A stretch of DNA of 64,000 nucleotides from a virus, in the IMG/VR virus record IMGVR_UViG_3300025087_000641, positions 1 through 64,000 of that record. The stretch is one strand, 5' to 3'. The notes beneath the pieces were generated by a model. The model was given only the letters and a program-made list of their open reading frames with translations. It was not told the DNA's origin and made no database searches. The translations under genes and the position numbers were made by a program. Below are positions 1 to 64,000 of the stretch, one piece after another. The first letter of the stretch is position 1; each line of letters opens with the position of its first letter.

Positions 1-52
1 CAGAAACACAGTATGCGACCATGCCAGAAATGCTATTACGGATACAACTATA

Positions 53-274
53 ATGCCTAGAGGGGTCTATCCGAGAACTAGTGGCTTTTGCCAGAAGATG
101 CAACAGATCGCCACAGAAGCGACAAGCCTCTGGCCTTACAAGAGTTACATCTGTTCTATCTGTGGCGGAGAATTTGAAAGCAAGAGTCATCATATGCCAA
201 ACGTCTGCAAGAATGAGGTCTGCCAGAGAAGTTATTACCGTGACAAGTTGAGAGAGTGGAGGGCAAGGCAGTGA
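53..274 (+). CDS. small Cys-rich (putative Zn-binding) hypothetical protein
   Basis: 73 aa ORF with CSIC...C...C pattern. Confidence 0.45.
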   Translation: MPRGVYPRTSGFCQKMQQIATEATSLWPYKSYICSICGGEFESKSHHMPNVCKNEVCQRSYYRDKLREWRARQ

Positions 275-415
275 TGGACGAGTGGGGATTTACACTTTAC
301 TTGATAAGCATGGTGGGGTACTTGTGTCTTATGGCGTTGGCGCAAAGAAAAAGGTAGACTTGCGAGCAGAATGATAGCAAAATGACATACAAACCGCACA
401 CATGAATGGAGAAAA

Positions 416-1588
416 ATGAAAATCATTGACGAAATTCCAGTTTGGGGAGAACCAGAGGATGGGGCATTGGTACAAATAAAGAATTGTGCCAAAGATGCCT
501 ATGCGGTTGCGCTCATGGCCGATAACCATAAAGGCTACTCCTGTCCAATTGGCGGAGTTGTGGCATACACAGATTCTATTTCTCCAAATTGCGTAGGTTT
601 TGACATCGCGTGTGGCAACAAGGCAGTATTGACAGACATCCCCGCCAGCGAGGTTCGCAAGAACATCAAGACTCTGATGAACGACATCTGGGAGAATCTT
701 GAATTCGGAATCGGAAAGAAGAATCAGGTACGACAAGACCACGAGTTGTTCTATTCTCCGTCTTGGAAATTGGATGCCATTGCGCCACTCAAGGATATGG
801 CGAGAGAACAACTTGGGACTATCGGCTCTGGCAATCACTATGTTGACCTCTTGGAAGATGAGCAAGGCAGAACATGGATTGGAGTCCACTTTGGCTCTCG
901 CGGATTCGGACACAAGACCGCCACATATTTCCTAAAAGCGGGAGGGGCGAAGGACGGGATTGATACAGACCCGCTTGTTATTCCAGTATCCTCAGCACTC
1001 GGAACTGATTATCTTGAGTGCATGACTCTTGCCGGAAGATATGCCTATGCTGGCAGAGATTGGGTGTGCGAAGAGGTTGCCAGAATACTTGGGGCGAACA
1101 TCTTGGATGAAGTCCACAACCATCACAATTTTGCGTGGCGAGAAAAACACAATGGGCAAGACCTATGGGTAGTTCGCAAGGGGGCCACACCAGCATTCCC
1201 CGGACAGCGCGGATTTGTCGGCGGTTCAATGGGCGACATCTCGGTTATCCTTGAGGGCGTGGAATCTGATGAGGCGAAGTATTCACTCTACTCAACTGTT
1301 CACGGGGCGGGGAGAGTCATGAGTCGAACTGCGGCAAGGGGAAAAGTAAATCGCAAGACTGGTGCTGTTATCTCTAAGGGTTCTATATCGCGCGAAATGA
1401 TGATGGGGTGGATTGACAAACTTGGAGTCGAACTGCGAGGAGCGGGAACGGACGAATCGCCACAGGCTTACAAGAGATTGCCAGAAGTCCTTGAACATCA
1501 CAAGTCAACATTCAAGATTCTACACACGTTGACCCCAATGGGTGTTGCAATGGCTTCGGCTAAGGAGTTTGACCCATATCGGGACTAG
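416..1588 (+). CDS. rtcB: RtcB family RNA 2',3'-cyclic phosphate/5'-OH ligase
   Basis: Motifs GFDIACG, LGTIGSGNHY, VHFGSRG, HNHHNFAW, RKGATPA, GGSMG, VHGAGR, DESPQAYK; GGAG SD. Confidence 0.95.
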   Translation: MKIIDEIPVWGEPEDGALVQIKNCAKDAYAVALMADNHKGYSCPIGGVVAYTDSISPNCVGFDIACGNKAVLTDIPASEVRKNIKTLMNDIWENLEFGIGKKNQVRQDHELFYSPSWKLDAIAPLKDMAREQLGTIGSGNHYVDLLEDEQGRTWIGVHFGSRGFGHKTATYFLKAGGAKDGIDTDPLVIPVSSALGTDYLECMTLAGRYAYAGRDWVCEEVARILGANILDEVHNHHNFAWREKHNGQDLWVVRKGATPAFPGQRGFVGGSMGDISVILEGVESDEAKYSLYSTVHGAGRVMSRTAARGKVNRKTGAVISKGSISREMMMGWIDKLGVELRGAGTDESPQAYKRLPEVLEHHKSTFKILHTLTPMGVAMASAKEFDPYRD

Positions 1589-1591
1589 CGA

Positions 1592-2728
1592 ATGAAGAAA
1601 CCTATAGTTGTCCTGTCGGCAATCGCTATCCGACTCTTCCTCATATTCAACACGGGCGGGGGATACGACCTACAAATCTATCGCTACTTCGGAAACATTG
1701 TGGCACATAGCGGAAATCCATACCTCGCGCCTGTGAATGGCATAATCAGTCCGATATATGCTGATATGTCGCCACTAAACATGATTCTGTTCGCTGGTAT
1801 CCTGCTAGTCCACAATTCGGACATCGCCATTCGATTATTCCTCACACTTGCCGATATATTAGTTGTCGTCTCTCTTTTATTTTTCCCAAACCGTGACAAG
1901 TTATGGAGGGAATCTGTTGCATTATTCTATGCCCTCAGTCCAATTGTACTTTATGGATTTACAATTGTGGCGGAGGATAAATCTCTCATATTCCTCTTGC
2001 TTGTGCTAGTGTTCGCCATGATAGAGTCTGGACATCCGACTCTTGCCGTACTCGCCACAACTGCGCTGGCAATCTATAAATGGATGGGTATATTTTTTAT
2101 CATTCCCCTCATATTCCATGTATCAAAGAGTCGGCGTGACATCATTCTGTATGGACTCTTGTTCGCCACACTGTTTGTTGCCTCGCACGTCCCGTACTTC
2201 CCGGACAATCTTGTTGCCTACAAGTATCGTGAAGCACGAACACTGTTTGATCCACCCATCCACTCAAGCATCACTATCCTGCTATCCAGCATCGGACTCT
2301 ATACGCCTGCCATCGTGAAGTTATTCATCCCATCGTCACTCATTGTGATGTATGCGCTGTATGCCTTCAAGAGAATCAACATCGCCACCTGCATTGCGCT
2401 ATCAATTTTCTTCGCCTATTTGCCTGCCCCAGAGATGGGATTTGACAGAATAGTTCTTATCTCTTTGCCGTTGCTGTTTATTGTAAAACTATCTCCTGCA
2501 AGGTTTGTGAAGATTTGGACACTCACCACTGTCTCTGTCATTGGATTCTTGTTCACGCAATACAGTTCGCCATTGAATGTGGCGGTATCTTACCTTATGC
2601 CTATTGCGCTACTGGGAATGTTCTTGTACGATAATTTCAGCGGGCGGGTAGCTCAATGGTTAGAGCGCCACTCTTATAAGGTGTCGGCTATTGGTTCAAA
2701 TCCAATCCCGCCCACCACGAAAGGATAG
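1592..2728 (+). CDS. polytopic membrane protein, probable GT-C fold glycosyltransferase (GT87/PIG-M-like)
   Basis: About 10 hydrophobic segments; Asp in first loop (GYDLQIY), NPY...YADMSPL loop, later K and E/D-R positions typical of GT-C enzymes. Confidence 0.55.
   Translation: MKKPIVVLSAIAIRLFLIFNTGGGYDLQIYRYFGNIVAHSGNPYLAPVNGIISPIYADMSPLNMILFAGILLVHNSDIAIRLFLTLADILVVVSLLFFPNRDKLWRESVALFYALSPIVLYGFTIVAEDKSLIFLLLVLVFAMIESGHPTLAVLATTALAIYKWMGIFFIIPLIFHVSKSRRDIILYGLLFATLFVASHVPYFPDNLVAYKYREARTLFDPPIHSSITILLSSIGLYTPAIVKLFIPSSLIVMYALYAFKRINIATCIALSIFFAYLPAPEMGFDRIVLISLPLLFIVKLSPARFVKIWTLTTVSVIGFLFTQYSSPLNVAVSYLMPIALLGMFLYDNFSGRVAQWLERHSYKVSAIGSNPIPPTTKG
2604..2632 (+). promoter_or_regulatory. 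sigma70-type promoter for the tRNA, inside the membrane-protein CDS
   Basis: TTGCGC-N17-TACGAT ending 9 nt before the tRNA 5' end. Confidence 0.5.
2642..2717 (+). tRNA. tRNA-Ile (anticodon UAU)
   Basis: 76 nt cloverleaf: GGGCGGG/CCCGCCC acceptor stem, GCTC/GAGC D-stem, anticodon loop CTTATAA, ATTGG-TTCAAAT-CCAAT T-arm, encoded 3' ACCA. Confidence 0.92.
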
Positions 2729-2733
2729 CCACA

Positions 2734-3036
2734 ATGAGAGACAGTGTATTTTTCTGGAATGACGAAGAGGAAGAGGAAGAAGAGGAGCGGGCACGGGCAA
2801 CAAGATATTTCAAGTTGAAGCCAAACGAGGTGTTTGCCAACGGCTTCTATGTCAACGCATTATCACCAGAAGAATGGATTGAGGCTGGGAGTCCAGAATA
2901 CAAAAGTCAAGAAGGCGTTGAGGCATTATTACACTTTCGATGGGACAGTTGGCATATCATTGGTGTAAATGACAAAGAACCGCATACGCCAGAATATTGT
3001 AGTTACTGTGATAGACATTCCAGTGTCGAAGCCTAA
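2734..3036 (+). CDS. hypothetical acidic protein
   Basis: AAGGA SD, 100 aa, poly-Glu tract. Confidence 0.6.
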   Translation: MRDSVFFWNDEEEEEEEERARATRYFKLKPNEVFANGFYVNALSPEEWIEAGSPEYKSQEGVEALLHFRWDSWHIIGVNDKEPHTPEYCSYCDRHSSVEA

Positions 3037-3304
3037 CCCTCGCTATCCGCTAAACGAATATGAACTCATAGCCCTCTCTAAATGGCTACCGAGATGCACA
3101 TTCCTTCCGGGTAGTCCAGAAAAGAGATTCGTGAGGCAGAACAAGAACGCCACAGCACTCACCGAGAAACAGCGCGAGTGGTTGAGGAAGATTACTTACC
3201 ACTATCGCAAACAGATAGGATTGTCAGACGATAAAGCCGAGGCGTGGTTCAAACAAATGGAAGCGCCAGTAGAGGCACTATTTATAACGGGACAGTTGTT
3301 ATGA
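2969..3304 (+). CDS. hypothetical protein (start uncertain)
   Basis: ORF packed between neighbours, ATGA overlap with next gene. Confidence 0.55.
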   Translation: MTKNRIRQNIVVTVIDIPVSKPNPRYPLNEYELIALSKWLPRCTFLPGSPEKRFVRQNKNATALTEKQREWLRKITYHYRKQIGLSDDKAEAWFKQMEAPVEALFITGQLL

Positions 3305-3546
3305 AAACGGACTACAAATATATCCACTTTGACAAGAAATTCAACCTCGCTAAAACAACTTGCTGGAGTTGCATCAACAACAGTGGCGAATATGAACTTG
3401 GAGAAGTCAAATGGAGTGCTGGATGGAGACAGTATTGCTATTTCCCGCTACCAACATATAACCAAATTGTCTACAGTTCTGGTTGCCTCAAAGACATAGC
3501 AGACTTCATTGAACAACTCATGGTAGATAGAAAGGCACAGCAATGA
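3301..3546 (+). CDS. phage hypothetical protein
   Basis: ATGA overlaps at both ends; LGEVKW...WRQYC...CLKDIADFI pattern. Confidence 0.65.
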   Translation: MKTDYKYIHFDKKFNLAKTTCWSCINNSGEYELGEVKWSAGWRQYCYFPLPTYNQIVYSSGCLKDIADFIEQLMVDRKAQQ

Positions 3547-3734
3547 ACATCCCAAAGATAATTGACGTTCTGACTCGCGCCAAACACGAACACTACTCAG
3601 AATACGAGGGACTTCATAGTTGCTGGACATTCACTGGTGGAGAATATGACTGTGGCGCAGACGAAATCAACGCCAAGATTGATGCGCTAATTCTTGAACT
3701 GCAACAAGAACTAGACATCGCCACAAAAGCATAG
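3543..3734 (+). CDS. hypothetical protein
   Basis: ATGA overlap, followed by terminator. Confidence 0.55.
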   Translation: MNIPKIIDVLTRAKHEHYSEYEGLHSCWTFTGGEYDCGADEINAKIDALILELQQELDIATKA

Positions 3735-3737
3735 CAA

Positions 3738-3753
3738 TAGTCAAATTTGCACA
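3738..3753 (+). repeat. copy of dispersed intergenic motif TAGTCAARTTTGYACA
   Basis: TAGTCAAATTTGCACA; related copies at 5438, 8176, 10043, 14314, 15478, 16299, 18183, 21323, 53796. Confidence 0.8.
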
Positions 3754-3757
3754 AAAG

Positions 3758-3787
3758 AAAAGCCCCTCAATCCACGAGGGGCTTTTT
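3758..3787. terminator. bidirectional intrinsic terminator
   Basis: AAAAGCCCCTC-loop-GAGGGGCTTTTT between convergent genes. Confidence 0.85.
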
Positions 3788-3893
3788 GATTAGCAGAAAT
3801 GTTCGCCACAGGCATATTGCTCAAAGACGTGGCGATACCCCACAATCCTCCAGAGCAACACGGTACTTTTTGCCTGTGTGCTTACACCACACA

Positions 3894-4436
3894 TCAAAGC
3901 GAAATTTGCTCATAAGGCGGCTTCTGTTCTGCTGTACAAAGGGTATCATTGTGTCCCATTCCGTGTGCGACAATTAGAATCTCGACAATCTCATAATGCC
4001 TCTTTCTACCCATGCCGTTTGTGTTCCATCCGAATGATAGACAGTAACCGTTGGGTTTCAAGATTTTATCAATCAGATTCCGTTCCGCCTGCCAATTTGT
4101 TCGCATCGCATCCTGCGCCTTCATTTTTAGCCCAATAGAATCGTAGCATTCCTTGATTTGTCTCGGAGAATAGGGAGGATCAAAAATGGCAACATCGGCA
4201 CGGACTCCAAACCTTACCATTTCCCCGAGAAATTCCAATACATCCATGTGATATTCAGCAGCAGTATTTGGATTTAGGTCGTTGGTGTACGTCGCCCACC
4301 CCTTGTTCCTTGCAAATGGGTCTATACTGACAGCGCAACTTGATACGGGAAGATACCTCCTAACGAAATCTCGTATAGGTGGAACATCAAATGTGTTTGC
4401 GCTTGGCATTGCCCACAAACGAGAAATTTTCACCAC
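3894..4436 (-). CDS. compact phage adenine-specific DNA methyltransferase
   Basis: IDPFA SAM-binding motif and FDPPYS catalytic motif; TGgTATAAT immediately upstream. Confidence 0.8.
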   Translation of the reverse strand: MVKISRLWAMPSANTFDVPPIRDFVRRYLPVSSCAVSIDPFARNKGWATYTNDLNPNTAAEYHMDVLEFLGEMVRFGVRADVAIFDPPYSPRQIKECYDSIGLKMKAQDAMRTNWQAERNLIDKILKPNGYCLSFGWNTNGMGRKRHYEIVEILIVAHGMGHNDTLCTAEQKPPYEQISL

Positions 4437-4522
4437 ACAATTATACCAGAATATCCCACGTTCTGAATAGTACTCTAGTAATTTGAATTAGCCTATATGC
4501 TTATGCAAGACGTTGACATAAA

Positions 4523-5371
4523 TCAGAGAAGTTTTTCCTGTGCATTCATTGTCCAGATACGTTCACGACTCCACGAAATATACTTGGGATTCTGGTCAAT
4601 CCCAATGAATTTTCTTCCAAGTTCTATACTTGCGATTCCAGTTGCACCCAATCCGCAGAATGGGTCAAGCACAATGGAGTCTTTTGCGTGAGTGAACAAC
4701 CCAATAAGACGACGCGGAATCTCAACGGGGAAAATAGCAGGGTGATTCTTGTGACTCTCTGGCCTTACAAACCAAGTATCTTTGGTAAAATCTGAAAATG
4801 GGACAGCCTCCCGTCCGCGCATACCAGTTCCGCCACGATGAAACCACTGTCCCTTTGATCCCAACAAAATAAACTCGTTAGTCGGGCGCATATATGGATT
4901 GTTGTCACTGCCCATAGAGAATGTAGTGCTTATTGCCTCTCCGTCCTCGTGTCCCTTGACCCAAGTAATTGGTTCGCGCATATGCCTATCGCGCCGATAC
5001 ATCATATCAAAAATTCGGAATCCGACAGGCTCGATTCTCCCACATCCCTTAGACCTTATCCCATTACGATGTGTCAGATATTCTGGGTCAAAGTCCCCCC
5101 ACGACTCTTTGTATCTGTGCTCTGATTGCCACCTCACAACTCCCGGAACATTGATGGCAATTACTCCCCCTCGCACTAATACCCGATAGCACTCATCAAT
5201 AACCTTCCCCATCCAAGCATAGTAATCTGGCCATGGCATTTGGTCGTCAAATTCACCATATTCCTTCCGACAGTTGTATGGCGGACTTGTAACTATTAGG
5301 TCTATGCTACCAGACTCTATCTCTGGCAAAACATCTATGCAATTTCCACAATGCAATTCATATTCAGCCAT
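4523..5371 (-). CDS. site-specific DNA methyltransferase (beta class, SPPY, probably N4-cytosine)
   Basis: TSPPY, HPAIFP, VLDPFCGLGATG motifs. Confidence 0.9.
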   Translation of the reverse strand: MAEYELHCGNCIDVLPEIESGSIDLIVTSPPYNCRKEYGEFDDQMPWPDYYAWMGKVIDECYRVLVRGGVIAINVPGVVRWQSEHRYKESWGDFDPEYLTHRNGIRSKGCGRIEPVGFRIFDMMYRRDRHMREPITWVKGHEDGEAISTTFSMGSDNNPYMRPTNEFILLGSKGQWFHRGGTGMRGREAVPFSDFTKDTWFVRPESHKNHPAIFPVEIPRRLIGLFTHAKDSIVLDPFCGLGATGIASIELGRKFIGIDQNPKYISWSRERIWTMNAQEKLL

Positions 5372-5989
5372 TCATCAAGTATAACACGGACTATAATCTC
5401 AGGCATGGATAATTGGTACTGGTAAAATACACATGATTAGTCAAATTTGGATATTGACTCATATTTTTGTCTGGCATACTCACCGATAAATTTTATGTAA
5501 AGTTGCTCGCAGGGGGTGGTCATTCTTATGTCAAGTCTGACGTGTGCGCCTCTATTCGTGGTGTGGTGGGTGGGGGAGTGGGGTGCCTCGCGCAGCGTGA
5601 TGATCGAGGCAAACGAATTAGGTAATATAATAGTTCTTATACGATACGATTCACGCTCAAAATCGGCACAATACAATCATTCGTGTATGGCGCATGGGCC
5701 GGTATCATGTCACACAGCCCTGCCTGTGGCGTAGTGCTGGCCGACCATGCTACCATCCTCGCGCAACAGGTCATAGCACAGGCACAATAGCACACTGCGC
5801 CAGTACACTCGCAATAGGGGCACGCTGGCGAGGACTACCAACAGATACACCACAATGACAGATAAAACGTGTGGCGGCACTCTCTTGCTCGATTAACTGG
5901 CAACGTAGAACGAGTGTACCATGCTGGCGCATGAGGCGAGTCATTATGGCAATGGTACTAAGACTACCCGAAAGTACCATGATATACGC

Positions 5990-6018
5990 TTGACTAATGC
6001 TCGGTAAAAGTCTATTAT
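5990..6018 (+). promoter_or_regulatory. sigma70 promoter heading the rightward small-gene array
   Basis: TTGACT-N17-TATTAT. Confidence 0.75.
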
Positions 6019-6053
6019 GATGCAATAGGACAGACAGAGAGAGGACATCAGCA

Positions 6054-6212
6054 ATGCGTAACTACCAGAGCAACTATTCAGCCAAGGAAGCACAAGCATC
6101 ACTGTACCGCAAGCAGAATGCATCGGTGCTGGGTGCATTGGTCGGGCTAGTCGCCTTCTCCGCTATCGTGCTGGCGATTGTGGTACTGGCCTCCACGATG
6201 GGGTTGTTCTAG
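6054..6212 (+). CDS. small single-pass membrane protein (52 aa, below ORF track cutoff)
   Basis: GAGAGGA SD; MRNYQSNY...VLGALVGLVAFSAIVLAIVVLASTMGLF. Confidence 0.6.
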   Translation: MRNYQSNYSAKEAQASLYRKQNASVLGALVGLVAFSAIVLAIVVLASTMGLF

Positions 6213-6300
6213 GCGAGGACAATGGCAGGACAGAAACGCGACAATCGAGACAAAACCGCGACAATTCAGAATCTAGCATAGCACAGATTGAGTAAACGCA

Positions 6301-6555
6301 ATGTCGCCCAACGATAGATACCAAGTATGCGGTCAAGTGTCAGGTCTGATATGCACTGCCTCAACTAAAGCAGAGGCGTTTAGGATAGGGGCAAAGCACG
6401 CTACATCAGAGGACAAAGACGGGTTTGACATTGGCGCTCACGATTGCCCCGTCGAGGTATTTGATTGCCTTGCTCACAACGGACAGCCAGAATTGTGGCG
6501 TTATGACGACGATAGCAATACATGGAAAGTCGTCAGGATCAGGATAGTACAATGA
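6301..6555 (+). CDS. hypothetical protein
   Basis: ATGA overlap with next gene. Confidence 0.55.
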   Translation: MSPNDRYQVCGQVSGLICTASTKAEAFRIGAKHATSEDKDGFDIGAHDCPVEVFDCLAHNGQPELWRYDDDSNTWKVVRIRIVQ

Positions 6556-7199
6556 GTACAATCCACCTCCACGCAAACGAGACAATGGAAGCGCTCGCAA
6601 AACAGGCATTCGGGTACACTGGGCGCAAGTTCCAAGTTGAGGCGAGGGAACGAGTACATATCGTCTCATATTGGGATGGCGGCACGCGGTCATACTGGGC
6701 AGTGCTAACGATGAGACTAGCGAGGGGCGAGTCCGCACCGGATCGCCACAATACCATCATGGTGCGTGGAATGCCAGAATTGCGCGTGGTGGGAGAATGC
6801 GGCGGGATGGGACAACCTGCCGGGATTGATGTGGAGATTGACGCTAATACCATTGTGGCAGAGCATGTCATCTTTTGCGGTAAAGATTTGGGAATTCGCT
6901 TCTATGTGAATCCCGCCCGCTTGCCACAGTACCTTCCGGCCTCGGCCAATGAACTAACCCGCGAACAAAGAATCGTCCTTGTCGCCACGAGGTCATACAA
7001 GTCCTCGTATGCTGGCGTTGGCAACTATCGGTATATTGAGGCAGGGCGTGAGACCGGCATTAGCCTAGCCGACTGGGAACGAAGCAAGGCAGAATGCCAG
7101 CAAATGGGATTGCTTGACAAACGAGGGGCTATCACAGTAGACGGGCGGAATGCTATCGGAAATGCGGATTTATGGCAATTCAGAAATGGACAGGGATAG
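6552..7199 (+). CDS. hypothetical protein
   Basis: 215 aa; AGGA SD, ATG at 6552. Confidence 0.7.
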   Translation: MSTIHLHANETMEALAKQAFGYTGRKFQVEARERVHIVSYWDGGTRSYWAVLTMRLARGESAPDRHNTIMVRGMPELRVVGECGGMGQPAGIDVEIDANTIVAEHVIFCGKDLGIRFYVNPARLPQYLPASANELTREQRIVLVATRSYKSSYAGVGNYRYIEAGRETGISLADWERSKAECQQMGLLDKRGAITVDGRNAIGNADLWQFRNGQG

Positions 7200-7400
7200 T
7201 ACAAAGGTACAGTATACTTATGCCGTGCTTTTGTGAGACAATACATCTATGCCATACACTGATTGCCGATACTGGGTACGCTATGAAAAACAGGGGAGAA
7301 TCTGGACACACGCGGCATTGACGTTCGAGCAGTATCATTCGCTTGTGGCTAGGCTGGTAGCAGAGCATATCAGTTACACCACGGGAGAGGAGAAAGCGCA

Positions 7401-7607
7401 ATGAGCAGGATAACACTTGACTTATACACGGATAACATGAATCTTACAGAGATTGCGCTCGCTTATATCCTCGCGGATAAACTGTTCTACAATGGCGCGG
7501 ACGTGCTAGAGAAGCGAGTAAAACTGTTCCAGGCCGGAATCGCCAATGCTGGCGATGACGAGTTTTGGGCAGAGGTGGGGCGGATTATGGATGGGGTAGC
7601 GAAATGA
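7401..7607 (+). CDS. hypothetical protein
   Basis: GAGGAG SD. Confidence 0.6.
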   Translation: MSRITLDLYTDNMNLTEIALAYILADKLFYNGADVLEKRVKLFQAGIANAGDDEFWAEVGRIMDGVAK

Positions 7608-7802
7608 CATACCAACAGATTACTCTCCGCGCAACGTCAGAATGGCAAGCACTCCCCGAACCAAACCCGCGAGGCATTGGCTATTTCCTCGCATCTGGAC
7701 AAGTGCAATTTGCTACTCGTGTCGGGTATGTCGGAGGCTCACATTTCCAAGCACGTATCAGCAAGGCGAATGCAAAGCGCGCCACAAAGAGAGGCAACTA
7801 AC

Positions 7803-8165
7803 ATGCTACACAAACTTGACTTGTCGAGGGTAAATTCGGCTTATGTGGCGGATGAATTAGCAATCGTATGGGGAGAGGGCGACAAACGCATTATCACAAA
7901 CTGCGAATTTATACACTGGGTTGGTCAGCCTAATGATACTGACGACATCCGAGTCAACCAGCGGAATCAGCATCCTCCCCAGTACCACGAATTCACCACC
8001 GAGGAATTGAGACTGGCAACAGGCGAGTCGGTGAATATCCCGAAGTGGGGACACTACTTTGGAATTAAGGCACGGATGGCGAGTAACTACGCAACGCTAC
8101 TCGACTCTATGCGCGAAATTGGCGCGGATGTATCAGACATGCCAAAGTGGCAAGACAAGCACTAA
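7803..8165 (+). CDS. hypothetical protein
   Basis: GAGAGG SD before ATG 7803. Confidence 0.6.
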   Translation: MLHKLDLSRVNSAYVADELAIVWGEGDKRIITNCEFIHWVGQPNDTDDIRVNQRNQHPPQYHEFTTEELRLATGESVNIPKWGHYFGIKARMASNYATLLDSMREIGADVSDMPKWQDKH

Positions 8166-8395
8166 ACCGCTTGATTAGTCAGGTTTGTACAAAGAGAGAG
8201 GATATACCACAGATGACTACCACTCGCCATGATGTCAAGTTTTACAATTGGCTGGGAGATGAAAAGGAAACCGTAAGGGGACTAACGTATGCACAATTCT
8301 ATGCACTTACACAAGCACTAGAAAGAATCGGAATTGTGTATACGTTCAAAACGTTTGAGCAGTACGATTGAGACAGAAAAGAGAGGATACACCAC

Positions 8396-8608
8396 ATGAA
8401 AACACAAGCCGATAGACTTTTAGATGCTGCATATCTAAACCATGTCAAGCACGGCGGGCATAGAGGCATGAACTATGTAGCCTGTGCAAAATGCGACAAG
8501 CACTATACCGCGCATTTTGGGCGGGATTGTCTGTATCTCCGCAATGATCGAAATACCGTGCTTGATAGTGTGCCGCTTGTGGCGTTAGACGACAAGCGGC
8601 TAAAGTAA
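8396..8608 (+). CDS. hypothetical protein (CxxC)
   Basis: GAGAGGA SD. Confidence 0.55.
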   Translation: MKTQADRLLDAAYLNHVKHGGHRGMNYVACAKCDKHYTAHFGRDCLYLRNDRNTVLDSVPLVALDDKRLK

Positions 8609-8634
8609 GGCAGACAAAGAGAGGAAACCAGACA

Positions 8635-8829
8635 ATGAATCCGCAAACGTTAGCAATTGGCGTCATGTCACTCATCGGGATTGTGCTACTCGCCGTCATG
8701 CTGGCGGGCACTCACAAGCTCGGCAAAGTTGAGACGATTAGCGAGAGGCAGTATGCCCGGAATGCGCGTATGCTGGCGAATCTCAAGCATGAGGGGGTTT
8801 GGCAGGAACCGATTATCAATAATCGGTAG
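8635..8829 (+). CDS. small membrane protein
   Basis: GAGAGGA SD, N-terminal hydrophobic helix. Confidence 0.55.
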   Translation: MNPQTLAIGVMSLIGIVLLAVMLAGTHKLGKVETISERQYARNARMLANLKHEGVWQEPIINNR

Positions 8830-8841
8830 AACACTGGGAGG

Positions 8842-8930
8842 CTAGTCCTCCCTCACTTGCCCCAATGGACTAATCCGCCACAGATGAGCGGAGGTGAGTA
8901 GAGTTATTGGGGCAAATGAGAGGGGATTAG
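8842..8930. other. long intergenic inverted repeat (25-bp imperfect stem)
   Basis: CTAGTCCTCCCTCACTTGCCCCAAT pairs with ATTGGGGCAAATGAGAGGGGATTAG (2 GU pairs, 2 mismatches). Confidence 0.7.
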
Positions 8931-8949
8931 CAGACTGGAGGATCATCAC

Positions 8950-9150
8950 ATGACAAAATACAATGTCTTTATTCGGCGGTGGTGGAAAGATAACCCGACA
9001 TGGCCGAAAGGCCTTGAGCCTCAGATGGGCAGAAAAACATACTTACAGCGCAATGTTGATTATGATACTGCGCGAAGCATTGCCAGAGAGTATAACACCA
9101 CGCACAAGCCGGGGCGTTATTCCCTCAAGGCGGAATTTGAGGAGGCCTAG
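8950..9150 (+). CDS. hypothetical protein
   Basis: GGAGGA SD. Confidence 0.6.
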   Translation: MTKYNVFIRRWWKDNPTWPKGLEPQMGRKTYLQRNVDYDTARSIAREYNTTHKPGRYSLKAEFEEA

Positions 9151-9152
9151 AC

Positions 9153-9338
9153 ATGAGCAAACTGCTAATCTCTGAATTAGTGGCGGGGAGTACCCTGCTA
9201 GTCGCTATGCTGGCAGTGTATGCCTCACCACAGTATCACCCATTCGTCAAGGCTGTCTTGCTACCTAAACTGGCGTATGCTGGGGCAGCGGTGATGGCAG
9301 TTATCGCCGTTTGTGCTTTCGTGGTGAGCGGAGGGTAA
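9153..9338 (+). CDS. small two-helix membrane protein
   Basis: GGAGG SD, two hydrophobic segments. Confidence 0.55.
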   Translation: MSKLLISELVAGSTLLVAMLAVYASPQYHPFVKAVLLPKLAYAGAAVMAVIAVCAFVVSGG

Positions 9339-9342
9339 GACA

Positions 9343-9528
9343 ATGGACAATCTACGCCAATTCTCGCGGATGCTGCACAATCAGGCAGAGGTACACCACG
9401 CAGAGCATAAGGCGAGGGAAGTACAATCGTCAATGCTTTACTATCGCTTTGTGATGCGACTCATCGTGGTGCTTGTTTGTGGCGGAGTGATTTTAGCCTC
9501 TGCCATTATCCCGCAGTTCTGGAAGTAA
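9343..9528 (+). CDS. small membrane protein
   Basis: GGAGG SD, C-terminal hydrophobic helix. Confidence 0.55.
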   Translation: MDNLRQFSRMLHNQAEVHHAEHKAREVQSSMLYYRFVMRLIVVLVCGGVILASAIIPQFWK

Positions 9529-9714
9529 TACGGAATGTCTGAAAGACTCTACACCACAAAGCGCGATAGACTGCTATCCCGCCTCCGCAAGTTAGGGCTA
9601 CCCTATCCTGCCCGCGTATGGCCTCGCCTCTATCGGCGCATTGCCCAGTATCGGCCAGTGCAGTTAGCCGACATGAGGCGGGCGGTAAAACAGATGAAAG
9701 CACAGGGAGCCTAG

Positions 9715-10023
9715 ATGCAAACAGAATGCACTCTTACAATCAATAAATCCCCTAGCGGATGGGCTGTTGAGTCTGTTGTCAAATATCCCGACTGGCCTAA
9801 TCCAGTCTACACCTCGTCGGGTAACAGGACATTGGCAATTGCATTGTGGGATACCATCGGGCATTATATGAGACTCCCCGATAACCCGCGATTAGTGGCA
9901 ATTACCGTAAAGGGCAAGCCAATGACTCTATCCGAGGCTTTTCGCATTATTGAAAAAGACTTACGGGGAAGTGCGTTAGATTATGCCATTCCAGGTTATC
10001 ACAAATTCCTAGAGGAAGCCTAA
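9715..10023 (+). CDS. hypothetical protein
   Basis: GGAG SD. Confidence 0.6.
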   Translation: MQTECTLTINKSPSGWAVESVVKYPDWPNPVYTSSGNRTLAIALWDTIGHYMRLPDNPRLVAITVKGKPMTLSEAFRIIEKDLRGSALDYAIPGYHKFLEEA

Positions 10024-10071
10024 CCCGACTAACTCACCGCTTTAGTCAAGTTTGTACACGAGGAGCCGAAA

Positions 10072-10305
10072 ATGAAAACTGGTGACAAAGTTCTATGCCG
10101 CTTTTACAATACTCCAGAGGGAAAATTTTATGGTGAATATTGGGAGGGAGAGGTAATCGCTGTGCTGAGTGGTGATAAACCCTTCCTCGTGAGCCAGAAA
10201 GCACGAAACCCACTACTCCCAGACATTCGACTCCACCGCAAAGAGATTAAGCGTACCTTGAGTCGCAATACTGACGCGGAGCCAAATTCTCGTTCTATTA
10301 CCTAA
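10072..10305 (+). CDS. hypothetical protein (SH3/Tudor-like start)
   Basis: GAGGAG SD; MKTGDKVL...WEGEVIAV. Confidence 0.55.
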   Translation: MKTGDKVLCRFYNTPEGKFYGEYWEGEVIAVLSGDKPFLVSQKARNPLLPDIRLHRKEIKRTLSRNTDAEPNSRSIT

Positions 10306-10365
10306 GTCCTATATACATTTACACGGCATTAGTATGTAGTGAGAGTCAAGAGAGGATAACAGACA

Positions 10366-11319
10366 ATGCACGCCAGCTACAATATCACTGACGACAAAAT
10401 AAGACTCGACCCTGAGGGGGTACGCCTCACAGATGAGCAGTACAAACAGGCCAAAGCGTGTAATTTCGCGTGGTGGCCGGGGCGTAAAATCTTTGTCGCC
10501 AAGTGGAGTGTATCGGCTGAGGACTTTGTATTATCTCTCGTCTCCGAAATTGAGGAGAATGACACGCTTGACGACGTGGAGTCAAGAGTCGAGCGTTACC
10601 AGAAGCACGCCACAGAAGCAGAGTCAAACGCCGAGAGGTCGGCGGAATATAGTCAAGAGGCTACCACCGCCCGCAGGCGAGAATTATCACAACAGCGGGC
10701 AGAGAATGAGGCGGAGAAGGCGCTATACTGGACTCGGCGCATTTCTGGCGCAATTGAACGGGCGGCATACCGAGAACAACCCGGAGTCATTGCGCGCAGA
10801 ATCAAAGGACTCGAATCGGATGAGCGGAAATACATCAAAGAGTCAAGTGATGAGGGATGTTTAGAAGTATCCCTCTATAATGCTCGCGTGGACTTGCCTC
10901 TTGAGGGTGACATACCAGAGGGCATTGTGGGAGTGAAGACTTATAGCGTAAAATTCAACGGAGTTGAGCAATACCAGACTCGGAGCGGATACGACAGAGC
11001 CAAACTTGAGGCGGGCAAAGAACGACACAAGACTCTGTATACTCGAATGCTTGCCCATGTCCGGCAACGACTCGAATACGAGCGGGCATTACTCGCGGCA
11101 GCAGGTGGACTCCCAACAGATGGTAAGACTTGGGAGGTCGGAGGAGCGGTTTTGATGGGGAATGAGTGGCAAGAGATAATCAAGGCCAATCGCACCACCT
11201 TTAACGCCAAGTCCCGCTATGGAAGCCACATCAAATATCAAAAAACGATGGCTAAGGGACTTATGACCGCAGAACAATATCAGGCATATCAGCGCGGGGA
11301 ATATTCCCCAGAGGCGTAA
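10366..11319 (+). CDS. DUF3560-like protein
   Basis: ASYNITDDKIRL...FAW...IFVAKW N-terminus, YW..R, P.VIARRIKGLESDERK, HVRQRLEYERALL; family normally linked to a methyltransferase. Confidence 0.7.
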   Translation: MHASYNITDDKIRLDPEGVRLTDEQYKQAKACNFAWWPGRKIFVAKWSVSAEDFVLSLVSEIEENDTLDDVESRVERYQKHATEAESNAERSAEYSQEATTARRRELSQQRAENEAEKALYWTRRISGAIERAAYREQPGVIARRIKGLESDERKYIKESSDEGCLEVSLYNARVDLPLEGDIPEGIVGVKTYSVKFNGVEQYQTRSGYDRAKLEAGKERHKTLYTRMLAHVRQRLEYERALLAAAGGLPTDGKTWEVGGAVLMGNEWQEIIKANRTTFNAKSRYGSHIKYQKTMAKGLMTAEQYQAYQRGEYSPEA

Positions 11320-11321
11320 CG

Positions 11322-12017
11322 GTGACGGATTATACCGCCCTCGCCAAACGTGCTATAGCAAAGTCGGCAGAGTCAAAGAGCCGACTCGCCACTATCCGCA
11401 GAGAGGCGCAGGAAGATGTAGACCGACTCCGAAAATCAGCCGAGGGGCTAGAGGTGGCGGGCAAACAGCGGGCAGAGGTAACTCGGCTTGTGGAGTACAG
11501 GATTGATGGATTCTTCCCCACTCCGAGAGAATTAGCGACTCGCATGGTCTTACTCGCCAGCATTGAGCCGACTCATCGCGTATTGGAACCATCAGCCGGG
11601 GCAGGCCATATAGCCGACTCTATCCGTGAGGTTTGCCCCAATTGCGCCCTTGTGCTTGTTGAGTGGAATTGGAGTCTGTGCGAGGCACTACGGCGCAGAG
11701 GATACAATCCAGAACAAGCAGATTTTATTGAGTGGCAAGGCGGAGAGTTTGACCGAGTTGTAATGAATCCGCCCTTCGAGCACGATCAGGATATAATCCA
11801 CATCCGCAGAGCATTTGACATGCTGGCAACGGGCGGGCGACTTGTGGCGATTGCCTCAGCCGGTATCCTGTTCGGAAATGGCAGGCGGGCAGAGTTCCGC
11901 CAATGGCTAGACGGGCAGGGAGCCGAAGTTGAAAAATTGCCCGAAGACACATTTAGGCGAAGTGATAGGCCGACGGGTGTACAAACTTGCCTAATTGTGA
12001 TTGACAAGCGAGGCTAA
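11322..12017 (+). CDS. N6-adenine DNA methyltransferase (gamma-type)
   Basis: FFPTP, VLEPSAGAG, VVMNPPF motifs. Confidence 0.85.
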   Translation: MTDYTALAKRAIAKSAESKSRLATIRREAQEDVDRLRKSAEGLEVAGKQRAEVTRLVEYRIDGFFPTPRELATRMVLLASIEPTHRVLEPSAGAGHIADSIREVCPNCALVLVEWNWSLCEALRRRGYNPEQADFIEWQGGEFDRVVMNPPFEHDQDIIHIRRAFDMLATGGRLVAIASAGILFGNGRRAEFRQWLDGQGAEVEKLPEDTFRRSDRPTGVQTCLIVIDKRG

Positions 12018-12235
12018 CATGGTAAAAAGTCAGTGGAGTGAGCCTTATTATGGACTCTCGCACAGGCGAATCGGAACCATACAGTTAACCGTGTGCAATA
12101 GGGGGAATTTCATAGAGGCGTATGCCGTGAACATTGCCAATAAACCATTTACGGTTTCAATCGCAGAGCGAATATTTGACGTTGGCGAACTGACAAAGGC
12201 AAAGAGATACCTAGAGAGAAAGGTTATCGGGTAAC

Positions 12236-12508
12236 ATGGCCGACTGGTATCAGGGATATTCACCCGACACCACAGACAAGGACGCTACCCGACTCTTTGA
12301 ACAGAAATTCGGGTATCTGCCCTTTGCCTTGCGCCGTGACCCATCTAGCGTACAGGTTGGGCCTGTCGGCAAGCGTTCCTATGTGGCGGGTGACAAGATT
12401 ACACGAGGCGGGCAGAGTTATACAGTGGTGGAAGTAGAGAAAACATTAGCGGGCTATACCATCCTCGCCGCTGGGCAGGATGGGGAGCCAGAAGTTTGGG
12501 AGGTCTGA
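12236..12508 (+). CDS. hypothetical protein
   Basis: Tightly packed ORF. Confidence 0.55.
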   Translation: MADWYQGYSPDTTDKDATRLFEQKFGYLPFALRRDPSSVQVGPVGKRSYVAGDKITRGGQSYTVVEVEKTLAGYTILAAGQDGEPEVWEV

Positions 12509-12771
12509 CAATGATTGTATATAAGCGTTGGCGCGTATTGAAAAGGTTTGGCAAGGCGGATTTGTGCGATGGGTGGTTCTTGTTCGGATTCATTCCCCTC
12601 TATGTCCGCATAATTGAGGCACAATGAAAACTCTCACCCTCTCAACAAACCTCCCCCAGTGGGTTTTAGAGGTCATTGAATTTGTGCTGGTAGTCCTCGC
12701 TCAGTTATTTGATTGCGAGGTACATAGTTCTATCATTCCGCAGAAGTAACACCACGGAGAGCGAGGCAGAC

Positions 12772-13029
12772 ATGGAACGCAAAGAAGGGCGCATTGGAGA
12801 ACCACAAGAGTATGTTGAGTTTGACTTGGGGAAAAAGTCAATTATCGCCCAAGCATCTGGCGAGGATTGGGTTGTATATCTTAACTATCACGGCAAGAAG
12901 GCTCCAGTTAGGACTCTCGCATACTTTAGCCACAAGCAGAGAATGATAGGCGCGCATTCCGTGAAAGATTCCGCCGTATCCGCTGCAGAGGTAGCGGCTA
13001 AGGCGCTTGACGCAGACTCCAGGCTCTGA
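12772..13029 (+). CDS. hypothetical protein
   Basis: GAGG SD before ATG 12772. Confidence 0.55.
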   Translation: MERKEGRIGEPQEYVEFDLGKKSIIAQASGEDWVVYLNYHGKKAPVRTLAYFSHKQRMIGAHSVKDSAVSAAEVAAKALDADSRL

Positions 13030-13058
13030 CAGTTGGGACATACCACTAGGAGGCCACT

Positions 13059-13460
13059 ATGGGGCCGTATTGCAAATTCTGTGACAACCGTTGCTTTGTA
13101 CACTTCCCAGACAACACGCCCGACTACATTCTGCGTGCTTACGGGACATGCAACATCATCGCCACTTGCCGAGGGGGGCAGAGATTCGAGAAAGAAAAGA
13201 TTGGCTATTGCTATGATGACATCATGGTGGAGATTTCAAAAATGAACAAATTTGTATGCGCCACTTGTGGCACTGAGCACATTGGGGATATTCCAGACTC
13301 TTGGATTACTCGTGGTGAACCACAAAATGAGATTCACTATTGTTCAAGAGCCTGCCTAGAAAAAAGAATATTTGAATCCGACGAGTGGCAAGATGCACTC
13401 CGGGAAGCATTGGCAGACATTGGCGAAACGCTAGACGACGAGGACACAAGTACCGATTGA
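13059..13460 (+). CDS. Cys-rich hypothetical protein (Zn-finger-like)
   Basis: AGGAGG SD; CKFC, CATC, YCSRAC motifs. Confidence 0.6.
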   Translation: MGPYCKFCDNRCFVHFPDNTPDYILRAYGTCNIIATCRGGQRFEKEKIGYCYDDIMVEISKMNKFVCATCGTEHIGDIPDSWITRGEPQNEIHYCSRACLEKRIFESDEWQDALREALADIGETLDDEDTSTD

Positions 13461-13505
13461 CATTTACTCAGTATTAGTTACCATCAGAGATGAGAGGAGC
13501 CTAAA

Positions 13506-13916
13506 ATGGGAACAAGAGCAGATTTCTACATTGGCAAGGGCAAGAAAGCAGAGTGGCTTGGGAGTATTGCTTGGGATGGATACCCAAAAGGCATTCCGAA
13601 AAAAGTCCTCGAGGCCAACACCGCAAAAGATTTCCGAAAACTTGTTGCGGAACTTCTAAAGAGTCGGGATGATGGTACGACTCCCGAAATGGGTTGGCCG
13701 TGGCCGTGGGATAACAGTTGCACAACAGATTATGCCTATGCTTTTGAGCATGGCAAGGTGACTGCATCCTGCTATGGGAGTAAATGGTTTGGCCCGCTAA
13801 AGAAATTGCCAGAGAATTTGCCAGAAACAGCCGTCTTTCCAAATATGAAGGGTGTCCAGAAAGTTGCCTTTGGGCAGCGTAGCGGGCTTATCATTATCTC
13901 CGCGAGTAGAGAATGA
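13506..13916 (+). CDS. phage hypothetical protein
   Basis: GAGGAG SD; MGTRADFY...AWDGYP. Confidence 0.7.
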   Translation: MGTRADFYIGKGKKAEWLGSIAWDGYPKGIPKKVLEANTAKDFRKLVAELLKSRDDGTTPEMGWPWPWDNSCTTDYAYAFEHGKVTASCYGSKWFGPLKKLPENLPETAVFPNMKGVQKVAFGQRSGLIIISASRE

Positions 13917-14094
13917 AAAAAGGAAAGAACAAATACACCACTGCCGAGGGGCGCAAGAATTCACACTCGCGGGATTGCGTGGAGCCTAAATGTCAAGGCA
14001 CTCCACCGTATGACGGGACAAACGAATCTGTGTGTTCTGCGTGTGGCGAGTTTATGCCATGCGAGGGACACAAATGCAAAGAGAGGCAAATAAA

Positions 14095-14310
14095 ATGACA
14101 AAAGACATCATTACCCAACCCGAATATGTTACACAGGAGCATCTTGAATTCTTGGATGAGTTGCGCGAGTCGGGCGTAACAAATATGTATGGCGCAACAT
14201 CCTATCTTGTGGATGAATTTGATATTGAGGAAAAGATTGCCCGCCAAGTTTTGACATATTGGATGAAAACATTCGGAGTTCGTCATCCAGTTCAAGGGAC
14301 TAAAGCATAG
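14095..14310 (+). CDS. phage hypothetical protein
   Basis: FLDELRESGVTNMYGA motif; GAGAGG SD. Confidence 0.65.
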   Translation: MTKDIITQPEYVTQEHLEFLDELRESGVTNMYGATSYLVDEFDIEEKIARQVLTYWMKTFGVRHPVQGTKA

Positions 14311-15204
14311 CATTAGCCAAACTTGTACAAAAGAGAGGACTCTGAAATGAGAATCTATCACCACAAAGCAACTGGAGTAGGCGGGAACGATTCGGAAGCA
14401 TGGACTCTAATTCTGCTTGCCGAGGAATACAAAACCATCTTTCCGCCCCTGGCCTTCAAAGAAGTATACAACCCACATTATACAGAGGTTCGATTCTTCT
14501 GCGAGAACGGGCAGGAGGCGGAGTCGTTTGCCCGCAATCACGGGATTCAAATTCTGGAGGCATAATGAACACCTGCAATTGCCTTGCCTGCAAGCCCGCT
14601 AATGCGCCACAATTGCCAGTTGAGAAATGGAATGCTGGACAGCGAGTCAAGTATGTCTGGCACAGAGATTCAGACAAAGAGCCTATCACGCGGTATGGAG
14701 TCATTGTGGACTCACCCGAGGATTGGTTCAAGTATCCGATAGAGGACGGCGTATACGTCCTTTCGGACGGCAGACCATACACGCTCAGTAATGGATACGC
14801 GGGATTCATGCGGTGGTGGAATTGGGACATCACTGGGGAAATCTCCATCAAGTATGGCGGGGGGAACTATTCGCCATTGATGGAGGCGTAGCCGTGAACT
14901 TTACATGGCAACAGGCCTGGGACTTTGCGAAGTCTCAACCATATGAACTCCAGACTGGGACAATTTACAGACTCAATGTTGAGATTTACGAATTCTTGGC
15001 GTTTGCCTCGGATGACGTACAACTTGAGGTGCTCAAGTTCGCGCCGGATTACATCATTGACCTATTCAAAGACAAGAGACGCAAGTACGTCAAGATAGTT
15101 GACGGCAAAGAGCATATCGGGTATCTTCCGATCATAAAGCCTGATGTGCTTGCACAACTTGACAGGGGAAAGGTAGCAGAGAGCCACAAACCAAAACGAA
15201 AGGG

Positions 15205-15468
15205 ATGCCACGGCAAAAAATGACTAAACGAATGGGCGCACCTCTAAAGCGAGACTCTAAACTACTCACCACCGGAATTACTCAAGCACTTGAGGAAAGG
15301 TATGAGACTTTTGCAAAGGCAGGATTCACCACCAAGACAAACCTCAAGCGCCTCGCCCTAGAATATGTGATTGAAGAAATTGACGCTGGCAGACTCGCGG
15401 TTAGGCGTAGTGGCGGAGAAGCACATATTACTGCCGTACCATTGCCAGAACATCAAGAATCGGCATAG
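15205..15468 (+). CDS. possible ribbon-helix-helix DNA-binding protein
   Basis: Basic N-terminus (RMGAP), short strand, then helices ending TKTNLKRLALEY. Confidence 0.4.
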   Translation: MPRQKMTKRMGAPLKRDSKLLTTGITQALEERYETFAKAGFTTKTNLKRLALEYVIEEIDAGRLAVRRSGGEAHITAVPLPEHQESA

Positions 15469-15764
15469 ACTGTGCATTAGTCAAGTTTGTATATGGAGGG
15501 TATAATGACCACCGTAGTTATCATTACCGCTGGCGTTACAATCGTGGTGTTTTCTAGCCTTGTGGTGACATGCCTCTGTGTATTTAGTTCGCAAATATCA
15601 AATCGCAAATGAAAAGTATCTCTGTATACTCTCTTGGAAATGGACAACTTGCCGTAGTGGTGGAGGGTGAGGAGTATAAGGTGTTTGATACACCACGAGA
15701 GGCAAGGGAGTATATTGATTCTGTGAACAAGGGGCGTCCAGTAAGAGAAGAAGAGGAAAAATGA

Positions 15765-16001
15765 ATGGCTGCGATTGATAAAATTTACGGCACAAATAAA
15801 CAGTACGATGAATTCAGGCGGTGGTGTTCAAGGTATAAGCCAGAAGCACTGGTATATTTCTACGAGTGGTATGGCGAGTACGGGGACAATGAAAGTCATG
15901 CCATAACAAACTTCCCAGAACGAATTGACCGCTGGATGTTGAAGAATTGCAAGATTGATTGGGTTGTGGCGTATATCAAAGACCAATACGGAGAATCGTA
16001 A
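15765..16001 (+). CDS. phage hypothetical protein
   Basis: GAGGA SD; MAAIDKIYG. Confidence 0.6.
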   Translation: MAAIDKIYGTNKQYDEFRRWCSRYKPEALVYFYEWYGEYGDNESHAITNFPERIDRWMLKNCKIDWVVAYIKDQYGES

Positions 16002-16325
16002 AATGCCAGATATAAAATCATGCCCATTCTGTACACCACAGAAACAGAGGGAGCCTAAAATACCTGATGAAATGGAAAACAAGCACATCACAGAATGCCT
16101 ATTGGACGATGGGAACAATCACCACATATGATTTCAGCAGCGGTGATCGCAATGCATACAGCAAGCCGGAATACGGCAATTTGAAACTGGTGTATCTCGG
16201 ATGTGGCGTTCTCTATTCACTTGACGGAAAACGCCAGAACTCTACATACAAAATGCACTTCTTCCGAAAGATTGGTTTCTGACACTAACACATTGGAATA
16301 GTCAAATTTGCACAAAAGACCGCCC

Positions 16326-16353
16326 TTGACAGAATCAAGAAATGTCATACAAT
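16326..16353 (+). promoter_or_regulatory. sigma70 promoter with overlapping TGACA/TGTCA inverted repeat
   Basis: TTGACA-N16-TACAAT; dispersed motif copy directly upstream at 16299. Confidence 0.65.
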
Positions 16354-16377
16354 CTACGCCACAAATGGCTTGCCGGA

Positions 16378-16488
16378 GCCGAGACTGGGTACTAAAAGAA
16401 AATCACTCTCCGCATGGGAAGTGGTTGTTTAGAATCAAGTACCCAGATTCGACAACATCGGCCCATTTTCCATGCGAGGAGTGATTTT
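16378..16488 (+). ncRNA. candidate structured leader RNA (long stem-loop with loop complementary to upstream sequence)
   Basis: AAAATCACTCTCCGCATGGGAAGTGG pairs with CCATTTTCCATGCGAGGAGTGATTTT; loop AGTACCCAG complements CTGGGTACT at 16385-16393. Confidence 0.5.
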
Positions 16489-16493
16489 GTTTT

Positions 16494-16790
16494 ATGAAAG
16501 CATACAAGCCAAACACAATTATGAACGGCCACAAGTCAGATGTACCCGACCTCACCACCAATGAGACTGGCAACAGACTCCGCGCAGAACTATCCCAACT
16601 GCCTCACACAGTCAAAGACAATGAGATATGCCTTGAGACTCCTGTAAAACTCAAGGTGCTATCCTTTTTGATTGACAAAGGCTTTCTGTGGAGTGAGCAC
16701 GTGGTGAGTCGAATCTCGCAGAATTGCCTTATCAACAGTCGAAATGAGGGCAAGGCTTGGTGGACAATTGCCGACTACAAGATTCTGTGA
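16494..16790 (+). CDS. hypothetical protein
   Basis: GAGGAG SD located within the leader stem. Confidence 0.55.
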   Translation: MKAYKPNTIMNGHKSDVPDLTTNETGNRLRAELSQLPHTVKDNEICLETPVKLKVLSFLIDKGFLWSEHVVSRISQNCLINSRNEGKAWWTIADYKIL

Positions 16791-16820
16791 CACCACAAAC
16801 GCCCTCTACATTATCCCGTA

Positions 16821-16895
16821 ATGGCACGGCAAGGCAGGGCCAGGCGTGGCTCGGCTGGGCCGGGCAGGGTACGGCATGGCGAGGCGGGGCAAGGG
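16821..16895 (+). repeat. pentamer tandem repeat (NNGGC)x15
   Basis: atggc acggc aaggc agggc caggc gtggc tcggc tgggc cgggc agggt acggc atggc gaggc ggggc aaggg. Confidence 0.85.
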
Positions 16896-17399
16896 AAAGA
16901 CTTGAAAGAGTACATTGATGACACCACAGACAAAGCGCCAGCGCAGATTCGCATACCTCACAGAACAAACAATGCTGCGTGAGTGCATTGAGTCTGAACG
17001 TCTCTTGTCTGTGGCGTCTGACAACACCCTGCCAGAGGACGACGGAGACTGGAACAACTCGGATGGCGACGAGAAGGACGACGATGGAGATTGCTAACAA
17101 TGTTCACCTATTCAAATCGGCCAGAACCATGTGGGGGATGTGGCGCATTACCGGAATGGTATAAAGGCGAGGAACGATGGTGTTGGAGTTATAATCACGC
17201 ATTTCAATGTATCGTCTTACAGCAAGATTTTGAATCTGCGCGGAAATATGCTGAGAGACTTTTCAAGATTGCAAAGTCCAAACTTAATGGCGATGAACAA
17301 GACAGCCCGATTTGATTGTTTTGTGCGAATTTTGCCATACTAAATTCCATTCCGAACTCAATCGTTCAATACGCATGTACTCCGGCATATAACGAATAT

Positions 17400-17650
17400 C
17401 TAGCCCGACTCTACTCCTGAAAACCGGCAGGATAAGAGGGTCATATCCGAAAACCCATTTCCAGGGATTGAGCCGAACAAGGCTGGAATAATGGGACTTA
17501 GGCGAACAGTCAGCGCCGATTCACTTAATGGATCGGAAGTGCGGAACTCGTTGCTGAAACATTTATAACAAAACCCCTGCCCCTCTGCCGTAAGGCAGAC
17601 TACCCAACTAGCAACCGGAGGTGGTAGGCAGGTCGCAGACTGGCTCACTG
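17400..17650 (+). ncRNA. candidate multi-stem structured non-coding RNA
   Basis: Nested stems including TCTGCC-GTAA-GGCAGA, CCTGCC/GGCAGG, CAGTCAGCG/CGCAGACTG, CCGATTCA/TGGATCGG; no convincing ORF. Confidence 0.45.
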
Positions 17651-17774
17651 CATAATTTTTTTGTGGCGGACAGCATTAGAGGGAGAAGTTGCGTCTACTC
17701 GCAAGACTGGCGCAGAATGTTCAACACAGACATTCTCTCTCACTGTGGCGTCACCACTGATAAAAGAGGGCGAT

Positions 17775-18008
17775 ATGCCAGACAGAGACGTAACAGACCT
17801 CATAAAACGAGGCTATGTAGACGACGAGTGTATGCCGATAGAGAAATGCGTCTGCGGAGCCGAATTCAAGTCGTGGACTTTCATTATCAGCATTTACAAA
17901 GATCATGCTTATGAATGTCCAAAGTGTGGTAGAAAGTTGTATTTTACAATGAGGGTGCGCGTGTTTGAAGTGGTGGATACGCCACTGGAAAGCGGGACAG
18001 ACTCTTGA
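17775..18008 (+). CDS. Zn-ribbon hypothetical protein
   Basis: CVCG...CPKCG; GAGG SD. Confidence 0.6.
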   Translation: MPDRDVTDLIKRGYVDDECMPIEKCVCGAEFKSWTFIISIYKDHAYECPKCGRKLYFTMRVRVFEVVDTPLESGTDS

Positions 18009-18275
18009 CGGACTCGCCAGTCCCTTTCACTGTGGCGTAACCTCTATGAAAGAGACTAGCACGCCTCGAAAGACAAACGACTTTTACCGCTATCCGAGAA
18101 CGCCACGACGAAAGAATAAGCAAGTTGTTCAGACACACGCCGAGAGAAATTGAGGGAGCCTAAAATGACAAATCCACAGTATTATACAAATTTGCATACA
18201 GAGAGCCGAATTTGTCATAGTACCAAAAGACTATACAAACGATAGATAGTGGTGGTATAATGTCAGCATAGAAAT

Positions 18276-18605
18276 ATGCTACGAATGAAACGCGGGAGTG
18301 CCATTTCAACGATGAATAAAATCATGGCAGATTTGGATGCCGAGGAAGGCATTACCAAAGAGATGCTTGATTTTGTTGATTTGGACATTGAATTTAGTCC
18401 AGTCTTAGCATTTCGTGGCGAGAGTCTCGGTCAAGAAGTTGAAGTTGTGCCAACGCAGGGCGCGAGATATATTATTCGCCATCCAGCGATTTCCTCATCT
18501 ATTGGAAAAGAAGAACTAAAGAGGATGCGACTTAGATACCTGCTGAAATATAAGGCATGGCAGAGACAGAACTTCGCGCCACTTATTGAAAAACTACACC
18601 AATGA
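18276..18605 (+). CDS. hypothetical protein
   Basis: Downstream of TGgTATAAT at about 18253-18261. Confidence 0.55.
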   Translation: MLRMKRGSAISTMNKIMADLDAEEGITKEMLDFVDLDIEFSPVLAFRGESLGQEVEVVPTQGARYIIRHPAISSSIGKEELKRMRLRYLLKYKAWQRQNFAPLIEKLHQ

Positions 18606-18796
18606 AACGCAACCGAATCAATCCAGAGGCACTAAAACTCGCACAGCAATGGGCAGAACAGACATATCCAACCGAACGGTGGTGTCCTCGTTGTGGGATA
18701 TACCAGCAAGTCAAGCAAAAGGAATGCGACGAGGTGTGTCTGTATGTTTGCGTGGTGTGCGAGAATCCAATAGACGAAAGCGCAAGTCCGTTTTAG
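18602..18796 (+). CDS. Zn-ribbon hypothetical protein
   Basis: CPRC...CVVC, ATGA overlap. Confidence 0.55.
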   Translation: MKRNRINPEALKLAQQWAEQTYPTERWCPRCGIYQQVKQKECDEVCLYVCVVCENPIDESASPF

Positions 18797-18808
18797 AGGA
18801 GAGACACA

Positions 18809-19156
18809 ATGAAAGACAATAGCAGAACAGAACGCGCATTTATCTGGTCAAGCCGTGCCTGGTATGCGGACGCCGTGCGCGATGGCGAAGAAATAATGTT
18901 TGGTATGTACGCAAAAGAGGGTGGAACGACTGGTGAGATGGGGATGCGGTGGAAAGACCTCGGCGGAAAAAAGAGGGTGCCTCAATTGCAAGTTTTTGAT
19001 GATGCATGGGAAACTCTTGCAATGTTTCCAGACCTCATCAAAGCATTGGGCGAACACGACAACAAAAATATAACACCACAGGAATTTGTTGACATTCTTG
19101 TGGTGTGTGGATTCGCAGATTTCACAGAATATGAGAGAGGCGTGGCGCGAGGATGA
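18809..19156 (+). CDS. phage hypothetical protein
   Basis: GAGGAG SD, 115 aa. Confidence 0.65.
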   Translation: MKDNSRTERAFIWSSRAWYADAVRDGEEIMFGMYAKEGGTTGEMGMRWKDLGGKKRVPQLQVFDDAWETLAMFPDLIKALGEHDNKNITPQEFVDILVVCGFADFTEYERGVARG

Positions 19157-19958
19157 ACAAGAAAATCGCAAAAGCCAAAGAGAGAATCAACGGCACTAAG
19201 CCAGAGTTTTTCAAGCAGGGTGACTTTACCATCTGCGTTATCTTCAACGGCAAGAAACTCCTCGTGGGCGCAACAAAGCGCAATGTCAGAACGGATGCGC
19301 CGAATCCGGAACGTGGAAAGACAATTGCATATGAACGCGCATTGAAGGGCGAAAGTGTGCGACTGTGAAAACATACTATATCGTTCAACATGCTATGCAT
19401 GACAACCACCAACCATTTTGGATGGCACATAGCAATGGTTTCGCGGCGCGGTTGGGACAATTCGGCCATTTCAATAGCATTAGTGATACCATAAGTTTCA
19501 AAAGCGCAGATGTTTGCGAGGAAAAACTGCGGAATATTCTCTCCGCAGAGAATCCGAGAGTTGTTAGAGTTGTGCATATCTAGTTGGAGAATAAACCAAT
19601 GAAGAAAGAACTGTGGGCAGCAGCAGTCAACCTTGTTGGATGTGACGATGGGCCAATAAGAGTCAAATTTGATAAAGAAACTAACTTGTATTGCGACTCT
19701 AGTGGCGAATTCGGGTTTCTCAAAGACGAGAAGATTTCTCGGGGAAGAGTGGTATTTTCCTCCGAAATAAAGAGCGAGGTTGTAGCATTCATCGCTGGCG
19801 CTAATGCAGTTTATCACATTCTGGATATGATTTCTGGGAATAGTGAGTGAGCGAGACTATGAAACTCGGACGCTATGACAGGTATCTTGGACACATGCCA
19901 TATAGACTCCCGATATGGTTGAGTACAAGTATCTGTTTGCGAAAGGCTAGGAATAATA

Positions 19959-21308
19959 ATGTCTACACCACCCATGCCTGATGAATACCCGACTGATGAG
20001 GAACAAGCAAATAAGCAACTTGTAAAAGTTGAGCCAGTAGTTGAATATCCATTGGCAAGGACATCGGATGACTTAGAGATTCTAAATGGAGATTCCGAGG
20101 AGAATCTATATGCCGGAATATCAACTGCCATTGTTACGCAAGAACAAGAACTGATTCTACGAAAGCCAGTTGACGTTTCCATTGTTGAAATAAATCCGAT
20201 GGGTGAGGTCTATGTGCCTCATTCTGAGTATCGCAAGACGCTTTGCGATGCTTTTCATTCTGGCGGATGGGGAATCCGGCCAGTTAGTAAGCCGACTCTC
20301 TATGGAAATTGGCTTATGCAATGGTATTCTCTATATGTTGGTGGAAAATTTATTTCTACGGTTCCATCCGAGGCCCAATATTTTCCAGACAATCCAAGAA
20401 TGGTTTACGCCACTGCGCTAGAGTCGCTTCGTAGCGTGGCATTACGCCGTCTTTGCAAAGACCTCGGTATGTTCTTGGAATGTTGGGATAAGGCATTCAT
20501 TTTCAAGTTCAAATCCGAAAACTGTATTCAGGTTGAATATCTTGACAACAAGGGCAAGGTTAGCAAGGGGTGGCGAAAAAAAGATTCACCGCCAATGGAT
20601 GGCGAGGTTGAATATGCACAAGTTGTAGCAAGGCGCAATGCCCAAGTAAAAAGGTCAACAGAGGTTCCTGAAAAGTCGGAGAAACGGACACAGCCTACAG
20701 CGGCGGCAACTGTCTCAATTCCGAGTGGCGAATCCGAGAAGAAAGAGAGTCCGAAAACTGTTGTAGAGTCTGTCAAGCCTGCCGAGATGATTGTGGTGGA
20801 CAGCAAGGGAACTGAAAAGCCTCGCCGCGAAACGATTGGCGTCAAGGTGGCTAGCAGCGATTGGTTCAAGTCTCACATCCTCGGGCACAAGCATTTCCTT
20901 GACAAGAGTAATCATCCTGTCCAGAAACACTTTACGGCTTACATCCTGAAATACTTTGGAATCAATTCCGCTGTCAATCTGACTTGGGAAATGTTTGTTG
21001 CCATGCGAAATAATCTTGACGGCAAGGGTGATGATCCGAAGTATTACAAGCCAGAAGCGAAAGAAATAGAGCCGACAGAGCCGAAATCCATTGAGGACAG
21101 AATCAAAGATGCTGGCTTGTCAAAACTTGTGGCGGAATGGAAGGCAAGTTATCATATTCGGCCAGACTCAGACCACAGGGATTTTATTGAGATGGTTGAA
21201 ATCATACTGGAGGGGATTGGGAATGGACATTTCAGCACCTCAACACCAGAGGGACTAAAAGAGATTGACGAACAGTTCAGGGTAGCATTCAAGGAAGTGC
21301 CGTTCTAA
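19959..21308 (+). CDS. Mgm101/Rad52-superfamily single-strand annealing protein
   Basis: VEINPMGEVYVPHSEYRKTLCDAFHSGGWG and ATALESLRSVALRRLCKDLG...WD..FI match Mgm101 core blocks; long C-terminal extension. Confidence 0.8.
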   Translation: MSTPPMPDEYPTDEEQANKQLVKVEPVVEYPLARTSDDLEILNGDSEENLYAGISTAIVTQEQELILRKPVDVSIVEINPMGEVYVPHSEYRKTLCDAFHSGGWGIRPVSKPTLYGNWLMQWYSLYVGGKFISTVPSEAQYFPDNPRMVYATALESLRSVALRRLCKDLGMFLECWDKAFIFKFKSENCIQVEYLDNKGKVSKGWRKKDSPPMDGEVEYAQVVARRNAQVKRSTEVPEKSEKRTQPTAAATVSIPSGESEKKESPKTVVESVKPAEMIVVDSKGTEKPRRETIGVKVASSDWFKSHILGHKHFLDKSNHPVQKHFTAYILKYFGINSAVNLTWEMFVAMRNNLDGKGDDPKYYKPEAKEIEPTEPKSIEDRIKDAGLSKLVAEWKASYHIRPDSDHRDFIEMVEIILEGIGNGHFSTSTPEGLKEIDEQFRVAFKEVPF

Positions 21309-21348
21309 CTAAAACACTGGATTATACAAGTTTGTACACGAAAGGGTT

Positions 21349-21663
21349 GTGAAAATGAAAGGTCTCGGATGGTTGGCTTACACACTTGTTGTCATTGTTG
21401 GCGGTAGCATTGTCAGTGGATGGGCGCTTTCTGTGATGTGGGGATGGTTCATTGTGCCATTGTTCAATGTGCCAGCGTTCGGAATTGCACAGGCAGTTGG
21501 ACTCATGTGTGTCATTGGAATGATTGTGCCACATCCGAGCGTAAATTCTGATGGCAAGAAGCATGATACGATTGATGTCATTGTGATGACATTTGTGGAG
21601 GCTTTCGTTAGGCCACTTCTCAGCATCGGCATTGGTTGGATTGTATACCAATTTATCAGATAG
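21349..21663 (+). CDS. three-helix membrane protein
   Basis: Hydrophobic; W.WFIVPLF.VP...IAQAVG pattern. Confidence 0.6.
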   Translation: MKMKGLGWLAYTLVVIVGGSIVSGWALSVMWGWFIVPLFNVPAFGIAQAVGLMCVIGMIVPHPSVNSDGKKHDTIDVIVMTFVEAFVRPLLSIGIGWIVYQFIR

Positions 21664-21878
21664 GAGTCTGCAATGAGTGACGATACGCCACATCAAGTCT
21701 TGAGAAATTTGCATGGGCCATTGTGCAAAATGTTCACGGCTATCAACCACGGATTTCTTGAAAAAGACATCAATGAATGGATAATGTCTCACCCAAACAT
21801 CTATCTTGAACAACAGGAAACAGACTTGTTGCCTGGATTGTTTGTTGTGACTCTCTGGTACACAGAAGACTCCGCCGA

Positions 21879-22601
21879 ATGAGTACTGCCCTCGTCAAGA
21901 CCTCGCCGGAGTCATGGCTGGAAGATATAAAGGCGGCCATCACAGACCCGAAGACGCTACAGTATGCCAGTGGCGTAGTTCCGGGTAGCAATGTCATCCC
22001 AGTTGAGTTATCGGACGCATTCAACACATTCCACATCAGGGCAATAAGTCACGCCACAACGAGGGGGGAACACGAGGCGCTGATGTATCTCTCGTTCTAC
22101 GTCATCCACCGTTACAAACTGTTTGTGGCGCACGGGGATGGCACATGGGAATCGTACTGCGATGAGATTGACTCCTCGCCAGTGGGTGTTAGCAAGTCAA
22201 GCATAAAAAGCAAGGTCAAGGATATTCAGGACTTGCTTGACAGAAAAGTATCCATAGAGAACATTGTCCAACTGCTTGCCATTGCGCCGATGTCTGCAAG
22301 AACTCTACCAGATGTGCCACACGATAAGTTGCCAAGTGGCGGAGTCAATGAGGCGGCAGAGAACATTATTGAACTTGGGCCTGATGAGGGGATGCGCTAT
22401 GTTGCAGACCTCGAAGGCAGACCGACAGTAAAGTGTATTGGACACGACTACAATAAGGCCAAAGAGAAACTGTTGCTAAAGTTGCGAACCAATGATAGAG
22501 AGTCTGGGAAGACTTACGACTCTGATTTGGTGGTGTCCAACGTTGGAGAGATTGAGGCGGAGTGGATGATAGCCAAGATGGGGAGGCGGAGAGTCACATG
22601 A
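21879..22601 (+). CDS. hypothetical protein
   Basis: 240 aa, ATGA overlaps. Confidence 0.7.
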   Translation: MSTALVKTSPESWLEDIKAAITDPKTLQYASGVVPGSNVIPVELSDAFNTFHIRAISHATTRGEHEALMYLSFYVIHRYKLFVAHGDGTWESYCDEIDSSPVGVSKSSIKSKVKDIQDLLDRKVSIENIVQLLAIAPMSARTLPDVPHDKLPSGGVNEAAENIIELGPDEGMRYVADLEGRPTVKCIGHDYNKAKEKLLLKLRTNDRESGKTYDSDLVVSNVGEIEAEWMIAKMGRRRVT

Positions 22602-23887
22602 CATATCGCGTGATGATATTGTCGGATCACGCATGGCGAGATGTTCCTGCCTGTGCCATAATCAAGGTGGAACTAGAAAAACTCCTGCCCGACTCCGAGA
22701 TTTTGATTGTTGACATCCATCTCCTCGGCATAATAACGGAGAGATTCCATCCTCATCTGGTTGTAGTCAATCACCTCCACGATCCGCGCCGTAACAAAAT
22801 CTTTGATTCTGTCAAGAGGCGTGGTGGGTTGATTGTGGTGAACGAGCCGGAGGGAAGAAGCAACACATGGGGTTCTATCAAGTGGGCAACAGAGGATTAC
22901 CCACACGAACTTTGTGACCTCTATCTGTGTTGGGGGACTGGCATTGCGGAACACATGCCAGAAGATGTGAAGTATGAGATTGTCGGGGGGCCGCGTTGGG
23001 ATTTTTATTATCCTCCATACAATCAACTTATCCAATCCAAAGAAATCTTGCTGGCGAGATATGGTTTAGACGCCACAAGACCGATAGTTACAGTCGCCTC
23101 ATCGTTCCCACAGGGCAAGTTTGCGAAGTCGTCTACAGACTTCCTGTTGAGAGATTGGAAGAATCTGAAACGTGACCAAGTGAAGGGTGGCGAGAATCCA
23201 GCCGAACATGCCAAGTCTGAGTTGGAGGCATTCAACAGATTCCAGTCGTGGCTAAGGACTCTGCGGTATGAATTTCCAGAATACCAGTTACTCATCAAGC
23301 CCCACCCGGCAGAGAATGTGGCAATGTGGACTAAATTCGCAGACGAGATTGGCGCAAGCCTCATGCCAATGGACTACGTTTTTAGTTTACTGGCATTGAG
23401 TGATTGTCATGTGGCGAGAGCCGAATGTATGACTATTCCAGAGGCATGGATAGCGGGCAAGCCAACAGTTCAGTGTTTGTTGGGAAATACCGGGAATGAG
23501 GGGCCAGGAATGGATGCGGCCAATCTTGTTGATTTCTTTCCTCCCGTTACGGATGTAACAGGATTCTTGGGACAAATTGAAACAGCAACAAGCATGATCT
23601 CCGGCACATCGCAATATCAGACAGAATATCTTGAAAAGTGGCTAGGCCCAATGCCTGGTTCTGCTACGAGAATTGCCAAGTCCATCCAGGACTTACTTGA
23701 CAGCAAACAACCAAAGACATGGAAAGAGCCGAGTTATCAGGATTGGGTGGAGATACACGGAGTCCTGGTTCAGCATTCACGCGATCATGCCAAACCAGAG
23801 GCAGACCTTATCGGACAGTGGAGTAAGCATGTCCGATATGAAGTAACACAGGATTGGGTAGGTCGCGCACGACGAGTGTCAGCATGA
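22598..23887 (+). CDS. surface carbohydrate biosynthesis protein (GT-B-like)
   Basis: RD, NEPEG, YLCWG, GGPRWD, IKPHPAE, EAWIAGKP motifs. Confidence 0.65.
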   Translation: MTYRVMILSDHAWRDVPACAIIKVELEKLLPDSEILIVDIHLLGIITERFHPHLVVVNHLHDPRRNKIFDSVKRRGGLIVVNEPEGRSNTWGSIKWATEDYPHELCDLYLCWGTGIAEHMPEDVKYEIVGGPRWDFYYPPYNQLIQSKEILLARYGLDATRPIVTVASSFPQGKFAKSSTDFLLRDWKNLKRDQVKGGENPAEHAKSELEAFNRFQSWLRTLRYEFPEYQLLIKPHPAENVAMWTKFADEIGASLMPMDYVFSLLALSDCHVARAECMTIPEAWIAGKPTVQCLLGNTGNEGPGMDAANLVDFFPPVTDVTGFLGQIETATSMISGTSQYQTEYLEKWLGPMPGSATRIAKSIQDLLDSKQPKTWKEPSYQDWVEIHGVLVQHSRDHAKPEADLIGQWSKHVRYEVTQDWVGRARRVSA

Positions 23888-24474
23888 TGACTCTCATTCT
23901 TGTTACATCCCTCTCACAACTATTCGTCCGCACCATCATCAAAGAACTGATGCATAGTTCTGATACTCTTGTGGTGGACACGAATCCACAAATCCATGTT
24001 GAACTAAAGAAGTTGAATATCAGTGCTATTCATCTAAACCCGACAAGAAATGTCCGAATAGATTGGGGAAATAGGGACTCCAATTTTAAGGGGCTTTTCA
24101 TGGATGGCGACCAATTAAAATGCAATTTTCCAGACACCACGCTACCGGTCTGGAAGGTTGTAGCGTTGGACAGATTTAGTTTCTGGTTCACAGATAAAGA
24201 ATCTGCCGAGTTATATGATATGATATGCGCTTTGGAATGGGACAAGTGTATTGCATCAGCAGATCTCAACAGCGACTTGGCGTGGACACTGGCGAGGTAT
24301 AGTGGCAAGCCAGTGTGGGGAATGAAGACATCTGGATTTAGGACTCGCGAGTGGTATGACCTCGGAATGACTGGCAATGTTCCGTTTGCGGGATTGTACG
24401 TTGGGAGTGAGTCTGACAAGTCGTTTTTATCCGAATTTGTACAACAAATACCAATTGAGACTGTAAACATATAG
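23884..24474 (+). CDS. hypothetical protein
   Basis: ATGA overlap. Confidence 0.6.
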   Translation: MMTLILVTSLSQLFVRTIIKELMHSSDTLVVDTNPQIHVELKKLNISAIHLNPTRNVRIDWGNRDSNFKGLFMDGDQLKCNFPDTTLPVWKVVALDRFSFWFTDKESAELYDMICALEWDKCIASADLNSDLAWTLARYSGKPVWGMKTSGFRTREWYDLGMTGNVPFAGLYVGSESDKSFLSEFVQQIPIETVNI

Positions 24475-24527
24475 GCAGGGGATTGTAAACACAGTTCTGG
24501 AAATTGTAAACATAGGACATATTCAAT

Positions 24528-24743
24528 ATGTGGCAACGGTGAGCAGAAGATGTCTGGATTCTCATTATCGCAATTGCGGCGGCGTGGGAACTTGTGGGAT
24601 TGCTTTTCAAGAGCGTCCCGACTCTATCCGAGTTGGTCACTGCGCTGTTGAATAATGTTGGGCCTTATGGCAGATTGGCATTTGTCATACTGTGGGCATG
24701 GTTGGCATGGCATTTCTTGACGGGAAGGATATTGGCAAAATGA
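24528..24743 (+). pseudogene. small membrane protein interrupted by in-frame TGA at codon 5
   Basis: AGGA SD, ATG TGG CAA CGG TGA GCA..., then open hydrophobic frame ending WAWLAWHFLTGRILAK with ATGA overlap. Confidence 0.5.
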
Positions 24744-24964
24744 AACTCTACATAGCATTGTGCCAAGACAGACACGAGGATGCTTTGATAAAAGTGTTCA
24801 AGAGACAAGATTCTGCAATTGAATTCTGCAAGAAATTTATGGAGGACAACCGTTCAAAGAATTCAGAGATTAAATACTTTGATATTGATGGATGGCTATT
24901 CCATGCAACATATGCCGCCGAAGGGGATAGTGTCACGGTCATGGAAACAGAGTTGCAGAAATGA
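24740..24964 (+). CDS. hypothetical protein
   Basis: AGGA SD, ATGA overlaps. Confidence 0.55.
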   Translation: MKLYIALCQDRHEDALIKVFKRQDSAIEFCKKFMEDNRSKNSEIKYFDIDGWLFHATYAAEGDSVTVMETELQK

Positions 24965-25139
24965 TAGAATTCAAGAAGGTGTCTCCGTGGTTTATGTGGT
25001 TCATCGGCTTTGTGTCTGGATTCTCTTCTACCTATGAACCATTCACGAGTCATCCGTGGATATGGTTCGTTTTTTCAATGGTTATTTTTTCAATATCATA
25101 TCTTGTTTGGCGAATTTACTACGGTTCAAAGATTGTAAA

Positions 25140-25505
25140 ATGACAGACAAACCAACTTCCAAAGACTCGCTCCGAGACGGATTGAAATTGACGCCACAAG
25201 CAAAAGTAGCATTTGTCGTTTGGGAATCTCAGACAGAACAGATGTGGCGCAAGTCTTTTCCAGAGATATTCAAGCATTATGATTATCTGTTAGTGTTTCC
25301 ATATGGGTATCACGCCGATAGGCACTTTAGAATCTATGGCGGTGCGAACAATGAACATATCTTAGTGGTGGACAGTCTTGACATGCGACAGGCCGCAGAC
25401 GAGGTATTGATGTTCAGAGTTATTGAGGACTTAATTTCAGAGAAGCCTCCCGTGAGGATCGTAGACCCCGCTAATCGTTGGCTGAGTAAGGAACTCTCAC
25501 AATGA
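25140..25505 (+). CDS. hypothetical protein
   Basis: ATGA overlaps. Confidence 0.55.
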   Translation: MTDKPTSKDSLRDGLKLTPQAKVAFVVWESQTEQMWRKSFPEIFKHYDYLLVFPYGYHADRHFRIYGGANNEHILVVDSLDMRQAADEVLMFRVIEDLISEKPPVRIVDPANRWLSKELSQ

Positions 25506-25792
25506 ACACCAATCCCCAGACTCGTTATCAATCCGTGTGGCGTGTCATGGCAGATGGACAATGGCATACTCTCCGAGAGATTTCCGAGAAGTCTGGATTT
25601 AGCGAGGCATCAGTATCGGCACAGTTGAGGGACTATCGTAAGACCAAGTACGGTGGGCATACGGTTGCCATGCGTTCTGCGAAAGTCCAAACACACGAAA
25701 GAGAAGTGTTCGCAAAGGAATACAAACTTGTCCCCAATCGTGTGGCGTATGACGATGACAAAGAACAATTTGTGTATAGGGAGTCGGCATGA
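25502..25792 (+). CDS. winged-helix DNA-binding protein
   Basis: DGQWHTLREISEKSGFSEASVSAQLRDYRK..YGGH HTH pattern. Confidence 0.75.
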   Translation: MNTNPQTRYQSVWRVMADGQWHTLREISEKSGFSEASVSAQLRDYRKTKYGGHTVAMRSAKVQTHEREVFAKEYKLVPNRVAYDDDKEQFVYRESA

Positions 25793-26370
25793 AAAAGATT
25801 ATCTCGCTATTCCAAAGAAACTATGAAGGAGACAGACTCGTAAGGAATGAGATTGTTCCTAATGCTGAGTGGGTATTGTCGGGCGATGGGATTGCGACTC
25901 GCAAGTGGGATGGAACTGCCTGCATGGTAAGTAACGGCAATCTATACAAAAGATACGACGCCAAGAATGGCAAGATACCTCCCGCGGGATTCATTCCAGC
26001 ACAAGACCCAGACCCAGAAACGGGACATTGGCCGGGGTGGTTATTGGTTATGAATGACAAGTCTGACAAGTGGCATATTGAGGCACGGAACAACTGTGCT
26101 ACTTGGCCGTTGCCAAACTGGACATACGAATTGATTGGGCCGAAGATTCAGGGGAACGCAGAAGGATTGACGTTCAGTATGTTGATGCCTCACGGAAAAC
26201 AGTATCTTCCAGATTGTCCCAGAGATTATGACGGCATCGGGGAATATCTAAAAACACACGATATAGAGGGGATTGTTTGGTGGCGAGACATCAACAATAT
26301 AGATTGTGATAAAGTCAAGATAAAGACTAAAGACTTTGGCCTAAGGCGTGGAGTATCCAATGTCTTTTGA
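25789..26370 (+). CDS. RNA ligase-like nucleotidyltransferase (DUF5565-like)
   Basis: ATRKWDGT (KxDG), YELIGPKIQGN, IEGIVW, KIK..DF motifs. Confidence 0.7.
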   Translation: MKKIISLFQRNYEGDRLVRNEIVPNAEWVLSGDGIATRKWDGTACMVSNGNLYKRYDAKNGKIPPAGFIPAQDPDPETGHWPGWLLVMNDKSDKWHIEARNNCATWPLPNWTYELIGPKIQGNAEGLTFSMLMPHGKQYLPDCPRDYDGIGEYLKTHDIEGIVWWRDINNIDCDKVKIKTKDFGLRRGVSNVF

Positions 26371-27598
26371 TGGAAAGACAATCATTACTTTTGCTGGCCG
26401 AATTCATCACTGGCAACGTCTATCGCCAGTTGTAGATGAACTGCGAAAGCGAGGATGCACAGCGCCATATTTCATTTCGGACAACGCAATTCAGTTGGAT
26501 GCAAGCGAGGAATTCTTGATTCCCGCTTGCGAGTCATTCATCCACGCCCTCGATTTTCTTGATGTGGAGTCAACGGAACGCACCACAAGAATGACGCATG
26601 ACATCCTCGGAAAGATAGCGAAGCACAACGATAGAGAGTCTGACATTCGCTCATTCGTCTCTCCATTCTGGCTGGCTTATTCTGTTCGTGAGGCATGTGA
26701 GTTTTTGTGTGCTACCGAGAAGGCATTAGACTCTATAAAACCAGACGCCGTAATTGTCTTGCATCAACAAAATTTCTGGACGCGCACGCTTGGATATTTA
26801 GCAGACAGGCGAGGCATTCCAGTTGTCAGTTTTCAGGAGGGGAAGTTGAGAAGGCGCGATCAACAGACTCTAAATAAGCAAGCCACTGCCGCAGACGATT
26901 GCTCAAAACTTCTATGTTGGTCTGAATCTGCAAGGCAGGAGTATCTTGAGGCAGGCATTCCAGACTCTAAACTTGCCGTGACTGGCATTCCCCATCTCGC
27001 AGAGTGGTTTGGCTATATGGCCGAACCAAAGAACTGGCAACTCGGCAAGAAGATACAGAAGCAATCATTGGGATTTGACCCTGAGAGATGGTTAGTATCA
27101 TTCTTCCCGCCACTATTGAGTCGCTATGACGGCAATCCAAAGACGGCATTGGGGGCATTGGCAGACTGGTCGGCAAACAACTTCACGCAACTTGCAATTA
27201 GACTCCATCCGTTTGAGTACGAGGAGAATGTTGAGAAGTTGAAGTTCGGAATCAAAGACCATCCGTATGCGAAAGTGATTGAGAAAGACACCCTGCCATT
27301 GATAGCGTGTTCAGATGTTGTTATCTCACAGCACTCTACTGTGGCGGTTGAGACTCTGGCATTGGATGTTCCTTTGATTGAGATTGACCTAGACAATGTT
27401 GGTGTGCTAGAGAGTCTGGCAGAACAAGAAGTAGCAATTCCAATGGGCGGAGGCGAGTTATCTAAGATCAAGCAGGTATTGAATGGCGAGTTGAAGGTTA
27501 ATCCAGTCAAGTTGCAAGAATGGATAACTCAGAATGTTGGGCCGAGGGACGTAAGGATTGTAGATAGAGTCGTAAACGAGATTGAGAGGTTGCTGTGA
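26360..27598 (+). CDS. GT-B glycosyltransferase-like protein (CDP-glycerol/sialyltransferase-like)
   Basis: QEG, VTGIP, IRLHPFE, HSTVAVE.LALDVP motifs. Confidence 0.65.
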   Translation: MSFDGKTIITFAGRIHHWQRLSPVVDELRKRGCTAPYFISDNAIQLDASEEFLIPACESFIHALDFLDVESTERTTRMTHDILGKIAKHNDRESDIRSFVSPFWLAYSVREACEFLCATEKALDSIKPDAVIVLHQQNFWTRTLGYLADRRGIPVVSFQEGKLRRRDQQTLNKQATAADDCSKLLCWSESARQEYLEAGIPDSKLAVTGIPHLAEWFGYMAEPKNWQLGKKIQKQSLGFDPERWLVSFFPPLLSRYDGNPKTALGALADWSANNFTQLAIRLHPFEYEENVEKLKFGIKDHPYAKVIEKDTLPLIACSDVVISQHSTVAVETLALDVPLIEIDLDNVGVLESLAEQEVAIPMGGGELSKIKQVLNGELKVNPVKLQEWITQNVGPRDVRIVDRVVNEIERLL

Positions 27599-28126
27599 TA
27601 AATGGCGTTTTTCACGGACTCAATCAATCCCAAAGAGACATTGCCATTTCGTCAAGATTTATTAGGCGTATATTTATCATTGATTATTTCTATCGAATTG
27701 GCAAAATCTCGGCAGAAGAAAAACTCGCATTCCAGGCCCGCGAGATAAACAGAAATTATGAGCACGAAGTCTTGGCGAGGATAAAAAAATAATGTTCTGG
27801 CTTGCCATTCTCGCCACGGTTTTATTCCTTGCATCCTCTGTCTGGATGGTGCGCGATGCTTACCGTGTGGTGAGAGGGACTGGCAGGCCATCGGTATTGT
27901 CTATCATAGCATTTGGAAGTACGGGAGAGGCAATGGCTATTCTGTGGATGATTGTGTGGGGCGGAAAATGAAGTTTGCCAAAGATGTCATTTTCTGGATT
28001 CTATTTGAATTGCAGTGGTGGTGGATATGGCATTTCCCAAGCCGGATGTTCCCGATACTCCCCATTCGCCACAATCTTTATAGAATTTTCAATTGGTCGC
28101 GCAATTAATTTACAGGATGACAGAAA

Positions 28127-28396
28127 ATGAACAAAAGAAGAAGGATTGTAAGAGTCGGAATGACATTTGACTTATTGCTTAACATTATGGAATTGGGCTA
28201 TCGCATAGATAATGGGATAGAATGTGTTGAGGGATTGCCCGGTGATGCAGAATTCGTTGATTCATATGTTGATATTTCAACGCGCATTCTCTATCTTATC
28301 TTTCGACATCCAACATTTGACGAGGTTGAATTGGGTGCAATGATTCCAGAAAAGAGAATTGTGCATAGGATGAATCCGGTATTCAGGAATGAATAA
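28127..28396 (+). CDS. hypothetical protein
   Basis: AGGA SD; GLPGDA...HPTFDEV. Confidence 0.55.
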   Translation: MNKRRRIVRVGMTFDLLLNIMELGYRIDNGIECVEGLPGDAEFVDSYVDISTRILYLIFRHPTFDEVELGAMIPEKRIVHRMNPVFRNE

Positions 28397-29642
28397 AATA
28401 TCACTTGTCATTCCCACATATCAGCGTAAGGGGATTTTGGCGTGGACACTTTCAGAACTTGAGAGGCAATCGCTCTCGCGGGATATGTTTGAAGTTGTGG
28501 TGGTTGACGATTGTAGTACAGACGGCACTTATGAATATCTCCAATCCGCCACATTCCCGTACAACTTCAAGTATGCACAAACCGAAAAGAACTCTGGGCC
28601 TGCTACTGCCAGAAACATCGGTGTATCACTGTCAAGTAATCCAATCATATGCTTTATCGGGGATGACGCGATTCCATCGAAACATCTGCTCTATCGGCAT
28701 ATCCTCGCACACCACAATAAGGGTAATGAGGAGTGTGCCATACAGGGATATGCAGAATGGCATCCAAGTATCCCGCCAGACGACTTCCACAGATTTCTAC
28801 ATGGTGAGACTAAAATTGGCGGAGGCGGAATTCAAGCAAACTGGGCAGGGTTGAAAGACAAGAAAGGCAATTGGGTTGACGAGAATACAAACATTCCGGG
28901 GTGGTTCTTGACTCTCAATTGCAGTATCACAAGGAGTGTATTTGATTTCATCGGGGGTTTTCATCCATCATTCCCGATGGCCGCGTGGGAAGATATAGAA
29001 CTCAGCCTCCGTCTCGCAACTTTCGGATATAAAACTTACTTCTGCCGAGATAGTGTCGTACAGCATTTCCATAAGCAGACTCTTGACAGTTTTATTAGGC
29101 GTCAAATCATGGAGGGAAAATCAAGACTTCATCTCGTTGCCCTCCACCCCCATATGGCCCCTCAACTCTTGGATGTGGAGGGAATGCGGAGGGCCGAACA
29201 AGAACAGCCATACACCACATACGTAGAACTTGCCAGAGAACTCCACTACAATCAAGATGACTTGGTACAGGAAGCAAGACAGCACAGATGGATGCTTGCG
29301 CTAAGACTCGCCTCGCTAGAGGGTATCAGGCAGGGATTAGAAGAACGTGGTAGGGACTGTCACATCTGGTGGGCAGTCAAGCACTTGCACTTGAATGATG
29401 CTATAATGCAAGTCGTCGGATGTGCGGCGGCATGGGAAAAGGATGATTTAGAATACGCCACGGTCTGCTATGAGTGGGCGAACAAGCAAGAGCCAGACTC
29501 GTGGGTTATGCCCGCCATTCGTGGCGAGATACTTTTGAAACAGGGCAAGACTGGCGATGCACTCGCGGCGTTCAGGGAATCAATGTCAAAGAGTGCTGGC
29601 GAGAAGTGGCCGCTAGAAAGAGTTGAGGAGTTGTCTAAATGA
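28389..29642 (+). CDS. GT2 glycosyltransferase with C-terminal TPR-like helices
   Basis: ISLVIPTY, VVDDCSTDGT, GPATARNIG, FIGDD, WEDIELSLR. Confidence 0.9.
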   Translation: MNKISLVIPTYQRKGILAWTLSELERQSLSRDMFEVVVVDDCSTDGTYEYLQSATFPYNFKYAQTEKNSGPATARNIGVSLSSNPIICFIGDDAIPSKHLLYRHILAHHNKGNEECAIQGYAEWHPSIPPDDFHRFLHGETKIGGGGIQANWAGLKDKKGNWVDENTNIPGWFLTLNCSITRSVFDFIGGFHPSFPMAAWEDIELSLRLATFGYKTYFCRDSVVQHFHKQTLDSFIRRQIMEGKSRLHLVALHPHMAPQLLDVEGMRRAEQEQPYTTYVELARELHYNQDDLVQEARQHRWMLALRLASLEGIRQGLEERGRDCHIWWAVKHLHLNDAIMQVVGCAAAWEKDDLEYATVCYEWANKQEPDSWVMPAIRGEILLKQGKTGDALAAFRESMSKSAGEKWPLERVEELSK

Positions 29643-30041
29643 TTACACTTATTATTGCGACTTTCATTTGGTTTGCATGTGGTGTTCTCGCCTATGGCAT
29701 AACTATTGCCCATTTTTCTGGGGCATACACATTCACGGAGCCAAAAGACCATATTGGAATTGCCCTTGTTTCATTTTTATATGGCCCAGTAGGATTGTTA
29801 ATGTCATTTATTCTAAGCGATTTTGCGAAATATGGAATTAGATTTAGATAGGCCCTTCTAAAATGAAGCGCAAGATTGTAGGCGGACTGCTAGTTGGATT
29901 ACCCACACTGATATTCTTGGCATTATTGTATTTGACTGGTGCTTGGATTGGTTTGGCGATAGTTCTTGCTGGACTTGGCGTTGTGTTTTTGATGGCATTC
30001 GCTGTTATACGAGGGCTAGAACTTATCTTTGGGGATTTGTT

Positions 30042-30767
30042 GTGAAAGACATCCAACTCTGGCATGGCGATTGCTTGTCGCTTATGGAAAACATTGAATC
30101 GGGATCGGTAGACCTTGTATTGGCCGATGCCCCATACGCTGTATTGCGTAACAAGCAGGGCATAAAACGCCACAAGGCAAAGGAAATTGAGCGGTATCAG
30201 GAATGGGACGATATGACAATCCCGCAATATTATCGGATGTTGTTGGAGTTTTCCAAGAAGTCATATAGAGTCGGAAGAGAAGGGACAACGCTATATTGCT
30301 TTTGTGCCACAGAGAATGCTTTTCTTCTGAGGACGGCACTGGAGCGTGCTGGGTGGAGATGGTTTATGGTGAATTTCTGGAAGAAGACTAATCCAGCACC
30401 AGTTGTTAGGGGAAAGAGGCCTCAGTCATCTGTAGAGGCATTCGGCATGGCGATCAAAGTAAAGAACAATACATTCAATGCGGAGAACTTTGGCAAGATA
30501 CACAACTGGATTGAATGTGATGATGTTATTGAGACTCCAATTCCAAGCGGCATAACAAGAACTCATCCATCCCAAAAGCCATTGAAACTTATGGAGGAAC
30601 TGATGCGACGCTCTAGTAACGAGGGCGATTTAGTTCTTGACCCCTTCATGGGCAGTGGCGTAACAATGAAAGCATGTCACAACCTGGGCAGGCGAGGAAT
30701 TGGGATAGAGATTCGTCAAGACTATTATGATGTGGCGAAAGCGGATTTGGAGGCCTATTTGCTATGA
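30042..30767 (+). CDS. site-specific DNA methyltransferase (beta class)
   Basis: HGDC, DAPY (variant of DPPY), HPSQKP, VLDPFMGSG; GTG start at 30042. Confidence 0.85.
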   Translation: MKDIQLWHGDCLSLMENIESGSVDLVLADAPYAVLRNKQGIKRHKAKEIERYQEWDDMTIPQYYRMLLEFSKKSYRVGREGTTLYCFCATENAFLLRTALERAGWRWFMVNFWKKTNPAPVVRGKRPQSSVEAFGMAIKVKNNTFNAENFGKIHNWIECDDVIETPIPSGITRTHPSQKPLKLMEELMRRSSNEGDLVLDPFMGSGVTMKACHNLGRRGIGIEIRQDYYDVAKADLEAYLL

Positions 30768-31036
30768 CACGCCTCAAGCCTATGCGGATAAACTCGAATC
30801 AGATTGCAAGACTCGTCAGGCAACCCATCGGAAGTGGATTTCTGGCATACCGATTTGACGAGGAGCGTGTAGAGGTTGCGGAATTTATCGTTTCCGAGTC
30901 TGGAGAACTTCTAAAGCCAGATAAGACGCCACTTGAATATGCGTGCAAAAATGGAGATACAATTCGCTATCGTGTGGTGTCAGAGAAAATACGAGAGGAT
31001 GGCAAGAAGAAAGACAACAATCCGAGTCTATTCTGA
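30764..31036 (+). CDS. hypothetical protein
   Basis: ATGA overlap. Confidence 0.5.
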   Translation: MTRLKPMRINSNQIARLVRQPIGSGFLAYRFDEERVEVAEFIVSESGELLKPDKTPLEYACKNGDTIRYRVVSEKIREDGKKKDNNPSLF

Positions 31037-31195
31037 GCATTGGAGCGTACAGGCGTAACTACGGGCATGAGTGCCACGATAGCCTACTTTGGTGAAAATC
31101 CAGACCCAATGCTATTTTATACAAACTTGGACACGACATAATGGACACAAACTTCGTGCATCTGGCAAGAGAACTAGCAGGAATTGAGGAACAAG

Positions 31196-31431
31196 ATGCC
31201 GAAGCGTAGCCTTGCCAAATTGAACAAGAATAGAAACAGTAAACTCCTCGCCATGTTTGTGTGTCCAATTTGCAAGGCGACCCAGTTGACCATGTTGTTC
31301 CATTATCCAAGAATGGCGCGAATTCTATAGACAACATTCAGTGTTTGTGTTATTCATGTAATTGTTCAAAGAGGGACAAGACAATGGACTTTAGGCCAGA
31401 CTGCGGGAAATTTGCGAAGTCTCTAATATGA
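31196..31431 (+). pseudogene. frameshifted HNH endonuclease remnant
   Basis: CPIC in one frame; VDHVVPLSKNGANSIDNIQCLCYSCNCSK in the -1 frame, ending in ATGA overlap with the GT gene. Confidence 0.6.
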
Positions 31432-32558
31432 ATATCGTGCATGTGTTTAGTGATTCGATGTCCGAATTTAACAGCTCGGGGTGGCGTGGGGTTTGGCCTG
31501 CCCGCGCCCTCGCCCGTGCGGGCCACAATGTCTACATGCCTCTAGTAGACCAATGGTTCCGACACACTGACGAGATTCGCGCGTGGTGTGCAAGGGCAGA
31601 CATCATAATAGTCCAAAGAGTCTTAGTGGAGGAAAGCAGAGACAGGGTTGAATACTGGCATGAAAAGAAGAAACCAATAATTTTGGACTTCGATGACAGT
31701 TACGAAAAATTGCGTCCCGAGGACGGCAATCAGGCCTCGAAATTCTGGTATGATGGCGAGGTAGATGTTCGTCATCAAATGGGTGTAACTTACACAAAAA
31801 AATTAGACATTCACCCATTGGAGCAAGTCAAGATGGCGGCGAAGTTCATCAGTGGATTTTCAATGCCGTCAAAAATACTTGCTGAGGACTGGCAGTGGTT
31901 GGCTCCCTGCTACTACATTCCCAATTTCATAGACTCTCCCCGCTATCTCTCTGCGAAGAAAACGAAAGTCTGGAAGAGCACTGGCGACGAACTGGTAATT
32001 GGTTGGGGCGGGAGTCTAAGCCACTTGAACAGTTTTAAGTTTAGTGGTATCCTTGACGCTCTAACCAGAGTGTTCAAACAGCGCAAGAATGTGAAGTTTC
32101 TTCTGGCGGGCGATGAGAGGATTATGCCACTGTTGAAACTTCCAAGAGACAGAATAATTTTTCAACAGTATGTGATGTGGAGTGACTGGCCGAAAGTAAT
32201 GGCGAAGATGGATATTGTGGTTGCGCCACTGTTCAATCGCTATGACCACAGCCGTTCTGGAATCAAGTTGATGGAATCTGCGGTGATGGGTTTGCCAGTG
32301 GTGGCAACTGGGTGTCCGACTTATGAAGATTGGATGAACAAAAATATTGGCCTCTATATAAATGATGGGCCAAAAGAAGAGATGAAAGACAGGTCTGAAT
32401 TGTGGGAACAGAAGTTACTCGATGTGATTGACCACTATTCAGAATACCGAGACGAGATGGCAAGCCACATAGATTACGCCATGAGTTGGGACGTGGATGC
32501 CAATGTAAAGTATATTGAGAGTGTTTACAAGGAGGTCATAGAGAAAAATGACAGATAA
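31428..32558 (+). CDS. GT4-like glycosyltransferase
   Basis: IVQR, DFDD, IPNFID, IGWGGS, DIVVAPL...SGIKLMESAVMGLPVVA. Confidence 0.85.
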   Translation: MNIVHVFSDSMSEFNSSGWRGVWPARALARAGHNVYMPLVDQWFRHTDEIRAWCARADIIIVQRVLVEESRDRVEYWHEKKKPIILDFDDSYEKLRPEDGNQASKFWYDGEVDVRHQMGVTYTKKLDIHPLEQVKMAAKFISGFSMPSKILAEDWQWLAPCYYIPNFIDSPRYLSAKKTKVWKSTGDELVIGWGGSLSHLNSFKFSGILDALTRVFKQRKNVKFLLAGDERIMPLLKLPRDRIIFQQYVMWSDWPKVMAKMDIVVAPLFNRYDHSRSGIKLMESAVMGLPVVATGCPTYEDWMNKNIGLYINDGPKEEMKDRSELWEQKLLDVIDHYSEYRDEMASHIDYAMSWDVDANVKYIESVYKEVIEKNDR

Positions 32559-33017
32559 ATGCAGTCATCCTAATAAGCAATACGTTGACAAGTCTGGATG
32601 GATTGTTGGACATGGATTATGTTTGGAGTGGGCTTGTCCAAACTGCGGGATACACGGATTCAAAGAGATCGAGCCTCGAAACAAGCGCGACCAAGCCATT
32701 TATGATGCCAATGCCAATCTTGCATCTCTAGCATTTGCATCTCTAGCATCGAGCATATCGTTTTTTATGGGGGACGATTATCAAGATGACTGACGAACCG
32801 AAGAAAGAACTTCCCCCCAGTGACCAACCGTGGGGCGAAGACTTCACCACAGTTCAAGAATACATGGCGAATGTGGCGAGGATTGTGTTTGAGTATTACA
32901 ATGGTCTGTGCGAGGCTGGATTGGACAAGCCAGAGGCTTTAGCAATGGCACAGTTGTTCCAACTCCAATATTGGGCGATAATTCTGAATATCATCTATCA
33001 CGGAAAGAGTAAGACAA

Positions 33018-33464
33018 GTGACTGATTTGACAGGCGAACAGATTGACGCCATGCCTGCTGGACACGAGATGGATGTACTTGTGGCAGAGCATGTGATGGA
33101 GTGGGAACGTCTTGATTCTTGGATGGGAAGTCCTCTTGCTAAAGGATGGGATGGTTTTTGGGATGGTGAGTGGGTGAAATGGATTATAATGCCAGAATCG
33201 GACGATGAGAACAGGGCTAAATTGTGGTCTCCAAGTACAGATATTGTTGCGGCATGGCAGGTGGTGGAGAAACTTGTCGAAAACTGTGATGGAAGAGACT
33301 TCTTTATAGAATGTTGGGGTGATGGTGAATGGTTTGTTGCGTTCCATCCGATTGGATATAGTTCAAGAAAACCACAGGGTGCGTGCGATGGCAAGAAAAC
33401 CCAGAATCCATCCGCACCCTTGGCGATTTGTCGCGCCGCATTGAATTGGGCAATTGATGACTGA
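33018..33464 (+). CDS. phage ABA-sandwich-domain-like protein
   Basis: EMDVLVAEHVMEW...SPSTDIVAAWQVVEKL...APLAICRAAL. Confidence 0.7.
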   Translation: MTDLTGEQIDAMPAGHEMDVLVAEHVMEWERLDSWMGSPLAKGWDGFWDGEWVKWIIMPESDDENRAKLWSPSTDIVAAWQVVEKLVENCDGRDFFIECWGDGEWFVAFHPIGYSSRKPQGACDGKKTQNPSAPLAICRAALNWAIDD

Positions 33465-34470
33465 TAATCTAGTATCCATGCAAAACATCTTCTGGCGTGG
33501 TGCTTCTGTCGCCATCACTGGCATTACTGGAAGCCTCGGAACTGCGCTATCCAAAGAACTATTGAAACCAGAGTACAATATTTCTCGTCTTGTTGGGATA
33601 AGTCGAAAGTGGCAAGACCAAGACAGACTCCGCAAGGAATTGGGGGATGACGATAAACTCAGATTATTCATTGGCGACATTCGAGACATTGACAGACTTA
33701 GACTTGCACTAGACGGGGTTGAATATCTTGTCCATGCAGCAGCTATAAAATCAGTTCCCGCCTGCTGGTATAATCCCACAGAGGCCGTAAGCATAAACGG
33801 ACAGGGAACTATCAATGTTCTGCAAGCGTCTAGGGATGCTGGGGTCAAACGGGTAATTGTCATCTCTAGTGATAAGGCAGTAGCACCCGCCAGTGGCAAC
33901 CTCTACGGCGCAACAAAAGCAGTATGCGAGTCTGTGGCGGTATCGTATAACAACTATAGCGCCAGTCGTCAGACTCGGTATGCGGTTTGTCGCTATGGAA
34001 ATTGTGTAGCGTCAAGTGGATCAGTTATCCCATTGTTCCTAAGCCAAAAAGAAAGCGGGAAATTGACCATTACTCATCCAAAGATGACAAGATTCTGGAT
34101 TACGCTAGATGAGGCAACACATTTCATCCTGAAAAGTATGGAGTCAATGCTCGGTGGCGAAATCTTTGTACCCCACCTCCCATCCTCTCGGATAACTACG
34201 TTGGCATCTATGATAGCGCCTGAGGCAGAGATTGAGACAATCGGTATTCGTCCCGGCGAGAAGTTGCACGAGGTTATGCTAACACCAGATGAAGCACCAC
34301 GGACTAAAGATTTGGGATGGGCATACAGAGTCGAGCCACAAGAAAGGACATGGGGAGGCTTGCCGTATATTGGGGGTAGTCCAGTTCCGGCAGATTGGAT
34401 TTACAGCAGTGCAAGTGCTACGCGACTTGGCGAGGATGAGTTGCGCGGGATGTTGTCCGAATTTGTATAA
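33454..34470 (+). CDS. pseB: UDP-N-acetylglucosamine 4,6-dehydratase (PseB/FlaA1-like)
   Basis: TGITGSLG, FIGDIRD, HAAAIKSVP...YNP, SSDKA, YGATK, RYGN...SGSVIP, MTRFWI, GIRPGEKLHE. Confidence 0.85.
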   Translation: MMTDNLVSMQNIFWRGASVAITGITGSLGTALSKELLKPEYNISRLVGISRKWQDQDRLRKELGDDDKLRLFIGDIRDIDRLRLALDGVEYLVHAAAIKSVPACWYNPTEAVSINGQGTINVLQASRDAGVKRVIVISSDKAVAPASGNLYGATKAVCESVAVSYNNYSASRQTRYAVCRYGNCVASSGSVIPLFLSQKESGKLTITHPKMTRFWITLDEATHFILKSMESMLGGEIFVPHLPSSRITTLASMIAPEAEIETIGIRPGEKLHEVMLTPDEAPRTKDLGWAYRVEPQERTWGGLPYIGGSPVPADWIYSSASATRLGEDELRGMLSEFV

Positions 34471-34494
34471 TCCAATGTAAAAGAGAGGATACAA

Positions 34495-35301
34495 ATGGGA
34501 TATACAACGGGTGTTCAATGGACAAATCGGACTCACAATTTCTGGTATGGGTGCAAAAAGGTATCTGCGGGATGTAAGTTCTGTTATGCAGAACGCGATA
34601 TGGAGCGGTATGGACGCAATTTCAATACTGTGACTAGGGCAAAGGGATTTTATACGCCACTAAATTGGAAAGAGCCAGCACTTGTATTTGTGAATTCATG
34701 GTCAGACTTCTTTATTGAGGAAGCCGACGAATGGCGCAGTGATGCTTGGGATGTTATCTGGAAGACCCCGCATTTGACTTATCAGATACTTACCAAGCGT
34801 CCAGAGAATATCAAAGATAGACTCCCCGCCAATTGGGGATGGGGATGGGATAATGTTTGGTTGGGGGTAAGTGCAGAGAATCAGGCAATGGCAGACAAGC
34901 GCATACCAATTCTATTGTCCATTCCGTCAAGTATTCGTTTTGTAAGTGCAGAGCCGTTACTCGGAAAGATTGATCTTGGACTGTGGTGTATGGATTGCGA
35001 TGATTATATGCGTATTCATCGCGCGGAGGGCGAGCATCTAACCGATGCGGGAGATGGATTACACTGGATAATTGCCGGTGGAGAGAGTGGTCATACTCCG
35101 CGCCCATCTGATATTGATTGGTTTCGTTCTATTCGCGACCAATGCCTCTCCGCAAATATTCCGTTCTTCTTCAAACAGGTGGGCGGAAGCAAGAAAGTCA
35201 ATGGCGCATGGGGTGGGGACTTGCTTGACGGCAAAATATGGCACGAGTTTCCACAGACAAGCAAGCAGACAGAATCACAGCCAGAATTGATTAGGAGTTG
35301 A
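34495..35301 (+). CDS. DUF5131 / phage Gp37-Gp68 family protein
   Basis: GCKKVSAGCKFCYA, FVNSWSDFF, YQILTKRP, RFVSAEPLL, WIIAGGESG, FFKQ. Confidence 0.9.
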   Translation: MGYTTGVQWTNRTHNFWYGCKKVSAGCKFCYAERDMERYGRNFNTVTRAKGFYTPLNWKEPALVFVNSWSDFFIEEADEWRSDAWDVIWKTPHLTYQILTKRPENIKDRLPANWGWGWDNVWLGVSAENQAMADKRIPILLSIPSSIRFVSAEPLLGKIDLGLWCMDCDDYMRIHRAEGEHLTDAGDGLHWIIAGGESGHTPRPSDIDWFRSIRDQCLSANIPFFFKQVGGSKKVNGAWGGDLLDGKIWHEFPQTSKQTESQPELIRS

Positions 35302-35549
35302 CATGGCCTACTTCTTGGCATTACCCAATGGTGACGAATACACGATAGCATCGGGATCGTTTTCTGTGCGCTCAAATGCGGAGAAGTATGCAAAGAGAAT
35401 GGGATGGACTAAATATTTCATCGCCACTTCCGAACAAAAGGCAATGATAGAGAGCGGTCAACTGGTCTCATTCGGAACTGTTATTCCCATTGAGAATGTT
35501 ACCGCGCTAGTTGAGCCGGAAAAAGAATCCAAGAACAAACGCAAGCGCC

Positions 35550-36050
35550 ATGTCTCCCGCTGAATTCTTTCTCAACCTCTCCGCCAATATAGCAGGGGAG
35601 ATAGCCTTTGCCATACTTGCAGTTGTGGCGGGACTCGTTGCGTTTCGCTATCGCAAGGCCGCCTCTGTATATCGTGCGCTAGTATCTCAAATGTGGGTAG
35701 GAAGAAAGACAACCTCACCAGACGGTAGAAGTACAGCACACGAGGCCAATGGTGAAATATATATTACCGAGAAGTCTGGTAGAATAACAAATCTGACTCA
35801 TCATCCAGCACTAGATATTCGCCCAATGTTTTCTCCCGATGGACGATGGTTGGCATTCCAAAGCAATAGGGATGGTGGGGATTGGAATGTCTATGTGGTG
35901 GATATTGCATCCCAGAAAACGGTTCAGATTACAAAAATCAAAGGAACAGAGAGAGCAATTGGATGGGACATGACGGGGCAGTTGTATGTAGACCTCGGGG
36001 GCAGCCTGCTTGTCGTCAAGTCTATTGAGTTGGAGAACAAATTGAAATGA
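35550..36050 (+). CDS. membrane-anchored protein with PD40/TolB-like repeats
   Basis: N-terminal TM helix; PMFSPDGRWLAFQSNRDG. Confidence 0.7.
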   Translation: MSPAEFFLNLSANIAGEIAFAILAVVAGLVAFRYRKAASVYRALVSQMWVGRKTTSPDGRSTAHEANGEIYITEKSGRITNLTHHPALDIRPMFSPDGRWLAFQSNRDGGDWNVYVVDIASQKTVQITKIKGTERAIGWDMTGQLYVDLGGSLLVVKSIELENKLK

Positions 36051-36511
36051 GCAATATTGTATATGAATGGATTATGGACAGAGACGGAAATGTTGTGGTT
36101 GGGGAACACATCTTGTCACAAGAGGAAGTAGTCGCCATATTCAGTGGTGGAAGTAGTACTAACACGACCTCAAATGGTGGAATGTTGACATGGACTATTC
36201 CCAACGCAAACAATAGTAATCAGTCAACTCCCACAGTCAAGGTTGCCCTCTATCGGCGTAGCACCCATGATGGGAAGGGGAACTACAAGCAATTCACGCC
36301 TACGCAAGAACAACTCTGGAAAGACCTTGCAGTAGTTGCGACGATGACGAGTGCACTGGCATGGAAATCTGTAGATGAGATTTTCAGAGACGCCACGGAC
36401 TATCGGAACAGAATGATAGGTGGCAAAAAGGAATACATCTCTAGGGACTTTGTTGAACAGTCATTAGAAATACTTTGCAATAATGGATTGATCGAGAAAA
36501 ACGATGCCTAA
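36047..36511 (+). CDS. hypothetical protein
   Basis: ATGA overlap. Confidence 0.55.
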   Translation: MSNIVYEWIMDRDGNVVVGEHILSQEEVVAIFSGGSSTNTTSNGGMLTWTIPNANNSNQSTPTVKVALYRRSTHDGKGNYKQFTPTQEQLWKDLAVVATMTSALAWKSVDEIFRDATDYRNRMIGGKKEYISRDFVEQSLEILCNNGLIEKNDA

Positions 36512-37214
36512 TTGTGTGGCGGTTATTCCCGTTCGGGGAAACAGCAAGGGTATTCCAAGAAAGAATCTAATTGACTTGGGCGGCAAGCCTCTATTCATGT
36601 GGACAGTTGGGGCGGCAATAGAGTCTGGCGTATTTGACAAGATTGTAGTGAGCACAGAAGATGATGAAATCATAAGTTATTGTGACAACGGGAAAGTGGA
36701 TGTAATTTTTCGCCCGCGCTATCTTTCACAAGATCATGTTCAATTGAGTGAGGTTGTGTTACATGCCTATCGGGTTATGGAGCAAGAGTGGGGATGGAAT
36801 CCAACAACGCTATGCTTGTTACAGGCGACCTCGCCACTAAGGACGGCGGGCCATATCATCAATGCCATGCGACAATATAGGGGGCGAGGGACTCTATTCT
36901 CAGCATACATTGACAAACGGTATCACTGGGCGGTGGAGGATAGAGTCGAACCAATACAGCATAATCCTGCTAGACGACTTGGCAGGCAATGGGAGCCAAG
37001 TCAAATTTATACCGAGAACGGGGCGATTTATTTCTTTCCAGCAAAACGATTTAGCCTAGAATGCACAATTAGACTAGAACCATTTGATGTCTATATTATG
37101 GACGAGGAAGATGGATTTGAAATTGATACCCCTTGGCAACTTGATATAGCAAGGCTTAGACTAGAGAAATATGGTCTGCATTTCCCGGAACTTGCGCCAC
37201 AATTAGGCCCTTGA
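36504..37214 (+). CDS. acylneuraminate cytidylyltransferase (NeuA/PseF family)
   Basis: IPVRGNSKGIPRKN, VSTEDDEI, LQATSPLR, ENGAIY, EIDTPWQ. Confidence 0.92.
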   Translation: MPNCVAVIPVRGNSKGIPRKNLIDLGGKPLFMWTVGAAIESGVFDKIVVSTEDDEIISYCDNGKVDVIFRPRYLSQDHVQLSEVVLHAYRVMEQEWGWNPTTLCLLQATSPLRTAGHIINAMRQYRGRGTLFSAYIDKRYHWAVEDRVEPIQHNPARRLGRQWEPSQIYTENGAIYFFPAKRFSLECTIRLEPFDVYIMDEEDGFEIDTPWQLDIARLRLEKYGLHFPELAPQLGP

Positions 37215-37239
37215 CTTTTACATAAAGATATATTATATT
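37211..37239 (+). promoter_or_regulatory. sigma70 promoter for leaderless tnpB
   Basis: TTGACT-N17-TATATT overlapping the upstream stop codon; ATG 7 nt after the -10 box. Confidence 0.75.
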
Positions 37240-37246
37240 GTAAGGC

Positions 37247-38431
37247 ATGATTATCAATAAATCATTTAAGTTCAGAGTTTATCCAACGAGAGAACAGAAA
37301 AAAGAACTCGTCAGGCAATTTGACGCATCACGTTTTGTATATAATTATTTTCTTCGCCAAAGAATTGATTTCTATGTTGCCCACAGGGGGGAGAAAAAAC
37401 AATCCCTGAATTATAATGATACTTCTGCATTGCTTACTCAACTTAAAAAACAGCCTGAATATAATTGGCTTAGGGATACAAATGCCCAATCTCTTCAACA
37501 GTCCTTACGCAATCTTGATATTGCCTATAATAATTTTTTCAATAAACGGACTGAATTTCCGAGATTCAAAAGTAAAAGGGCAAAGCAATCCTTCCATGTC
37601 CCACAATCTTTTTCGGTAAATGTTGAAAATGAACATTTAATTATCCCCAAAATAACACCACTAAAAATTGTTCTGCACCGCCATATTGAGGGGAAAATGA
37701 AGGGCGTTACCATTTCCCGCTCTCCGTCTGGCAATTATTTTGCCTCTATTCTATGTGAAGTTGAAATTAATCCGAGTCCAAAAAGTCTAGGGCACACTAT
37801 TGGATTAGACTTGGGATTGAAACATTTTGCCATTTCATCGGATGGGGCAAAAATAGATTCTCCAAGATATTTTAGGGTATCCGAGCGTAGGCTTTCACGT
37901 TTTCAGCGTAACCTTTCAAGAAAGAAAAACGGAAGTCGGGGACAAGAAAAGGCAAGATTGAAAGTAGCACGTCAGCACGAAAAGATTGTAAATCAACGCA
38001 TTGACTTCCTTCATAAATTAAGTCGTCGCTTAGTAGACGAGAGCCAAGCTATCTATGTTGAGGACTTAAATGTGAAGGGCATGATAAAGAATCGCGCCCT
38101 TGCAAAATCTATCGGCGATTCTGGGTGGGGAGAATTTGTGCGCTGGTTAGAATACAAGGGCAGATGGAATGGTTGTTATATTGGGAAAATTGATAGATTC
38201 TTTCCATCAAGCAAGCGGTGTCACAAATGCGGCTACATCTACCAGGATTTGCGACTCTCGGAACGTGAATGGACTTGCCCAGAATGCGGGAACACAGTAG
38301 ACCGTGATGAGAACGCTGCCCAGAATATTCTTATTTTTGGGGAAGAACGTAGGGCTGGGATGGCCCGAACGCATACGCGAGGGAAGATTCGTCGCCGAAT
38401 CGCTGATCCTCGAAGTCGCATGATTCTATAA
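37247..38431 (+). CDS. tnpB: IS200/IS605-family RNA-guided endonuclease TnpB
   Basis: N-terminal FKFRVYPT; RuvC-I GLDLG, RuvC-II VEDL, Zn finger CHKC/CPEC, RuvC-III DRDENAA all intact; AT-richer than flanks. Confidence 0.95.
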   Translation: MIINKSFKFRVYPTREQKKELVRQFDASRFVYNYFLRQRIDFYVAHRGEKKQSLNYNDTSALLTQLKKQPEYNWLRDTNAQSLQQSLRNLDIAYNNFFNKRTEFPRFKSKRAKQSFHVPQSFSVNVENEHLIIPKITPLKIVLHRHIEGKMKGVTISRSPSGNYFASILCEVEINPSPKSLGHTIGLDLGLKHFAISSDGAKIDSPRYFRVSERRLSRFQRNLSRKKNGSRGQEKARLKVARQHEKIVNQRIDFLHKLSRRLVDESQAIYVEDLNVKGMIKNRALAKSIGDSGWGEFVRWLEYKGRWNGCYIGKIDRFFPSSKRCHKCGYIYQDLRLSEREWTCPECGNTVDRDENAAQNILIFGEERRAGMARTHTRGKIRRRIADPRSRMIL

Positions 38432-38464
38432 TGCGACAATTCACATTATGCCAGAAGAGGATGG
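38330..38464 (+). ncRNA. TnpB omegaRNA (scaffold from right end plus about 16-20 nt guide ATTATGCCAGAAGAGGATGG)
   Basis: Established TnpB biology: omegaRNA spans the tnpB 3' end and right end, and the guide is the flank after TCAC; 5' boundary approximate. Confidence 0.65.
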
Positions 38465-38561
38465 GCGGGAGATAGACGCTCAATGGGAGCTTGATGTGGC
38501 GAGGTTGAGATTTGAGAAGTACGGGTTACATCATCCAGACACAACGCCCATTTTGGAATAA
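38445..38561 (+). pseudogene. displaced 3' end of cytidylyltransferase gene
   Basis: IMPEEDGREIDAQWELDVARLRFEKYGLHHPDTTPILE* is 25/38 identical to the C-terminus encoded at 37095-37214. Confidence 0.9.
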
Positions 38562-38563
38562 CA

Positions 38564-39046
38564 ATGCTAACACTTTCGCCAATAACGCTAAAAGAAACGG
38601 AGAGGATTTGGCAACTCAGAAACGATGTTGCCACGAGGCGCGAGTTTGGGATACCTGTAATCTCATATGCTCAGTGCCTAGATTGGGTGGCGACTGTCAC
38701 CGACAGAAAGACTCCCGAATATGTGTTCCTCGTCAGAGATGCCAAGATGGGGAATATCGGTCTTATCATTCTGGAGAAACACGGCGCAGAAATTGAGATT
38801 CATGTTACAATAGACCCTGCCCATCGAGTACGCAGGGGATATGGCAAACAGGCGATAAAACTAGCAACCGACTGGGCATTTATGAATGGCGCAGACAGGG
38901 TAGTTGCCAACATCCGAGAAGAAAATTACAAAGGACTCTTTGCATTTGAGTCCTCTGGGTACAAAGAAGTCAGAAACTATCTTGGGCCGAGGAATATATC
39001 ATACTTTGAATACGAGATAAGAAATGACCAGAAGAAGAAATACTAA
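38564..39046 (+). CDS. GNAT N-acetyltransferase (PseH-like)
   Basis: IWQLRND, RGYGK, NIREEN...FESSGY; located among pse-like genes. Confidence 0.75.
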   Translation: MLTLSPITLKETERIWQLRNDVATRREFGIPVISYAQCLDWVATVTDRKTPEYVFLVRDAKMGNIGLIILEKHGAEIEIHVTIDPAHRVRRGYGKQAIKLATDWAFMNGADRVVANIREENYKGLFAFESSGYKEVRNYLGPRNISYFEYEIRNDQKKKY

Positions 39047-39851
39047 TATAGACAGACATTGGGATGAAATTACATGGTTATATCTAAATAATTTTGAATC
39101 AACTGTATCATTGGGAGAAAAATTTAGCGTACATGCATCAACTATAGAGAGGCGATTGAAACAGAGTGGTATTCCTGTAAGGCCAGGCGGGAATCTTACT
39201 GAAAATCACACAGCCTTTGATGAAATTAATCCAGATATGTTGTATTGGCTTGGCTATTTGGCTGGAGATGGATGTGTTACACACAATGCAAATGGAATAT
39301 TATCAATCATTTCAATAACAAGCATTGATATTGAACATATTGATAAATTTCTACATTTCCTGTCATCGCATTCCAAAATAACACGGCGCGAAAGCGAAAT
39401 AAATGGCAAGAAATATGTTGTTCATGGGGCAAAAATTACATCTGAAAGAATCGCAAATAGACTTGTTTTTCTTGGGGTAACTCCAAGAAAATCAAGAACC
39501 ATTTCAATATGCCAACAATCCATAGTTTCGACGGTTGATTTTCTGCGTGGTATAATAGATTCTGACGGTTCATTAACTATAACGGCTGATGGATTTACCC
39601 CGACGATAAGCATTTACACCAGTAGCGGGAAATTCTCGGAACAACTCTCTCTTGGTTTCAATGAAATGTTTGGAGAGACATGTGGGATATATTATGACAA
39701 AAGGGGGTCTGGAGCATACCAAGTCGCACTACATGGAAAGAGAATATTGCCCATCTTGCATAGATTATATTCGGGAGACGACATATCATTAAACAGAAAA
39801 AGGGATATTGCATTAGATGTTTTGGAAAGGTTTGGATATGCCCAAATTTGA
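39024..39851 (+). CDS. free-standing LAGLIDADG homing endonuclease with N-terminal HTH
   Basis: YWLGYLAGDGCV and FLRGIIDSDGS motifs, GVTPRKS; AT-rich. Confidence 0.85.
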   Translation: MTRRRNTNIDRHWDEITWLYLNNFESTVSLGEKFSVHASTIERRLKQSGIPVRPGGNLTENHTAFDEINPDMLYWLGYLAGDGCVTHNANGILSIISITSIDIEHIDKFLHFLSSHSKITRRESEINGKKYVVHGAKITSERIANRLVFLGVTPRKSRTISICQQSIVSTVDFLRGIIDSDGSLTITADGFTPTISIYTSSGKFSEQLSLGFNEMFGETCGIYYDKRGSGAYQVALHGKRILPILHRLYSGDDISLNRKRDIALDVLERFGYAQI

Positions 39852-40731
39852 TACTAAACAAGATTCTCGCATTAAATCTGCAAATTATAGGCATGTAGAA
39901 TTAATAGCAGAAATAGGAAGCAACGCAAACGGCGATTTTGAACGTGCGCGGCAATTGGTAGAAACGGCGTGTTCCTGTGGTGCTGATATTATCAAGGTGC
40001 AACTCTTCGCCGCCGATACCCTGTGGCGCAAAGACCACCCTCGCCATGCCGAGACCCTGAAAGTTGAGACTAAGCCGGAATGGATTAAGCCACTGAAAGA
40101 AATCATTGAGAAGCACGGCAAAGAGTTTCTGTGTACTCCGTTCTCTCCATTTGCCATTGATGTTCTTGAAGAGGTGGGTATCAAGAGATACAAGATAGCA
40201 TCTGGAGATGTCACCTACCGCCCATTACTACAGGCGGTAGCATTGACTGGCAAGCCGGTTTTACTCAGCGTTGGGTTTTCAACATTTGCTGAAATCCACA
40301 AGGCGATTGAATGGCTTAGGCCGTCCGGGAGTCGGGAGGATATTACGCTCCTGTGGTGTGTGGGTGACTATCCAACGACTCCTGCTAGGGCTAACTACCC
40401 TGCTGTTCTTGACCTCATCCAAGAGTTTGTGATGCAATACAATTGCCAGATTGGATTGTCTAGTCACCTGAAAGAGTGGTGGTTAGACCTAGTCCCAATG
40501 GCTTACAAAATCAGCGTCATTGAAAAGCACTTTGACCTGTTTGATAGTGCGGGCATTGAACATGGTCATTCACTATCGCCACATGACTTTACGCTATTCT
40601 CACAAGCAGTACGGGATGCGGAAAAGTCGCTGACTCGATATGATTTCCCGTCACCAGATGATGACGAGACGCGGACTTTATGCAGGCGTGACCCGCGAGA
40701 TTGGCTTAGGCCAGAAAGACGCGATAAATGA
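39838..40731 (+). CDS. nonulosonic acid synthase (NeuB/PseI family), no C-terminal SAF domain
   Basis: IAEIGSN, KVQ, CTPF, KIASGD, GKPVLLS.G, YPT, SSH, IEKHF. Confidence 0.85.
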   Translation: MPKFDTKQDSRIKSANYRHVELIAEIGSNANGDFERARQLVETACSCGADIIKVQLFAADTLWRKDHPRHAETLKVETKPEWIKPLKEIIEKHGKEFLCTPFSPFAIDVLEEVGIKRYKIASGDVTYRPLLQAVALTGKPVLLSVGFSTFAEIHKAIEWLRPSGSREDITLLWCVGDYPTTPARANYPAVLDLIQEFVMQYNCQIGLSSHLKEWWLDLVPMAYKISVIEKHFDLFDSAGIEHGHSLSPHDFTLFSQAVRDAEKSLTRYDFPSPDDDETRTLCRRDPRDWLRPERRDK

Positions 40732-40954
40732 CAGATTATCCCGGTTCAACTGGCGGTGGGCGATACTGCGAAACATGCCATACATGGATTCCGTGGGGGA
40801 CATTCCATTTTCACCCGGAGCCGATACAGGTGCAACCACCTCAATTGCCACCCATGCCACAAATTCAATTTTGCGACAGTAGGATAGTTCCACTTCTTGA
40901 GCGCATTATCGTTGCACTTGAGAAAATTGTCTCCATACAAGAAAGTCAACGTGG

Positions 40955-41533
40955 ATGACATCCCTTTGGTTAATCCGACACGGCAGGACAGCATGGAACG
41001 CTGAAAAAAGAATACAGGGAGACATGAATATACCACTTGACGATATTGGTATAAGTCAGGTGTCTAAACTTGCACAAACACTCCTCGCAGAAAGATTTGA
41101 CGCTATCTACAGTTCACCTCTCCACAGAGCACTCCACACGGCAGGCTCAATTGCATACGGCAGACGACTAGATGTTATTCAGGATGACAGACTGAAAGAA
41201 CGTAGTTATGGACTCTGGACTGGTATGCTAGAGGCGGATGTACGTAAGGAATATCCAGAAACATGGGGTGGCGACTGGCGCATCTGTGGCACTCCGGGTG
41301 GAGAGAGTCAGGCACAACTTGTTATCCGTGCCTCATCGTTCTTAGATGCCATTCTAAATCGGCATCCAGAAGGACATATTGCTGTAGTTAGCCACGAATG
41401 CTTGTTGGGAGCAATGCTCGGCACTATTCTAAAGATGCCCATTGAAATGCATGAGGCCATCAGATTCAAGAATTGCGGGTACGCCAATGTCAAGTTCATA
41501 AATGGAAAGGCAAGGTTGATAACATTACAATGA
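40955..41533 (+). CDS. histidine phosphatase family protein
   Basis: LIRHG, YSSPL.RA, GGES, VVSH. Confidence 0.9.
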   Translation: MTSLWLIRHGRTAWNAEKRIQGDMNIPLDDIGISQVSKLAQTLLAERFDAIYSSPLHRALHTAGSIAYGRRLDVIQDDRLKERSYGLWTGMLEADVRKEYPETWGGDWRICGTPGGESQAQLVIRASSFLDAILNRHPEGHIAVVSHECLLGAMLGTILKMPIEMHEAIRFKNCGYANVKFINGKARLITLQ

Positions 41534-41660
41534 AACGAATAAGAATGGTTTTTAGGGAACCATATGATATTGGCACAGTTCTAATAACTGCCACCTTCCT
41601 GATACTGCTAATTATTGCCGTGGTATTTAACAATTGTTGCTATATTCCATAATCTAAGAA

Positions 41661-42407
41661 ATGAAACTCCCAGACCTCTATCTCAATGTAGACACCGTTC
41701 ACGGTCTTGGTCACAAGATGCGAACATGGGCAATTGCCGAGGAGTATCTGAGACAAGGTGGTGCTGTTCATTGGCAATGGGATAAACTGCCAGATGAGAT
41801 GAGTGTAACCATCTTTGATGGATACAACTATACCAACCATGACAGAGAGCGGTGGATGTCTGCGGGACATTTAGTGGTGACGCTGGATGACTTTGCGAGG
41901 GCAGATTTTACAACTCACATTCTAATCAACTACAATTATGGTGCTGAGAAATTGCCGTGTTTCAAGATGTCAGGGATGAAGATTCCGGGCATATCAATTT
42001 TTCTTCTCGGAACTAAATACTTCCCGCTGAGAGAGGATTATAAAAAACTCACAAGCGTTGATGGGGGACATTCATTTGATACAGACTCGGTTGGCAGGCA
42101 AATGCCTCCAGCGCAATTCGCAAAGAATATGGCAGAGGCCTCATATGTGCTATCTTCGGCAGGGGGGACAGTTTATGAAATCATGTATCTGTGCAAACCA
42201 ATGCTTCTGCGGAAGGCGAACAGTACACAAGGGGTAACATACAACAATGTCATCCGTGATGGGTTGGCACTTCCAGATACACAAGAGAACAGAGAGATGA
42301 TGAAAAATCCATATCATCGGGATAGATATGTGTCCTATTTGCAAGGGCTAGTTGACGGGAATGGCGCAAGTCGGATTGTGGAGGAAATAAGCCATGTGGT
42401 CGGGTAA
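41661..42407 (+). CDS. PseG/SpsG-like UDP-sugar hydrolase (compact)
   Basis: GLGHKMR, FDGY, LDD, LLGTKYFPLR, SAGGTVYE, VDGNGASRI. Confidence 0.7.
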   Translation: MKLPDLYLNVDTVHGLGHKMRTWAIAEEYLRQGGAVHWQWDKLPDEMSVTIFDGYNYTNHDRERWMSAGHLVVTLDDFARADFTTHILINYNYGAEKLPCFKMSGMKIPGISIFLLGTKYFPLREDYKKLTSVDGGHSFDTDSVGRQMPPAQFAKNMAEASYVLSSAGGTVYEIMYLCKPMLLRKANSTQGVTYNNVIRDGLALPDTQENREMMKNPYHRDRYVSYLQGLVDGNGASRIVEEISHVVG

Positions 42408-43293
42408 AAAGGTCTTGGTTACTGGTGGTGCTGGTGTAATTGGCAGAGTCCTTGTCCAGAAACTAGAGGAGCGTGGTGCTAAAGTTGTCTCTATTGACCG
42501 CGAGCCTGCTAAATTTGAGAAGGCTACCCATTATACAGATAATGTCTTGGGGCACATGCTCACATGCGAGGAACAGCAAATAGTATTCCATCTGGCGGCA
42601 TCATTCGGCAGGACTGAAATAGAGCCACAATTCTTCAATGAGAATTTCTACAACAATGCTGGATTGACGCATACGCTCCTGTCTTGCGAGCATCATTGGG
42701 AGAAGTTCATATTTGCGTCGTCGTATTTAGTCTATGACCCATTACTCTATCTTTGGGACGACACCCATTTCCTTAAAGAGTCTGATAGAATTGCACCACG
42801 AAACATGGTTGGCGCGGCGAAGTATTATACCGAGAACGAGTTAGACTTTGTATGTCAAGATGAGAAGATGTCTGGAGTCTCTGCGCGTATCTTCCGGGTA
42901 TATGGCAGAGGGGCAAAAGATATTATCTCAAGAGTCGTTCAGAAAGCATTGAGGGGTGAGACAATTGAGGTGTATGGCGAGAATGCCAGATTTGACTACA
43001 TCTTTGCTGACGACGTGGCAGAGGGATTGATAAAACTTGCAGAGGTTGATTTCCCAACAACCGCTGTAAATCTCGGAACTGGCAAGGGAAAGAGTCTGTC
43101 GGAAGTCATTGCAGTTATCCGAGAGCATATACCAAATATGAAAGTTGAACATGCCGAGAAATTTGGACACCCCATAGAGAACAGCAGGGCAGATGTATCT
43201 CTTCTGAGAGAGTTGACGGGATGGACTCCGCCAACGCCACTAGAGGTCGGGATACGAAAGGTAATAGAGTATGAAAGAGAGAAAAGCAGTTGA
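42394..43293 (+). CDS. NAD-dependent epimerase/dehydratase
   Basis: VTGGAGVIG, FASSY.VY, RIFRVYG, FDYIFADDVA. Confidence 0.85.
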   Translation: MWSGKKVLVTGGAGVIGRVLVQKLEERGAKVVSIDREPAKFEKATHYTDNVLGHMLTCEEQQIVFHLAASFGRTEIEPQFFNENFYNNAGLTHTLLSCEHHWEKFIFASSYLVYDPLLYLWDDTHFLKESDRIAPRNMVGAAKYYTENELDFVCQDEKMSGVSARIFRVYGRGAKDIISRVVQKALRGETIEVYGENARFDYIFADDVAEGLIKLAEVDFPTTAVNLGTGKGKSLSEVIAVIREHIPNMKVEHAEKFGHPIENSRADVSLLRELTGWTPPTPLEVGIRKVIEYEREKSS

Positions 43294-43615
43294 CAAAGTT
43301 AATATGGGATTTACTTCTAGACTGGCATGGGGATTATTTTCAAGAATAGAGAGTCCGGGATTTGGCGCATGTGAACGATGTGGAATGTCATGGGCTATAG
43401 TTAATGGACACGCCACTTATGTAGCAGGTGGTTTTGGAATATTCCCGCTATGCTTGGAATGCAAATTGGAATTATCGCCAGAGGAGCGATTGCCATATTA
43501 TCTTGCTCTCTATAAACGTTGGCCTACAATGCAATCACATTATTCCATTGATGAACTTACACAAGCGGTTTTGAATGAGGTTGTAGATGAGCGAGAATTG
43601 GAAAGTTGTTCTTGA
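43271..43615 (+). CDS. hypothetical protein (CxxC...CxxC)
   Basis: Packed ORF. Confidence 0.5.
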   Translation: MKERKAVDKVNMGFTSRLAWGLFSRIESPGFGACERCGMSWAIVNGHATYVAGGFGIFPLCLECKLELSPEERLPYYLALYKRWPTMQSHYSIDELTQAVLNEVVDERELESCS

Positions 43616-44510
43616 CCCACTCGGTTATTACCGACTCGACCCGATCCCGCAGGTAGCGGACTATTATCGAAAGGGATACCACGAGGCATCTGGCATGAAT
43701 CGTGCGCCTGATATGCGCCGTGCCATTGACGGTGGTGCGGAATACGATAGAGAGAAGTTCTGGCTGTCCTCGACTCTGTGGAATGACATTTTAGAGATTG
43801 GGATTCTATGCCTCCATCAATGGACAAAGGGGTATCACTTTCTGGATTACGGATGTGGAGTCGGTGATTTGTGCGTATACATGAGAGACTTCGGATGGGA
43901 AGTAGAGGGAGTGGAACCATCTGTGCTCGCATCAGGGATTGCCAAAAAGCACGGGGTGAATATTCACAAAGACCTGTCAACCGTCAAGGGATATGACATC
44001 ATTTCTGCTATCAATGTCTTAGAGCATGTCCCCGATCCTCAAAAGACTATTTTAGAACTTAGGTCACATCTCACCGAAGGAGGTGTACTTGTTATTCAGA
44101 CTCCGAATGACTTCTCGCCACTCCAGTCTGTTGTCAAAACAAAGGCAATGGGAAAGGATTATTGGGTTGCTTATCCAGACCATATCAACTACTTCAACTT
44201 CGACTCTCTAACAAAGTTACTTGAGCATTGTGGTATGAGAGTCGTCTATCGGATGGCGACATTTCCTATGGAGTGGTTCGTACTCCTGGGTGACAATTAC
44301 GTTCTCAATCGGGAGTTTGGCCCACGATGCCATAACAAGAGAATTGAGTTTGATTTATCCCTGCCAACTGAATACAGGCGCTCGCTCTATACTAAACTGG
44401 CAGAGATAGGATGGGGAAGGTCTTGCATATTGTTTGCAATAGACGCTAGTTACACAATGCCACAGATGAGACACGCTTTTGAGTGGATGAGAACAGAGGT
44501 CAAAGCGTGA
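43587..44510 (+). CDS. class I SAM-dependent methyltransferase (glycan-cluster type)
   Basis: LDYGCGVG, GVEPS, VLEHVPDP, TPND, HINYF. Confidence 0.85.
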   Translation: MSENWKVVLDPLGYYRLDPIPQVADYYRKGYHEASGMNRAPDMRRAIDGGAEYDREKFWLSSTLWNDILEIGILCLHQWTKGYHFLDYGCGVGDLCVYMRDFGWEVEGVEPSVLASGIAKKHGVNIHKDLSTVKGYDIISAINVLEHVPDPQKTILELRSHLTEGGVLVIQTPNDFSPLQSVVKTKAMGKDYWVAYPDHINYFNFDSLTKLLEHCGMRVVYRMATFPMEWFVLLGDNYVLNREFGPRCHNKRIEFDLSLPTEYRRSLYTKLAEIGWGRSCILFAIDASYTMPQMRHAFEWMRTEVKA

Positions 44511-45076
44511 AGGTCTTGTTTTTGGGCAACCCCAACTCGCCACTTGTGGAGTATCTTATTGGGACTGGTGAGAAAGTCATAGTCACATGGGACAAGATTG
44601 ACCCACAGACCATTGAAACCTATAAGCCAGATTTTCTTGTGAGTTATGGGTATCGCCACATCCTCCGCGAAAATGTGTTGAATATGTTGCCCGACAGGGC
44701 AGTGAATCTACATATCGCATTCCTCCCCTGGAATCGGGGTGCAGACCCGAACTTTTGGAGTTTCGCGGAGCATACGCCAAAGGGTGTTACAATTCATTAT
44801 CTTGACAAGGGTGTTGATACTGGTGACATCATAGCGCAGAGATGTGTTATGCCATTCCCCCATGACACATTCAAGACGAGTTACTATAGACTCCAATATG
44901 AAATACAAAAGTTATTCAAAGAGAACTGGGCAGAAATCAGAATTGGGGCATGTAATAGGAGCAAGCAGGGCAGACTTTGCACATTCCACCATTCAAAGGA
45001 CAAGAATAGATTGATGCATATGCTGACAGATGGATGGGATACTCCTATATCTGTGTTTGACGGGTATGAAGAATGA
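44507..45076 (+). CDS. sugar N-formyltransferase
   Basis: NLHIAFLPWNRGADP, GVTIH..D.GVDTGDI. Confidence 0.85.
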   Translation: MKVLFLGNPNSPLVEYLIGTGEKVIVTWDKIDPQTIETYKPDFLVSYGYRHILRENVLNMLPDRAVNLHIAFLPWNRGADPNFWSFAEHTPKGVTIHYLDKGVDTGDIIAQRCVMPFPHDTFKTSYYRLQYEIQKLFKENWAEIRIGACNRSKQGRLCTFHHSKDKNRLMHMLTDGWDTPISVFDGYEE

Positions 45077-46068
45077 ACGCGCTAAACATTCTTATAACCA
45101 GTGCCTCGCGCAAGGTGTCTCTTGTCAAGTCGTTTCAGCAGGCATTGAAGGAAGAGGGACTCGGCGGATTTGTTGTGGCGGCAGATTCCTCGCCAGACAG
45201 CGCCTCAATGCAGCTCGCGGATATGGGTGCAATTGTCCCGACACTTCCCAACAATGGAACAGATTACGAGTTCTTCAAAAGCATTGCTGAAATATGTATC
45301 CAGATGGGGATAGGCCTCGTTGTTCCAACTAGGGATGGAGAATTGCCGTTCTTTTCTGAACACAAAGAATTCTTTGCCGAACAGGGTATATTTGTCGCCA
45401 TACCAGACTCCGAGTGTGTAAGATTATGCCAAGATAAATTGGCATTCTGTGATTTCTGCGTTTCAAATAACTTCTCTGTGCCGCAGAAGATTGATGACGT
45501 AACGCGATTGCCAGTCTTTGTAAAAGCGCGAAATGGGCATGGTGGCAACTCTGCGGCGAGGGCTGATACACTGCCGGAATTATTTGCACTCAGGCGAAGA
45601 TATGGGGAGTCCATAACCCAAGAGAATATCAATGCACCAGAGTACACTATTGATGTGTTCTCAGATTCTAACTCAAAGGTATTGAGTGTTGTGCCTCGCC
45701 AGCGCATCAAGATCATGGGTGGAGAGTCTTGGGTAGGCAGGACAGAGAAGAATGCCGACATCATGCGAGAGAGTCAAAGACTAGCAGAGGCATTGAAACT
45801 AAAGTATCACAGTGTTATCCAGTGCTTCTATGACAATGGGATTGTCAAATTCATTGAGGTCAATCCTCGCTTTGGAGGGGCAAGTAATTGCAGTTTTGTG
45901 GCGGGTGCTAATAGTCCTCGCTGGCTAGTTCAATTGGCAACTGGCAGAGATGTAACAGCGCCCCCAATTGGGGACTTTCTGGACAATTTGACGATGTTAA
46001 GGTATAGTCAAGATACATTTGTTTATCCAGAGACGAACGATGAAACAAGACCCGAAAGGCCCGTTTGA
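45073..46068 (+). CDS. ATP-grasp protein (glycan-cluster CPS-like family)
   Basis: PTRDGEL, CQDK, EYTID, VPRQR, IEVNPRFGG. Confidence 0.85.
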   Translation: MNALNILITSASRKVSLVKSFQQALKEEGLGGFVVAADSSPDSASMQLADMGAIVPTLPNNGTDYEFFKSIAEICIQMGIGLVVPTRDGELPFFSEHKEFFAEQGIFVAIPDSECVRLCQDKLAFCDFCVSNNFSVPQKIDDVTRLPVFVKARNGHGGNSAARADTLPELFALRRRYGESITQENINAPEYTIDVFSDSNSKVLSVVPRQRIKIMGGESWVGRTEKNADIMRESQRLAEALKLKYHSVIQCFYDNGIVKFIEVNPRFGGASNCSFVAGANSPRWLVQLATGRDVTAPPIGDFLDNLTMLRYSQDTFVYPETNDETRPERPV

Positions 46069-46170
46069 TAAATTGGAAGACGACATCAGGCTATCAATCA
46101 TTGCGTATATCGCCAGACTCATTCTGCTTCTTATAGGTTTTTCAATCTTTGTGAGGTTGTTCCCGCCAAA

Positions 46171-46740
46171 ATGAAACGTCAAAATATAATAGAGTCGTCG
46201 CTAAAAGACTCTGCAACAGCGATGCTCTCTCTAATTCCCATAGTTCCATTTTTAGACAAATTTGCACAATCGGTTATAGAGACGTTTGACTCCGGAAACA
46301 AGATTATCGTCATTGGCAATGGCGGGAGTGCGGCGGACGCGCAACATTTTGCAACAGAGATGGTGGTGAGATATAAAAAAACTGGAATTGCGCTTCCCGC
46401 GATTGCACTGACGACTGATACAAGCATTCTGACAGCGACAGGAAACGACATCAACTTTGACCAGATATTTGCGAGGCAAGTTGAGGCGCTTGGCAGACGA
46501 GGCGATATGCTGTTAGCGATAAGCACAAGCGGAAACTCGCGTAACATTCTGAGGGCAGTTGAGGTTGCAAAGAATCTGAGTCTGTTCTGTGTGGCATTGA
46601 CTGGCAAAACTGGGGGGCGGTTATCGCAACTCTGCCACATGGTAATCAAAGTACCGCAGAATGCCACAAGTCGTATTCAAGAGGCGCATATTGCCATCTT
46701 ACATGCGGTATGCGAGGTGGTAGAAAGCCAGAAAAGATGA
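46171..46740 (+). CDS. gmhA: phosphoheptose isomerase (SIS domain)
   Basis: GNGGSAADAQH, TATGND, FARQVEA, STSGNS, RIQEAH. Confidence 0.9.
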   Translation: MKRQNIIESSLKDSATAMLSLIPIVPFLDKFAQSVIETFDSGNKIIVIGNGGSAADAQHFATEMVVRYKKTGIALPAIALTTDTSILTATGNDINFDQIFARQVEALGRRGDMLLAISTSGNSRNILRAVEVAKNLSLFCVALTGKTGGRLSQLCHMVIKVPQNATSRIQEAHIAILHAVCEVVESQKR

Positions 46741-46849
46741 GACGGATGCTGATTGAACTCATCATTTGGTTGATATTGGCGATTATCATAATTGTTGGCA
46801 TTGGACTCTTTGGTTGGGACACATGCGGCGGTCTGGTTTGGTGGTGCAT

Positions 46850-47671
46850 ATGAGTCTCGGAATAATGCAGGGACGCCTTGTCCCACCAATAGATGGCAAA
46901 CTACAGGCATTCCCCACAAATGGGTGGAACAAAGAACTAGAGATATGTCGAGGATTGGACGTTGCATATATTGAGTGGATTTATGATGGCGAGGACTTAT
47001 ACTTTTTGCCAAATCCAATCTCAACATTTGAGGGTGCAAATGCGCTGAGTGGGATACAGTCTCCTCGTATCGCGTCTCTGTGTGCTGATTACTTTGTGAA
47101 AGCGCCACTGCTGAGAGTGCCAGGGAATATTCTAGAACAGAGAATAGCAAAACTCAGATGGCTGGTTTTTCAATGCAGTCTTGCAAATATTCCCACTCTT
47201 GTTCTCCCATTTGTGGACGATAACGCGATTCGCACACACGGCGAAATTGATGATGTCATTTGTATTCTCTATGAACTTTCTGGATTAATTGACGCCTGTA
47301 ATGTCAGGATTGCGCTAGAAACAAATCTTGACGAATGTGATATGCAGACTCTTTCGCGTGAATTGGTAGATGTGTTTGTTGGAATAAATTACGACTCTGG
47401 AAATAGTGCATCGCTTGGTTATGATGTTGAAAAAGAATGGAATATGTATGGACATCGCATTGTCAATGTCCACATCAAAGATAGAGTCCTAAAGGGTAGC
47501 AGTGTGCCACTTGGCGAGGGCAGTACCAATTTTGATACACTGGCAAAGATGCTGTCTAAATTCAATTATCGCGGCAATGTAGTCTTACAGGTGGCGCGGG
47601 GAGAGTCGGGCAAAGAAGTTGAGTGGTATCACAAGAACAGGAACTTCCTGCTTGACAAGGGCATCGGATGA
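46850..47671 (+). CDS. sugar-phosphate isomerase/epimerase (xylose isomerase-like TIM barrel)
   Basis: GIMQGRL, IEW, CADYF, ALET, NYDSGN, VHIKD. Confidence 0.8.
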   Translation: MSLGIMQGRLVPPIDGKLQAFPTNGWNKELEICRGLDVAYIEWIYDGEDLYFLPNPISTFEGANALSGIQSPRIASLCADYFVKAPLLRVPGNILEQRIAKLRWLVFQCSLANIPTLVLPFVDDNAIRTHGEIDDVICILYELSGLIDACNVRIALETNLDECDMQTLSRELVDVFVGINYDSGNSASLGYDVEKEWNMYGHRIVNVHIKDRVLKGSSVPLGEGSTNFDTLAKMLSKFNYRGNVVLQVARGESGKEVEWYHKNRNFLLDKGIG

Positions 47672-47773
47672 ATACATTTGGGGCAGACTTCATCATCGTC
47701 TTTGTAGCATTAGTGCTGGCATGTTCAATCGGCGCATTTGTGAAACTTGTCCATGATGTTGTAAAAGGCAATA

Positions 47774-48856
47774 ATGATTCCGCAAAGTCGTCATAGCATC
47801 ACCCGCGAGGACATCAAATTTGTTGGCAAGGCTCTTGCTGGCGACTTTCTGACTCGCGGGCCATTGACACTTGAGTTTGAGGCAAAGATAGCCGAATTGT
47901 GTGGCAAGAAGTATTGTGTCACAATGGCAAATGGGACAGTCGCCCTCCATGCCGCGCTATTGGCCTGCAATGCGAAGCATGTAGTCTCTCCAACTCTGAC
48001 ATTCTCTGCTATCGCCAACGCTACACACTTCGCTGGTGCTAAACTCTATCTCACAGATGTAGACTCATATAAACTCCATGCCACAACGTACAGCCAACCC
48101 CTTCCCGCGAAAGGGCTTGTTTTCGTTCCGATGGACTACGCTGGTCTGCCTTATAATCTGGACTCTTCTGGATTGGGGGCTGGCTATACTACTGTCATCC
48201 GTGATGCGTGCCACTCATTTGGGGCAACGATTAATGGAGAGTCGCATGTCAAGCGCGATGATATGGCCGTCTTTAGTTTTCATGCTATAAAGACAATATC
48301 ATCTGGAGAGGGGGGATGTGTCGTAACCGATGGCGAAGAATACGCCACAGAACTTCGGAGAATACGGAACAACGGACTAGAGAATCATCAACAGCATCGG
48401 TTTGGATTGAACTACCACATGAGCGAAATTGAGGTAGCACTTGGATTATCGCAGTTGAAACGACTTGACAAGATATTGGAGAGACGAAGAGAACTGGCAA
48501 GTAAGTATATTGAGCATTGGGCAGGACAATACGACAGAATTACTTTGCCCGCCGACGATAATGGTCATGCCTATCATCTATTCGTTATCCGCCTTGCCGA
48601 CTCTGTAAAAATAAAACGAGACACATTCCGAAGAGAACTTGCCGATATGGGCATTGGAACACAAGTCAACTATCGCCCCCTCCACAGACAACCCATTGTG
48701 GCGTCAGTAATTGACTCTGCGCTCACTGAGTTTCCGAACGCTGATTGGGCATGGGAACGAATGCTGAGTATCCCACTATACTATGGATTGACAGACAATG
48801 AACAGAAGGTGGTCATGAAAGCCATAGATAGACTGTTGGATAAACATGCCAAATAA
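47774..48856 (+). CDS. pseC: PLP-dependent sugar aminotransferase (PseC/DegT family)
   Basis: NGTVALHAA, DACHSFG, FSFHAIKTISSGEGG, GLNY.M, LGLSQL, AYHLF. Confidence 0.8.
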   Translation: MIPQSRHSITREDIKFVGKALAGDFLTRGPLTLEFEAKIAELCGKKYCVTMANGTVALHAALLACNAKHVVSPTLTFSAIANATHFAGAKLYLTDVDSYKLHATTYSQPLPAKGLVFVPMDYAGLPYNLDSSGLGAGYTTVIRDACHSFGATINGESHVKRDDMAVFSFHAIKTISSGEGGCVVTDGEEYATELRRIRNNGLENHQQHRFGLNYHMSEIEVALGLSQLKRLDKILERRRELASKYIEHWAGQYDRITLPADDNGHAYHLFVIRLADSVKIKRDTFRRELADMGIGTQVNYRPLHRQPIVASVIDSALTEFPNADWAWERMLSIPLYYGLTDNEQKVVMKAIDRLLDKHAK

Positions 48857-49646
48857 TCTATTTGACCTCACTGGCAAGGTGGCGATCATAACTGGCGGGG
48901 CAGGATTGCTTGGGCAACAGCACGCCGAGGCAATTGCGGCATTCGGCGGATGTCCGGTGATTCTGGACATTGATTATGATGCGGCCAGAAACATTATCAA
49001 GGAAATCGGCGTGGGGTTTGCGTTTGAATGTAATGTGACGCGCCCCCAAGATATTTATGATACGTTGAATGAAACACTTACGCTACGCGGGCATGTGGAT
49101 ATTCTCATCAACAATCTCTCTTGTAATGCCAATGTTGAATCTTTGGGACAATATTCACGCCTTGAATTCTATCCATATTCACAATGGGCAAAGGACTTGG
49201 AACTCGGATTGGGAAGTGCATTCCTATGTAGTAAAATAATTGGCAGTCACATGGCAGACAAAGGCAAGGGGGTGATTGTCAACATCGCCTCAGACCTCTC
49301 CGTGATAGCGCCAGATCAGAGGCTCTATCACAAAGAAGGACTTGCTGATGAGGAGCAGCCCAAAAAACCAATTTCTTATTCTGCAATAAAGCATGGTATT
49401 ATTGGGTTAACTCGCTACCTTGCGACATATTGGGCGGGTAGAGTTAGGGTAAATGCCATAAGTCCTGGTGGAATATTTAATAATCAGCCAGATGATTTTG
49501 TGCGACATATTAGCGACAGAATCCCAATGGGGCGCATGGCACGGGCAAATGAAATACAGGGAACATTGGTCTTTCTATGTTCTGATGCGTCATCATATAT
49601 GACTGGGCAAAATATTATTGTGGATGGCGGAAGGAGTATTTGGTAA
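48846..49646 (+). CDS. SDR family oxidoreductase
   Basis: TGGAGLLG, YSAIK, VNAISPGG, TGQNIIVDGG. Confidence 0.9.
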   Translation: MPNNLFDLTGKVAIITGGAGLLGQQHAEAIAAFGGCPVILDIDYDAARNIIKEIGVGFAFECNVTRPQDIYDTLNETLTLRGHVDILINNLSCNANVESLGQYSRLEFYPYSQWAKDLELGLGSAFLCSKIIGSHMADKGKGVIVNIASDLSVIAPDQRLYHKEGLADEEQPKKPISYSAIKHGIIGLTRYLATYWAGRVRVNAISPGGIFNNQPDDFVRHISDRIPMGRMARANEIQGTLVFLCSDASSYMTGQNIIVDGGRSIW

Positions 49647-50146
49647 TGAGGAAAATAGAATTATCAAGAGGATATACTTCTGACATTGATGATGAGGATT
49701 ATGAATGGGTATCCCAATACAAATGGAATGTTTCACTGTGTAACCATACCCAATATGCTTATAGATATTCTTACAAGCCGAATGGGACTGGGGCGAAGAA
49801 ATACATGCACCGCGAGATAATGGAAAGATATAACGGGGCATTAGGGAGTGGTATGCAGATAGACCATATAAATCACGATGGACTGAACAACAGGAAAACA
49901 AATCTTAGGATATGTACCCAGTCCCAAAACAATTGGAACGGGAGGGGGATTTTGGAGGGAACCTCAAAATACAAGGGAGTATACTTTTACAAAAGTCGCG
50001 GGAAATGGGTTGCACAAATGTGCCTTTTCGGGAAGCGCATTTTCATTGGTAGATTCGACAGCGAAATTGATGCGGCAAGAGCATATGACAGAGTAGCAAA
50101 AGAAAAGTATGGAGAATTTGCGAAACTGAACTTCCCGGAGGAATAA
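49646..50146 (+). CDS. HNH-AP2 homing endonuclease
   Basis: MHREI...DHINHDGLNNRKTNLR, followed by AP2 domain SKYKGV...AARAYD...GEFAKLNF. Confidence 0.9.
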   Translation: MRKIELSRGYTSDIDDEDYEWVSQYKWNVSLCNHTQYAYRYSYKPNGTGAKKYMHREIMERYNGALGSGMQIDHINHDGLNNRKTNLRICTQSQNNWNGRGILEGTSKYKGVYFYKSRGKWVAQMCLFGKRIFIGRFDSEIDAARAYDRVAKEKYGEFAKLNFPEE

Positions 50147-50943
50147 TGACGATGGATTTATTGGCTTCTAATTTATTCTCCGTGGCGGGGAAGACAGCCC
50201 TTGTCACTGGGGCAAATGGTTATTTAGGACAAGTGGTGGCAGGAGTCCTTAAACAGAATGGTGCAAGTGTTATTGGGACTTATGCAACAAAAATCCCAAC
50301 AGATGGATTCTGTGATGAGTGGTATCTGATTGATTCAAATTCGCCATATCCAGACTTGGAAGAAAGATTGCGCGAAATTGAATCTAATAACCAAATAGAT
50401 GTCCTTATCAACAACGCGCATCCCATGAAACGCGAGGCTGGATTCAATGTTGAGACAGACCAAATAGAACACTATTCACGGGCAGAATGGCAACAGAACA
50501 TCAATGGCGCTATTGGACTCCCGGCACTCACAACATCAATCATTGGGGCGGGGATGAAAGATAGAGGGCATGGTAGTATTATCAACATCAGTAGCATGTA
50601 CGCCCTCGTTGCCCCCCATCCAAATTTGTACAAAGATACGCTATACATGAATCCGCCCGGATATGGGGCAAGCAAGGCGGCTCTACTTGAGTTTACTCGC
50701 TATGTGGCGGCATTCTGGGGACAGTATGGAGTGCGGTGTAATGCCCTGTGTCTTGGCCCATTCCCGAAATCAATTACACCAGAGATGCAAGAGTTCATCA
50801 CGCGGTTGAACTCGCGCACTTGTCTTAATAGAACTGGCAGGGCAGGGGAGATAGCTGGAGCAATTCTATTTCTGGCGAGTGAGGCATCGTCATACATGAC
50901 GGGCCATGCCCTAGTCCTCGATGCTGGATGGTGTGCCACATGA
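50146..50943 (+). CDS. SDR family oxidoreductase
   Basis: TGANGYLG, NNA, YGASK, GPFP, TGHALVLDAG. Confidence 0.9.
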   Translation: MTMDLLASNLFSVAGKTALVTGANGYLGQVVAGVLKQNGASVIGTYATKIPTDGFCDEWYLIDSNSPYPDLEERLREIESNNQIDVLINNAHPMKREAGFNVETDQIEHYSRAEWQQNINGAIGLPALTTSIIGAGMKDRGHGSIINISSMYALVAPHPNLYKDTLYMNPPGYGASKAALLEFTRYVAAFWGQYGVRCNALCLGPFPKSITPEMQEFITRLNSRTCLNRTGRAGEIAGAILFLASEASSYMTGHALVLDAGWCAT

Positions 50944-51105
50944 CTTTTCCGAAGTCCCCCAATGTGCCATTTGTCCAATCGGTTATCTTTGTCATGTCTC
51001 ATGTTGGCTATCCATATTGGGATGATGTGGTTTTGAATCCAACCAGTGCTAAGGCGCTTGGTCTAAAACTTATTGAATACGCAGGCGAATGGATAGAGGA
51101 AAAGC

Positions 51106-51963
51106 GTGACTAATCCCTGTGTCCATTGCAACGAGAATGAGTCAGACTTTGACACATACCTCTGCAAGAAATGTGCCGAGGACTTTCAGGTTACACCACA
51201 AACAACGAGGGATTTCTATGGCTTTCTGGCTAGAACGGGAAGGTCGTATCTAACATCGTATTTGTCAAGGCCAGACCAAGAACAGGGGAAGCCTCACGAT
51301 TATATCTTTGCCGCGCCTGCCGCAAGTTTTCACCACGCTAGACGATTCAATTTCTTTACTCGCATGGCAGAACTTGTGCGAGGTGTTCCGGGGGACATTG
51401 TGGAGTGTGGCGTAGAACATGGGCAGACATTACTATATTGGCTATCCATTGCATTTGACGAATTGACGCCACGAAATGTATGGGGATTTGACTCTTTCGC
51501 CGGGCCAGAAACAGTTGGAGAGAAAGATAAGAATTCTAATGGCGACATATATCCGCCCCTTCCGAATGTCTATGCTAGGGCAACCGAGGGATTTATCAAT
51601 CTCCTGAATGCCTATGGACTTCCTCGTATTTGGACGAACTCACATTTAGTCGTCATACCCGGCTTTTTCTCTGAGACTCTGAAAGATTATAGGGGCGAGA
51701 AGATAGCGATTCTTCACCTTGACGCGAACTACTACGACAGTTACAAAACTTGTATGGAGATGCTGTGGCCGAAAGTGGCCCGTGGTGGAGTTGTAATTTT
51801 TGATGAATACCAAAATCAAAATGATACTCTACACTTTGCTGGTGCAAAACGCGCAATAGACGAATATATGGAAACACTCAAGGATGACGGAACGACAATC
51901 ACGAGGGACAAAATGTATGGCAAATTCTATTGCATCAAGGGAGGCATTCAATGGCGGATTTAG
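51106..51963 (+). CDS. TylF/MycF/NovP-family sugar O-methyltransferase
   Basis: GDIVECGV, GFDSF, GFFSETL, LHLDAN, GGVVIFDEY. Confidence 0.8.
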   Translation: MTNPCVHCNENESDFDTYLCKKCAEDFQVTPQTTRDFYGFLARTGRSYLTSYLSRPDQEQGKPHDYIFAAPAASFHHARRFNFFTRMAELVRGVPGDIVECGVEHGQTLLYWLSIAFDELTPRNVWGFDSFAGPETVGEKDKNSNGDIYPPLPNVYARATEGFINLLNAYGLPRIWTNSHLVVIPGFFSETLKDYRGEKIAILHLDANYYDSYKTCMEMLWPKVARGGVVIFDEYQNQNDTLHFAGAKRAIDEYMETLKDDGTTITRDKMYGKFYCIKGGIQWRI

Positions 51964-52835
51964 TTATCGGCGGTAGCCCAATTGGGGACGGACACCCAGT
52001 AATTTGTATAGGAGAGGAGGGTATAAATCATCAGGGCAATATAGATATTGCCAAGAAACTTGTTGATGTTTGTATTGAGGCAGGTTGCAATGCTGTCAAG
52101 ATGCAATCTCGTACAGTTGATGTAGTTTATTCGGAAGAGGAACTTTCCAGGCCGAGAGAGTCGCCCTTTGGAACAACAAATGGAGACTTGAAACGCGGTC
52201 TTGAATTGGGGAGGAAAGAATATGACGAATTTGATGCTTACTGCAAATCAAAGAGTATGACATGGCTTTCCTCATGTTGGGATGAAGCGTCTGTTGATTT
52301 TATTGCACAATACAACCCACCATGTTTCAAGATTGCCTCTGCCTGTATCACGGATGATAACCTGCTAAGACATCATCTACAATATCATAAGCCACTCATT
52401 ATCAGTACGGGGATGACAACTTTGCGCCAAATTGACCATGCCATTGAAATTGTCGGGACTGACAATGTTGCCCTAATGCATTGCATTGGAGTTTATCCGG
52501 CTGATCCGAGGACTCTAAACCTTCGTGTTATCCAAACACTGAAAGAGCGGTATAATGTTCCCGTTGGATGGAGCGGACATGAAGTAGGACTCGCTACAAC
52601 CGTTGCGGCTGTGGCGATGGGTGCAAATCTTGTTGAGAGGCATGTCACATTGGATAGGGCAATGTTCGGCTCAGATCAGTCGGCCTCGGTAGAACCCCAG
52701 GGATTGAAAAGACTTGTCAGGGATATTCGGGTTGTTGAAGATGCAATGGGGGATGGCGTAAAACGAGTATTGCCTGCCGAGTCTGTTGTGGCAAATAAGT
52801 TGCGCCGTGTTGACACTCTGAAACAGGAGGGGTGA
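51951..52835 (+). CDS. neuB: second NeuB-family synthase (short, Kdn-9-P-synthase-like)
   Basis: GINHQG, RESPFG, KIASA, STGM, MHC..YP, GWSGHE, VERH.TLDR, GSDQ. Confidence 0.88.
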   Translation: MADLVIGGSPIGDGHPVICIGEEGINHQGNIDIAKKLVDVCIEAGCNAVKMQSRTVDVVYSEEELSRPRESPFGTTNGDLKRGLELGRKEYDEFDAYCKSKSMTWLSSCWDEASVDFIAQYNPPCFKIASACITDDNLLRHHLQYHKPLIISTGMTTLRQIDHAIEIVGTDNVALMHCIGVYPADPRTLNLRVIQTLKERYNVPVGWSGHEVGLATTVAAVAMGANLVERHVTLDRAMFGSDQSASVEPQGLKRLVRDIRVVEDAMGDGVKRVLPAESVVANKLRRVDTLKQEG

Positions 52836-53269
52836 TGACTGGGCGACCAGATCTGACGTTTCAGATTTCCGAGAGTGACAATGAGGTTTATGATGTCATG
52901 CGGGATTTGGCACAACGACTTGGCCTGACCGAGTTACGGACGAGTCCCATGACGATGGTGAGTTGGACTGCGCCCGCGCCAATTGTAGAAACTCCTCCAC
53001 CATCCAATCCTCAACCATCTCGAAATGCCCCATACAAGTTGGCAACACGAGTGCCAACACGCATTCAGTTTGTTGGAGAAGTCAATTGCTGGGTTGCGCC
53101 AGACCCAAATTCGCGCAAGTTGACTTTTACTGACAATCGGGAGGTGGACATCTTCGAGGAGAGAGATACCGAGTTGTTTGGAAAGTGGTGGTGCGTACTC
53201 CATAAAACATTGCCGAGTGGTGAACTGTTTGAATTATGGATTCCGGCTGCGTATTTTGTTCTGTTCTGA
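52832..53269 (+). CDS. hypothetical protein (SH3-like C-terminus)
   Basis: Pro-rich linker then beta domain; GTGA overlap. Confidence 0.5.
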   Translation: MMTGRPDLTFQISESDNEVYDVMRDLAQRLGLTELRTSPMTMVSWTAPAPIVETPPPSNPQPSRNAPYKLATRVPTRIQFVGEVNCWVAPDPNSRKLTFTDNREVDIFEERDTELFGKWWCVLHKTLPSGELFELWIPAAYFVLF

Positions 53270-53273
53270 AAAG

Positions 53274-53798
53274 ATGATTAAGGTCGCAATATTCGATACC
53301 GATGGAGTTATGTCCGATGGCGCAGTAATCTACCTCGATGGTGGGGTGCGAGGCAGAGTCTTCAATGTCAGAGATGGACAAGGGATTACCAATCTAAAGC
53401 ACGCCGAGGTATCTGTCTGGCTAGTCAGTGGCGAACAAGACTCTCATCTGTTTGACCGTTCCGAGAAGTTGGGCGTAGACCAATTGTTTGGATTGCCAGA
53501 CAAACGCAGAGTCCTAGAGGAACTTCCGCTTGACATAAACAACGACGAAATAGCATTCATGGGTGATGACATTGGGGACATTCCGCTGCTGATGATGGTG
53601 GGTATGCCTGCGTGCCCACAGGACGCTCACCGTGACGTTGTGAACTGCGTTGTTAGTCTACGTGGGTTTGTCGCCACAAAAAATGGCGGCAAGGGGGCAG
53701 TACGAGAGTTCTGCGACTATATATTGACAAGAAACAGACTCGATACTGCCCCAGAGTATATGCGAGAGATTGGAGAGTTGAAAAACGCATTGGAATAG
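53274..53798 (+). CDS. KdsC-like HAD phosphatase
   Basis: FDTDGV.SDG, FNVRDG, MGDDIGD, GGKGAVREF. Confidence 0.85.
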   Translation: MIKVAIFDTDGVMSDGAVIYLDGGVRGRVFNVRDGQGITNLKHAEVSVWLVSGEQDSHLFDRSEKLGVDQLFGLPDKRRVLEELPLDINNDEIAFMGDDIGDIPLLMMVGMPACPQDAHRDVVNCVVSLRGFVATKNGGKGAVREFCDYILTRNRLDTAPEYMREIGELKNALE

Positions 53799-53813
53799 TC
53801 AAGTTTGACTATT
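53794..53813. promoter_or_regulatory. near-perfect palindromic version of the dispersed motif at a convergent junction
   Basis: AATAGTCAAGTTTGACTATT. Confidence 0.6.
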
Positions 53814-53821
53814 ACTGTGTC

Positions 53822-54430
53822 TTATTGTCCCCAAGTGGAGTAGTTGCAAGAGAAAAATATTTGACCAGTAGTATTTCTGCGCTCCATCCTTAAACTTGCA
53901 AAACAAGTACCGTGAATGCCGAGATCAAACATGGGCATTGTTTCACTTGTTGATGAAAATATGAAGTTTGCGATGGATGTTCCGCCATTTAGAAACACGG
54001 CGGATGCTCCCCCATTAACCTGTGTTCCAGCAACAAAAATCTTGTATAGAAGCCCCGAGGAAACTGTTACGGTTTCTGTAGATGCTCCGCCCATTGCACA
54101 AGTGACAGTTGACATTGCTGAGACATAGGCATGTCCTCTATCATCACCCCTCTGCGCCATTGCGTTGTTAGTCCCCATCGAGGATGCATTTGTGGTGAAT
54201 GAAAAGACATTCATCACTCCAACTGGGGCATTGGTGACTGGACTTCCGGCCACATGGGTTCCGACCTGTAATGCTGCATGGATTTTTGAGGTCGCTCCAA
54301 TTGTAGATGCGCCGATTCCGGCAAACAGGGCAAAGTCGGACTGCGAACTTGATATATTTATAGGGGCAAGCATTTTCGCCCCTCCAGCATCCTTCGGTGA
54401 AATATCCGCCGTAGAATAATTTGTAGTCAT
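53822..54430 (-). CDS. putative virion-associated protein
   Basis: G/S/T/A-rich, AAGGAG SD, at the end of the tail operon. Confidence 0.55.
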   Translation of the reverse strand: MTTNYSTADISPKDAGGAKMLAPINISSSQSDFALFAGIGASTIGATSKIHAALQVGTHVAGSPVTNAPVGVMNVFSFTTNASSMGTNNAMAQRGDDRGHAYVSAMSTVTCAMGGASTETVTVSSGLLYKIFVAGTQVNGGASAVFLNGGTSIANFIFSSTSETMPMFDLGIHGTCFASLRMERRNTTGQIFFSCNYSTWGQ

Positions 54431-54588
54431 GCGATTCTCCTTGACACAATTGTTCTAATGTGGTACAAATGTACTGTCTAGACGGTTGCTAGTCGGGTGT
54501 GATATAATGAATCGAGAAGTCTTGTGCAAGGCAATCGTCTAGACAACAATTGCCACCCGCACAAGGCTTTTTGTTTAAGGAGTCCAAA

Positions 54589-55110
54589 ATGGAAGAAGAA
54601 ATATGGAAGGATATTCCAAATTTCCCGCACTATCAGATTAGCAATCTTGGGCGCGTTCGTTCGTTTTTCGTCAGGGGGCAAAAACAGAAACCATGTGATA
54701 CTCCGAGAATACTTGTTCCTGTTCATCGTGGCAAGGGATATTATGCGGTAAATCTTCATCGTGGAGATGATATGATTATGGTTAATATCCACCAAGCTGT
54801 TCTTACTGCATTTGTCGGCCAATGTCCAGATGGACTTGAGGCGTGCCACAATAACAGTGTTCGCAATGACAACAGGCTTGAGAATCTTAGATGGGATACC
54901 CGTTCCAGCAACTTTCTTGACAAACGCGCAAATGGAACATCTCGCTGTGGCGAGGAAAATAATAGGGCCAAACTTAATACTGCCCAAGTTCTCGAAATAC
55001 GAGAGAGGGCATTTCAGGGAGAATCGTTTGGGGTTCTCTCCGGGGATTATGGGATAAGTAATATCCATGTAAAGAGAATTGTAGAACGGGTTGTGTGGCA
55101 ACATATCTAG
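54589..55110 (+). CDS. NUMOD4-HNH homing endonuclease
   Basis: EIWKDIP...YQISNLGRVRS, IH..V..AF, CHNN...DNRLENLRW; AAGGAG SD; antisense to the tail operon. Confidence 0.9.
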   Translation: MEEEIWKDIPNFPHYQISNLGRVRSFFVRGQKQKPCDTPRILVPVHRGKGYYAVNLHRGDDMIMVNIHQAVLTAFVGQCPDGLEACHNNSVRNDNRLENLRWDTRSSNFLDKRANGTSRCGEENNRAKLNTAQVLEIRERAFQGESFGVLSGDYGISNIHVKRIVERVVWQHI

Positions 55111-55112
55111 CC

Positions 55113-55346
55113 CTATTTCTCCTTACTCAATGCTTGCGTCTCATCGTCCAGCCTCGCAAGATACTTTTCGCATTTTTCTAGGTCTGCTTGGATAGCATCA
55201 AGCACTGATTTGTCCGTCCCAATGCTCTTGCTCACCCGGTAGCGCATTTGAAGTTGCCAGCGAGTGTTGATATACATACTGACTTCTTGTGAGAGAAGCA
55301 CCAGTTTGGTTTGGTTATCAGGCTCTAAATCAAGAATGTTCGACAC
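55113..55346 (-). CDS. small coiled-coil hypothetical protein
   Basis: Overlaps the fibre gene end. Confidence 0.55.
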   Translation of the reverse strand: MSNILDLEPDNQTKLVLLSQEVSMYINTRWQLQMRYRVSKSIGTDKSVLDAIQADLEKCEKYLARLDDETQALSKEK

Positions 55347-57510
55347 TTTCGAGACTCCTAATTCTTTTGTGAAGTTCGATTAGATGGGTAAAAATTTCTT
55401 CTATCTTCTCTAATGCAATATCGGCTCGATCAAAAATGCCAGACGGCTCATCTGTTATTCTCGGAAGTCGCATGTTCTCTTTGATGTATGATTCTATCTC
55501 ATCCAGCGATAGGCGCTGATAGCCTTCCGCCCCACGGTTTGTGGCGTATCTATTAATGTGATCGGTTAGCCAATATTCAAGTGCATAGTCTGGATTCCCA
55601 TATGCAGAATTATTTAAGTAAATATTTGTCGCCACATTGATAGTGCCACTACCCTTATCTCCGCCAGTAGGTGCGCCCATCTGTAGCCCAGCACCAGTAA
55701 TGACATTGGAGTTGCTTGTGGAAATGTACATGGCATAATTTGTACTCCCACCCGGATGCGTGCCGATTAGCAATCCGACATTGGCTGTAGCAATCGTTGC
55801 CTCAGCCATCACCAACGCGGCATAAGTGGAAATTGTCCCAGAACCACTTACACTTGGCACGCCAATATTGATACCCGCTACCGCCAATCCAGTAAATGCA
55901 CCTTTGGCGTAGGTGACATTCAACTGCAATCCACGTAAGGCATCACTGTTTGCAATGGCGGTCAATATCGTGCTTTCGTACAATCCTAGCGCCTGCCCGC
56001 CCGCGGCTGTCACACTCTGCGCCAATTCAATGCCGACAGGTGCGACCGTAGCCGCAGTCCCCAATAGTACCCGTCCGGCTTGTATCCACAGCGCCAACGG
56101 ATTTGTGATAGTGGCATTTGTCCCTGCCACCGGAGCGCCAGTAATTGCTACTGTTGCCGCCGTTGTAATTGTACTCGTTCCAGTAAAAGCATAGGTTGGG
56201 GGTTCAAATATTACTGCTCTCTGTGTGGTCACATCCCCAGAGAGCCATTGAACAGTTCTACTTAGTGCGAAATAAATATCTGTCGCCTCTCCATTTGCCG
56301 TCAGGCTGGTATGTGCCCCGCCCAAAACATAAATCAAATTTTGATGTGTCCCGGAAATTGCTGGTTGCGAGATGTATACGAATCTCGAACTAACCATTGG
56401 GACTCCGATTCCGAATGTACTTCCGTTGAATTGAAATGTCGAGTTTCCTGTTATTGCGGACGATGCACTCCAATAGGCAACATGATTTGCCGTTCCCGTG
56501 CCTGTTACAGTACCCGTGCCAGCCGTATTTCCGGGAATCCACCTGCCACTTGAAAATATAAGCACTTGGTCTGTAACAGCCCCAGTTGTGTCTACATCTG
56601 CCAATCCATTTAGAGTGTTATCGCCACTATCAGATGCAGAGGCAGACCCCACCATCATCAGGTCTGGCGGATTACCAGACAGACCCTCTAGTTGTTTGAT
56701 TCTGTCCAACAAATGTAATGCGGGAGGACTTGGAAACAGCCTCGCGTCTCTCATATTGTCCACCACAGAAGACCAATCAACAACGGTAGTGGTGGATGCA
56801 AGTTTTACATAGCCAAGTGGTATCTCGTTCCCTGCCGGTGCTGGTACTGGCGTGAATAGGTCGTAGATAATCTCTTGTGTTCCTGTGGCATATGGGACTC
56901 CGGGACGATAAACAAGAATATCTGCCTCTGGGTCTAGCCCAATGAGAACATATCGAATCTGTCCACTCGATGGCTTGAATTGAGTCAAGTCATCGGTTTG
57001 CGTGAATGGGAATCTCTGCCATGTGTCCCAGAAGTAAATGAATGACCTCACATTGGCAATCATTGACGATGGATAGGTTGGATAGACCAATCCCGGAAGG
57101 AATTGGAGAGGGTCTATGAATACCTCGTCGCCCCCATGCCATTCATGTTGCTGGTGGTGTGGGCCTACTATTGGGATAGTGCTTGCTGGAATATCTCCAA
57201 GTCCAGCATAGTGCATACTGATAATCTGTTCTTCTTGGTCAGACTCCCCGGGTTCGGGGAAGCCAATAAGAACTGGAAGATTATGAGATGGTTGAACAAC
57301 ACCACGATTTAGAATCTGGAAATATCGAGTGCTACTTACATCATCTCTGGCAAAAACGTAATTGTCACGATTGGGAACAAAGAGATTAGACGTGGCAGTA
57401 CCGCGCCCGTCACCGAGTACAGCAGAGCGTATCTGTTGAACTTGTTGGTATTGGGAGATGGTCTCTCTCCATCTCCGCCTAGCCTCAGCAAGAGTTGTCA
57501 CGATGACCAA
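55330..57510 (-). CDS. tail fibre/spike protein with C-terminal intramolecular-chaperone-like domain
   Basis: G/T/A/S-rich body, GTGTVTG linker, PDY...YIKENMRLP...LEKIEE coiled-coil C-terminus. Confidence 0.75.
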   Translation of the reverse strand: MVIVTTLAEARRRWRETISQYQQVQQIRSAVLGDGRGTATSNLFVPNRDNYVFARDDVSSTRYFQILNRGVVQPSHNLPVLIGFPEPGESDQEEQIISMHYAGLGDIPASTIPIVGPHHQQHEWHGGDEVFIDPLQFLPGLVYPTYPSSMIANVRSFIYFWDTWQRFPFTQTDDLTQFKPSSGQIRYVLIGLDPEADILVYRPGVPYATGTQEIIYDLFTPVPAPAGNEIPLGYVKLASTTTVVDWSSVVDNMRDARLFPSPPALHLLDRIKQLEGLSGNPPDLMMVGSASASDSGDNTLNGLADVDTTGAVTDQVLIFSSGRWIPGNTAGTGTVTGTGTANHVAYWSASSAITGNSTFQFNGSTFGIGVPMVSSRFVYISQPAISGTHQNLIYVLGGAHTSLTANGEATDIYFALSRTVQWLSGDVTTQRAVIFEPPTYAFTGTSTITTAATVAITGAPVAGTNATITNPLALWIQAGRVLLGTAATVAPVGIELAQSVTAAGGQALGLYESTILTAIANSDALRGLQLNVTYAKGAFTGLAVAGINIGVPSVSGSGTISTYAALVMAEATIATANVGLLIGTHPGGSTNYAMYISTSNSNVITGAGLQMGAPTGGDKGSGTINVATNIYLNNSAYGNPDYALEYWLTDHINRYATNRGAEGYQRLSLDEIESYIKENMRLPRITDEPSGIFDRADIALEKIEEIFTHLIELHKRIRSLESVEHS

Positions 57511-60467
57511 TCCACTTCCATGCGTTTGAGAGCATAGTCATTAACTGTCCCGCCAATATTCCCAAACACATTCTCAAAGTCTCCAGTCTTGTTCTGGAAT
57601 GTACTTCCGCCATCAGACGAATATCGTGGCGAGTCTGTCCCATAAACAATATAGAGTCTGTTGTAATTGTTTATCCACGTTTTGACATGGTATCCAAGAG
57701 TCAATCCGGGATTGACAAGCACCCAAGTTGCGCCACCGTCAATGGTCTTGAACACGCTTTTCTCGTCAGATACATAGATAGTATTACCGTCTCCAGTTAT
57801 ATCCTTTCTGTTACTTCCGGGCGGTGAACTCTTGCTATATCTACTTGGCGTAATATTGCTCCAACTCGCCCCCTGATTTTCGGTTTTGAATACGCCTGTG
57901 GTTGTAGATACATAGATGATTTGGTCGTTGTCATTCCCGGAATAGGGTAGATATAGACTCACTGCATATCCAGAGGCGGCAGGGAAAGACAGGGAACTCC
58001 AAGAACCTCCCCCATTAGAACTCATGTAGACATATGCGGTAGTGGCTGTTGACGAATTGCTACCCAAGAAGAAGAGATTGGATATACTGTGGTTGCTGTA
58101 AACAACCTCGCCCTGACTATTGTAACTAACTGCAATAGTCGCCCAACTCCAAGTAGAACCATTGTTGGAAGTTACACCTATTTGTGGCGCGGCGGCGTTG
58201 TCCTGAACAAGAAGTGCCCAATATCCGCTTGACGCAATACTTGGCGAAAGAATCGGGATGGTTGGACTGGCAAGCGTTCCGCCAAATCCTGCCTCAATTT
58301 GTGCGCCAGTCAATACCCTCGTCCATATCGGTGTTGTCTGATTCAGACTCGTTGTTTTCCAAATGTTGCCCTTTGTGGTTGCTATCCATGAGACAGTGCT
58401 TAGATTGTATGGGTCAAACACCAAGTCCGTAAATGCTTCAGAACTAAAGGTGATGTTGTTTGTAATGTTCTTCCACGATGGATTACTTGCCAAGAAGTTA
58501 GTAGTTCTTGCAACAATATCATTTGACCCAGATGGTGCTTGTGCGATAAGTGCCGCAATCTTTCCAGCAGCCCCACCGGGATTAGGCTCTCCAGGGGTTG
58601 GAGGTGTAATCAGTGGGGGGAAGTCAACCGAAGACCCGCCATGCCCATCAACAACCGACTCTGCGGTTATGTCAATCTCTGGCAATGCAGAGATTGGATT
58701 GTATGAAACCCTCATCTCGTATGGGACAAGACTCTGGTTGTTCCAATTTAGGCCACGCATATTTGTTGCACCAGTTGGAGAGAGTGACATTGTAATGCGA
58801 CTCTGCGGAACTGGGTCTAGGCGTAGATTCCCGGAAAGAGGAATGTTGACTCTCTTGTATGGATTGTTCCTCTTGGCTCTTAGATTCCCGGCCCATGTGA
58901 TTGCCGTGTCTGTATCTGGCGCTGTGGCATTACGGGATATTTCCTGCCTGCCTCCAAAGTGTCCCGCCCGATGACTTGGAGAGACACCACCGATTGGTGT
59001 ATAGACTCCGGCGCGAATAGCATAGATGGTCTGTTGGGAATTCTCGTCAAAGTGCGGATGTTCAAGTACAACTGCGCCTCGTCTATCCCCAGCACCAATG
59101 TCTGCAATAATCGGCAGTGAGGCGCTTGCCCCAGTAACGTGACTGTCCAGACTTGCATAAATTGAGGATTGCATGTCTGATGCCAGAAGCCCAAGAACAC
59201 CCTCATAGTTATAGCGCAATTGTTCCCACAAGTTCCCCTGTGGCAATGAACGAAATGCAAGTTCGAGAGATGATGCCGAATCTCCCGCAAAGTTGAAGTC
59301 GGTAACATTCCCAATGGTAGACCGATATTTGACGAGGGTTAGTGCCGCCTTGTCTATTGTCAATTGGGATGCCATAGTCCACGCTGATGCTGCAGACCCA
59401 CCCTCCAAGAATATGTCATAGGCGTCTGTCATTGCCAAGACTCTATCTATCGTTGCGACTCTGAATGACACATTTCCGGTGAATGGTTCTATGCGAGTGG
59501 AATCGTCAACAATCCACCCGACAAAGACAATGTTGTTCCTCCCAAATGAGTTTCCGCCAAGAGACGATGCAATCCCATTGTAAGATGCTTTCTCAAATAT
59601 GACTATCTGCGCACCTTCCGGGAAATTGTCGGAAGTAGCCCCGCTATAGGCTTGTATCCTGCCATCATATCCACCACTATTGAGTCCGCCAGCGATTTCC
59701 TCAATCATTACTCGCTGGGGTTGTGCGTTACTTGAATTGAATGCGAATGTCAGACGTTGCCCGATATGACTTGCACCGTTGGAATCCGTGACGGTGAGTG
59801 TGTGGTATCTCCCGCCTGACGATGCATTGGTATAAGTAATGACAATCGGATTCTGGGACGAACCAAGTTGGCTTGAAACAGTCTGTCCATTGGGGAAACT
59901 CCACGACTGAGACGTAATGGATACTGCCCCAGTAAACGAATAACTCCTATCCCCAACATAACTTGCCGTACCGACTCCGCTGTCAAGCCATACCACGGCA
60001 GGCGGGCCGAGTAATGCTAATGGCCCAAAATTCCTTGTTTGTGCTGTGTATGGGTCTAGGTCTACCCACCACGCAGATGTAGCAGTATCATATGAGGGAT
60101 GAACAGACCAAGGTGCATACTCCTCAACTATTGTTGCAATAGCACCATTCCATCTCGTGATGCCACTACCGTATTCTCCAACATGGAGTAGACTTGCAGA
60201 TGTTGGGGTTGCCCTAATCCTCATTTTCCCCTTGTCATATTGCCCAACATTTGTTCCGATTCTAACTGTCATTCCTTTTCGAGCATCAGAGAGATTGCCC
60301 TGCAAAGTATTGCTTGCAGTAATGGCACTCGCGGGAAAGTTGTCGGGAATGGCATTGACAGACCCCGCCCAAATTATGCGCGGTTGGGCGACGGCACAGT
60401 AATATTCACTGCGCTGTGGATGCGCCCTAAAAATAGCCTTTTCGTTAGTCGTCAGTGCTATTCTCAT
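57498..60467 (-). CDS. tail tip/baseplate protein with C-terminal Asp-box (BNR) beta-propeller
   Basis: Pro-rich linker, then SNNGSTW, SNGGGSW, TENQGASW, TIDGGATW, SSDGGSTF repeats; position after tape measure. Confidence 0.7.
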   Translation of the reverse strand: MRIALTTNEKAIFRAHPQRSEYYCAVAQPRIIWAGSVNAIPDNFPASAITASNTLQGNLSDARKGMTVRIGTNVGQYDKGKMRIRATPTSASLLHVGEYGSGITRWNGAIATIVEEYAPWSVHPSYDTATSAWWVDLDPYTAQTRNFGPLALLGPPAVVWLDSGVGTASYVGDRSYSFTGAVSITSQSWSFPNGQTVSSQLGSSQNPIVITYTNASSGGRYHTLTVTDSNGASHIGQRLTFAFNSSNAQPQRVMIEEIAGGLNSGGYDGRIQAYSGATSDNFPEGAQIVIFEKASYNGIASSLGGNSFGRNNIVFVGWIVDDSTRIEPFTGNVSFRVATIDRVLAMTDAYDIFLEGGSAASAWTMASQLTIDKAALTLVKYRSTIGNVTDFNFAGDSASSLELAFRSLPQGNLWEQLRYNYEGVLGLLASDMQSSIYASLDSHVTGASASLPIIADIGAGDRRGAVVLEHPHFDENSQQTIYAIRAGVYTPIGGVSPSHRAGHFGGRQEISRNATAPDTDTAITWAGNLRAKRNNPYKRVNIPLSGNLRLDPVPQSRITMSLSPTGATNMRGLNWNNQSLVPYEMRVSYNPISALPEIDITAESVVDGHGGSSVDFPPLITPPTPGEPNPGGAAGKIAALIAQAPSGSNDIVARTTNFLASNPSWKNITNNITFSSEAFTDLVFDPYNLSTVSWIATTKGNIWKTTSLNQTTPIWTRVLTGAQIEAGFGGTLASPTIPILSPSIASSGYWALLVQDNAAAPQIGVTSNNGSTWSWATIAVSYNSQGEVVYSNHSISNLFFLGSNSSTATTAYVYMSSNGGGSWSSLSFPAASGYAVSLYLPYSGNDNDQIIYVSTTTGVFKTENQGASWSNITPSRYSKSSPPGSNRKDITGDGNTIYVSDEKSVFKTIDGGATWVLVNPGLTLGYHVKTWINNYNRLYIVYGTDSPRYSSDGGSTFQNKTGDFENVFGNIGGTVNDYALKRMEVDWSS

Positions 60468-60606
60468 ATAACCCTATCGCCAAAATCTCATGTATGGGCC
60501 GAATCCCATCTCTCCGAATCAATCCCTATTCTTCGGAAAATTCTCTACGATACATATGGATACAACTTCTCAGACATGGATGACTACGACTTGTCAAGGC
60601 TTCGCC

Positions 60607-60942
60607 CTAAGTAACTGCAATGCCATTGATTAGAGCAGACCACCTGCCAACATATCCAGCCTCGAATGTTGGTCTGCCAATTTGCAAGAAGATTCCAGCG
60701 TTAGAATACGAAACGAAAGAGCCAGTATCTAGTGATAGCAATTGAATAGATGTCAGACTCGCACCATTGAATGCCGCCCATTGTTGATATGAGGCATAAG
60801 TACAAGCATCAAATTCAAGTCTTGCTGACTTCGTGGCGGCATAGACTGGCCTACCCGTGTGGTCAGTCCCGAGAACAATGTCCTGCCACGACTGTTGATA
60901 TGGTGCAAGGCTGGCTGTTTGACCATTGATGGTGTATGGCAC
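60607..60942 (-). CDS. putative distal tail protein
   Basis: Immediately downstream of tape measure gene; GGAGA SD. Confidence 0.5.
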   Translation of the reverse strand: MPYTINGQTASLAPYQQSWQDIVLGTDHTGRPVYAATKSARLEFDACTYASYQQWAAFNGASLTSIQLLSLDTGSFVSYSNAGIFLQIGRPTFEAGYVGRWSALINGIAVT

Positions 60943-60950
60943 AGTATCTC

Positions 60951-63515
60951 CTATATCGCAATCACATCCACAACAGCATTCAGGGCTGCGTTCCGAACGG
61001 CAGAGGCAAGTATGCCATCCCCCTGAACGTTTAGAGTTACCATGATATTAGACCCAGTTCCACCAGCCATTAGCATTGGCTCTTGACCACCACCAGGGCC
61101 AGGGGCGGGATATGGGTTGTCCCCCAAGTCTGGAATTGGGGCGGGCGGGCCAGGTTCTTCGCCATATGGAATGGGGGGTGGATTCCCGCTAGGAGTACCG
61201 CCCCCTCCAGATTCAAGGTCGCCATAATATTGATTGATACCCATTCTTTCTTGCCAATACCGAATTAGATTTGTAATGCGTTGCTGATATTCAAGACTCT
61301 CTCTGCCTGAAACATTTGTTAGGAACAATTCAATATTTGCTTCTTCTTGGCGACGATACGCCTCTTGTTCGCCAATCTGTTCCTGTAACGCCTGTTGCAA
61401 ATCCCGCTTTCGTCTTTCGTCTGCCCGCCGTGCGTCCTCTACCTCGCGGTCATATTGTCTCTGGATTTCGCGGCGTCTATTATCATACTCGTCGGCAATA
61501 TCCTTGAGCCTGTCCTGCTTCTGGCGCTCGGCATCTTCCTCTTTCTGCTTGCGGTCTGCCTCGGCGTCTTTAAGTTCCTCGTTGCGGGCTAGTTCGGCCT
61601 CAAACAATGCGCGGGCATCAAGGTCAATAAGCGCCTGAATTCTTGAGCGGGCATATTTGTCAAGTATCTTTTGAATACGTCTCTGGTATGCGGACTCGGC
61701 ATCCTCTGAGTCCTTGTGTCTCTTCTCCTCGGCATCAGAGATTGCTTTATCCCGATCCTTCTGCGATTTCTCCTCAAGATCAGCCAAATCCCTGTCGCGC
61801 TTTGTGGCAGCATCAATCATGTCATCGGCCAACTCGCGCTCAGAGTCGAGGACATCCTGTTTGTATTTGTCCCTAAGTTCTTGAATTTTCTTGTCAACTT
61901 TTTCCCAAAGTTCAAGAGTCTTCTGTGCGGCCTGTTCAAATGCTACAGGCTTGAAAGCATCCTGAAGTTCTTTGAGTGTGATAATGCCATCTTTGCCCGC
62001 CACTTCTAGGGCGTCTCTGAATTTGAATATTGCCTCATCTGCTAATCCGAAAGCAACCCTAAGTTTATCCAGTGCCTCTGGGGTTAGAGTCCCAGCCTTC
62101 TCGTTGAACTCTATAGCCTTCTTTGCGGCCTCTTCAAATCCAAAATCTAGTGTTTTCCCAGATATGTCGTTAAGTTTTTCAAGCGCCTCGGTTATTGCGT
62201 TCTCGCGTTGTTCTTGAAATGCCAGTTGTTCATTGAGGGCTTCAATTGCCTCGCGTCTGTCATCTGTAGCCCTTATTCCGTTATATTCAGATTCGGAAAG
62301 AAGATAATTTGACTGAACTAATGTCTCTATAGTATCAGTCCCGTCAGACATTACACTTACAAGATCGCCACTACTGTTTACGGCCAAGTTTTGTGATTTT
62401 GCAACCCGCTCCAATTCTGCGCGATATTCTCCATAGGTCTTGGAACTTTTAGACATCTCGCTGGCATGTGTTTTTATTGCCGCATTGATGTCTATGTATC
62501 CAAATAGAAGAATGTCAAGGGACTTTATGAGTGGCGAAACAGCATCACCAATATGTGTCTTTATCGCATTTGTAGCATCTGTAATATGTGTCTCAAATCG
62601 CTCATAGGCATTTGCGGCATCGTCAACCAATCCGCCAGTATCTTTCAGGAGTTTATTCCCATCCTCAATAATGGCGTTTGTTAGTGCCTGTCGCTTCTCT
62701 GCCTCGGTTAGATCATCTGCCACTTTGCCAATTGACTTCCCATAATTGGCGTAGGCGGTTTCTCCATCAATGACAATACCAATATCGTCAAGGACGCGGG
62801 TAGACAGACGCCCAATACCGAGGATGATACGTTCAAATGCGGCTTCTGTGTCAAGTCCGGCAGCACGTCCACGAATGGCGGCAATCTCAAGCAACTTCGC
62901 CATTGTGTCGGTATCTCTCGCCACTCCGAGGAGCATAGATCGGTTTGCCTGTGTAATGGCTTCGTTGGCAGAGATAGCACCGTGCGAGGCGGTTTTCATC
63001 TTCGCCACCGCCTCTTCCATATCAACGCCGTAACTCTGTGCTAATTTAGTGCCTGTCTCCCGCAGGCGGTCAATGGCCGCGCCCTCTTTTCCGAAGTCGT
63101 ATGCGGATTTTATGGCAACAGCAAACGCGGTAAGAATTCCAGTCGCAATTAGAGCGTCTTGGGCAAGAGCGGCAAATGATTTGCCAAATTCCTCATTCTG
63201 CTTGATCGCCCCCTCCATGCCTCCTTTTGCCCCAATCGTGGAGAGACGCCCGAGGAATGTTCGTTGTATATCGTTGAACTTCTGTTGTTGGTCTGCTAAT
63301 TCCTTTTGGAGGAGTATCTGCTGCTTGATGTTGGCTTGTGAATTCTTGAAAGCCTCTGTTTCAGAAGACCGAAGTAAGGCATTTCTATTACGGAGAGACT
63401 CGTATTGGGCGCGATTCAGGGCCTCAACTGAGGCTTTCGCCTCATCAAGCACTTTTTTCCCCGCGAACATCGCGTTAATTAGAATCTTGATTTCGTCGGA
63501 TGCGCCTGTTGGCAT
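60951..63515 (-). CDS. tail tape measure protein
   Basis: 854 aa helical; GIGRLS.RVLDDIGIVID...EKRQA motif; charged coiled-coil; follows chaperone genes. Confidence 0.85.
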   Translation of the reverse strand: MPTGASDEIKILINAMFAGKKVLDEAKASVEALNRAQYESLRNRNALLRSSETEAFKNSQANIKQQILLQKELADQQQKFNDIQRTFLGRLSTIGAKGGMEGAIKQNEEFGKSFAALAQDALIATGILTAFAVAIKSAYDFGKEGAAIDRLRETGTKLAQSYGVDMEEAVAKMKTASHGAISANEAITQANRSMLLGVARDTDTMAKLLEIAAIRGRAAGLDTEAAFERIILGIGRLSTRVLDDIGIVIDGETAYANYGKSIGKVADDLTEAEKRQALTNAIIEDGNKLLKDTGGLVDDAANAYERFETHITDATNAIKTHIGDAVSPLIKSLDILLFGYIDINAAIKTHASEMSKSSKTYGEYRAELERVAKSQNLAVNSSGDLVSVMSDGTDTIETLVQSNYLLSESEYNGIRATDDRREAIEALNEQLAFQEQRENAITEALEKLNDISGKTLDFGFEEAAKKAIEFNEKAGTLTPEALDKLRVAFGLADEAIFKFRDALEVAGKDGIITLKELQDAFKPVAFEQAAQKTLELWEKVDKKIQELRDKYKQDVLDSERELADDMIDAATKRDRDLADLEEKSQKDRDKAISDAEEKRHKDSEDAESAYQRRIQKILDKYARSRIQALIDLDARALFEAELARNEELKDAEADRKQKEEDAERQKQDRLKDIADEYDNRRREIQRQYDREVEDARRADERRKRDLQQALQEQIGEQEAYRRQEEANIELFLTNVSGRESLEYQQRITNLIRYWQERMGINQYYGDLESGGGGTPSGNPPPIPYGEEPGPPAPIPDLGDNPYPAPGPGGGQEPMLMAGGTGSNIMVTLNVQGDGILASAVRNAALNAVVDVIAI

Positions 63516-63516
63516 A

Positions 63517-63852
63517 TTACTCTTTTGGCCTTTGCGGTAACTGGACTCTTACTTCAAGCGGATTGTTAGTCTTTGTTTCCCCGCCTTTTGCCCACCGCAA
63601 TAGACTTACCCCATTAGGATTGTTCTTTTCCCAATCACGCTTATTCTTGGCGTCGTGTTTGCCCTTTGCTGTATGATATACATTAAGGCATGTCCGAATA
63701 TCCCTGACAACTCGTGGGTCTTGTGTGTCAAATCCAAGTTCGGATGGTGACATTCTAAGATGTTCGCAAATCAATCCGGCCTCAAGCAGTCGTGGCGGGG
63801 GGCAACGACTCGGACTATCCACATAGTCTATTACCCCCCTTGCGAGTTTGGG
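63517..63852 (-). CDS. tail assembly chaperone, -1 frameshift extension (gpT-like)
   Basis: The -1 frame from slippery C CCA AAC (63852-63846) runs open into ORF 63517-63822. Confidence 0.75.
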   Translation of the reverse strand, partial: PKLARGVIDYVDSPSRCPPPRLLEAGLICEHLRMSPSELGFDTQDPRVVRDIRTCLNVYHTAKGKHDAKNKRDWEKNNPNGVSLLRWAKGGETKTNNPLEVRVQLPQRPKE

Positions 63853-64000
63853 TCAGAGGCGTTGGTCTTTTCGTAGAGGTCGGTGATGCACTCCACAAGC
63901 CACGCCACAAGTTTTGGTGACGCCGGGAAAGTCTCGTAAGTCACGGGATTCGGAAGTCCAGAAATATCCCACAGTTTTACAAGCGGAATAGCAGCAGGCA
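63831..64000 (-). CDS. tail assembly chaperone (gpG-like), 5' truncated by the window edge
   Basis: Open frame ...LVAWLVECITDLYEKTNASDPNSQGG* upstream of tape measure. Confidence 0.7.
   Translation of the reverse strand, partial: PAAIPLVKLWDISGLPNPVTYETFPASPKLVAWLVECITDLYEKTNASDPNSQGG

Follow-up and report, generated by a model that had tools for sequence, protein, structure and literature searches.

The window, meaning the whole 64,000-nucleotide stretch that was analysed, is the first 64 kb of a 105-kb linear virus record that is 85% complete (CheckV), and the tailed-phage nature of the genome was confirmed by genes for TerL, portal, protease, major head and tape-measure proteins. A sugar-gene block of about 32 kb was found in it (Table 1). 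All genes named in an earlier note on this DNA were present on the plus strand, with starts where the note had placed them or at most 40 bases away. The note had not recognised the formyltransferase as PseJ, however, and had overlooked three genes of mobile elements, a second synthase (NeuB2) and a phosphatase of the KdsC type. The block lies on the strand of the early/replication genes, opposite to the late operon, and it abuts the tail genes as the note had described, its 3' end being 24 bases from these convergent genes.

Table 1. Features of the sugar-gene block and the downstream tape-measure gene, in window coordinates
Position	Strand	Feature	Evidence
22562/22598–23887	+	GT-B glycosyltransferase, BFO_1060/"surface carbohydrate biosynthesis" family	NF046086 126.6 bits (whole model); TIGR04396 105 bits
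26348/26360–27598	+	Divergent second BFO_1060-family transferase	NF046086 48.6 bits
28389–29642	+	GT2-family glycosyltransferase, soluble	PF00535 E 9e-22; no TM segment
29943–30767		DNA methyltransferase	
31428–32558	+	GT-B glycosyltransferase (Glyco_trans_1_4/Glycos_transf_1)	PF13692 E 4e-14
33454–34470	+	PseB-like UDP-GlcNAc 4,6-dehydratase, step 1	TIGR03589 333 bits (FnlA 206, LegB 66; cut-off 408); PF02719 E 1e-77
36504–37214	+	PseF-like CMP-sugar cytidylyltransferase	TIGR03584 PseF 100.6 bits over 1-219/222
37247–38431	+	TnpB (IS605 OrfB) mobile element, inserted 3' of the cytidylyltransferase gene	PF01385, PF07282, PF12323
38564–39046	+	GNAT acetyltransferase, possible N-acetyl/acyl transferase	PF13302 E 4e-13
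39024–39851	+	LAGLIDADG homing endonuclease, free-standing	PF14528 E 5e-11
39817/39838–40731	+	NeuB1, divergent SAF-less ulosonic-acid synthase	PF03102 E 7e-49; NeuB_NnaB 178 bits, PseI 158 bits, both under cut-off
40955–41533	+	Histidine-phosphatase-superfamily enzyme	PF00300 E 5e-52
41661–42407	+	Miniature PseG-like UDP-sugar hydrolase, 248 aa	TIGR03590 49.8 bits
42394–43293	+	NAD-dependent epimerase/dehydratase	PF01370 E 9e-29
43587–44510	+	SAM methyltransferase (Methyltransf_23)	PF13489 E 1e-27
44483–45076	+	PseJ-type N-formyltransferase	phmmer E 1e-54, full length, PDB 6CI2/6CI4 "formyltransferase PseJ"
45073–46068	+	ATP-grasp ligase (PRK12767 type), candidate N-acyl/aminoacyl ligase	NF009405 237 bits; PDB 2PN1 E 6e-27
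46171–46740	+	GmhA-like SIS sugar-phosphate isomerase	TIGR00441 193 bits
46766–47671	+	Xylose-isomerase-like TIM-barrel enzyme	PF01261 E 4e-12
47774–48856	+	PseC-like aminotransferase, step 2	TIGR03588 275 bits, full length (ArnB 191, LegC 143)
48846–49646	+	SDR, PRK09186/PtmA-like type	NF006619 164 bits; NF050062 PtmA 103 bits
49640–50146	+	HNH-AP2 homing endonuclease	PF13392, PF00847
50146–50943	+	Second SDR	PF13561 E 2e-29
51106–51963	+	TylF-type O-methyltransferase	PF05711 E 3e-23
51930–52835	+	NeuB2, SAF-less synthase	PF03102 E 2e-74
53178–53798 (probable start 53274)	+	KdsC/Kdn-9-P-phosphatase-type HAD phosphatase	All HAD motifs present; family profile: KdsC E 1e-46, PDB 3E81 E 9e-39
60951–63515	−	Tape-measure gene	

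The data support the earlier view that the block is resident phage DNA. The motif TGTGGCG, taken in the note as a signature of the phage, had 71 copies in the window where 7 would be expected, 16 of them between 33 and 53.8 kb, and its density in the block was inside the backbone range. Tetranucleotide correlation between block and backbone was 0.84–0.94 and their GC fractions were 0.45–0.46 and 0.46–0.48, sharply unlike the nearest cellular homolog loci (61–66% GC, correlation near 0). Identical block proteins were encoded on 22–32 contigs (JGI, ENA, Logan), among them independent ones 75.8 kb and 63.5 kb long. Phage genes both flanked and interspersed the block, and the 42 gene junctions included 5 of the ATGA overlaps described before plus 20 other overlaps. 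An assembly chimera with a host glycan locus, a possibility raised in the note, or a set of decaying cargo genes could be suspected from the linear, incomplete record and the three mobile elements inside the block; against the composition, the motif density, the phage genes around and within it, the recurrence on tens of independent contigs and the intact ORFs with conserved catalytic motifs, either is extremely improbable. No integrase or resolvase was found in the record, and the phage is apparently non-temperate.

In Helicobacter and Campylobacter, CMP-pseudaminic acid is made from UDP-GlcNAc by PseB, PseC, PseH, PseG, PseI and PseF. Of these six steps, all claimed for the block in the note, PseB-, PseC-, PseG- and PseF-like enzymes were recovered, but the GNAT matched no PseH model in the NCBIfam profile search (its top PDB match was a spermidine acetyltransferase) and neither synthase was a canonical PseI. 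PseB and PseC were the top-scoring models by wide margins for their genes, all Pse-family HMM scores here lying below the NCBIfam equivalog cut-offs. The formyltransferase is a close homolog of PseJ, a member of the Pse5Ac7Fo pathway (PMC11040635), which indicates a 7-N-formyl product, and N-acylation appears better explained by this enzyme than by a PseH-like GNAT. The PseG-like hydrolase lacks some 30 residues compared with C. jejuni PseG and some 90 compared with homologs of about 340 aa; all 50 members of its family matched PseG, its AF2 model (pLDDT 94.5) had C. jejuni PseG 3HBM/3HBN as top Foldseek matches (E 6e-7), and its G-x-G-H motif (His18) was nearly invariant. Both synthases fell in the NeuB family but outside the PseI clade in a tree whose reference sequences were from Pseudomonadota only: NeuB1 formed a separate clade outside PseI and NeuB/LegI, and the NeuB2 clade was sister to NeuB/LegI. 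They were 24% identical to each other; both metal-binding His residues aligned in NeuB1, which is assigned by context to the condensation step. The cytidylyltransferase was the sole PF02348 match in the 105-kb record. Judged from sequence, these genes could plausibly carry synthesis all the way to a CMP-activated sugar of the pseudaminic type. The four Pse-like enzymes, the PseJ homolog and the NeuB-family synthase recall the known pathway and its Anoxybacillus Pse5Ac7Fo branch, and the reactions are expected to follow one another in the same order; the differences are the phage encoding, the missing PseH-family enzyme, the scores under cut-off, the shortened PseG and a synthase that has no SAF domain and stands outside the PseI clade.

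Rather than the single pathway of the note, two synthase modules were found, the second with its own phosphatase. NeuB2 shared 60–65% identity with cellular genes, which were found in 592 or more stretches from many phyla. Among 80 cellular NeuB2 loci, homologs of the GmhA-like isomerase (47% identical, next to NeuB2) and of the TIM-barrel enzyme (40% identical) were each present in 45, those of the SDR at 48846 (53% identical) in 55 and those of the second SDR in 54; at least four of the six partner genes lay within 10 kb in 50 loci, from at least 12 phyla. PseG, PseJ, ATP-grasp, His-phosphatase and GNAT homologs were present in none of the 80. This cassette, conserved across at least 12 bacterial phyla, implies a phosphosugar route; as found in bacteria, it appears uncharacterised in the searchable literature, and its cellular companion, a GFO/IDH/MocA oxidoreductase, was not seen in the phage. 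The phosphatase profile matched PDB 3E81, which we take to be the B. thetaiotaomicron Kdn-9-P phosphatase, and an HAD phosphatase domain is fused to a cytidylyltransferase in L010. Kdo is made by KdsD, KdsA, KdsC and KdsB, and B. thetaiotaomicron has a Kdn-9-P synthase and a Kdn-9-P phosphatase. An isomerase, PEP condensation, a dedicated KdsC-family phosphatase and CMP transfer are the logic shared with these routes, from which the phage differs in its GmhA-like isomerase and in the additional TIM-barrel enzyme and two SDRs.

The four soluble glycosyltransferases of the note were confirmed, and two of them belong, by profile and motif, to the Tannerella nonulosonic-acid transferase (BFO_1060) family. 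BFO_1060 is an ortholog of the Tannerella transferases for Leg/Pse derivatives (PMC5420450). The enzyme at 22562, a candidate CMP-nonulosonic-acid transferase 1, has 441 aa compared with 442–445 in T. forsythia Tanf_01245, TFUB4_00887 and BFO_1060, and shares their NCBIfam family and their H-P and E-G motifs; its K-x-H-P and E-G motifs were invariant, and its AF2 model (pLDDT 92) showed a GT-B fold. The second, at 26348, was 21–23% identical to it and retained the H-P and E-G motifs. The phage score under the family cut-off, the two divergent paralogs and the phage context set them apart from the Tannerella enzymes.

From gene presence, gene families, catalytic motifs, two fold predictions, phage residency and the conservation of the second cassette, we infer the enzymatic steps, their split into two routes and, most tentatively of all, the acceptor. 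We lean slightly towards a resident phage block with two cytoplasmic ulosonic-acid routes and transfer enzymes acting on virion protein(s); the block would probably yield two distinct sialic-acid-like sugars in activated form. In the first route, PseB would dehydrate UDP-GlcNAc, PseC would aminate the product, PseJ would formylate the amino group at position 4 (an acyl group may instead come from the GNAT or from the ATP-grasp ligase), the miniature PseG would take off UDP, NeuB1 would carry out the PEP condensation and the sole cytidylyltransferase would activate the acid; a CMP-Pse5Ac7Fo-type sugar, possibly further methylated or epimerised, is the expected product. In the second, the GmhA-like isomerase, the TIM-barrel enzyme and the SDRs would prepare a sugar phosphate, NeuB2 would condense it with PEP, the KdsC-type phosphatase would strip the phosphate as in the Kdn-9-P and Kdo-8-P pathways, and the resulting acid would be CMP-activated. 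The GT2 and GT4-type enzymes probably build a short glycan, to which the two BFO_1060-family transferases probably add ulosonic acid cap(s), and the virion protein(s) would receive this glycan in the cytoplasm, while particles assemble or beforehand. Several observations weigh against this reading: the Pse-family scores under cut-off, the lack of a SAF domain in both synthases and their place outside the PseI clade, the single cytidylyltransferase for two acids, the missing GFO/IDH/MocA oxidoreductase, the lack of a Maf-type gene and of a strongly Ser/Thr-rich virion protein, and the incompleteness of the record. No match for an island making two activated sialic-acid-like sugars was found in published phage descriptions.

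A single pseudaminic-type pathway, in which NeuB2, the phosphatase, the SIS and TIM-barrel enzymes and the SDRs are redundant or serve tailoring such as 8-epimerisation like EpaB/AciE, is unlikely. There is just one cytidylyltransferase for the two proposed acids, adh_short_C2 SDRs of the EpaB/AciE type tailor finished nonulosonic acids (PMC12053666), and PseC and methyltransferase genes are interspersed among those of the second route. The two synthases are nevertheless highly divergent and in separate clades, NeuB2 and its five neighbours form a bacterial cassette with no PseG, PseJ, ATP-grasp, His-phosphatase or GNAT homolog nearby, genes like PseB were detected beside it in only 11 of the 80 loci and genes like PseC in only 19, and the nucleotide-sugar route to Pse needs no KdsC-type phosphatase.

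For the acceptor, the note's statement that export machinery is absent held: no protein of the block had more than one hydrophobic segment, no multi-pass membrane protein, priming transferase or polymerase was present in the block, and no flippase was present in the record. The 105-kb record also had no TET/JBP dioxygenase, C5-cytosine methyltransferase or thymidylate-synthase-like hydroxymethylase, and neither a Maf-type (MptE-like) gene nor a strongly Ser/Thr-rich virion protein was found. The lack of membrane, flippase, integrase, Maf, TET, C5-methylase and ThyA-like genes favours a cytoplasmic protein, probably on the virion, which is our favoured guess. The interpretation in the note was partly supported. 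Of the acceptors it had listed, flagellin or pilin is unsupported as a target via Maf because no Maf-type gene was found, and DNA looks unlikely because the record has no TET/JBP, C5-methylase or ThyA-like gene. Hypermodification of the phage DNA with ulosonic-acid glycans, which would evade restriction and CRISPR, has a parallel in reconstituted phage clusters (methyltransferase, 5mYOX and glycosyltransferase; bioRxiv 10.1101/2023.12.21.572611). These activate sugars and decorate 5-hydroxymethylcytosine with Kdo, heptose and oligosaccharides, and some of them include genes for HAD proteins and cytidylyltransferases. DNA methyltransferases are also encoded in the block and elsewhere in the phage. 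They are N6/N4 amino methyltransferases, however, the methyltransferase/dioxygenase pair that defines such clusters is missing, no T4 DNA glucosyltransferase was among the listed Foldseek matches of the two proteins modelled, the miniature PseG and the transferase at 22562, and, as weak evidence, the phage was recovered in many independent short-read assemblies; we regard this as very unlikely.

Transfer to host surface glycoconjugates (O-antigen, capsule, S-layer or cytoplasmic-face protein O-glycan intermediates), using a host lipid carrier and flippase and blocking superinfection or changing recognition of the infected cell, is possible but rather doubtful. Characterised BFO_1060-family members cap cellular protein O-glycan (PMC5420450), a host-surface precedent that speaks against a virion acceptor, as does the location of the block on the early-gene strand. 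Cyanophage cell-wall gene sets have been interpreted likewise (PMC12801897). The single nonulosonic-acid function published for a phage, that of EpaA/EpaB in Acinetobacter baumannii prophages, remodels the host capsule (PMC12053666); it resembles the block in its phage-borne pseudaminic-acid enzymes, one cytidylyltransferase-like and the other an SDR of the adh_short_C2 type, but belongs to temperate phages and consists of two genes that tailor a host-made sugar. Here, stable lysogenic conversion is unlikely because no integrase or resolvase was found, the priming, flippase, polymerase and multi-pass membrane proteins are missing, and about 20 biosynthetic genes would be a heavy cost for a benefit within a single lytic cycle. 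For virion proteins as the acceptor, mycobacteriophages provide a precedent of virion glycosylation (Freeman et al. 2023, as cited in PMC12801897). Che8, Corndog and Myrna encode soluble glycosyltransferases that presumably act on structural proteins within the cytoplasm, with two to four genes and host nucleotide sugars, whereas here about 20 genes would supply the phage with activated acidic sugars of its own making.

An earlier note, made from the sequence alone, had described one complete pseudaminic-acid pathway (PseB-C-H-G-I-F) in this phage, and all of the genes that it listed were found in the window; its slightly later starts at 22598, 26360 and 39838 were those of public gene callers. 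PseB-, PseC-, PseG- and PseF-like proteins were matched by their family models, all of them with scores below the cut-offs; PseH and PseI were not recovered. The protein named for its start at 33454 scored 333 bits against PseB (TIGR03589, cut-off 407.75), compared with 206 bits for FnlA and 66 bits for LegB, and PseC (TIGR03588) was the best model for 47774, with 275 bits over the full length (cut-off 423.5). The cytidylyltransferase 36504, the sole one in the record, was matched best by PseF (TIGR03584), with 100.6 bits over residues 1-219/222 (cut-off 205.7). The 248-aa protein 41661 scored 49.8 bits against the PseG model (cut-off 153.55) and belongs to a rare short family; the PseG model was matched by 50 of its 50 aligned relatives. 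Its AlphaFold model (pLDDT 94.5) had C. jejuni PseG as the top structural match, and the family carries a G-x-G-H motif with a nearly invariant His18, which we take to correspond to the catalytic His of the C. jejuni enzyme.

The GNAT at 38564, previously read as PseH-like, gave no match to PseH (TIGR03585) at E <= 0.001, no PseH structure was present among its PDB matches, and by its sequence it appears to be a generic acetyltransferase. The formyltransferase at 44483 (197 aa) yielded a full-length match to PseJ in the PDB (E 1e-54, 188 bits), with the next family at 107 bits. The Pse5Ac7Fo branch is attributed to the formyltransferase PseJ (PMC11040635); with the role of PseJ taken from that study, the homolog would be an N-formyltransferase replacing PseH. 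No other single finding points as strongly to pseudaminic chemistry as this homology, which was missed in the earlier note.

A second NeuB gene, NeuB2 at 51930, had also been missed; its product is 24% identical to the synthase at 39817 (NeuB1), and both proteins stop before the SAF domain. The NeuB_NnaB model scored higher than PseI (TIGR03586; 158 bits for NeuB1 and 186 bits for NeuB2, cut-off 340) for both synthases, and NeuB1, in which both metal-binding histidines are kept, was under the cut-off on both the NeuB and PseI models. The phylogenetic placement that the note had proposed was run for the synthases: in a 143-sequence tree, with reference sequences from Pseudomonadota only and deep nodes unresolved, both fell outside the PseI clade (support 100), with NeuB1 forming a clade distinct from both PseI and NeuB/LegI, and NeuB2 in a clade sister to NeuB/LegI. 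Neither protein is a canonical PseI with a C-terminal SAF domain. The NeuB2 clade is SAF-less and tightly conserved, with 60-65% identity in Chloroflexota, Myxococcota, Acidobacteriota, Nitrospirota, Planctomycetota and others.

NeuB2 homologs on genome contigs were recovered by an alignment-based search, where a single-protein search gave nothing, and eighty bacterial loci (L008-L087) around such homologs were compared with the phage. Six phage neighbors were scored (SDR 48846, SDR 50146, the GmhA-like SIS protein 46171, the TIM barrel 46766, the cytidylyltransferase and the 53178 protein), and at least four of them were present within 10 kb of the NeuB2 homolog in 50 of the 80 loci. The cellular homologs were 53% identical for SDR 48846, 47% for the SIS protein and 40% for the TIM barrel. 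Homologs of PseG, PseJ, the ATP-grasp protein, the His-phosphatase and the GNAT were found in none of those loci; the cassette therefore has an origin separate from the pseudaminic-type set (route A). Bacterial cassettes contained a SAF-less NeuB2, a KdsC-like HAD, a cytidylyltransferase, a GmhA-like SIS protein, a TIM barrel, a PtmA-like SDR and a GFO/IDH/MocA oxidoreductase, but no such oxidoreductase was seen in the phage. Chloroflexota loci carried two NeuB2 paralogs, two cytidylyltransferases and one cytidylyltransferase-HAD fusion. Examples of the cassette, which spans at least 12 phyla, lie at L010:7900-15300, L016:10000-16700 and L028:5500-10900; Acidocella aquatica and a myxobacterium are examples of culturable carriers. 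PtmF was considered for the SIS protein and rejected, PtmF being a 326-aa oxidoreductase according to the Plesiomonas paper, and no named function was present among the PDB matches of the ATP-grasp and TIM-barrel proteins.

The 53178 protein had no Pfam match; its homolog in the Anaerolineales locus L010 is a HAD domain fused to a cytidylyltransferase. KdsC/Kdn-9-P phosphatases (HAD, YrbI type) were defined as capless HADs of ~160 aa with a DxDGV nucleophile, an S/T motif II, K, GDDxxD and GGxGAVRE, and the 53178 protein fitted this definition, with every motif present in the alignment. Its family profile matched KdsC at E 1e-46 and PDB 3E81, presumably the B. thetaiotaomicron Kdn-9-P phosphatase, at E 9e-39. 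In the Kdn-9-P, Neu5Ac-9-P and Kdo-8-P routes, PEP is condensed with a phosphorylated aldose, and a dedicated phosphatase is used. By this established pathway logic, a dedicated ulosonate-phosphate phosphatase implies that in the phosphosugar set (route B) NeuB2 would join PEP to a phosphorylated aldose and the KdsC-type HAD would then remove the phosphate. Given the GmhA-like isomerase of the cassette, the product could conceivably be a previously unknown ulosonic acid, e.g., one made from heptose phosphate instead of mannose 6-phosphate; no published description of the product was found in the literature.

The IMG/VR record, of which the window covers bases 1-64000, is linear, 105,404 bases long and 85% complete by CheckV, and PHROGs profiles identified it as a tailed phage by a large terminase, portal, head protease and major head protein past 64 kb. 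RtcB, DNA methyltransferases and an Mgm101-type annealing protein are encoded upstream of the sugar island on the same strand. The island does abut the tail operon, as had been stated, and the two sets of genes are convergent (head-on). The dispersed 12-mer TAGTCAAATTTG occurred 11 times in the window compared with 0.5 expected.

Features of the phage record (window positions unless stated otherwise)
Feature	Position	Strand	Remarks
RtcB RNA ligase gene	416-1588		At record start
tRNA-Ile (anticodon TAT)	2642-2717		Predicted by ARAGORN; within 3' end of ORF after RtcB
Sugar island	~21.9 to 53.8 kb	plus	
Island protein with hydrophobic segment	23854-24474		Segment like that of the PD40 protein
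PD40 small protein (TolB-like beta-propeller repeat)	35511-36050		Inside island; one N-terminal hydrophobic segment
TnpB (IS605 OrfB)	37247-38431 (within region 37095-38561)		Directly 3' of cytidylyltransferase gene
LAGLIDADG endonuclease	39024-39851		Free-standing; between GNAT and NeuB1
HNH-AP2 endonuclease	49640-50146		Between the two SDRs
Island/tail convergence junction	53796-53811		Two overlapping opposite-strand copies of the dispersed 12-mer, one mismatch each
Proteins after tape-measure gene	ending at 53822	minus	Two large (989 and 726 aa), without PHROGs assignment, and two small
Tape-measure protein	60951-63515	minus	PHROGs profile
Three small paralogs	78426-79788 of whole record (L117:14426-15788, beyond the window)	minus	Directly 3' of major head protein gene

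The island is resident phage DNA and not freshly captured, a claim of the earlier note that was borne out by composition, interleaved phage genes, exact proteins on other contigs and graded relatives. In tetranucleotide usage, island parts resembled the remaining phage sequence (correlation 0.84-0.94) but not the bacterial closest-homolog loci (61-66% GC; correlation ~0). The TGTGGCG signature was confirmed, with 71 occurrences in the window compared with 7 expected; its density per kb was 0.74-1.26 in the island, 0.53-1.64 in the backbone and 0.1-0.3 in the nearest cellular loci. Interleaving by ATGA overlaps was likewise observed (5 such overlaps and 20 other overlaps among gene junctions), and phage-type genes within the island encode a DUF5131 protein, a Phage_ABA_S protein, a DNA methyltransferase, TnpB, LAGLIDADG and HNH-AP2. 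The placement of the two endonucleases indicates that homing elements colonized the island and left its genes unbroken. The cytidylyltransferase ORF upstream of TnpB is not shortened relative to the PseF model. Exact protein matches in JGI, ENA and Logan contigs numbered 32 for NeuB2, 24 for NeuB1 and 22 + 7 for 22562, including independent contigs of 75.8 kb and 63.5 kb, and for each of four island proteins metagenome relatives formed a graded series of 65-98% identity. For ORF 52832 (145 aa), the ESM Atlas returned SH3-like leads only, all sub-threshold.

The glycosyltransferase 22562 (441 aa) matched the BFO_1060 family model NF046086 end to end with 126.6 bits (cut-off 200). The family was defined by this model together with sialyltransferase-like H-P and D/E-D/E-G motifs, and neither the H-P nor the E-G motif varied across the family or between the two phage paralogs. 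By genetic evidence, certain Tannerella transferases are needed to attach Pse or Leg derivatives to an O-glycan on protein (PMC5420450); BFO_1060 is their ortholog in strain 92A2, and 22562 is a candidate nonulosonic-acid transferase. Its AlphaFold model has a GT-B fold; Foldseek returned generic GT-B matches only and no specific sialyltransferase. The remaining transferases are one GT2 and one GT4-type. Wzx, Wzy, ABC permease and WecA-like proteins were all absent from the island, as the earlier note had said of wzx/wzy and an ABC exporter, and the transferases look soluble because every island protein has at most one hydrophobic segment; a segment like that of the PD40 protein was present in two island proteins only.

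Among virion, DNA and host glycans, the acceptor is a matter on which we infer. Virion proteins would be favored because the enzymes look soluble, export genes are missing, the phage invests heavily in the pathway and mycobacteriophages offer a precedent. None of the virion proteins stood out as Ser/Thr-rich; the three head-adjacent paralogs (141-159 aa) are mildly so (22-25% Ser+Thr), an SGTS(N/D)GTF...FGAS stretch is common to two of them, and they may decorate the head and are candidates for carrying the glycan. Transfer to DNA has a parallel in Kdo, which is known on the DNA of other phages (bioRxiv 10.1101/2023.12.21.572611), but PF00145, PF12851 and PF00303 had no match in the 85% complete record. 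The record thus shows neither a cytosine C5-methyltransferase with a 5mYOX/TET enzyme nor a dNMP hydroxymethylase, and the absence from it of TET/JBP, C5-methylase and ThyA-like genes speaks against DNA.

Remodeling of the host surface has precedents in Tannerella and in prophage EpaA/EpaB. A flagellin-type route through Maf is opposed by the lack of any match to a Maf/MptE-like transferase (PF01973) in the record. Lysogenic conversion is opposed by the lack of any integrase or resolvase in the same 85% complete sequence. We regard it as improbable that two acidic sugars, formylated pseudaminic acid and the product of the uncharacterized phosphosugar cassette of at least 12 bacterial phyla, are both displayed on the particle.

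If phages do wear bacterial sialic-acid-like sugars, a layer would be added to how phages interact with host and environment, in adsorption, stability and the evasion of grazers or immunity, and such a coat would be relevant to phage therapy and viral glycobiology. The island is compact and combines the formyl branch of PseJ type and the miniature PseG with two synthases that lack SAF and with two candidate transferases for nonulosonic acids; transferases for such sugars are few and in demand for glycoengineering. It also points to a six-gene bacterial cassette across many phyla (NeuB2, KdsC-like phosphatase, GmhA-like isomerase, TIM barrel, SDRs and cytidylyltransferase) with a seemingly undescribed product.

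When the island and the first 20 kb were compared by megablast with 50,697 GenBank phage records, no near-identical phage emerged; a NeuB2-like gene was present in only three of these records, a PseB-like gene in only three, and the full sugar-gene set in none. No paper describing a complete phage-encoded nonulosonic-acid pathway was found in the literature. Close relatives of the phage, sought by its major head protein, were all short fragments that stop short of the island, so their context shows no lineage-level conservation. NeuB2-type genes were found on at least 29 IMG/VR contigs, some with partner genes. In MH319754.1, a Kyanoviridae single-virus genome (L258, 11000-23700), a NeuB2-like gene (40% identity) adjoins a PtmA-like SDR (44%), an aminotransferase and an epimerase, and this marine cyanophage represents a partial route-B relative in a classified phage family.

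Follow-up and report, generated by a model that had tools for sequence, protein, structure and literature searches.

A candidate RNA-guided home-and-rescue element in the cytidylyltransferase gene of an uncultured phage

Why should a phage carry two different 3' ends of one of its genes, with the gene for an RNA-guided nuclease between them? The question is raised by a locus in an uncultured phage (IMG/VR record IMGVR_UViG_3300025087_000641, 105 kb, estimated completeness 85%). Positions 1-64,000 of this record were analysed, and this stretch of 64,000 nt is here called the window. The gene with two ends codes for a CMP-sugar cytidylyltransferase (CTase) and the nuclease is a TnpB. TnpB is the ancestor of Cas12. 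In the accepted view its role in nature is to prevent the loss of its own transposon after excision. The reading which we favour, with a probability of about 0.6 as judged from sequence comparisons, is that the tnpB cassette stems from an IS200/IS605 element and is now an RNA-guided home-and-rescue element independent of TnpA.

The CTase gene and its two ends

The cassette (Table 1) consists of a foreign CTase 3' end, a promoter-like site, an intact ISDra2-like tnpB and an omegaRNA scaffold. Its GC content is 0.34-0.42, compared to 0.45-0.49 in the surroundings. None of the related metagenome loci has it (10/10 are without the cassette), and in these the gene order orf179-orf154-CTase-GNAT-NeuB is kept. 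The cassette-free alleles join ...GATGTCTAT directly to ATTATGCCAGAAGAGG (L081, L080 and the proteins P0002-P0004), which is the junction that the initial annotation of the locus had predicted. The gene body is about 95% identical at the nucleotide level to the cassette-free allele L081 across the 300 nt preceding the junction, and on the other side the GNAT protein has 86% amino acid identity to that of L081. Searches of IMG/VR with the CTase protein, with its alignment and with a pattern back-translated from the foreign end gave no related viral contigs, and nothing similar was found among GenBank phages.

Table 1. Positions of the features of the CTase-tnpB locus in the window.
Feature	Position	Strand	Evidence or remark
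CTase open reading frame (CMP-sugar cytidylyltransferase, NeuA/PseF-like)	36504-37214	+	PF02348, E 1.4e-19
CTase gene body, codons 1-197, native to the phage lineage	36504-37094	+	PF02348; ~95% nt identity to L081
TCTAT, TAM-like motif	37090-37094	+	immediately precedes the cassette and the self copy
Whole inserted cassette, 1350 bp	37095-38444	+	missing from related loci; GC drop
Foreign replacement CTase 3' end, 39 codons + stop	37095-37214	+	continues the reading frame of the native body
Promoter-like site TTGACT-17-TATATT, for tnpB	37211-37239	+	consensus match 10/12
tnpB, 394 aa, ISDra2-like RNA-guided nuclease	37247-38431	+	Pfam; ISDra2 structures; RuvC triad intact
omegaRNA (reRNA) scaffold, overlapping the tnpB 3' end	38311-38444	+	covariance model R1
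Scaffold-terminal hairpin GTCGCAT...ATGCGAC	38416-38438	+	followed by TTCAC, 38440-38444
Guide template, 16-20 nt, at the start of the displaced native gene end	38445-38464	+	
Displaced native CTase 3' end, open frame	38445-38561	+	36/38 aa to P0004
GNAT acetyltransferase gene, right homology arm common to cassette-free relatives	38564-39046	+	PF13302

Both borders of the cassette have the geometry of an IS605 insertion. The left border lies directly 3' of TCTAT, without duplication of the target, and the right border follows TTCAC. The first six nucleotides of the cassette (ATTATG) are also those of the native end, so that the left border can be placed only by taking the right border to be the right-end terminus of the family. 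A target-site duplication was considered as the source of the two ends and rejected: over their 117 nt the copies have 58% identity, and insertion of IS605 elements generates no such duplication.

When the two ends are aligned (37095-37211 against 38445-38558), 25 of 37 amino acids (E 8e-18) and 68 of 117 nucleotides are identical; the hand count which drew attention to the locus gave the same 25 and 68 identities, over 38 amino acids and 114 nucleotides. By its similarities the downstream copy is the native CTase end, as had been suggested. Its nucleotide identity to L081 is 85.5%, 36 of its 38 amino acids are those of P0004, and its frame stops 2 nt before the GNAT start codon; one change is unusual, an R where most alleles have W. 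The upstream end has 60-65% nucleotide identity to every sampled allele, whereas the sampled alleles are mutually 68-88% identical, apart from one identical pair. It retains all 18 invariant residues of the CTase tail, and the predicted enzyme with native body and foreign end remains full length.

The initial annotation described the two ends as recoded copies. It is correct that the codons differ at 15 of the 25 conserved residues, but the term overstates the case, since cassette-free alleles differ among themselves by synonymous changes at 8-19 of 27-37 conserved codons. The 15 differences are thus unexceptional and the upstream copy is better termed a distant foreign allele than a deliberately recoded one. 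It looks like a distant allele with the base composition of the cassette, its GC3 of 0.30 being like that of tnpB. A region-restricted protein search for the donor gave only the cluster of cassette-type sequences.

Such a duplication of flanks is peculiar to this locus in the material compared: when the upstream flank is compared with the downstream one by tblastx, E is 2e-15 at this locus, and nothing comparable comes up at about 60 other related phage tnpB loci. The foreign end itself occurs in identical form in eight protein variants, joined to gene bodies that belong to two or more clades; a single clade for these gene bodies is rejected by the AU test (p-AU 0.016). The strongest case for a second background, P0124, is a partial protein on a 2.2-kb contig, which could be an assembly chimera. 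An identical end on bodies of different clades is what spread through recombination predicts, and it agrees with the copying by recombination envisaged at the outset. Mosaic gene bodies can also come from ordinary phage recombination without a nuclease.

TnpB, its omegaRNA and the target motif

The TnpB protein has the three domains PF12323 (E 2.8e-15), PF01385 (E 1.4e-27) and PF07282 (E 2.6e-23), corresponding to HTH/WED-REC, RuvC and the Zn-ribbon TNB, and it matches the ISDra2 TnpB structures 8bf8, 8exa and 8h1j with E 5e-90 over residues 1-362. The RuvC acidic residues D188, E272 and D354, which had been noted as intact, align with D191, E278 and D361 of ISDra2. A TldR-type RNA-guided repressor, i.e., a domesticated inactive TnpB, is ruled out by this intact active site.

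The transposition functions have been lost, as the initial annotation claimed. The Y1 transposase TnpA (PF01797) was not found in the 105-kb record (about 85% complete), with positive controls, and a left-end model built from 12 relatives found no left-end module in the window; its best match in 35500-39500 is at 8.8 bits (E about 1) and has no hairpin. The right end of IS200/IS605 type is retained, the hairpin and the terminal TTCAC being present as described (38416-38444). As read from the sequence, the left end of the element is replaced by the last 39 CTase codons of foreign origin, fused at the stop codon to the tnpB promoter. The promoter-like site is the top consensus match within 36400-39100 and its -35 box overlaps the CTase stop codon. 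A TTTACA(T/A)AAA box of the locus recurs upstream of tnpB in the relatives, and both this likeness and the homology of the 32-bp spacer to their tnpB promoters are weakly supported (nhmmer E 0.095).

The omegaRNA scaffold was located with a covariance model (R1) built from 23 relatives with the window left out. The model has 25 pairs, 16 of them with compensatory changes, and it matches the locus over its full length with 31.7 bits (E 7e-7), a match obtained with filters off over 3 kb; there was none with default filters over 64 kb. The z-score of the scaffold fold is -2.15, and no family in Rfam matches it. The right-end terminus TAGTTCAC is conserved across 24 distinct relatives, and their flanks diverge immediately past TTCAC. 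The predicted guide start at 38445 is in this way fixed independently by the conserved terminus and by the end of the model match exactly at 38444, in agreement with the initial assignment of the guide to the flank 3' of the right end.

The guide starts with ATTATGCCAGAAGAGGATGG, and the expressed copy reads ATTATGGACGAGGAAGATGG at the same place. The five differences which had been counted, those at positions 7-9 among them, are at positions 7, 8, 9, 12 and 15. Compared to the self copy at 37095 the guide has thus 5 mismatches in 16, four of them within the first 12. To the nearest cassette-free alleles, L081 and L080, there are 0 mismatches in the first 16, and to other cassette-free alleles 1-3.

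Which motif would have to stand next to the target? In the viral and prokaryotic genome collections searched there is no TnpB closer than about 55% identity, and the TAM can for this reason not be derived from near-identical copies. In related elements, each of 12 distinct left ends is preceded by TTTAT, and the spacing between this motif and the left-end hairpin is constant; from these ends we infer TTTAT as the target of the family and its putative TAM, the relatives having only 45-50% protein identity to the TnpB of the window. The lineage of the carrier has TCTAT, one change from TTTAT, and cassette-free alleles have TTTAT, TCTAT or TCTAC at this position. The early guess of a TCTAT-like TAM fits the family motif, the target alleles carrying TTTAT or TCTAT. 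At the positions which read the TAM in ISDra2 the window TnpB has the residues of the TTTAT clade: Y52, S56 and Q80 are kept, and K76-F77 of ISDra2 is A-Q in the window TnpB and S-Q in the clade. This suggests a candidate residue code for the choice of TAM, with K76-F77 in ISDra2 and S/A-Q in the TTTAT clade, and such a code is relevant to compact genome editors. A TTGAT five bases upstream of the junction was ruled out as TAM, because the guide would not abut it; it is also disfavoured by the change in the window TnpB of the ISDra2 residues which read the G at -3.

Proposed mechanism and rival explanations

The home-and-rescue model postulates that tnpB is transcribed and that the transcript is processed into an omegaRNA with a guide of 16-20 nt (AUUAUGCCAGAAGAGG...). 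During co-infection with a related cassette-free phage the complex would find TxTAT followed by the matching native end and would cut 15-21 bp into it. The break would be repaired from the cassette-bearing genome and the 1350-bp cassette thereby copied in, with the gene body as left homology arm and the displaced native end plus GNAT as right arm. The right-end junction of the carrier would be spared, as TTCAC stands in place of the TAM. Its expressed end does have the TAM and would presumably be spared by the 5 mismatches in 16, a protection which the model assumes. The 58% nucleotide identity between the two ends would also guard the cassette against deletion by recombination between them.

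The same arrangement could be a relic. An IS605 element inserted 3' of TxTAT would have broken the CTase gene, and a rearrangement would have swapped the left end of the element for the tail of a distant allele and restored the enzyme; tnpB would then be inert baggage or kept by chance, and the cassette would move by general phage recombination. The canonical geometry at both borders is in keeping with this history, the missing left end and TnpA fit decay, and homologous recombination alone suffices for the mosaic bodies. We consider it rather unlikely in view of what has been preserved: the tnpB frame is open over its full length and codes for all catalytic residues, the omegaRNA scaffold and the promoter-like site are intact, the TnpB protein is identical on 34 contigs, and the first 16 nt of the guide template are unchanged compared to the nearest empty alleles. 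Furthermore, the replacement end has diverged just far enough that the guide should miss it, while an identical duplicate would be self-targeted and unstable. It should be noted that insertion followed by repair, proposed by the initial annotation as an alternative history, may be the origin of the cassette, and results in the same present-day arrangement.

It is improbable that the cassette serves mainly as a weapon in competition between phages. According to this explanation TnpB cuts and excludes co-infecting cassette-free phages, the cassette is rarely copied, and the replacement end only keeps the enzyme of the carrier and avoids self-cutting. The evidence from guide, TAM and self-mismatches is identical to that for homing, and phage homing endonucleases do kill competitors whose genomes have diverged too far for recombination (review PMC13565253). 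The nearest cassette-free allele, however, has about 95% identity on the left side of the cut and 85% on the right, amply sufficient for repair from the carrier, and the foreign end on several gene-body backgrounds implies copying or recombination, beyond exclusion alone. Finally, that gene ends of two strains were joined around an unrelated tnpB contig in the assembly of this metagenome-derived record is most improbable, as 28 contigs (JGI, Logan and ENA) encode exactly this CTase protein, with native body and foreign end, seven further variants with the foreign end are known at the protein level (P0001, P0122-P0127), the exact TnpB is on 34 contigs, and both borders are at biologically meaningful positions (putative TAM and right-end terminus); this applies equally to the misassembly which the initial annotation allowed for.

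Relation to known systems and meaning of the finding

TnpB of ISDra2 type from IS200/IS605 elements, with an omegaRNA at the right end, has been described by Karvelis 2021 (PMC8612924), Nakagawa 2023 (PMC10097598) and Meers 2023 (bioRxiv 10.1101/2023.03.14.532601). The phage system is alike in protein family (E 5e-90), domain order and RuvC triad, in a predicted omegaRNA which extends from within the 3' part of the gene to the right end, in the 3' flank as the predicted source of the guide, and in a target adjoining a 5-nt TAM that equals the insertion motif of the transposon (in the phage a putative one). It is different in having neither TnpA nor a left end, in its putative TAM (TTTAT/TCTAT versus TTGAT), in a right end which finishes with TTCAC, where the last scaffold bases of ISDra2 are C, A and A (PMC10097598), and in carrying a piece of a host gene. 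Because TnpA and the left end are missing the cassette cannot transpose, and a "restorative" homing after excision has no role.

A TnpA-independent TnpB gene drive of IS elements has been shown in multicopy plasmids (Mears et al., 2025, PMC11870625), and "transposon non-restorative homing" into phages has been proposed in a review (PMC13565253). In the plasmids insertion-free copies of a homologous replicon are cut and inheritance is biased to the insertion-bearing copy without TnpA, and the phage cassette is proposed to act alike. The plasmid drive uses intact IS elements on laboratory plasmids, whereas here the carrier is a natural phage, the transposition parts are stripped and the interrupted gene is repaired.

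The mORFs of fungal mitochondria carry a foreign gene C-terminus, in atp6 of Allomyces macrogynus and in atp6, atp9, cox2 and nad3 of Glomus (Beaudet 2013, PMC3630166). Their parts stand in exactly the order of the phage locus, with the gene body first, then the inserted foreign C-terminus, the nuclease gene and, downstream, the native C-terminus. Compared to a close relative, the native ends in Glomus have 91-98% and the inserted ends 64-81% identity; the phage has 85.5% and 60% (PMC3630166 for Glomus). The mORFs code for organellar nucleases of LAGLIDADG or GIY-YIG type, which are protein-guided, and the predicted nuclease of the phage is an RNA-guided TnpB, which makes the cassette an analogue of the mORF family and not a member. 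In the phage cassette the guide would come from the displaced native end itself, so that the site of insertion would set the target specificity anew.

Intronless homing by the free-standing T4 endonucleases SegF, SegB and Mob (Belle 2002, cited in PMC13565253) has, as summarised in that review, several traits in common with the cassette. The nuclease gene is free-standing between conserved phage genes, and self-protection comes from sequence differences in the adjacent conserved gene, which is what we propose for the cassette. A nuclease-free related phage is cut in co-infection and flanking markers are co-converted, again a proposed likeness. In the same summary the T4 enzymes recognise their targets as proteins, have no duplicated gene end, and tell self from non-self by a few substitutions, unlike the swapped 117-nt segment of the phage cassette. 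The closest known analogues are the mORF elements of fungal mitochondria and the TnpB gene drive in plasmids.

Synthetic ClvR and HomeR drives direct an RNA-guided nuclease against the wild-type allele of a needed gene and carry a cleavage-resistant rescue copy; they are engineered Cas9 systems in insects. The same logic is proposed for the phage cassette, which is natural and based on TnpB. We found no paper in the literature describing such a home-and-rescue layout of a phage TnpB.

The chances seem to us about even that phages host a natural class of RNA-guided home-and-rescue drives, of which the window would be a clear example. On the same even odds its members would be TnpB-omegaRNA cassettes without TnpA or left end, placed inside a useful gene and carrying a guide-resistant foreign end of it, and they would use the displaced gene end as guide and convert cassette-free relatives during co-infection. 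The locus is directly testable, as the guide, the putative TAM, the predicted sensitive alleles (L081/L080 type) and the predicted resistant allele are all defined in sequence. If the model is true, RNA-guided nucleases have adopted the lifestyle of the classical homing endonucleases on their own, and the cleave-and-rescue design of synthetic gene drives is already present in nature. It would also suggest a reason for the abundance of transposase-less tnpB genes in viral genomes.

The duplicated gene end and the borders of the cassette

The cassette lies within a phage-encoded nonulosonic-acid gene cluster with a PseB-like dehydratase, DUF5131, two small ORFs, a CMP-sugar cytidylyltransferase (CTase), a GNAT acetyltransferase, a LAGLIDADG ORF and NeuB. 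tnpB follows the CTase gene at a spacing of 32 bp, and a second open CTase tail begins, at the same codon, 13 bases 3' of the tnpB stop. The upstream and downstream tails agree at 25/37 amino acids (E 8e-18) and 68/117 nucleotides, with different codons at 15 of the 25 conserved residues. These counts, the codon differences and a tblastx comparison of the flanks agree with the duplicated gene end described in the initial annotation; by tblastx the window locus (E 2e-15) is the sole case of flank duplication among about 60 related phage tnpB loci. At L021/L022 and L023, fetched viral loci, the upstream and downstream flanks of the tnpB elements show weak similarity by tblastx (30-37% over 27-39 aa), which may reflect flanking paralogues or left-end/right-end similarity.

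Features at the cassette locus (window coordinates)
Feature	Position	Strand	Details
CTase ORF	36504-37214		PF02348
Inserted block	37095-38444		1350 bp
Promoter-like site	37211-37239		TTGACT-17-TATATT; best of region; -35 box overlaps CTase stop codon
tnpB	37247-38431		394 aa; PF12323, PF01385, PF07282
TnpB residues 80-81	37484-37489		A-Q for ISDra2 K76-F77
TnpB residues 118-123	37598-37615		T123 of ISDra2 missing
omegaRNA model match	38311-38444		31.7 bits, E 7e-7; full length
Downstream CTase end	38448-38564		open frame; ATG at 38448; stop 2 nt 5' of GNAT start
LAGLIDADG endonuclease ORF	39024-39851	+	PF14528; GC 0.37; between GNAT and NeuB, overlapping both

A protein search gave 29 close CTase relatives. 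In their alignment the downstream copy is identical to the C-terminus of the database protein P0004 at 36/38 positions and to those of P0002 and P0003 at 34/38; the upstream, expressed copy matches exactly only one other database entry (P0001) and agrees at no more than 28/39 with any other allele. None of the 10 fetched related metagenome loci carries tnpB, and the gene order orf179-orf154-CTase-GNAT-NeuB is kept. The closest cassette-free locus, L081, reads ...GAGCCATTTGATGTCTAT|ATTATGCCAGAAGAGGACGG at the junction, exactly as the initial annotation had predicted for such an allele. Identity between the window and L081 is about 95% over the 300 nt 5' of 37095, 60% in the upstream copy and 85.5% in the downstream copy; the drop at 37095 and the recovery in the downstream copy therefore define the inserted block. 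On these alignments the downstream copy is the displaced native CTase end. Its open frame might keep GNAT translationally coupled; in cassette-free relatives the GNAT gene overlaps the CTase stop codon or comes after it.

The upstream copy stands apart, with 60-65% identity to each of the alleles, which share 68-88% among themselves (one identical pair aside). Its third-position GC of 0.30 is similar to that of tnpB (0.36) and unlike that of the gene body (0.43) or the native end (0.51). It had been called recoded; the codon differences are real, but the synonymous differences between the two ends, taken alone, are within the range between natural alleles, and the copy is better read as a foreign allele travelling with tnpB than as the phage's own sequence in recoded form.

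An assembly chimera is very unlikely, since the two proteins recur unchanged across JGI, Logan and ENA, the CTase (native body joined to foreign end) in 28 contigs and TnpB in 34. The 90% cluster of cassette-type CTases holds eight variants with differing bodies and an identical foreign end in 8/8. The body of P0001 is 1-2 residues from cassette-free P0002 versus 7 from the window, and that of P0124 is 6 residues from cassette-free P0012 versus 20. The maximum-likelihood tree of bodies requires three cassette-label changes, a single cassette origin occurs in no bootstrap tree, and a single clade is rejected (AU test, delta lnL 42, p 0.016); several gene backgrounds have therefore acquired the foreign end, and their cassette-free versions still circulate. 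This distribution, known from the CTase proteins, is what homing would predict; ordinary recombination could yield the same.

The CTase-GNAT gap is a variable slot, because a small Cys-rich ORF (MSVIRGHGYGDSH...) is present there in L076, L077, L081 (about 565-1000) and L085 and missing in the window, L079 and L083. The LAGLIDADG ORF is missing in all relatives (in L081 GNAT, 1003-1473, abuts NeuB, 1472-2356) and is a second homing-type insertion, protein-guided, about 460 nt from the TnpB cassette. The cassette-free contig C687J35021_10018389 (L080; 3728-3743) stops 16 nt beyond the insertion point, ...TCTAC ATTATGCCAGAAGAGG, perhaps because cassette-present and cassette-absent variants in the sample broke the assembly.

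Right end, guide and target motif

The comparison drew on 73 viral relatives of tnpB with 45-54% aa identity. In 24 distinct ones CGAAG comes after the gene, then a hairpin rich in compensatory changes and then TAGTTCAC (or TAGTTCAT), and the flanks diverge directly 3' of this terminus. RNAalifold, applied to the final 150 nt in 23 of these relatives, gave 25 pairs, 16 with double-sided changes. The covariance model built from these 23, with the window left out, matches the window when filters are off (a default search over 64 kb missed the match) and ends exactly at TTCAC. The guide template therefore begins at 38445, the start that the initial annotation had assumed.

The left ends of relatives, 12 distinct ones, align as TTTAT, 6-8 nt, G(A/C)GCGTAAAAC, hairpin and ATGTAAGCGAC, with no conservation 5' of TTTAT. 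TTGAT serves ISDra2 both as the motif 3' of which it inserts and as its TAM (PMC2806898, PMC8612924), and by analogy with this rule we infer from the left ends of these distant relatives that TTTAT is the target and TAM of the clade. Two further viral loci, L007 and L008, have left ends about 117 nt 5' of tnpB that are without the TTTAT...GAGCGTAAAAC part and begin with GTGAACTA, the reverse complement of TAGTTCAC; their 5' flanks differ.

According to the ISDra2 TnpB structure paper the TAM is read by Y52 and S56 (-1T), Q80 (-2A), K76 (-3G), F77 and T123 (-4T) and N124 (-5T). The window TnpB keeps Y, S and Q, has A-Q for K76-F77 and lacks T123, and TTTAT-clade relatives have S-Q for K76-F77; these residues are consistent with a TAM in which ...AT is kept and G at -3 is not required any more. 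The S/A-Q in place of K76-F77, together with the lack of T123, in TnpBs of elements that insert after TTTAT may be a simple TAM-specificity code; loci whose motifs are ISDra2-like (NNN/NGN) differ.

The five bases 5' of the guide-matching sequence are TTTAT in L076, L079 and L083, TCTAT in L081, L077, L078, L085 and the window itself, and TCTAC in L080. The TxTAT placement thus puts the cassette at the canonical insertion position of this IS family, and it is plausible, judging from distant relatives, that cassette-free alleles offer a TAM. Mismatches in the first 16 guide bases number 0 in L081 and L080, 1 in L076 and L083, 2 in L079 and L078, and 3 in L077 and L085. The expressed copy at 37095, 3' of TCTAT, has 5 (positions 7, 8, 9, 12 and 15), and the right-end junction is preceded by TTCAC, not a TAM.

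A candidate RNA-guided homing element

No left-end module was found by the left-end model (best 8.8 bits, E about 1, no hairpin); its expected place is occupied by the foreign gene end, running to its stop codon. The 105-kb IMG/VR virus record, of which the window is the first 64 kb, encodes no Y1 transposase (controls positive). The element is incapable of transposition now. The nuclease gene, RNA scaffold and promoter-like site are intact. The nearest solved structure is ISDra2 TnpB (E 5e-90), with whose catalytic D191, E278 and D361 the window residues D188, E272 and D354 align. A weakly supported box, TTTACA(T/A)AAA, is common to the regions upstream of tnpB in the window and relatives.

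At the sequence level the analysis demonstrates the architecture with its borders and guide position, the empty alleles, the multiple backgrounds, and the loss of both TnpA and the left end. The mechanism proposed is that tnpB would be transcribed from the promoter-like site and the transcript processed to omegaRNA. In co-infecting relatives that lack the cassette, the nuclease would cut the native end next to TxTAT, at the ISDra2 distance of 15-21 bp from the TAM (PMC8612924), and repair from the carrier would use as homology arms the gene body, and the displaced end with GNAT. The foreign end would have three roles: the enzyme would stay whole, because all 18 of 18 invariant CTase tail residues are retained; self-cleavage would be avoided; and deletion of the cassette via repeat recombination would be avoided, because foreign and native ends share just 58% identity.

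The shift in identity falls exactly on the TAM border. One idea for the origin of the cassette is a break at the TAM/left-end junction, mended from a distant allele; another is a one-off TnpA event in which the homologous TxTAT of a distant CTase gene stood in for the left site. The sequence observation of the initial annotation is thus confirmed, and its homing interpretation is supported as a candidate mechanism, to which we assign a probability of roughly 0.6.

It is established that IS elements are retained through TnpB (Meers 2023), and drive of IS-bearing plasmids without TnpA has been demonstrated (PMC11870625). 'Transposon non-restorative homing' is named in a 2026 review, which mentions phages as possible targets (PMC13565253). 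We found no published description of this gene-end-replacement layout for TnpB. The exact architectural precedent is the mORFs of fungal mitochondria (Allomyces atp6; Glomus atp6, atp9, cox2 and nad3), in which gene ends are replaced and the inserted ends are 64-81% and the native ends 91-98% identical to relatives (PMC3630166). The cassette is a TnpB-omegaRNA system by membership and no longer a transposon; by analogy it is a candidate for an element with the working mode of mORFs or of intronless homing, with an RNA guide as its own feature.
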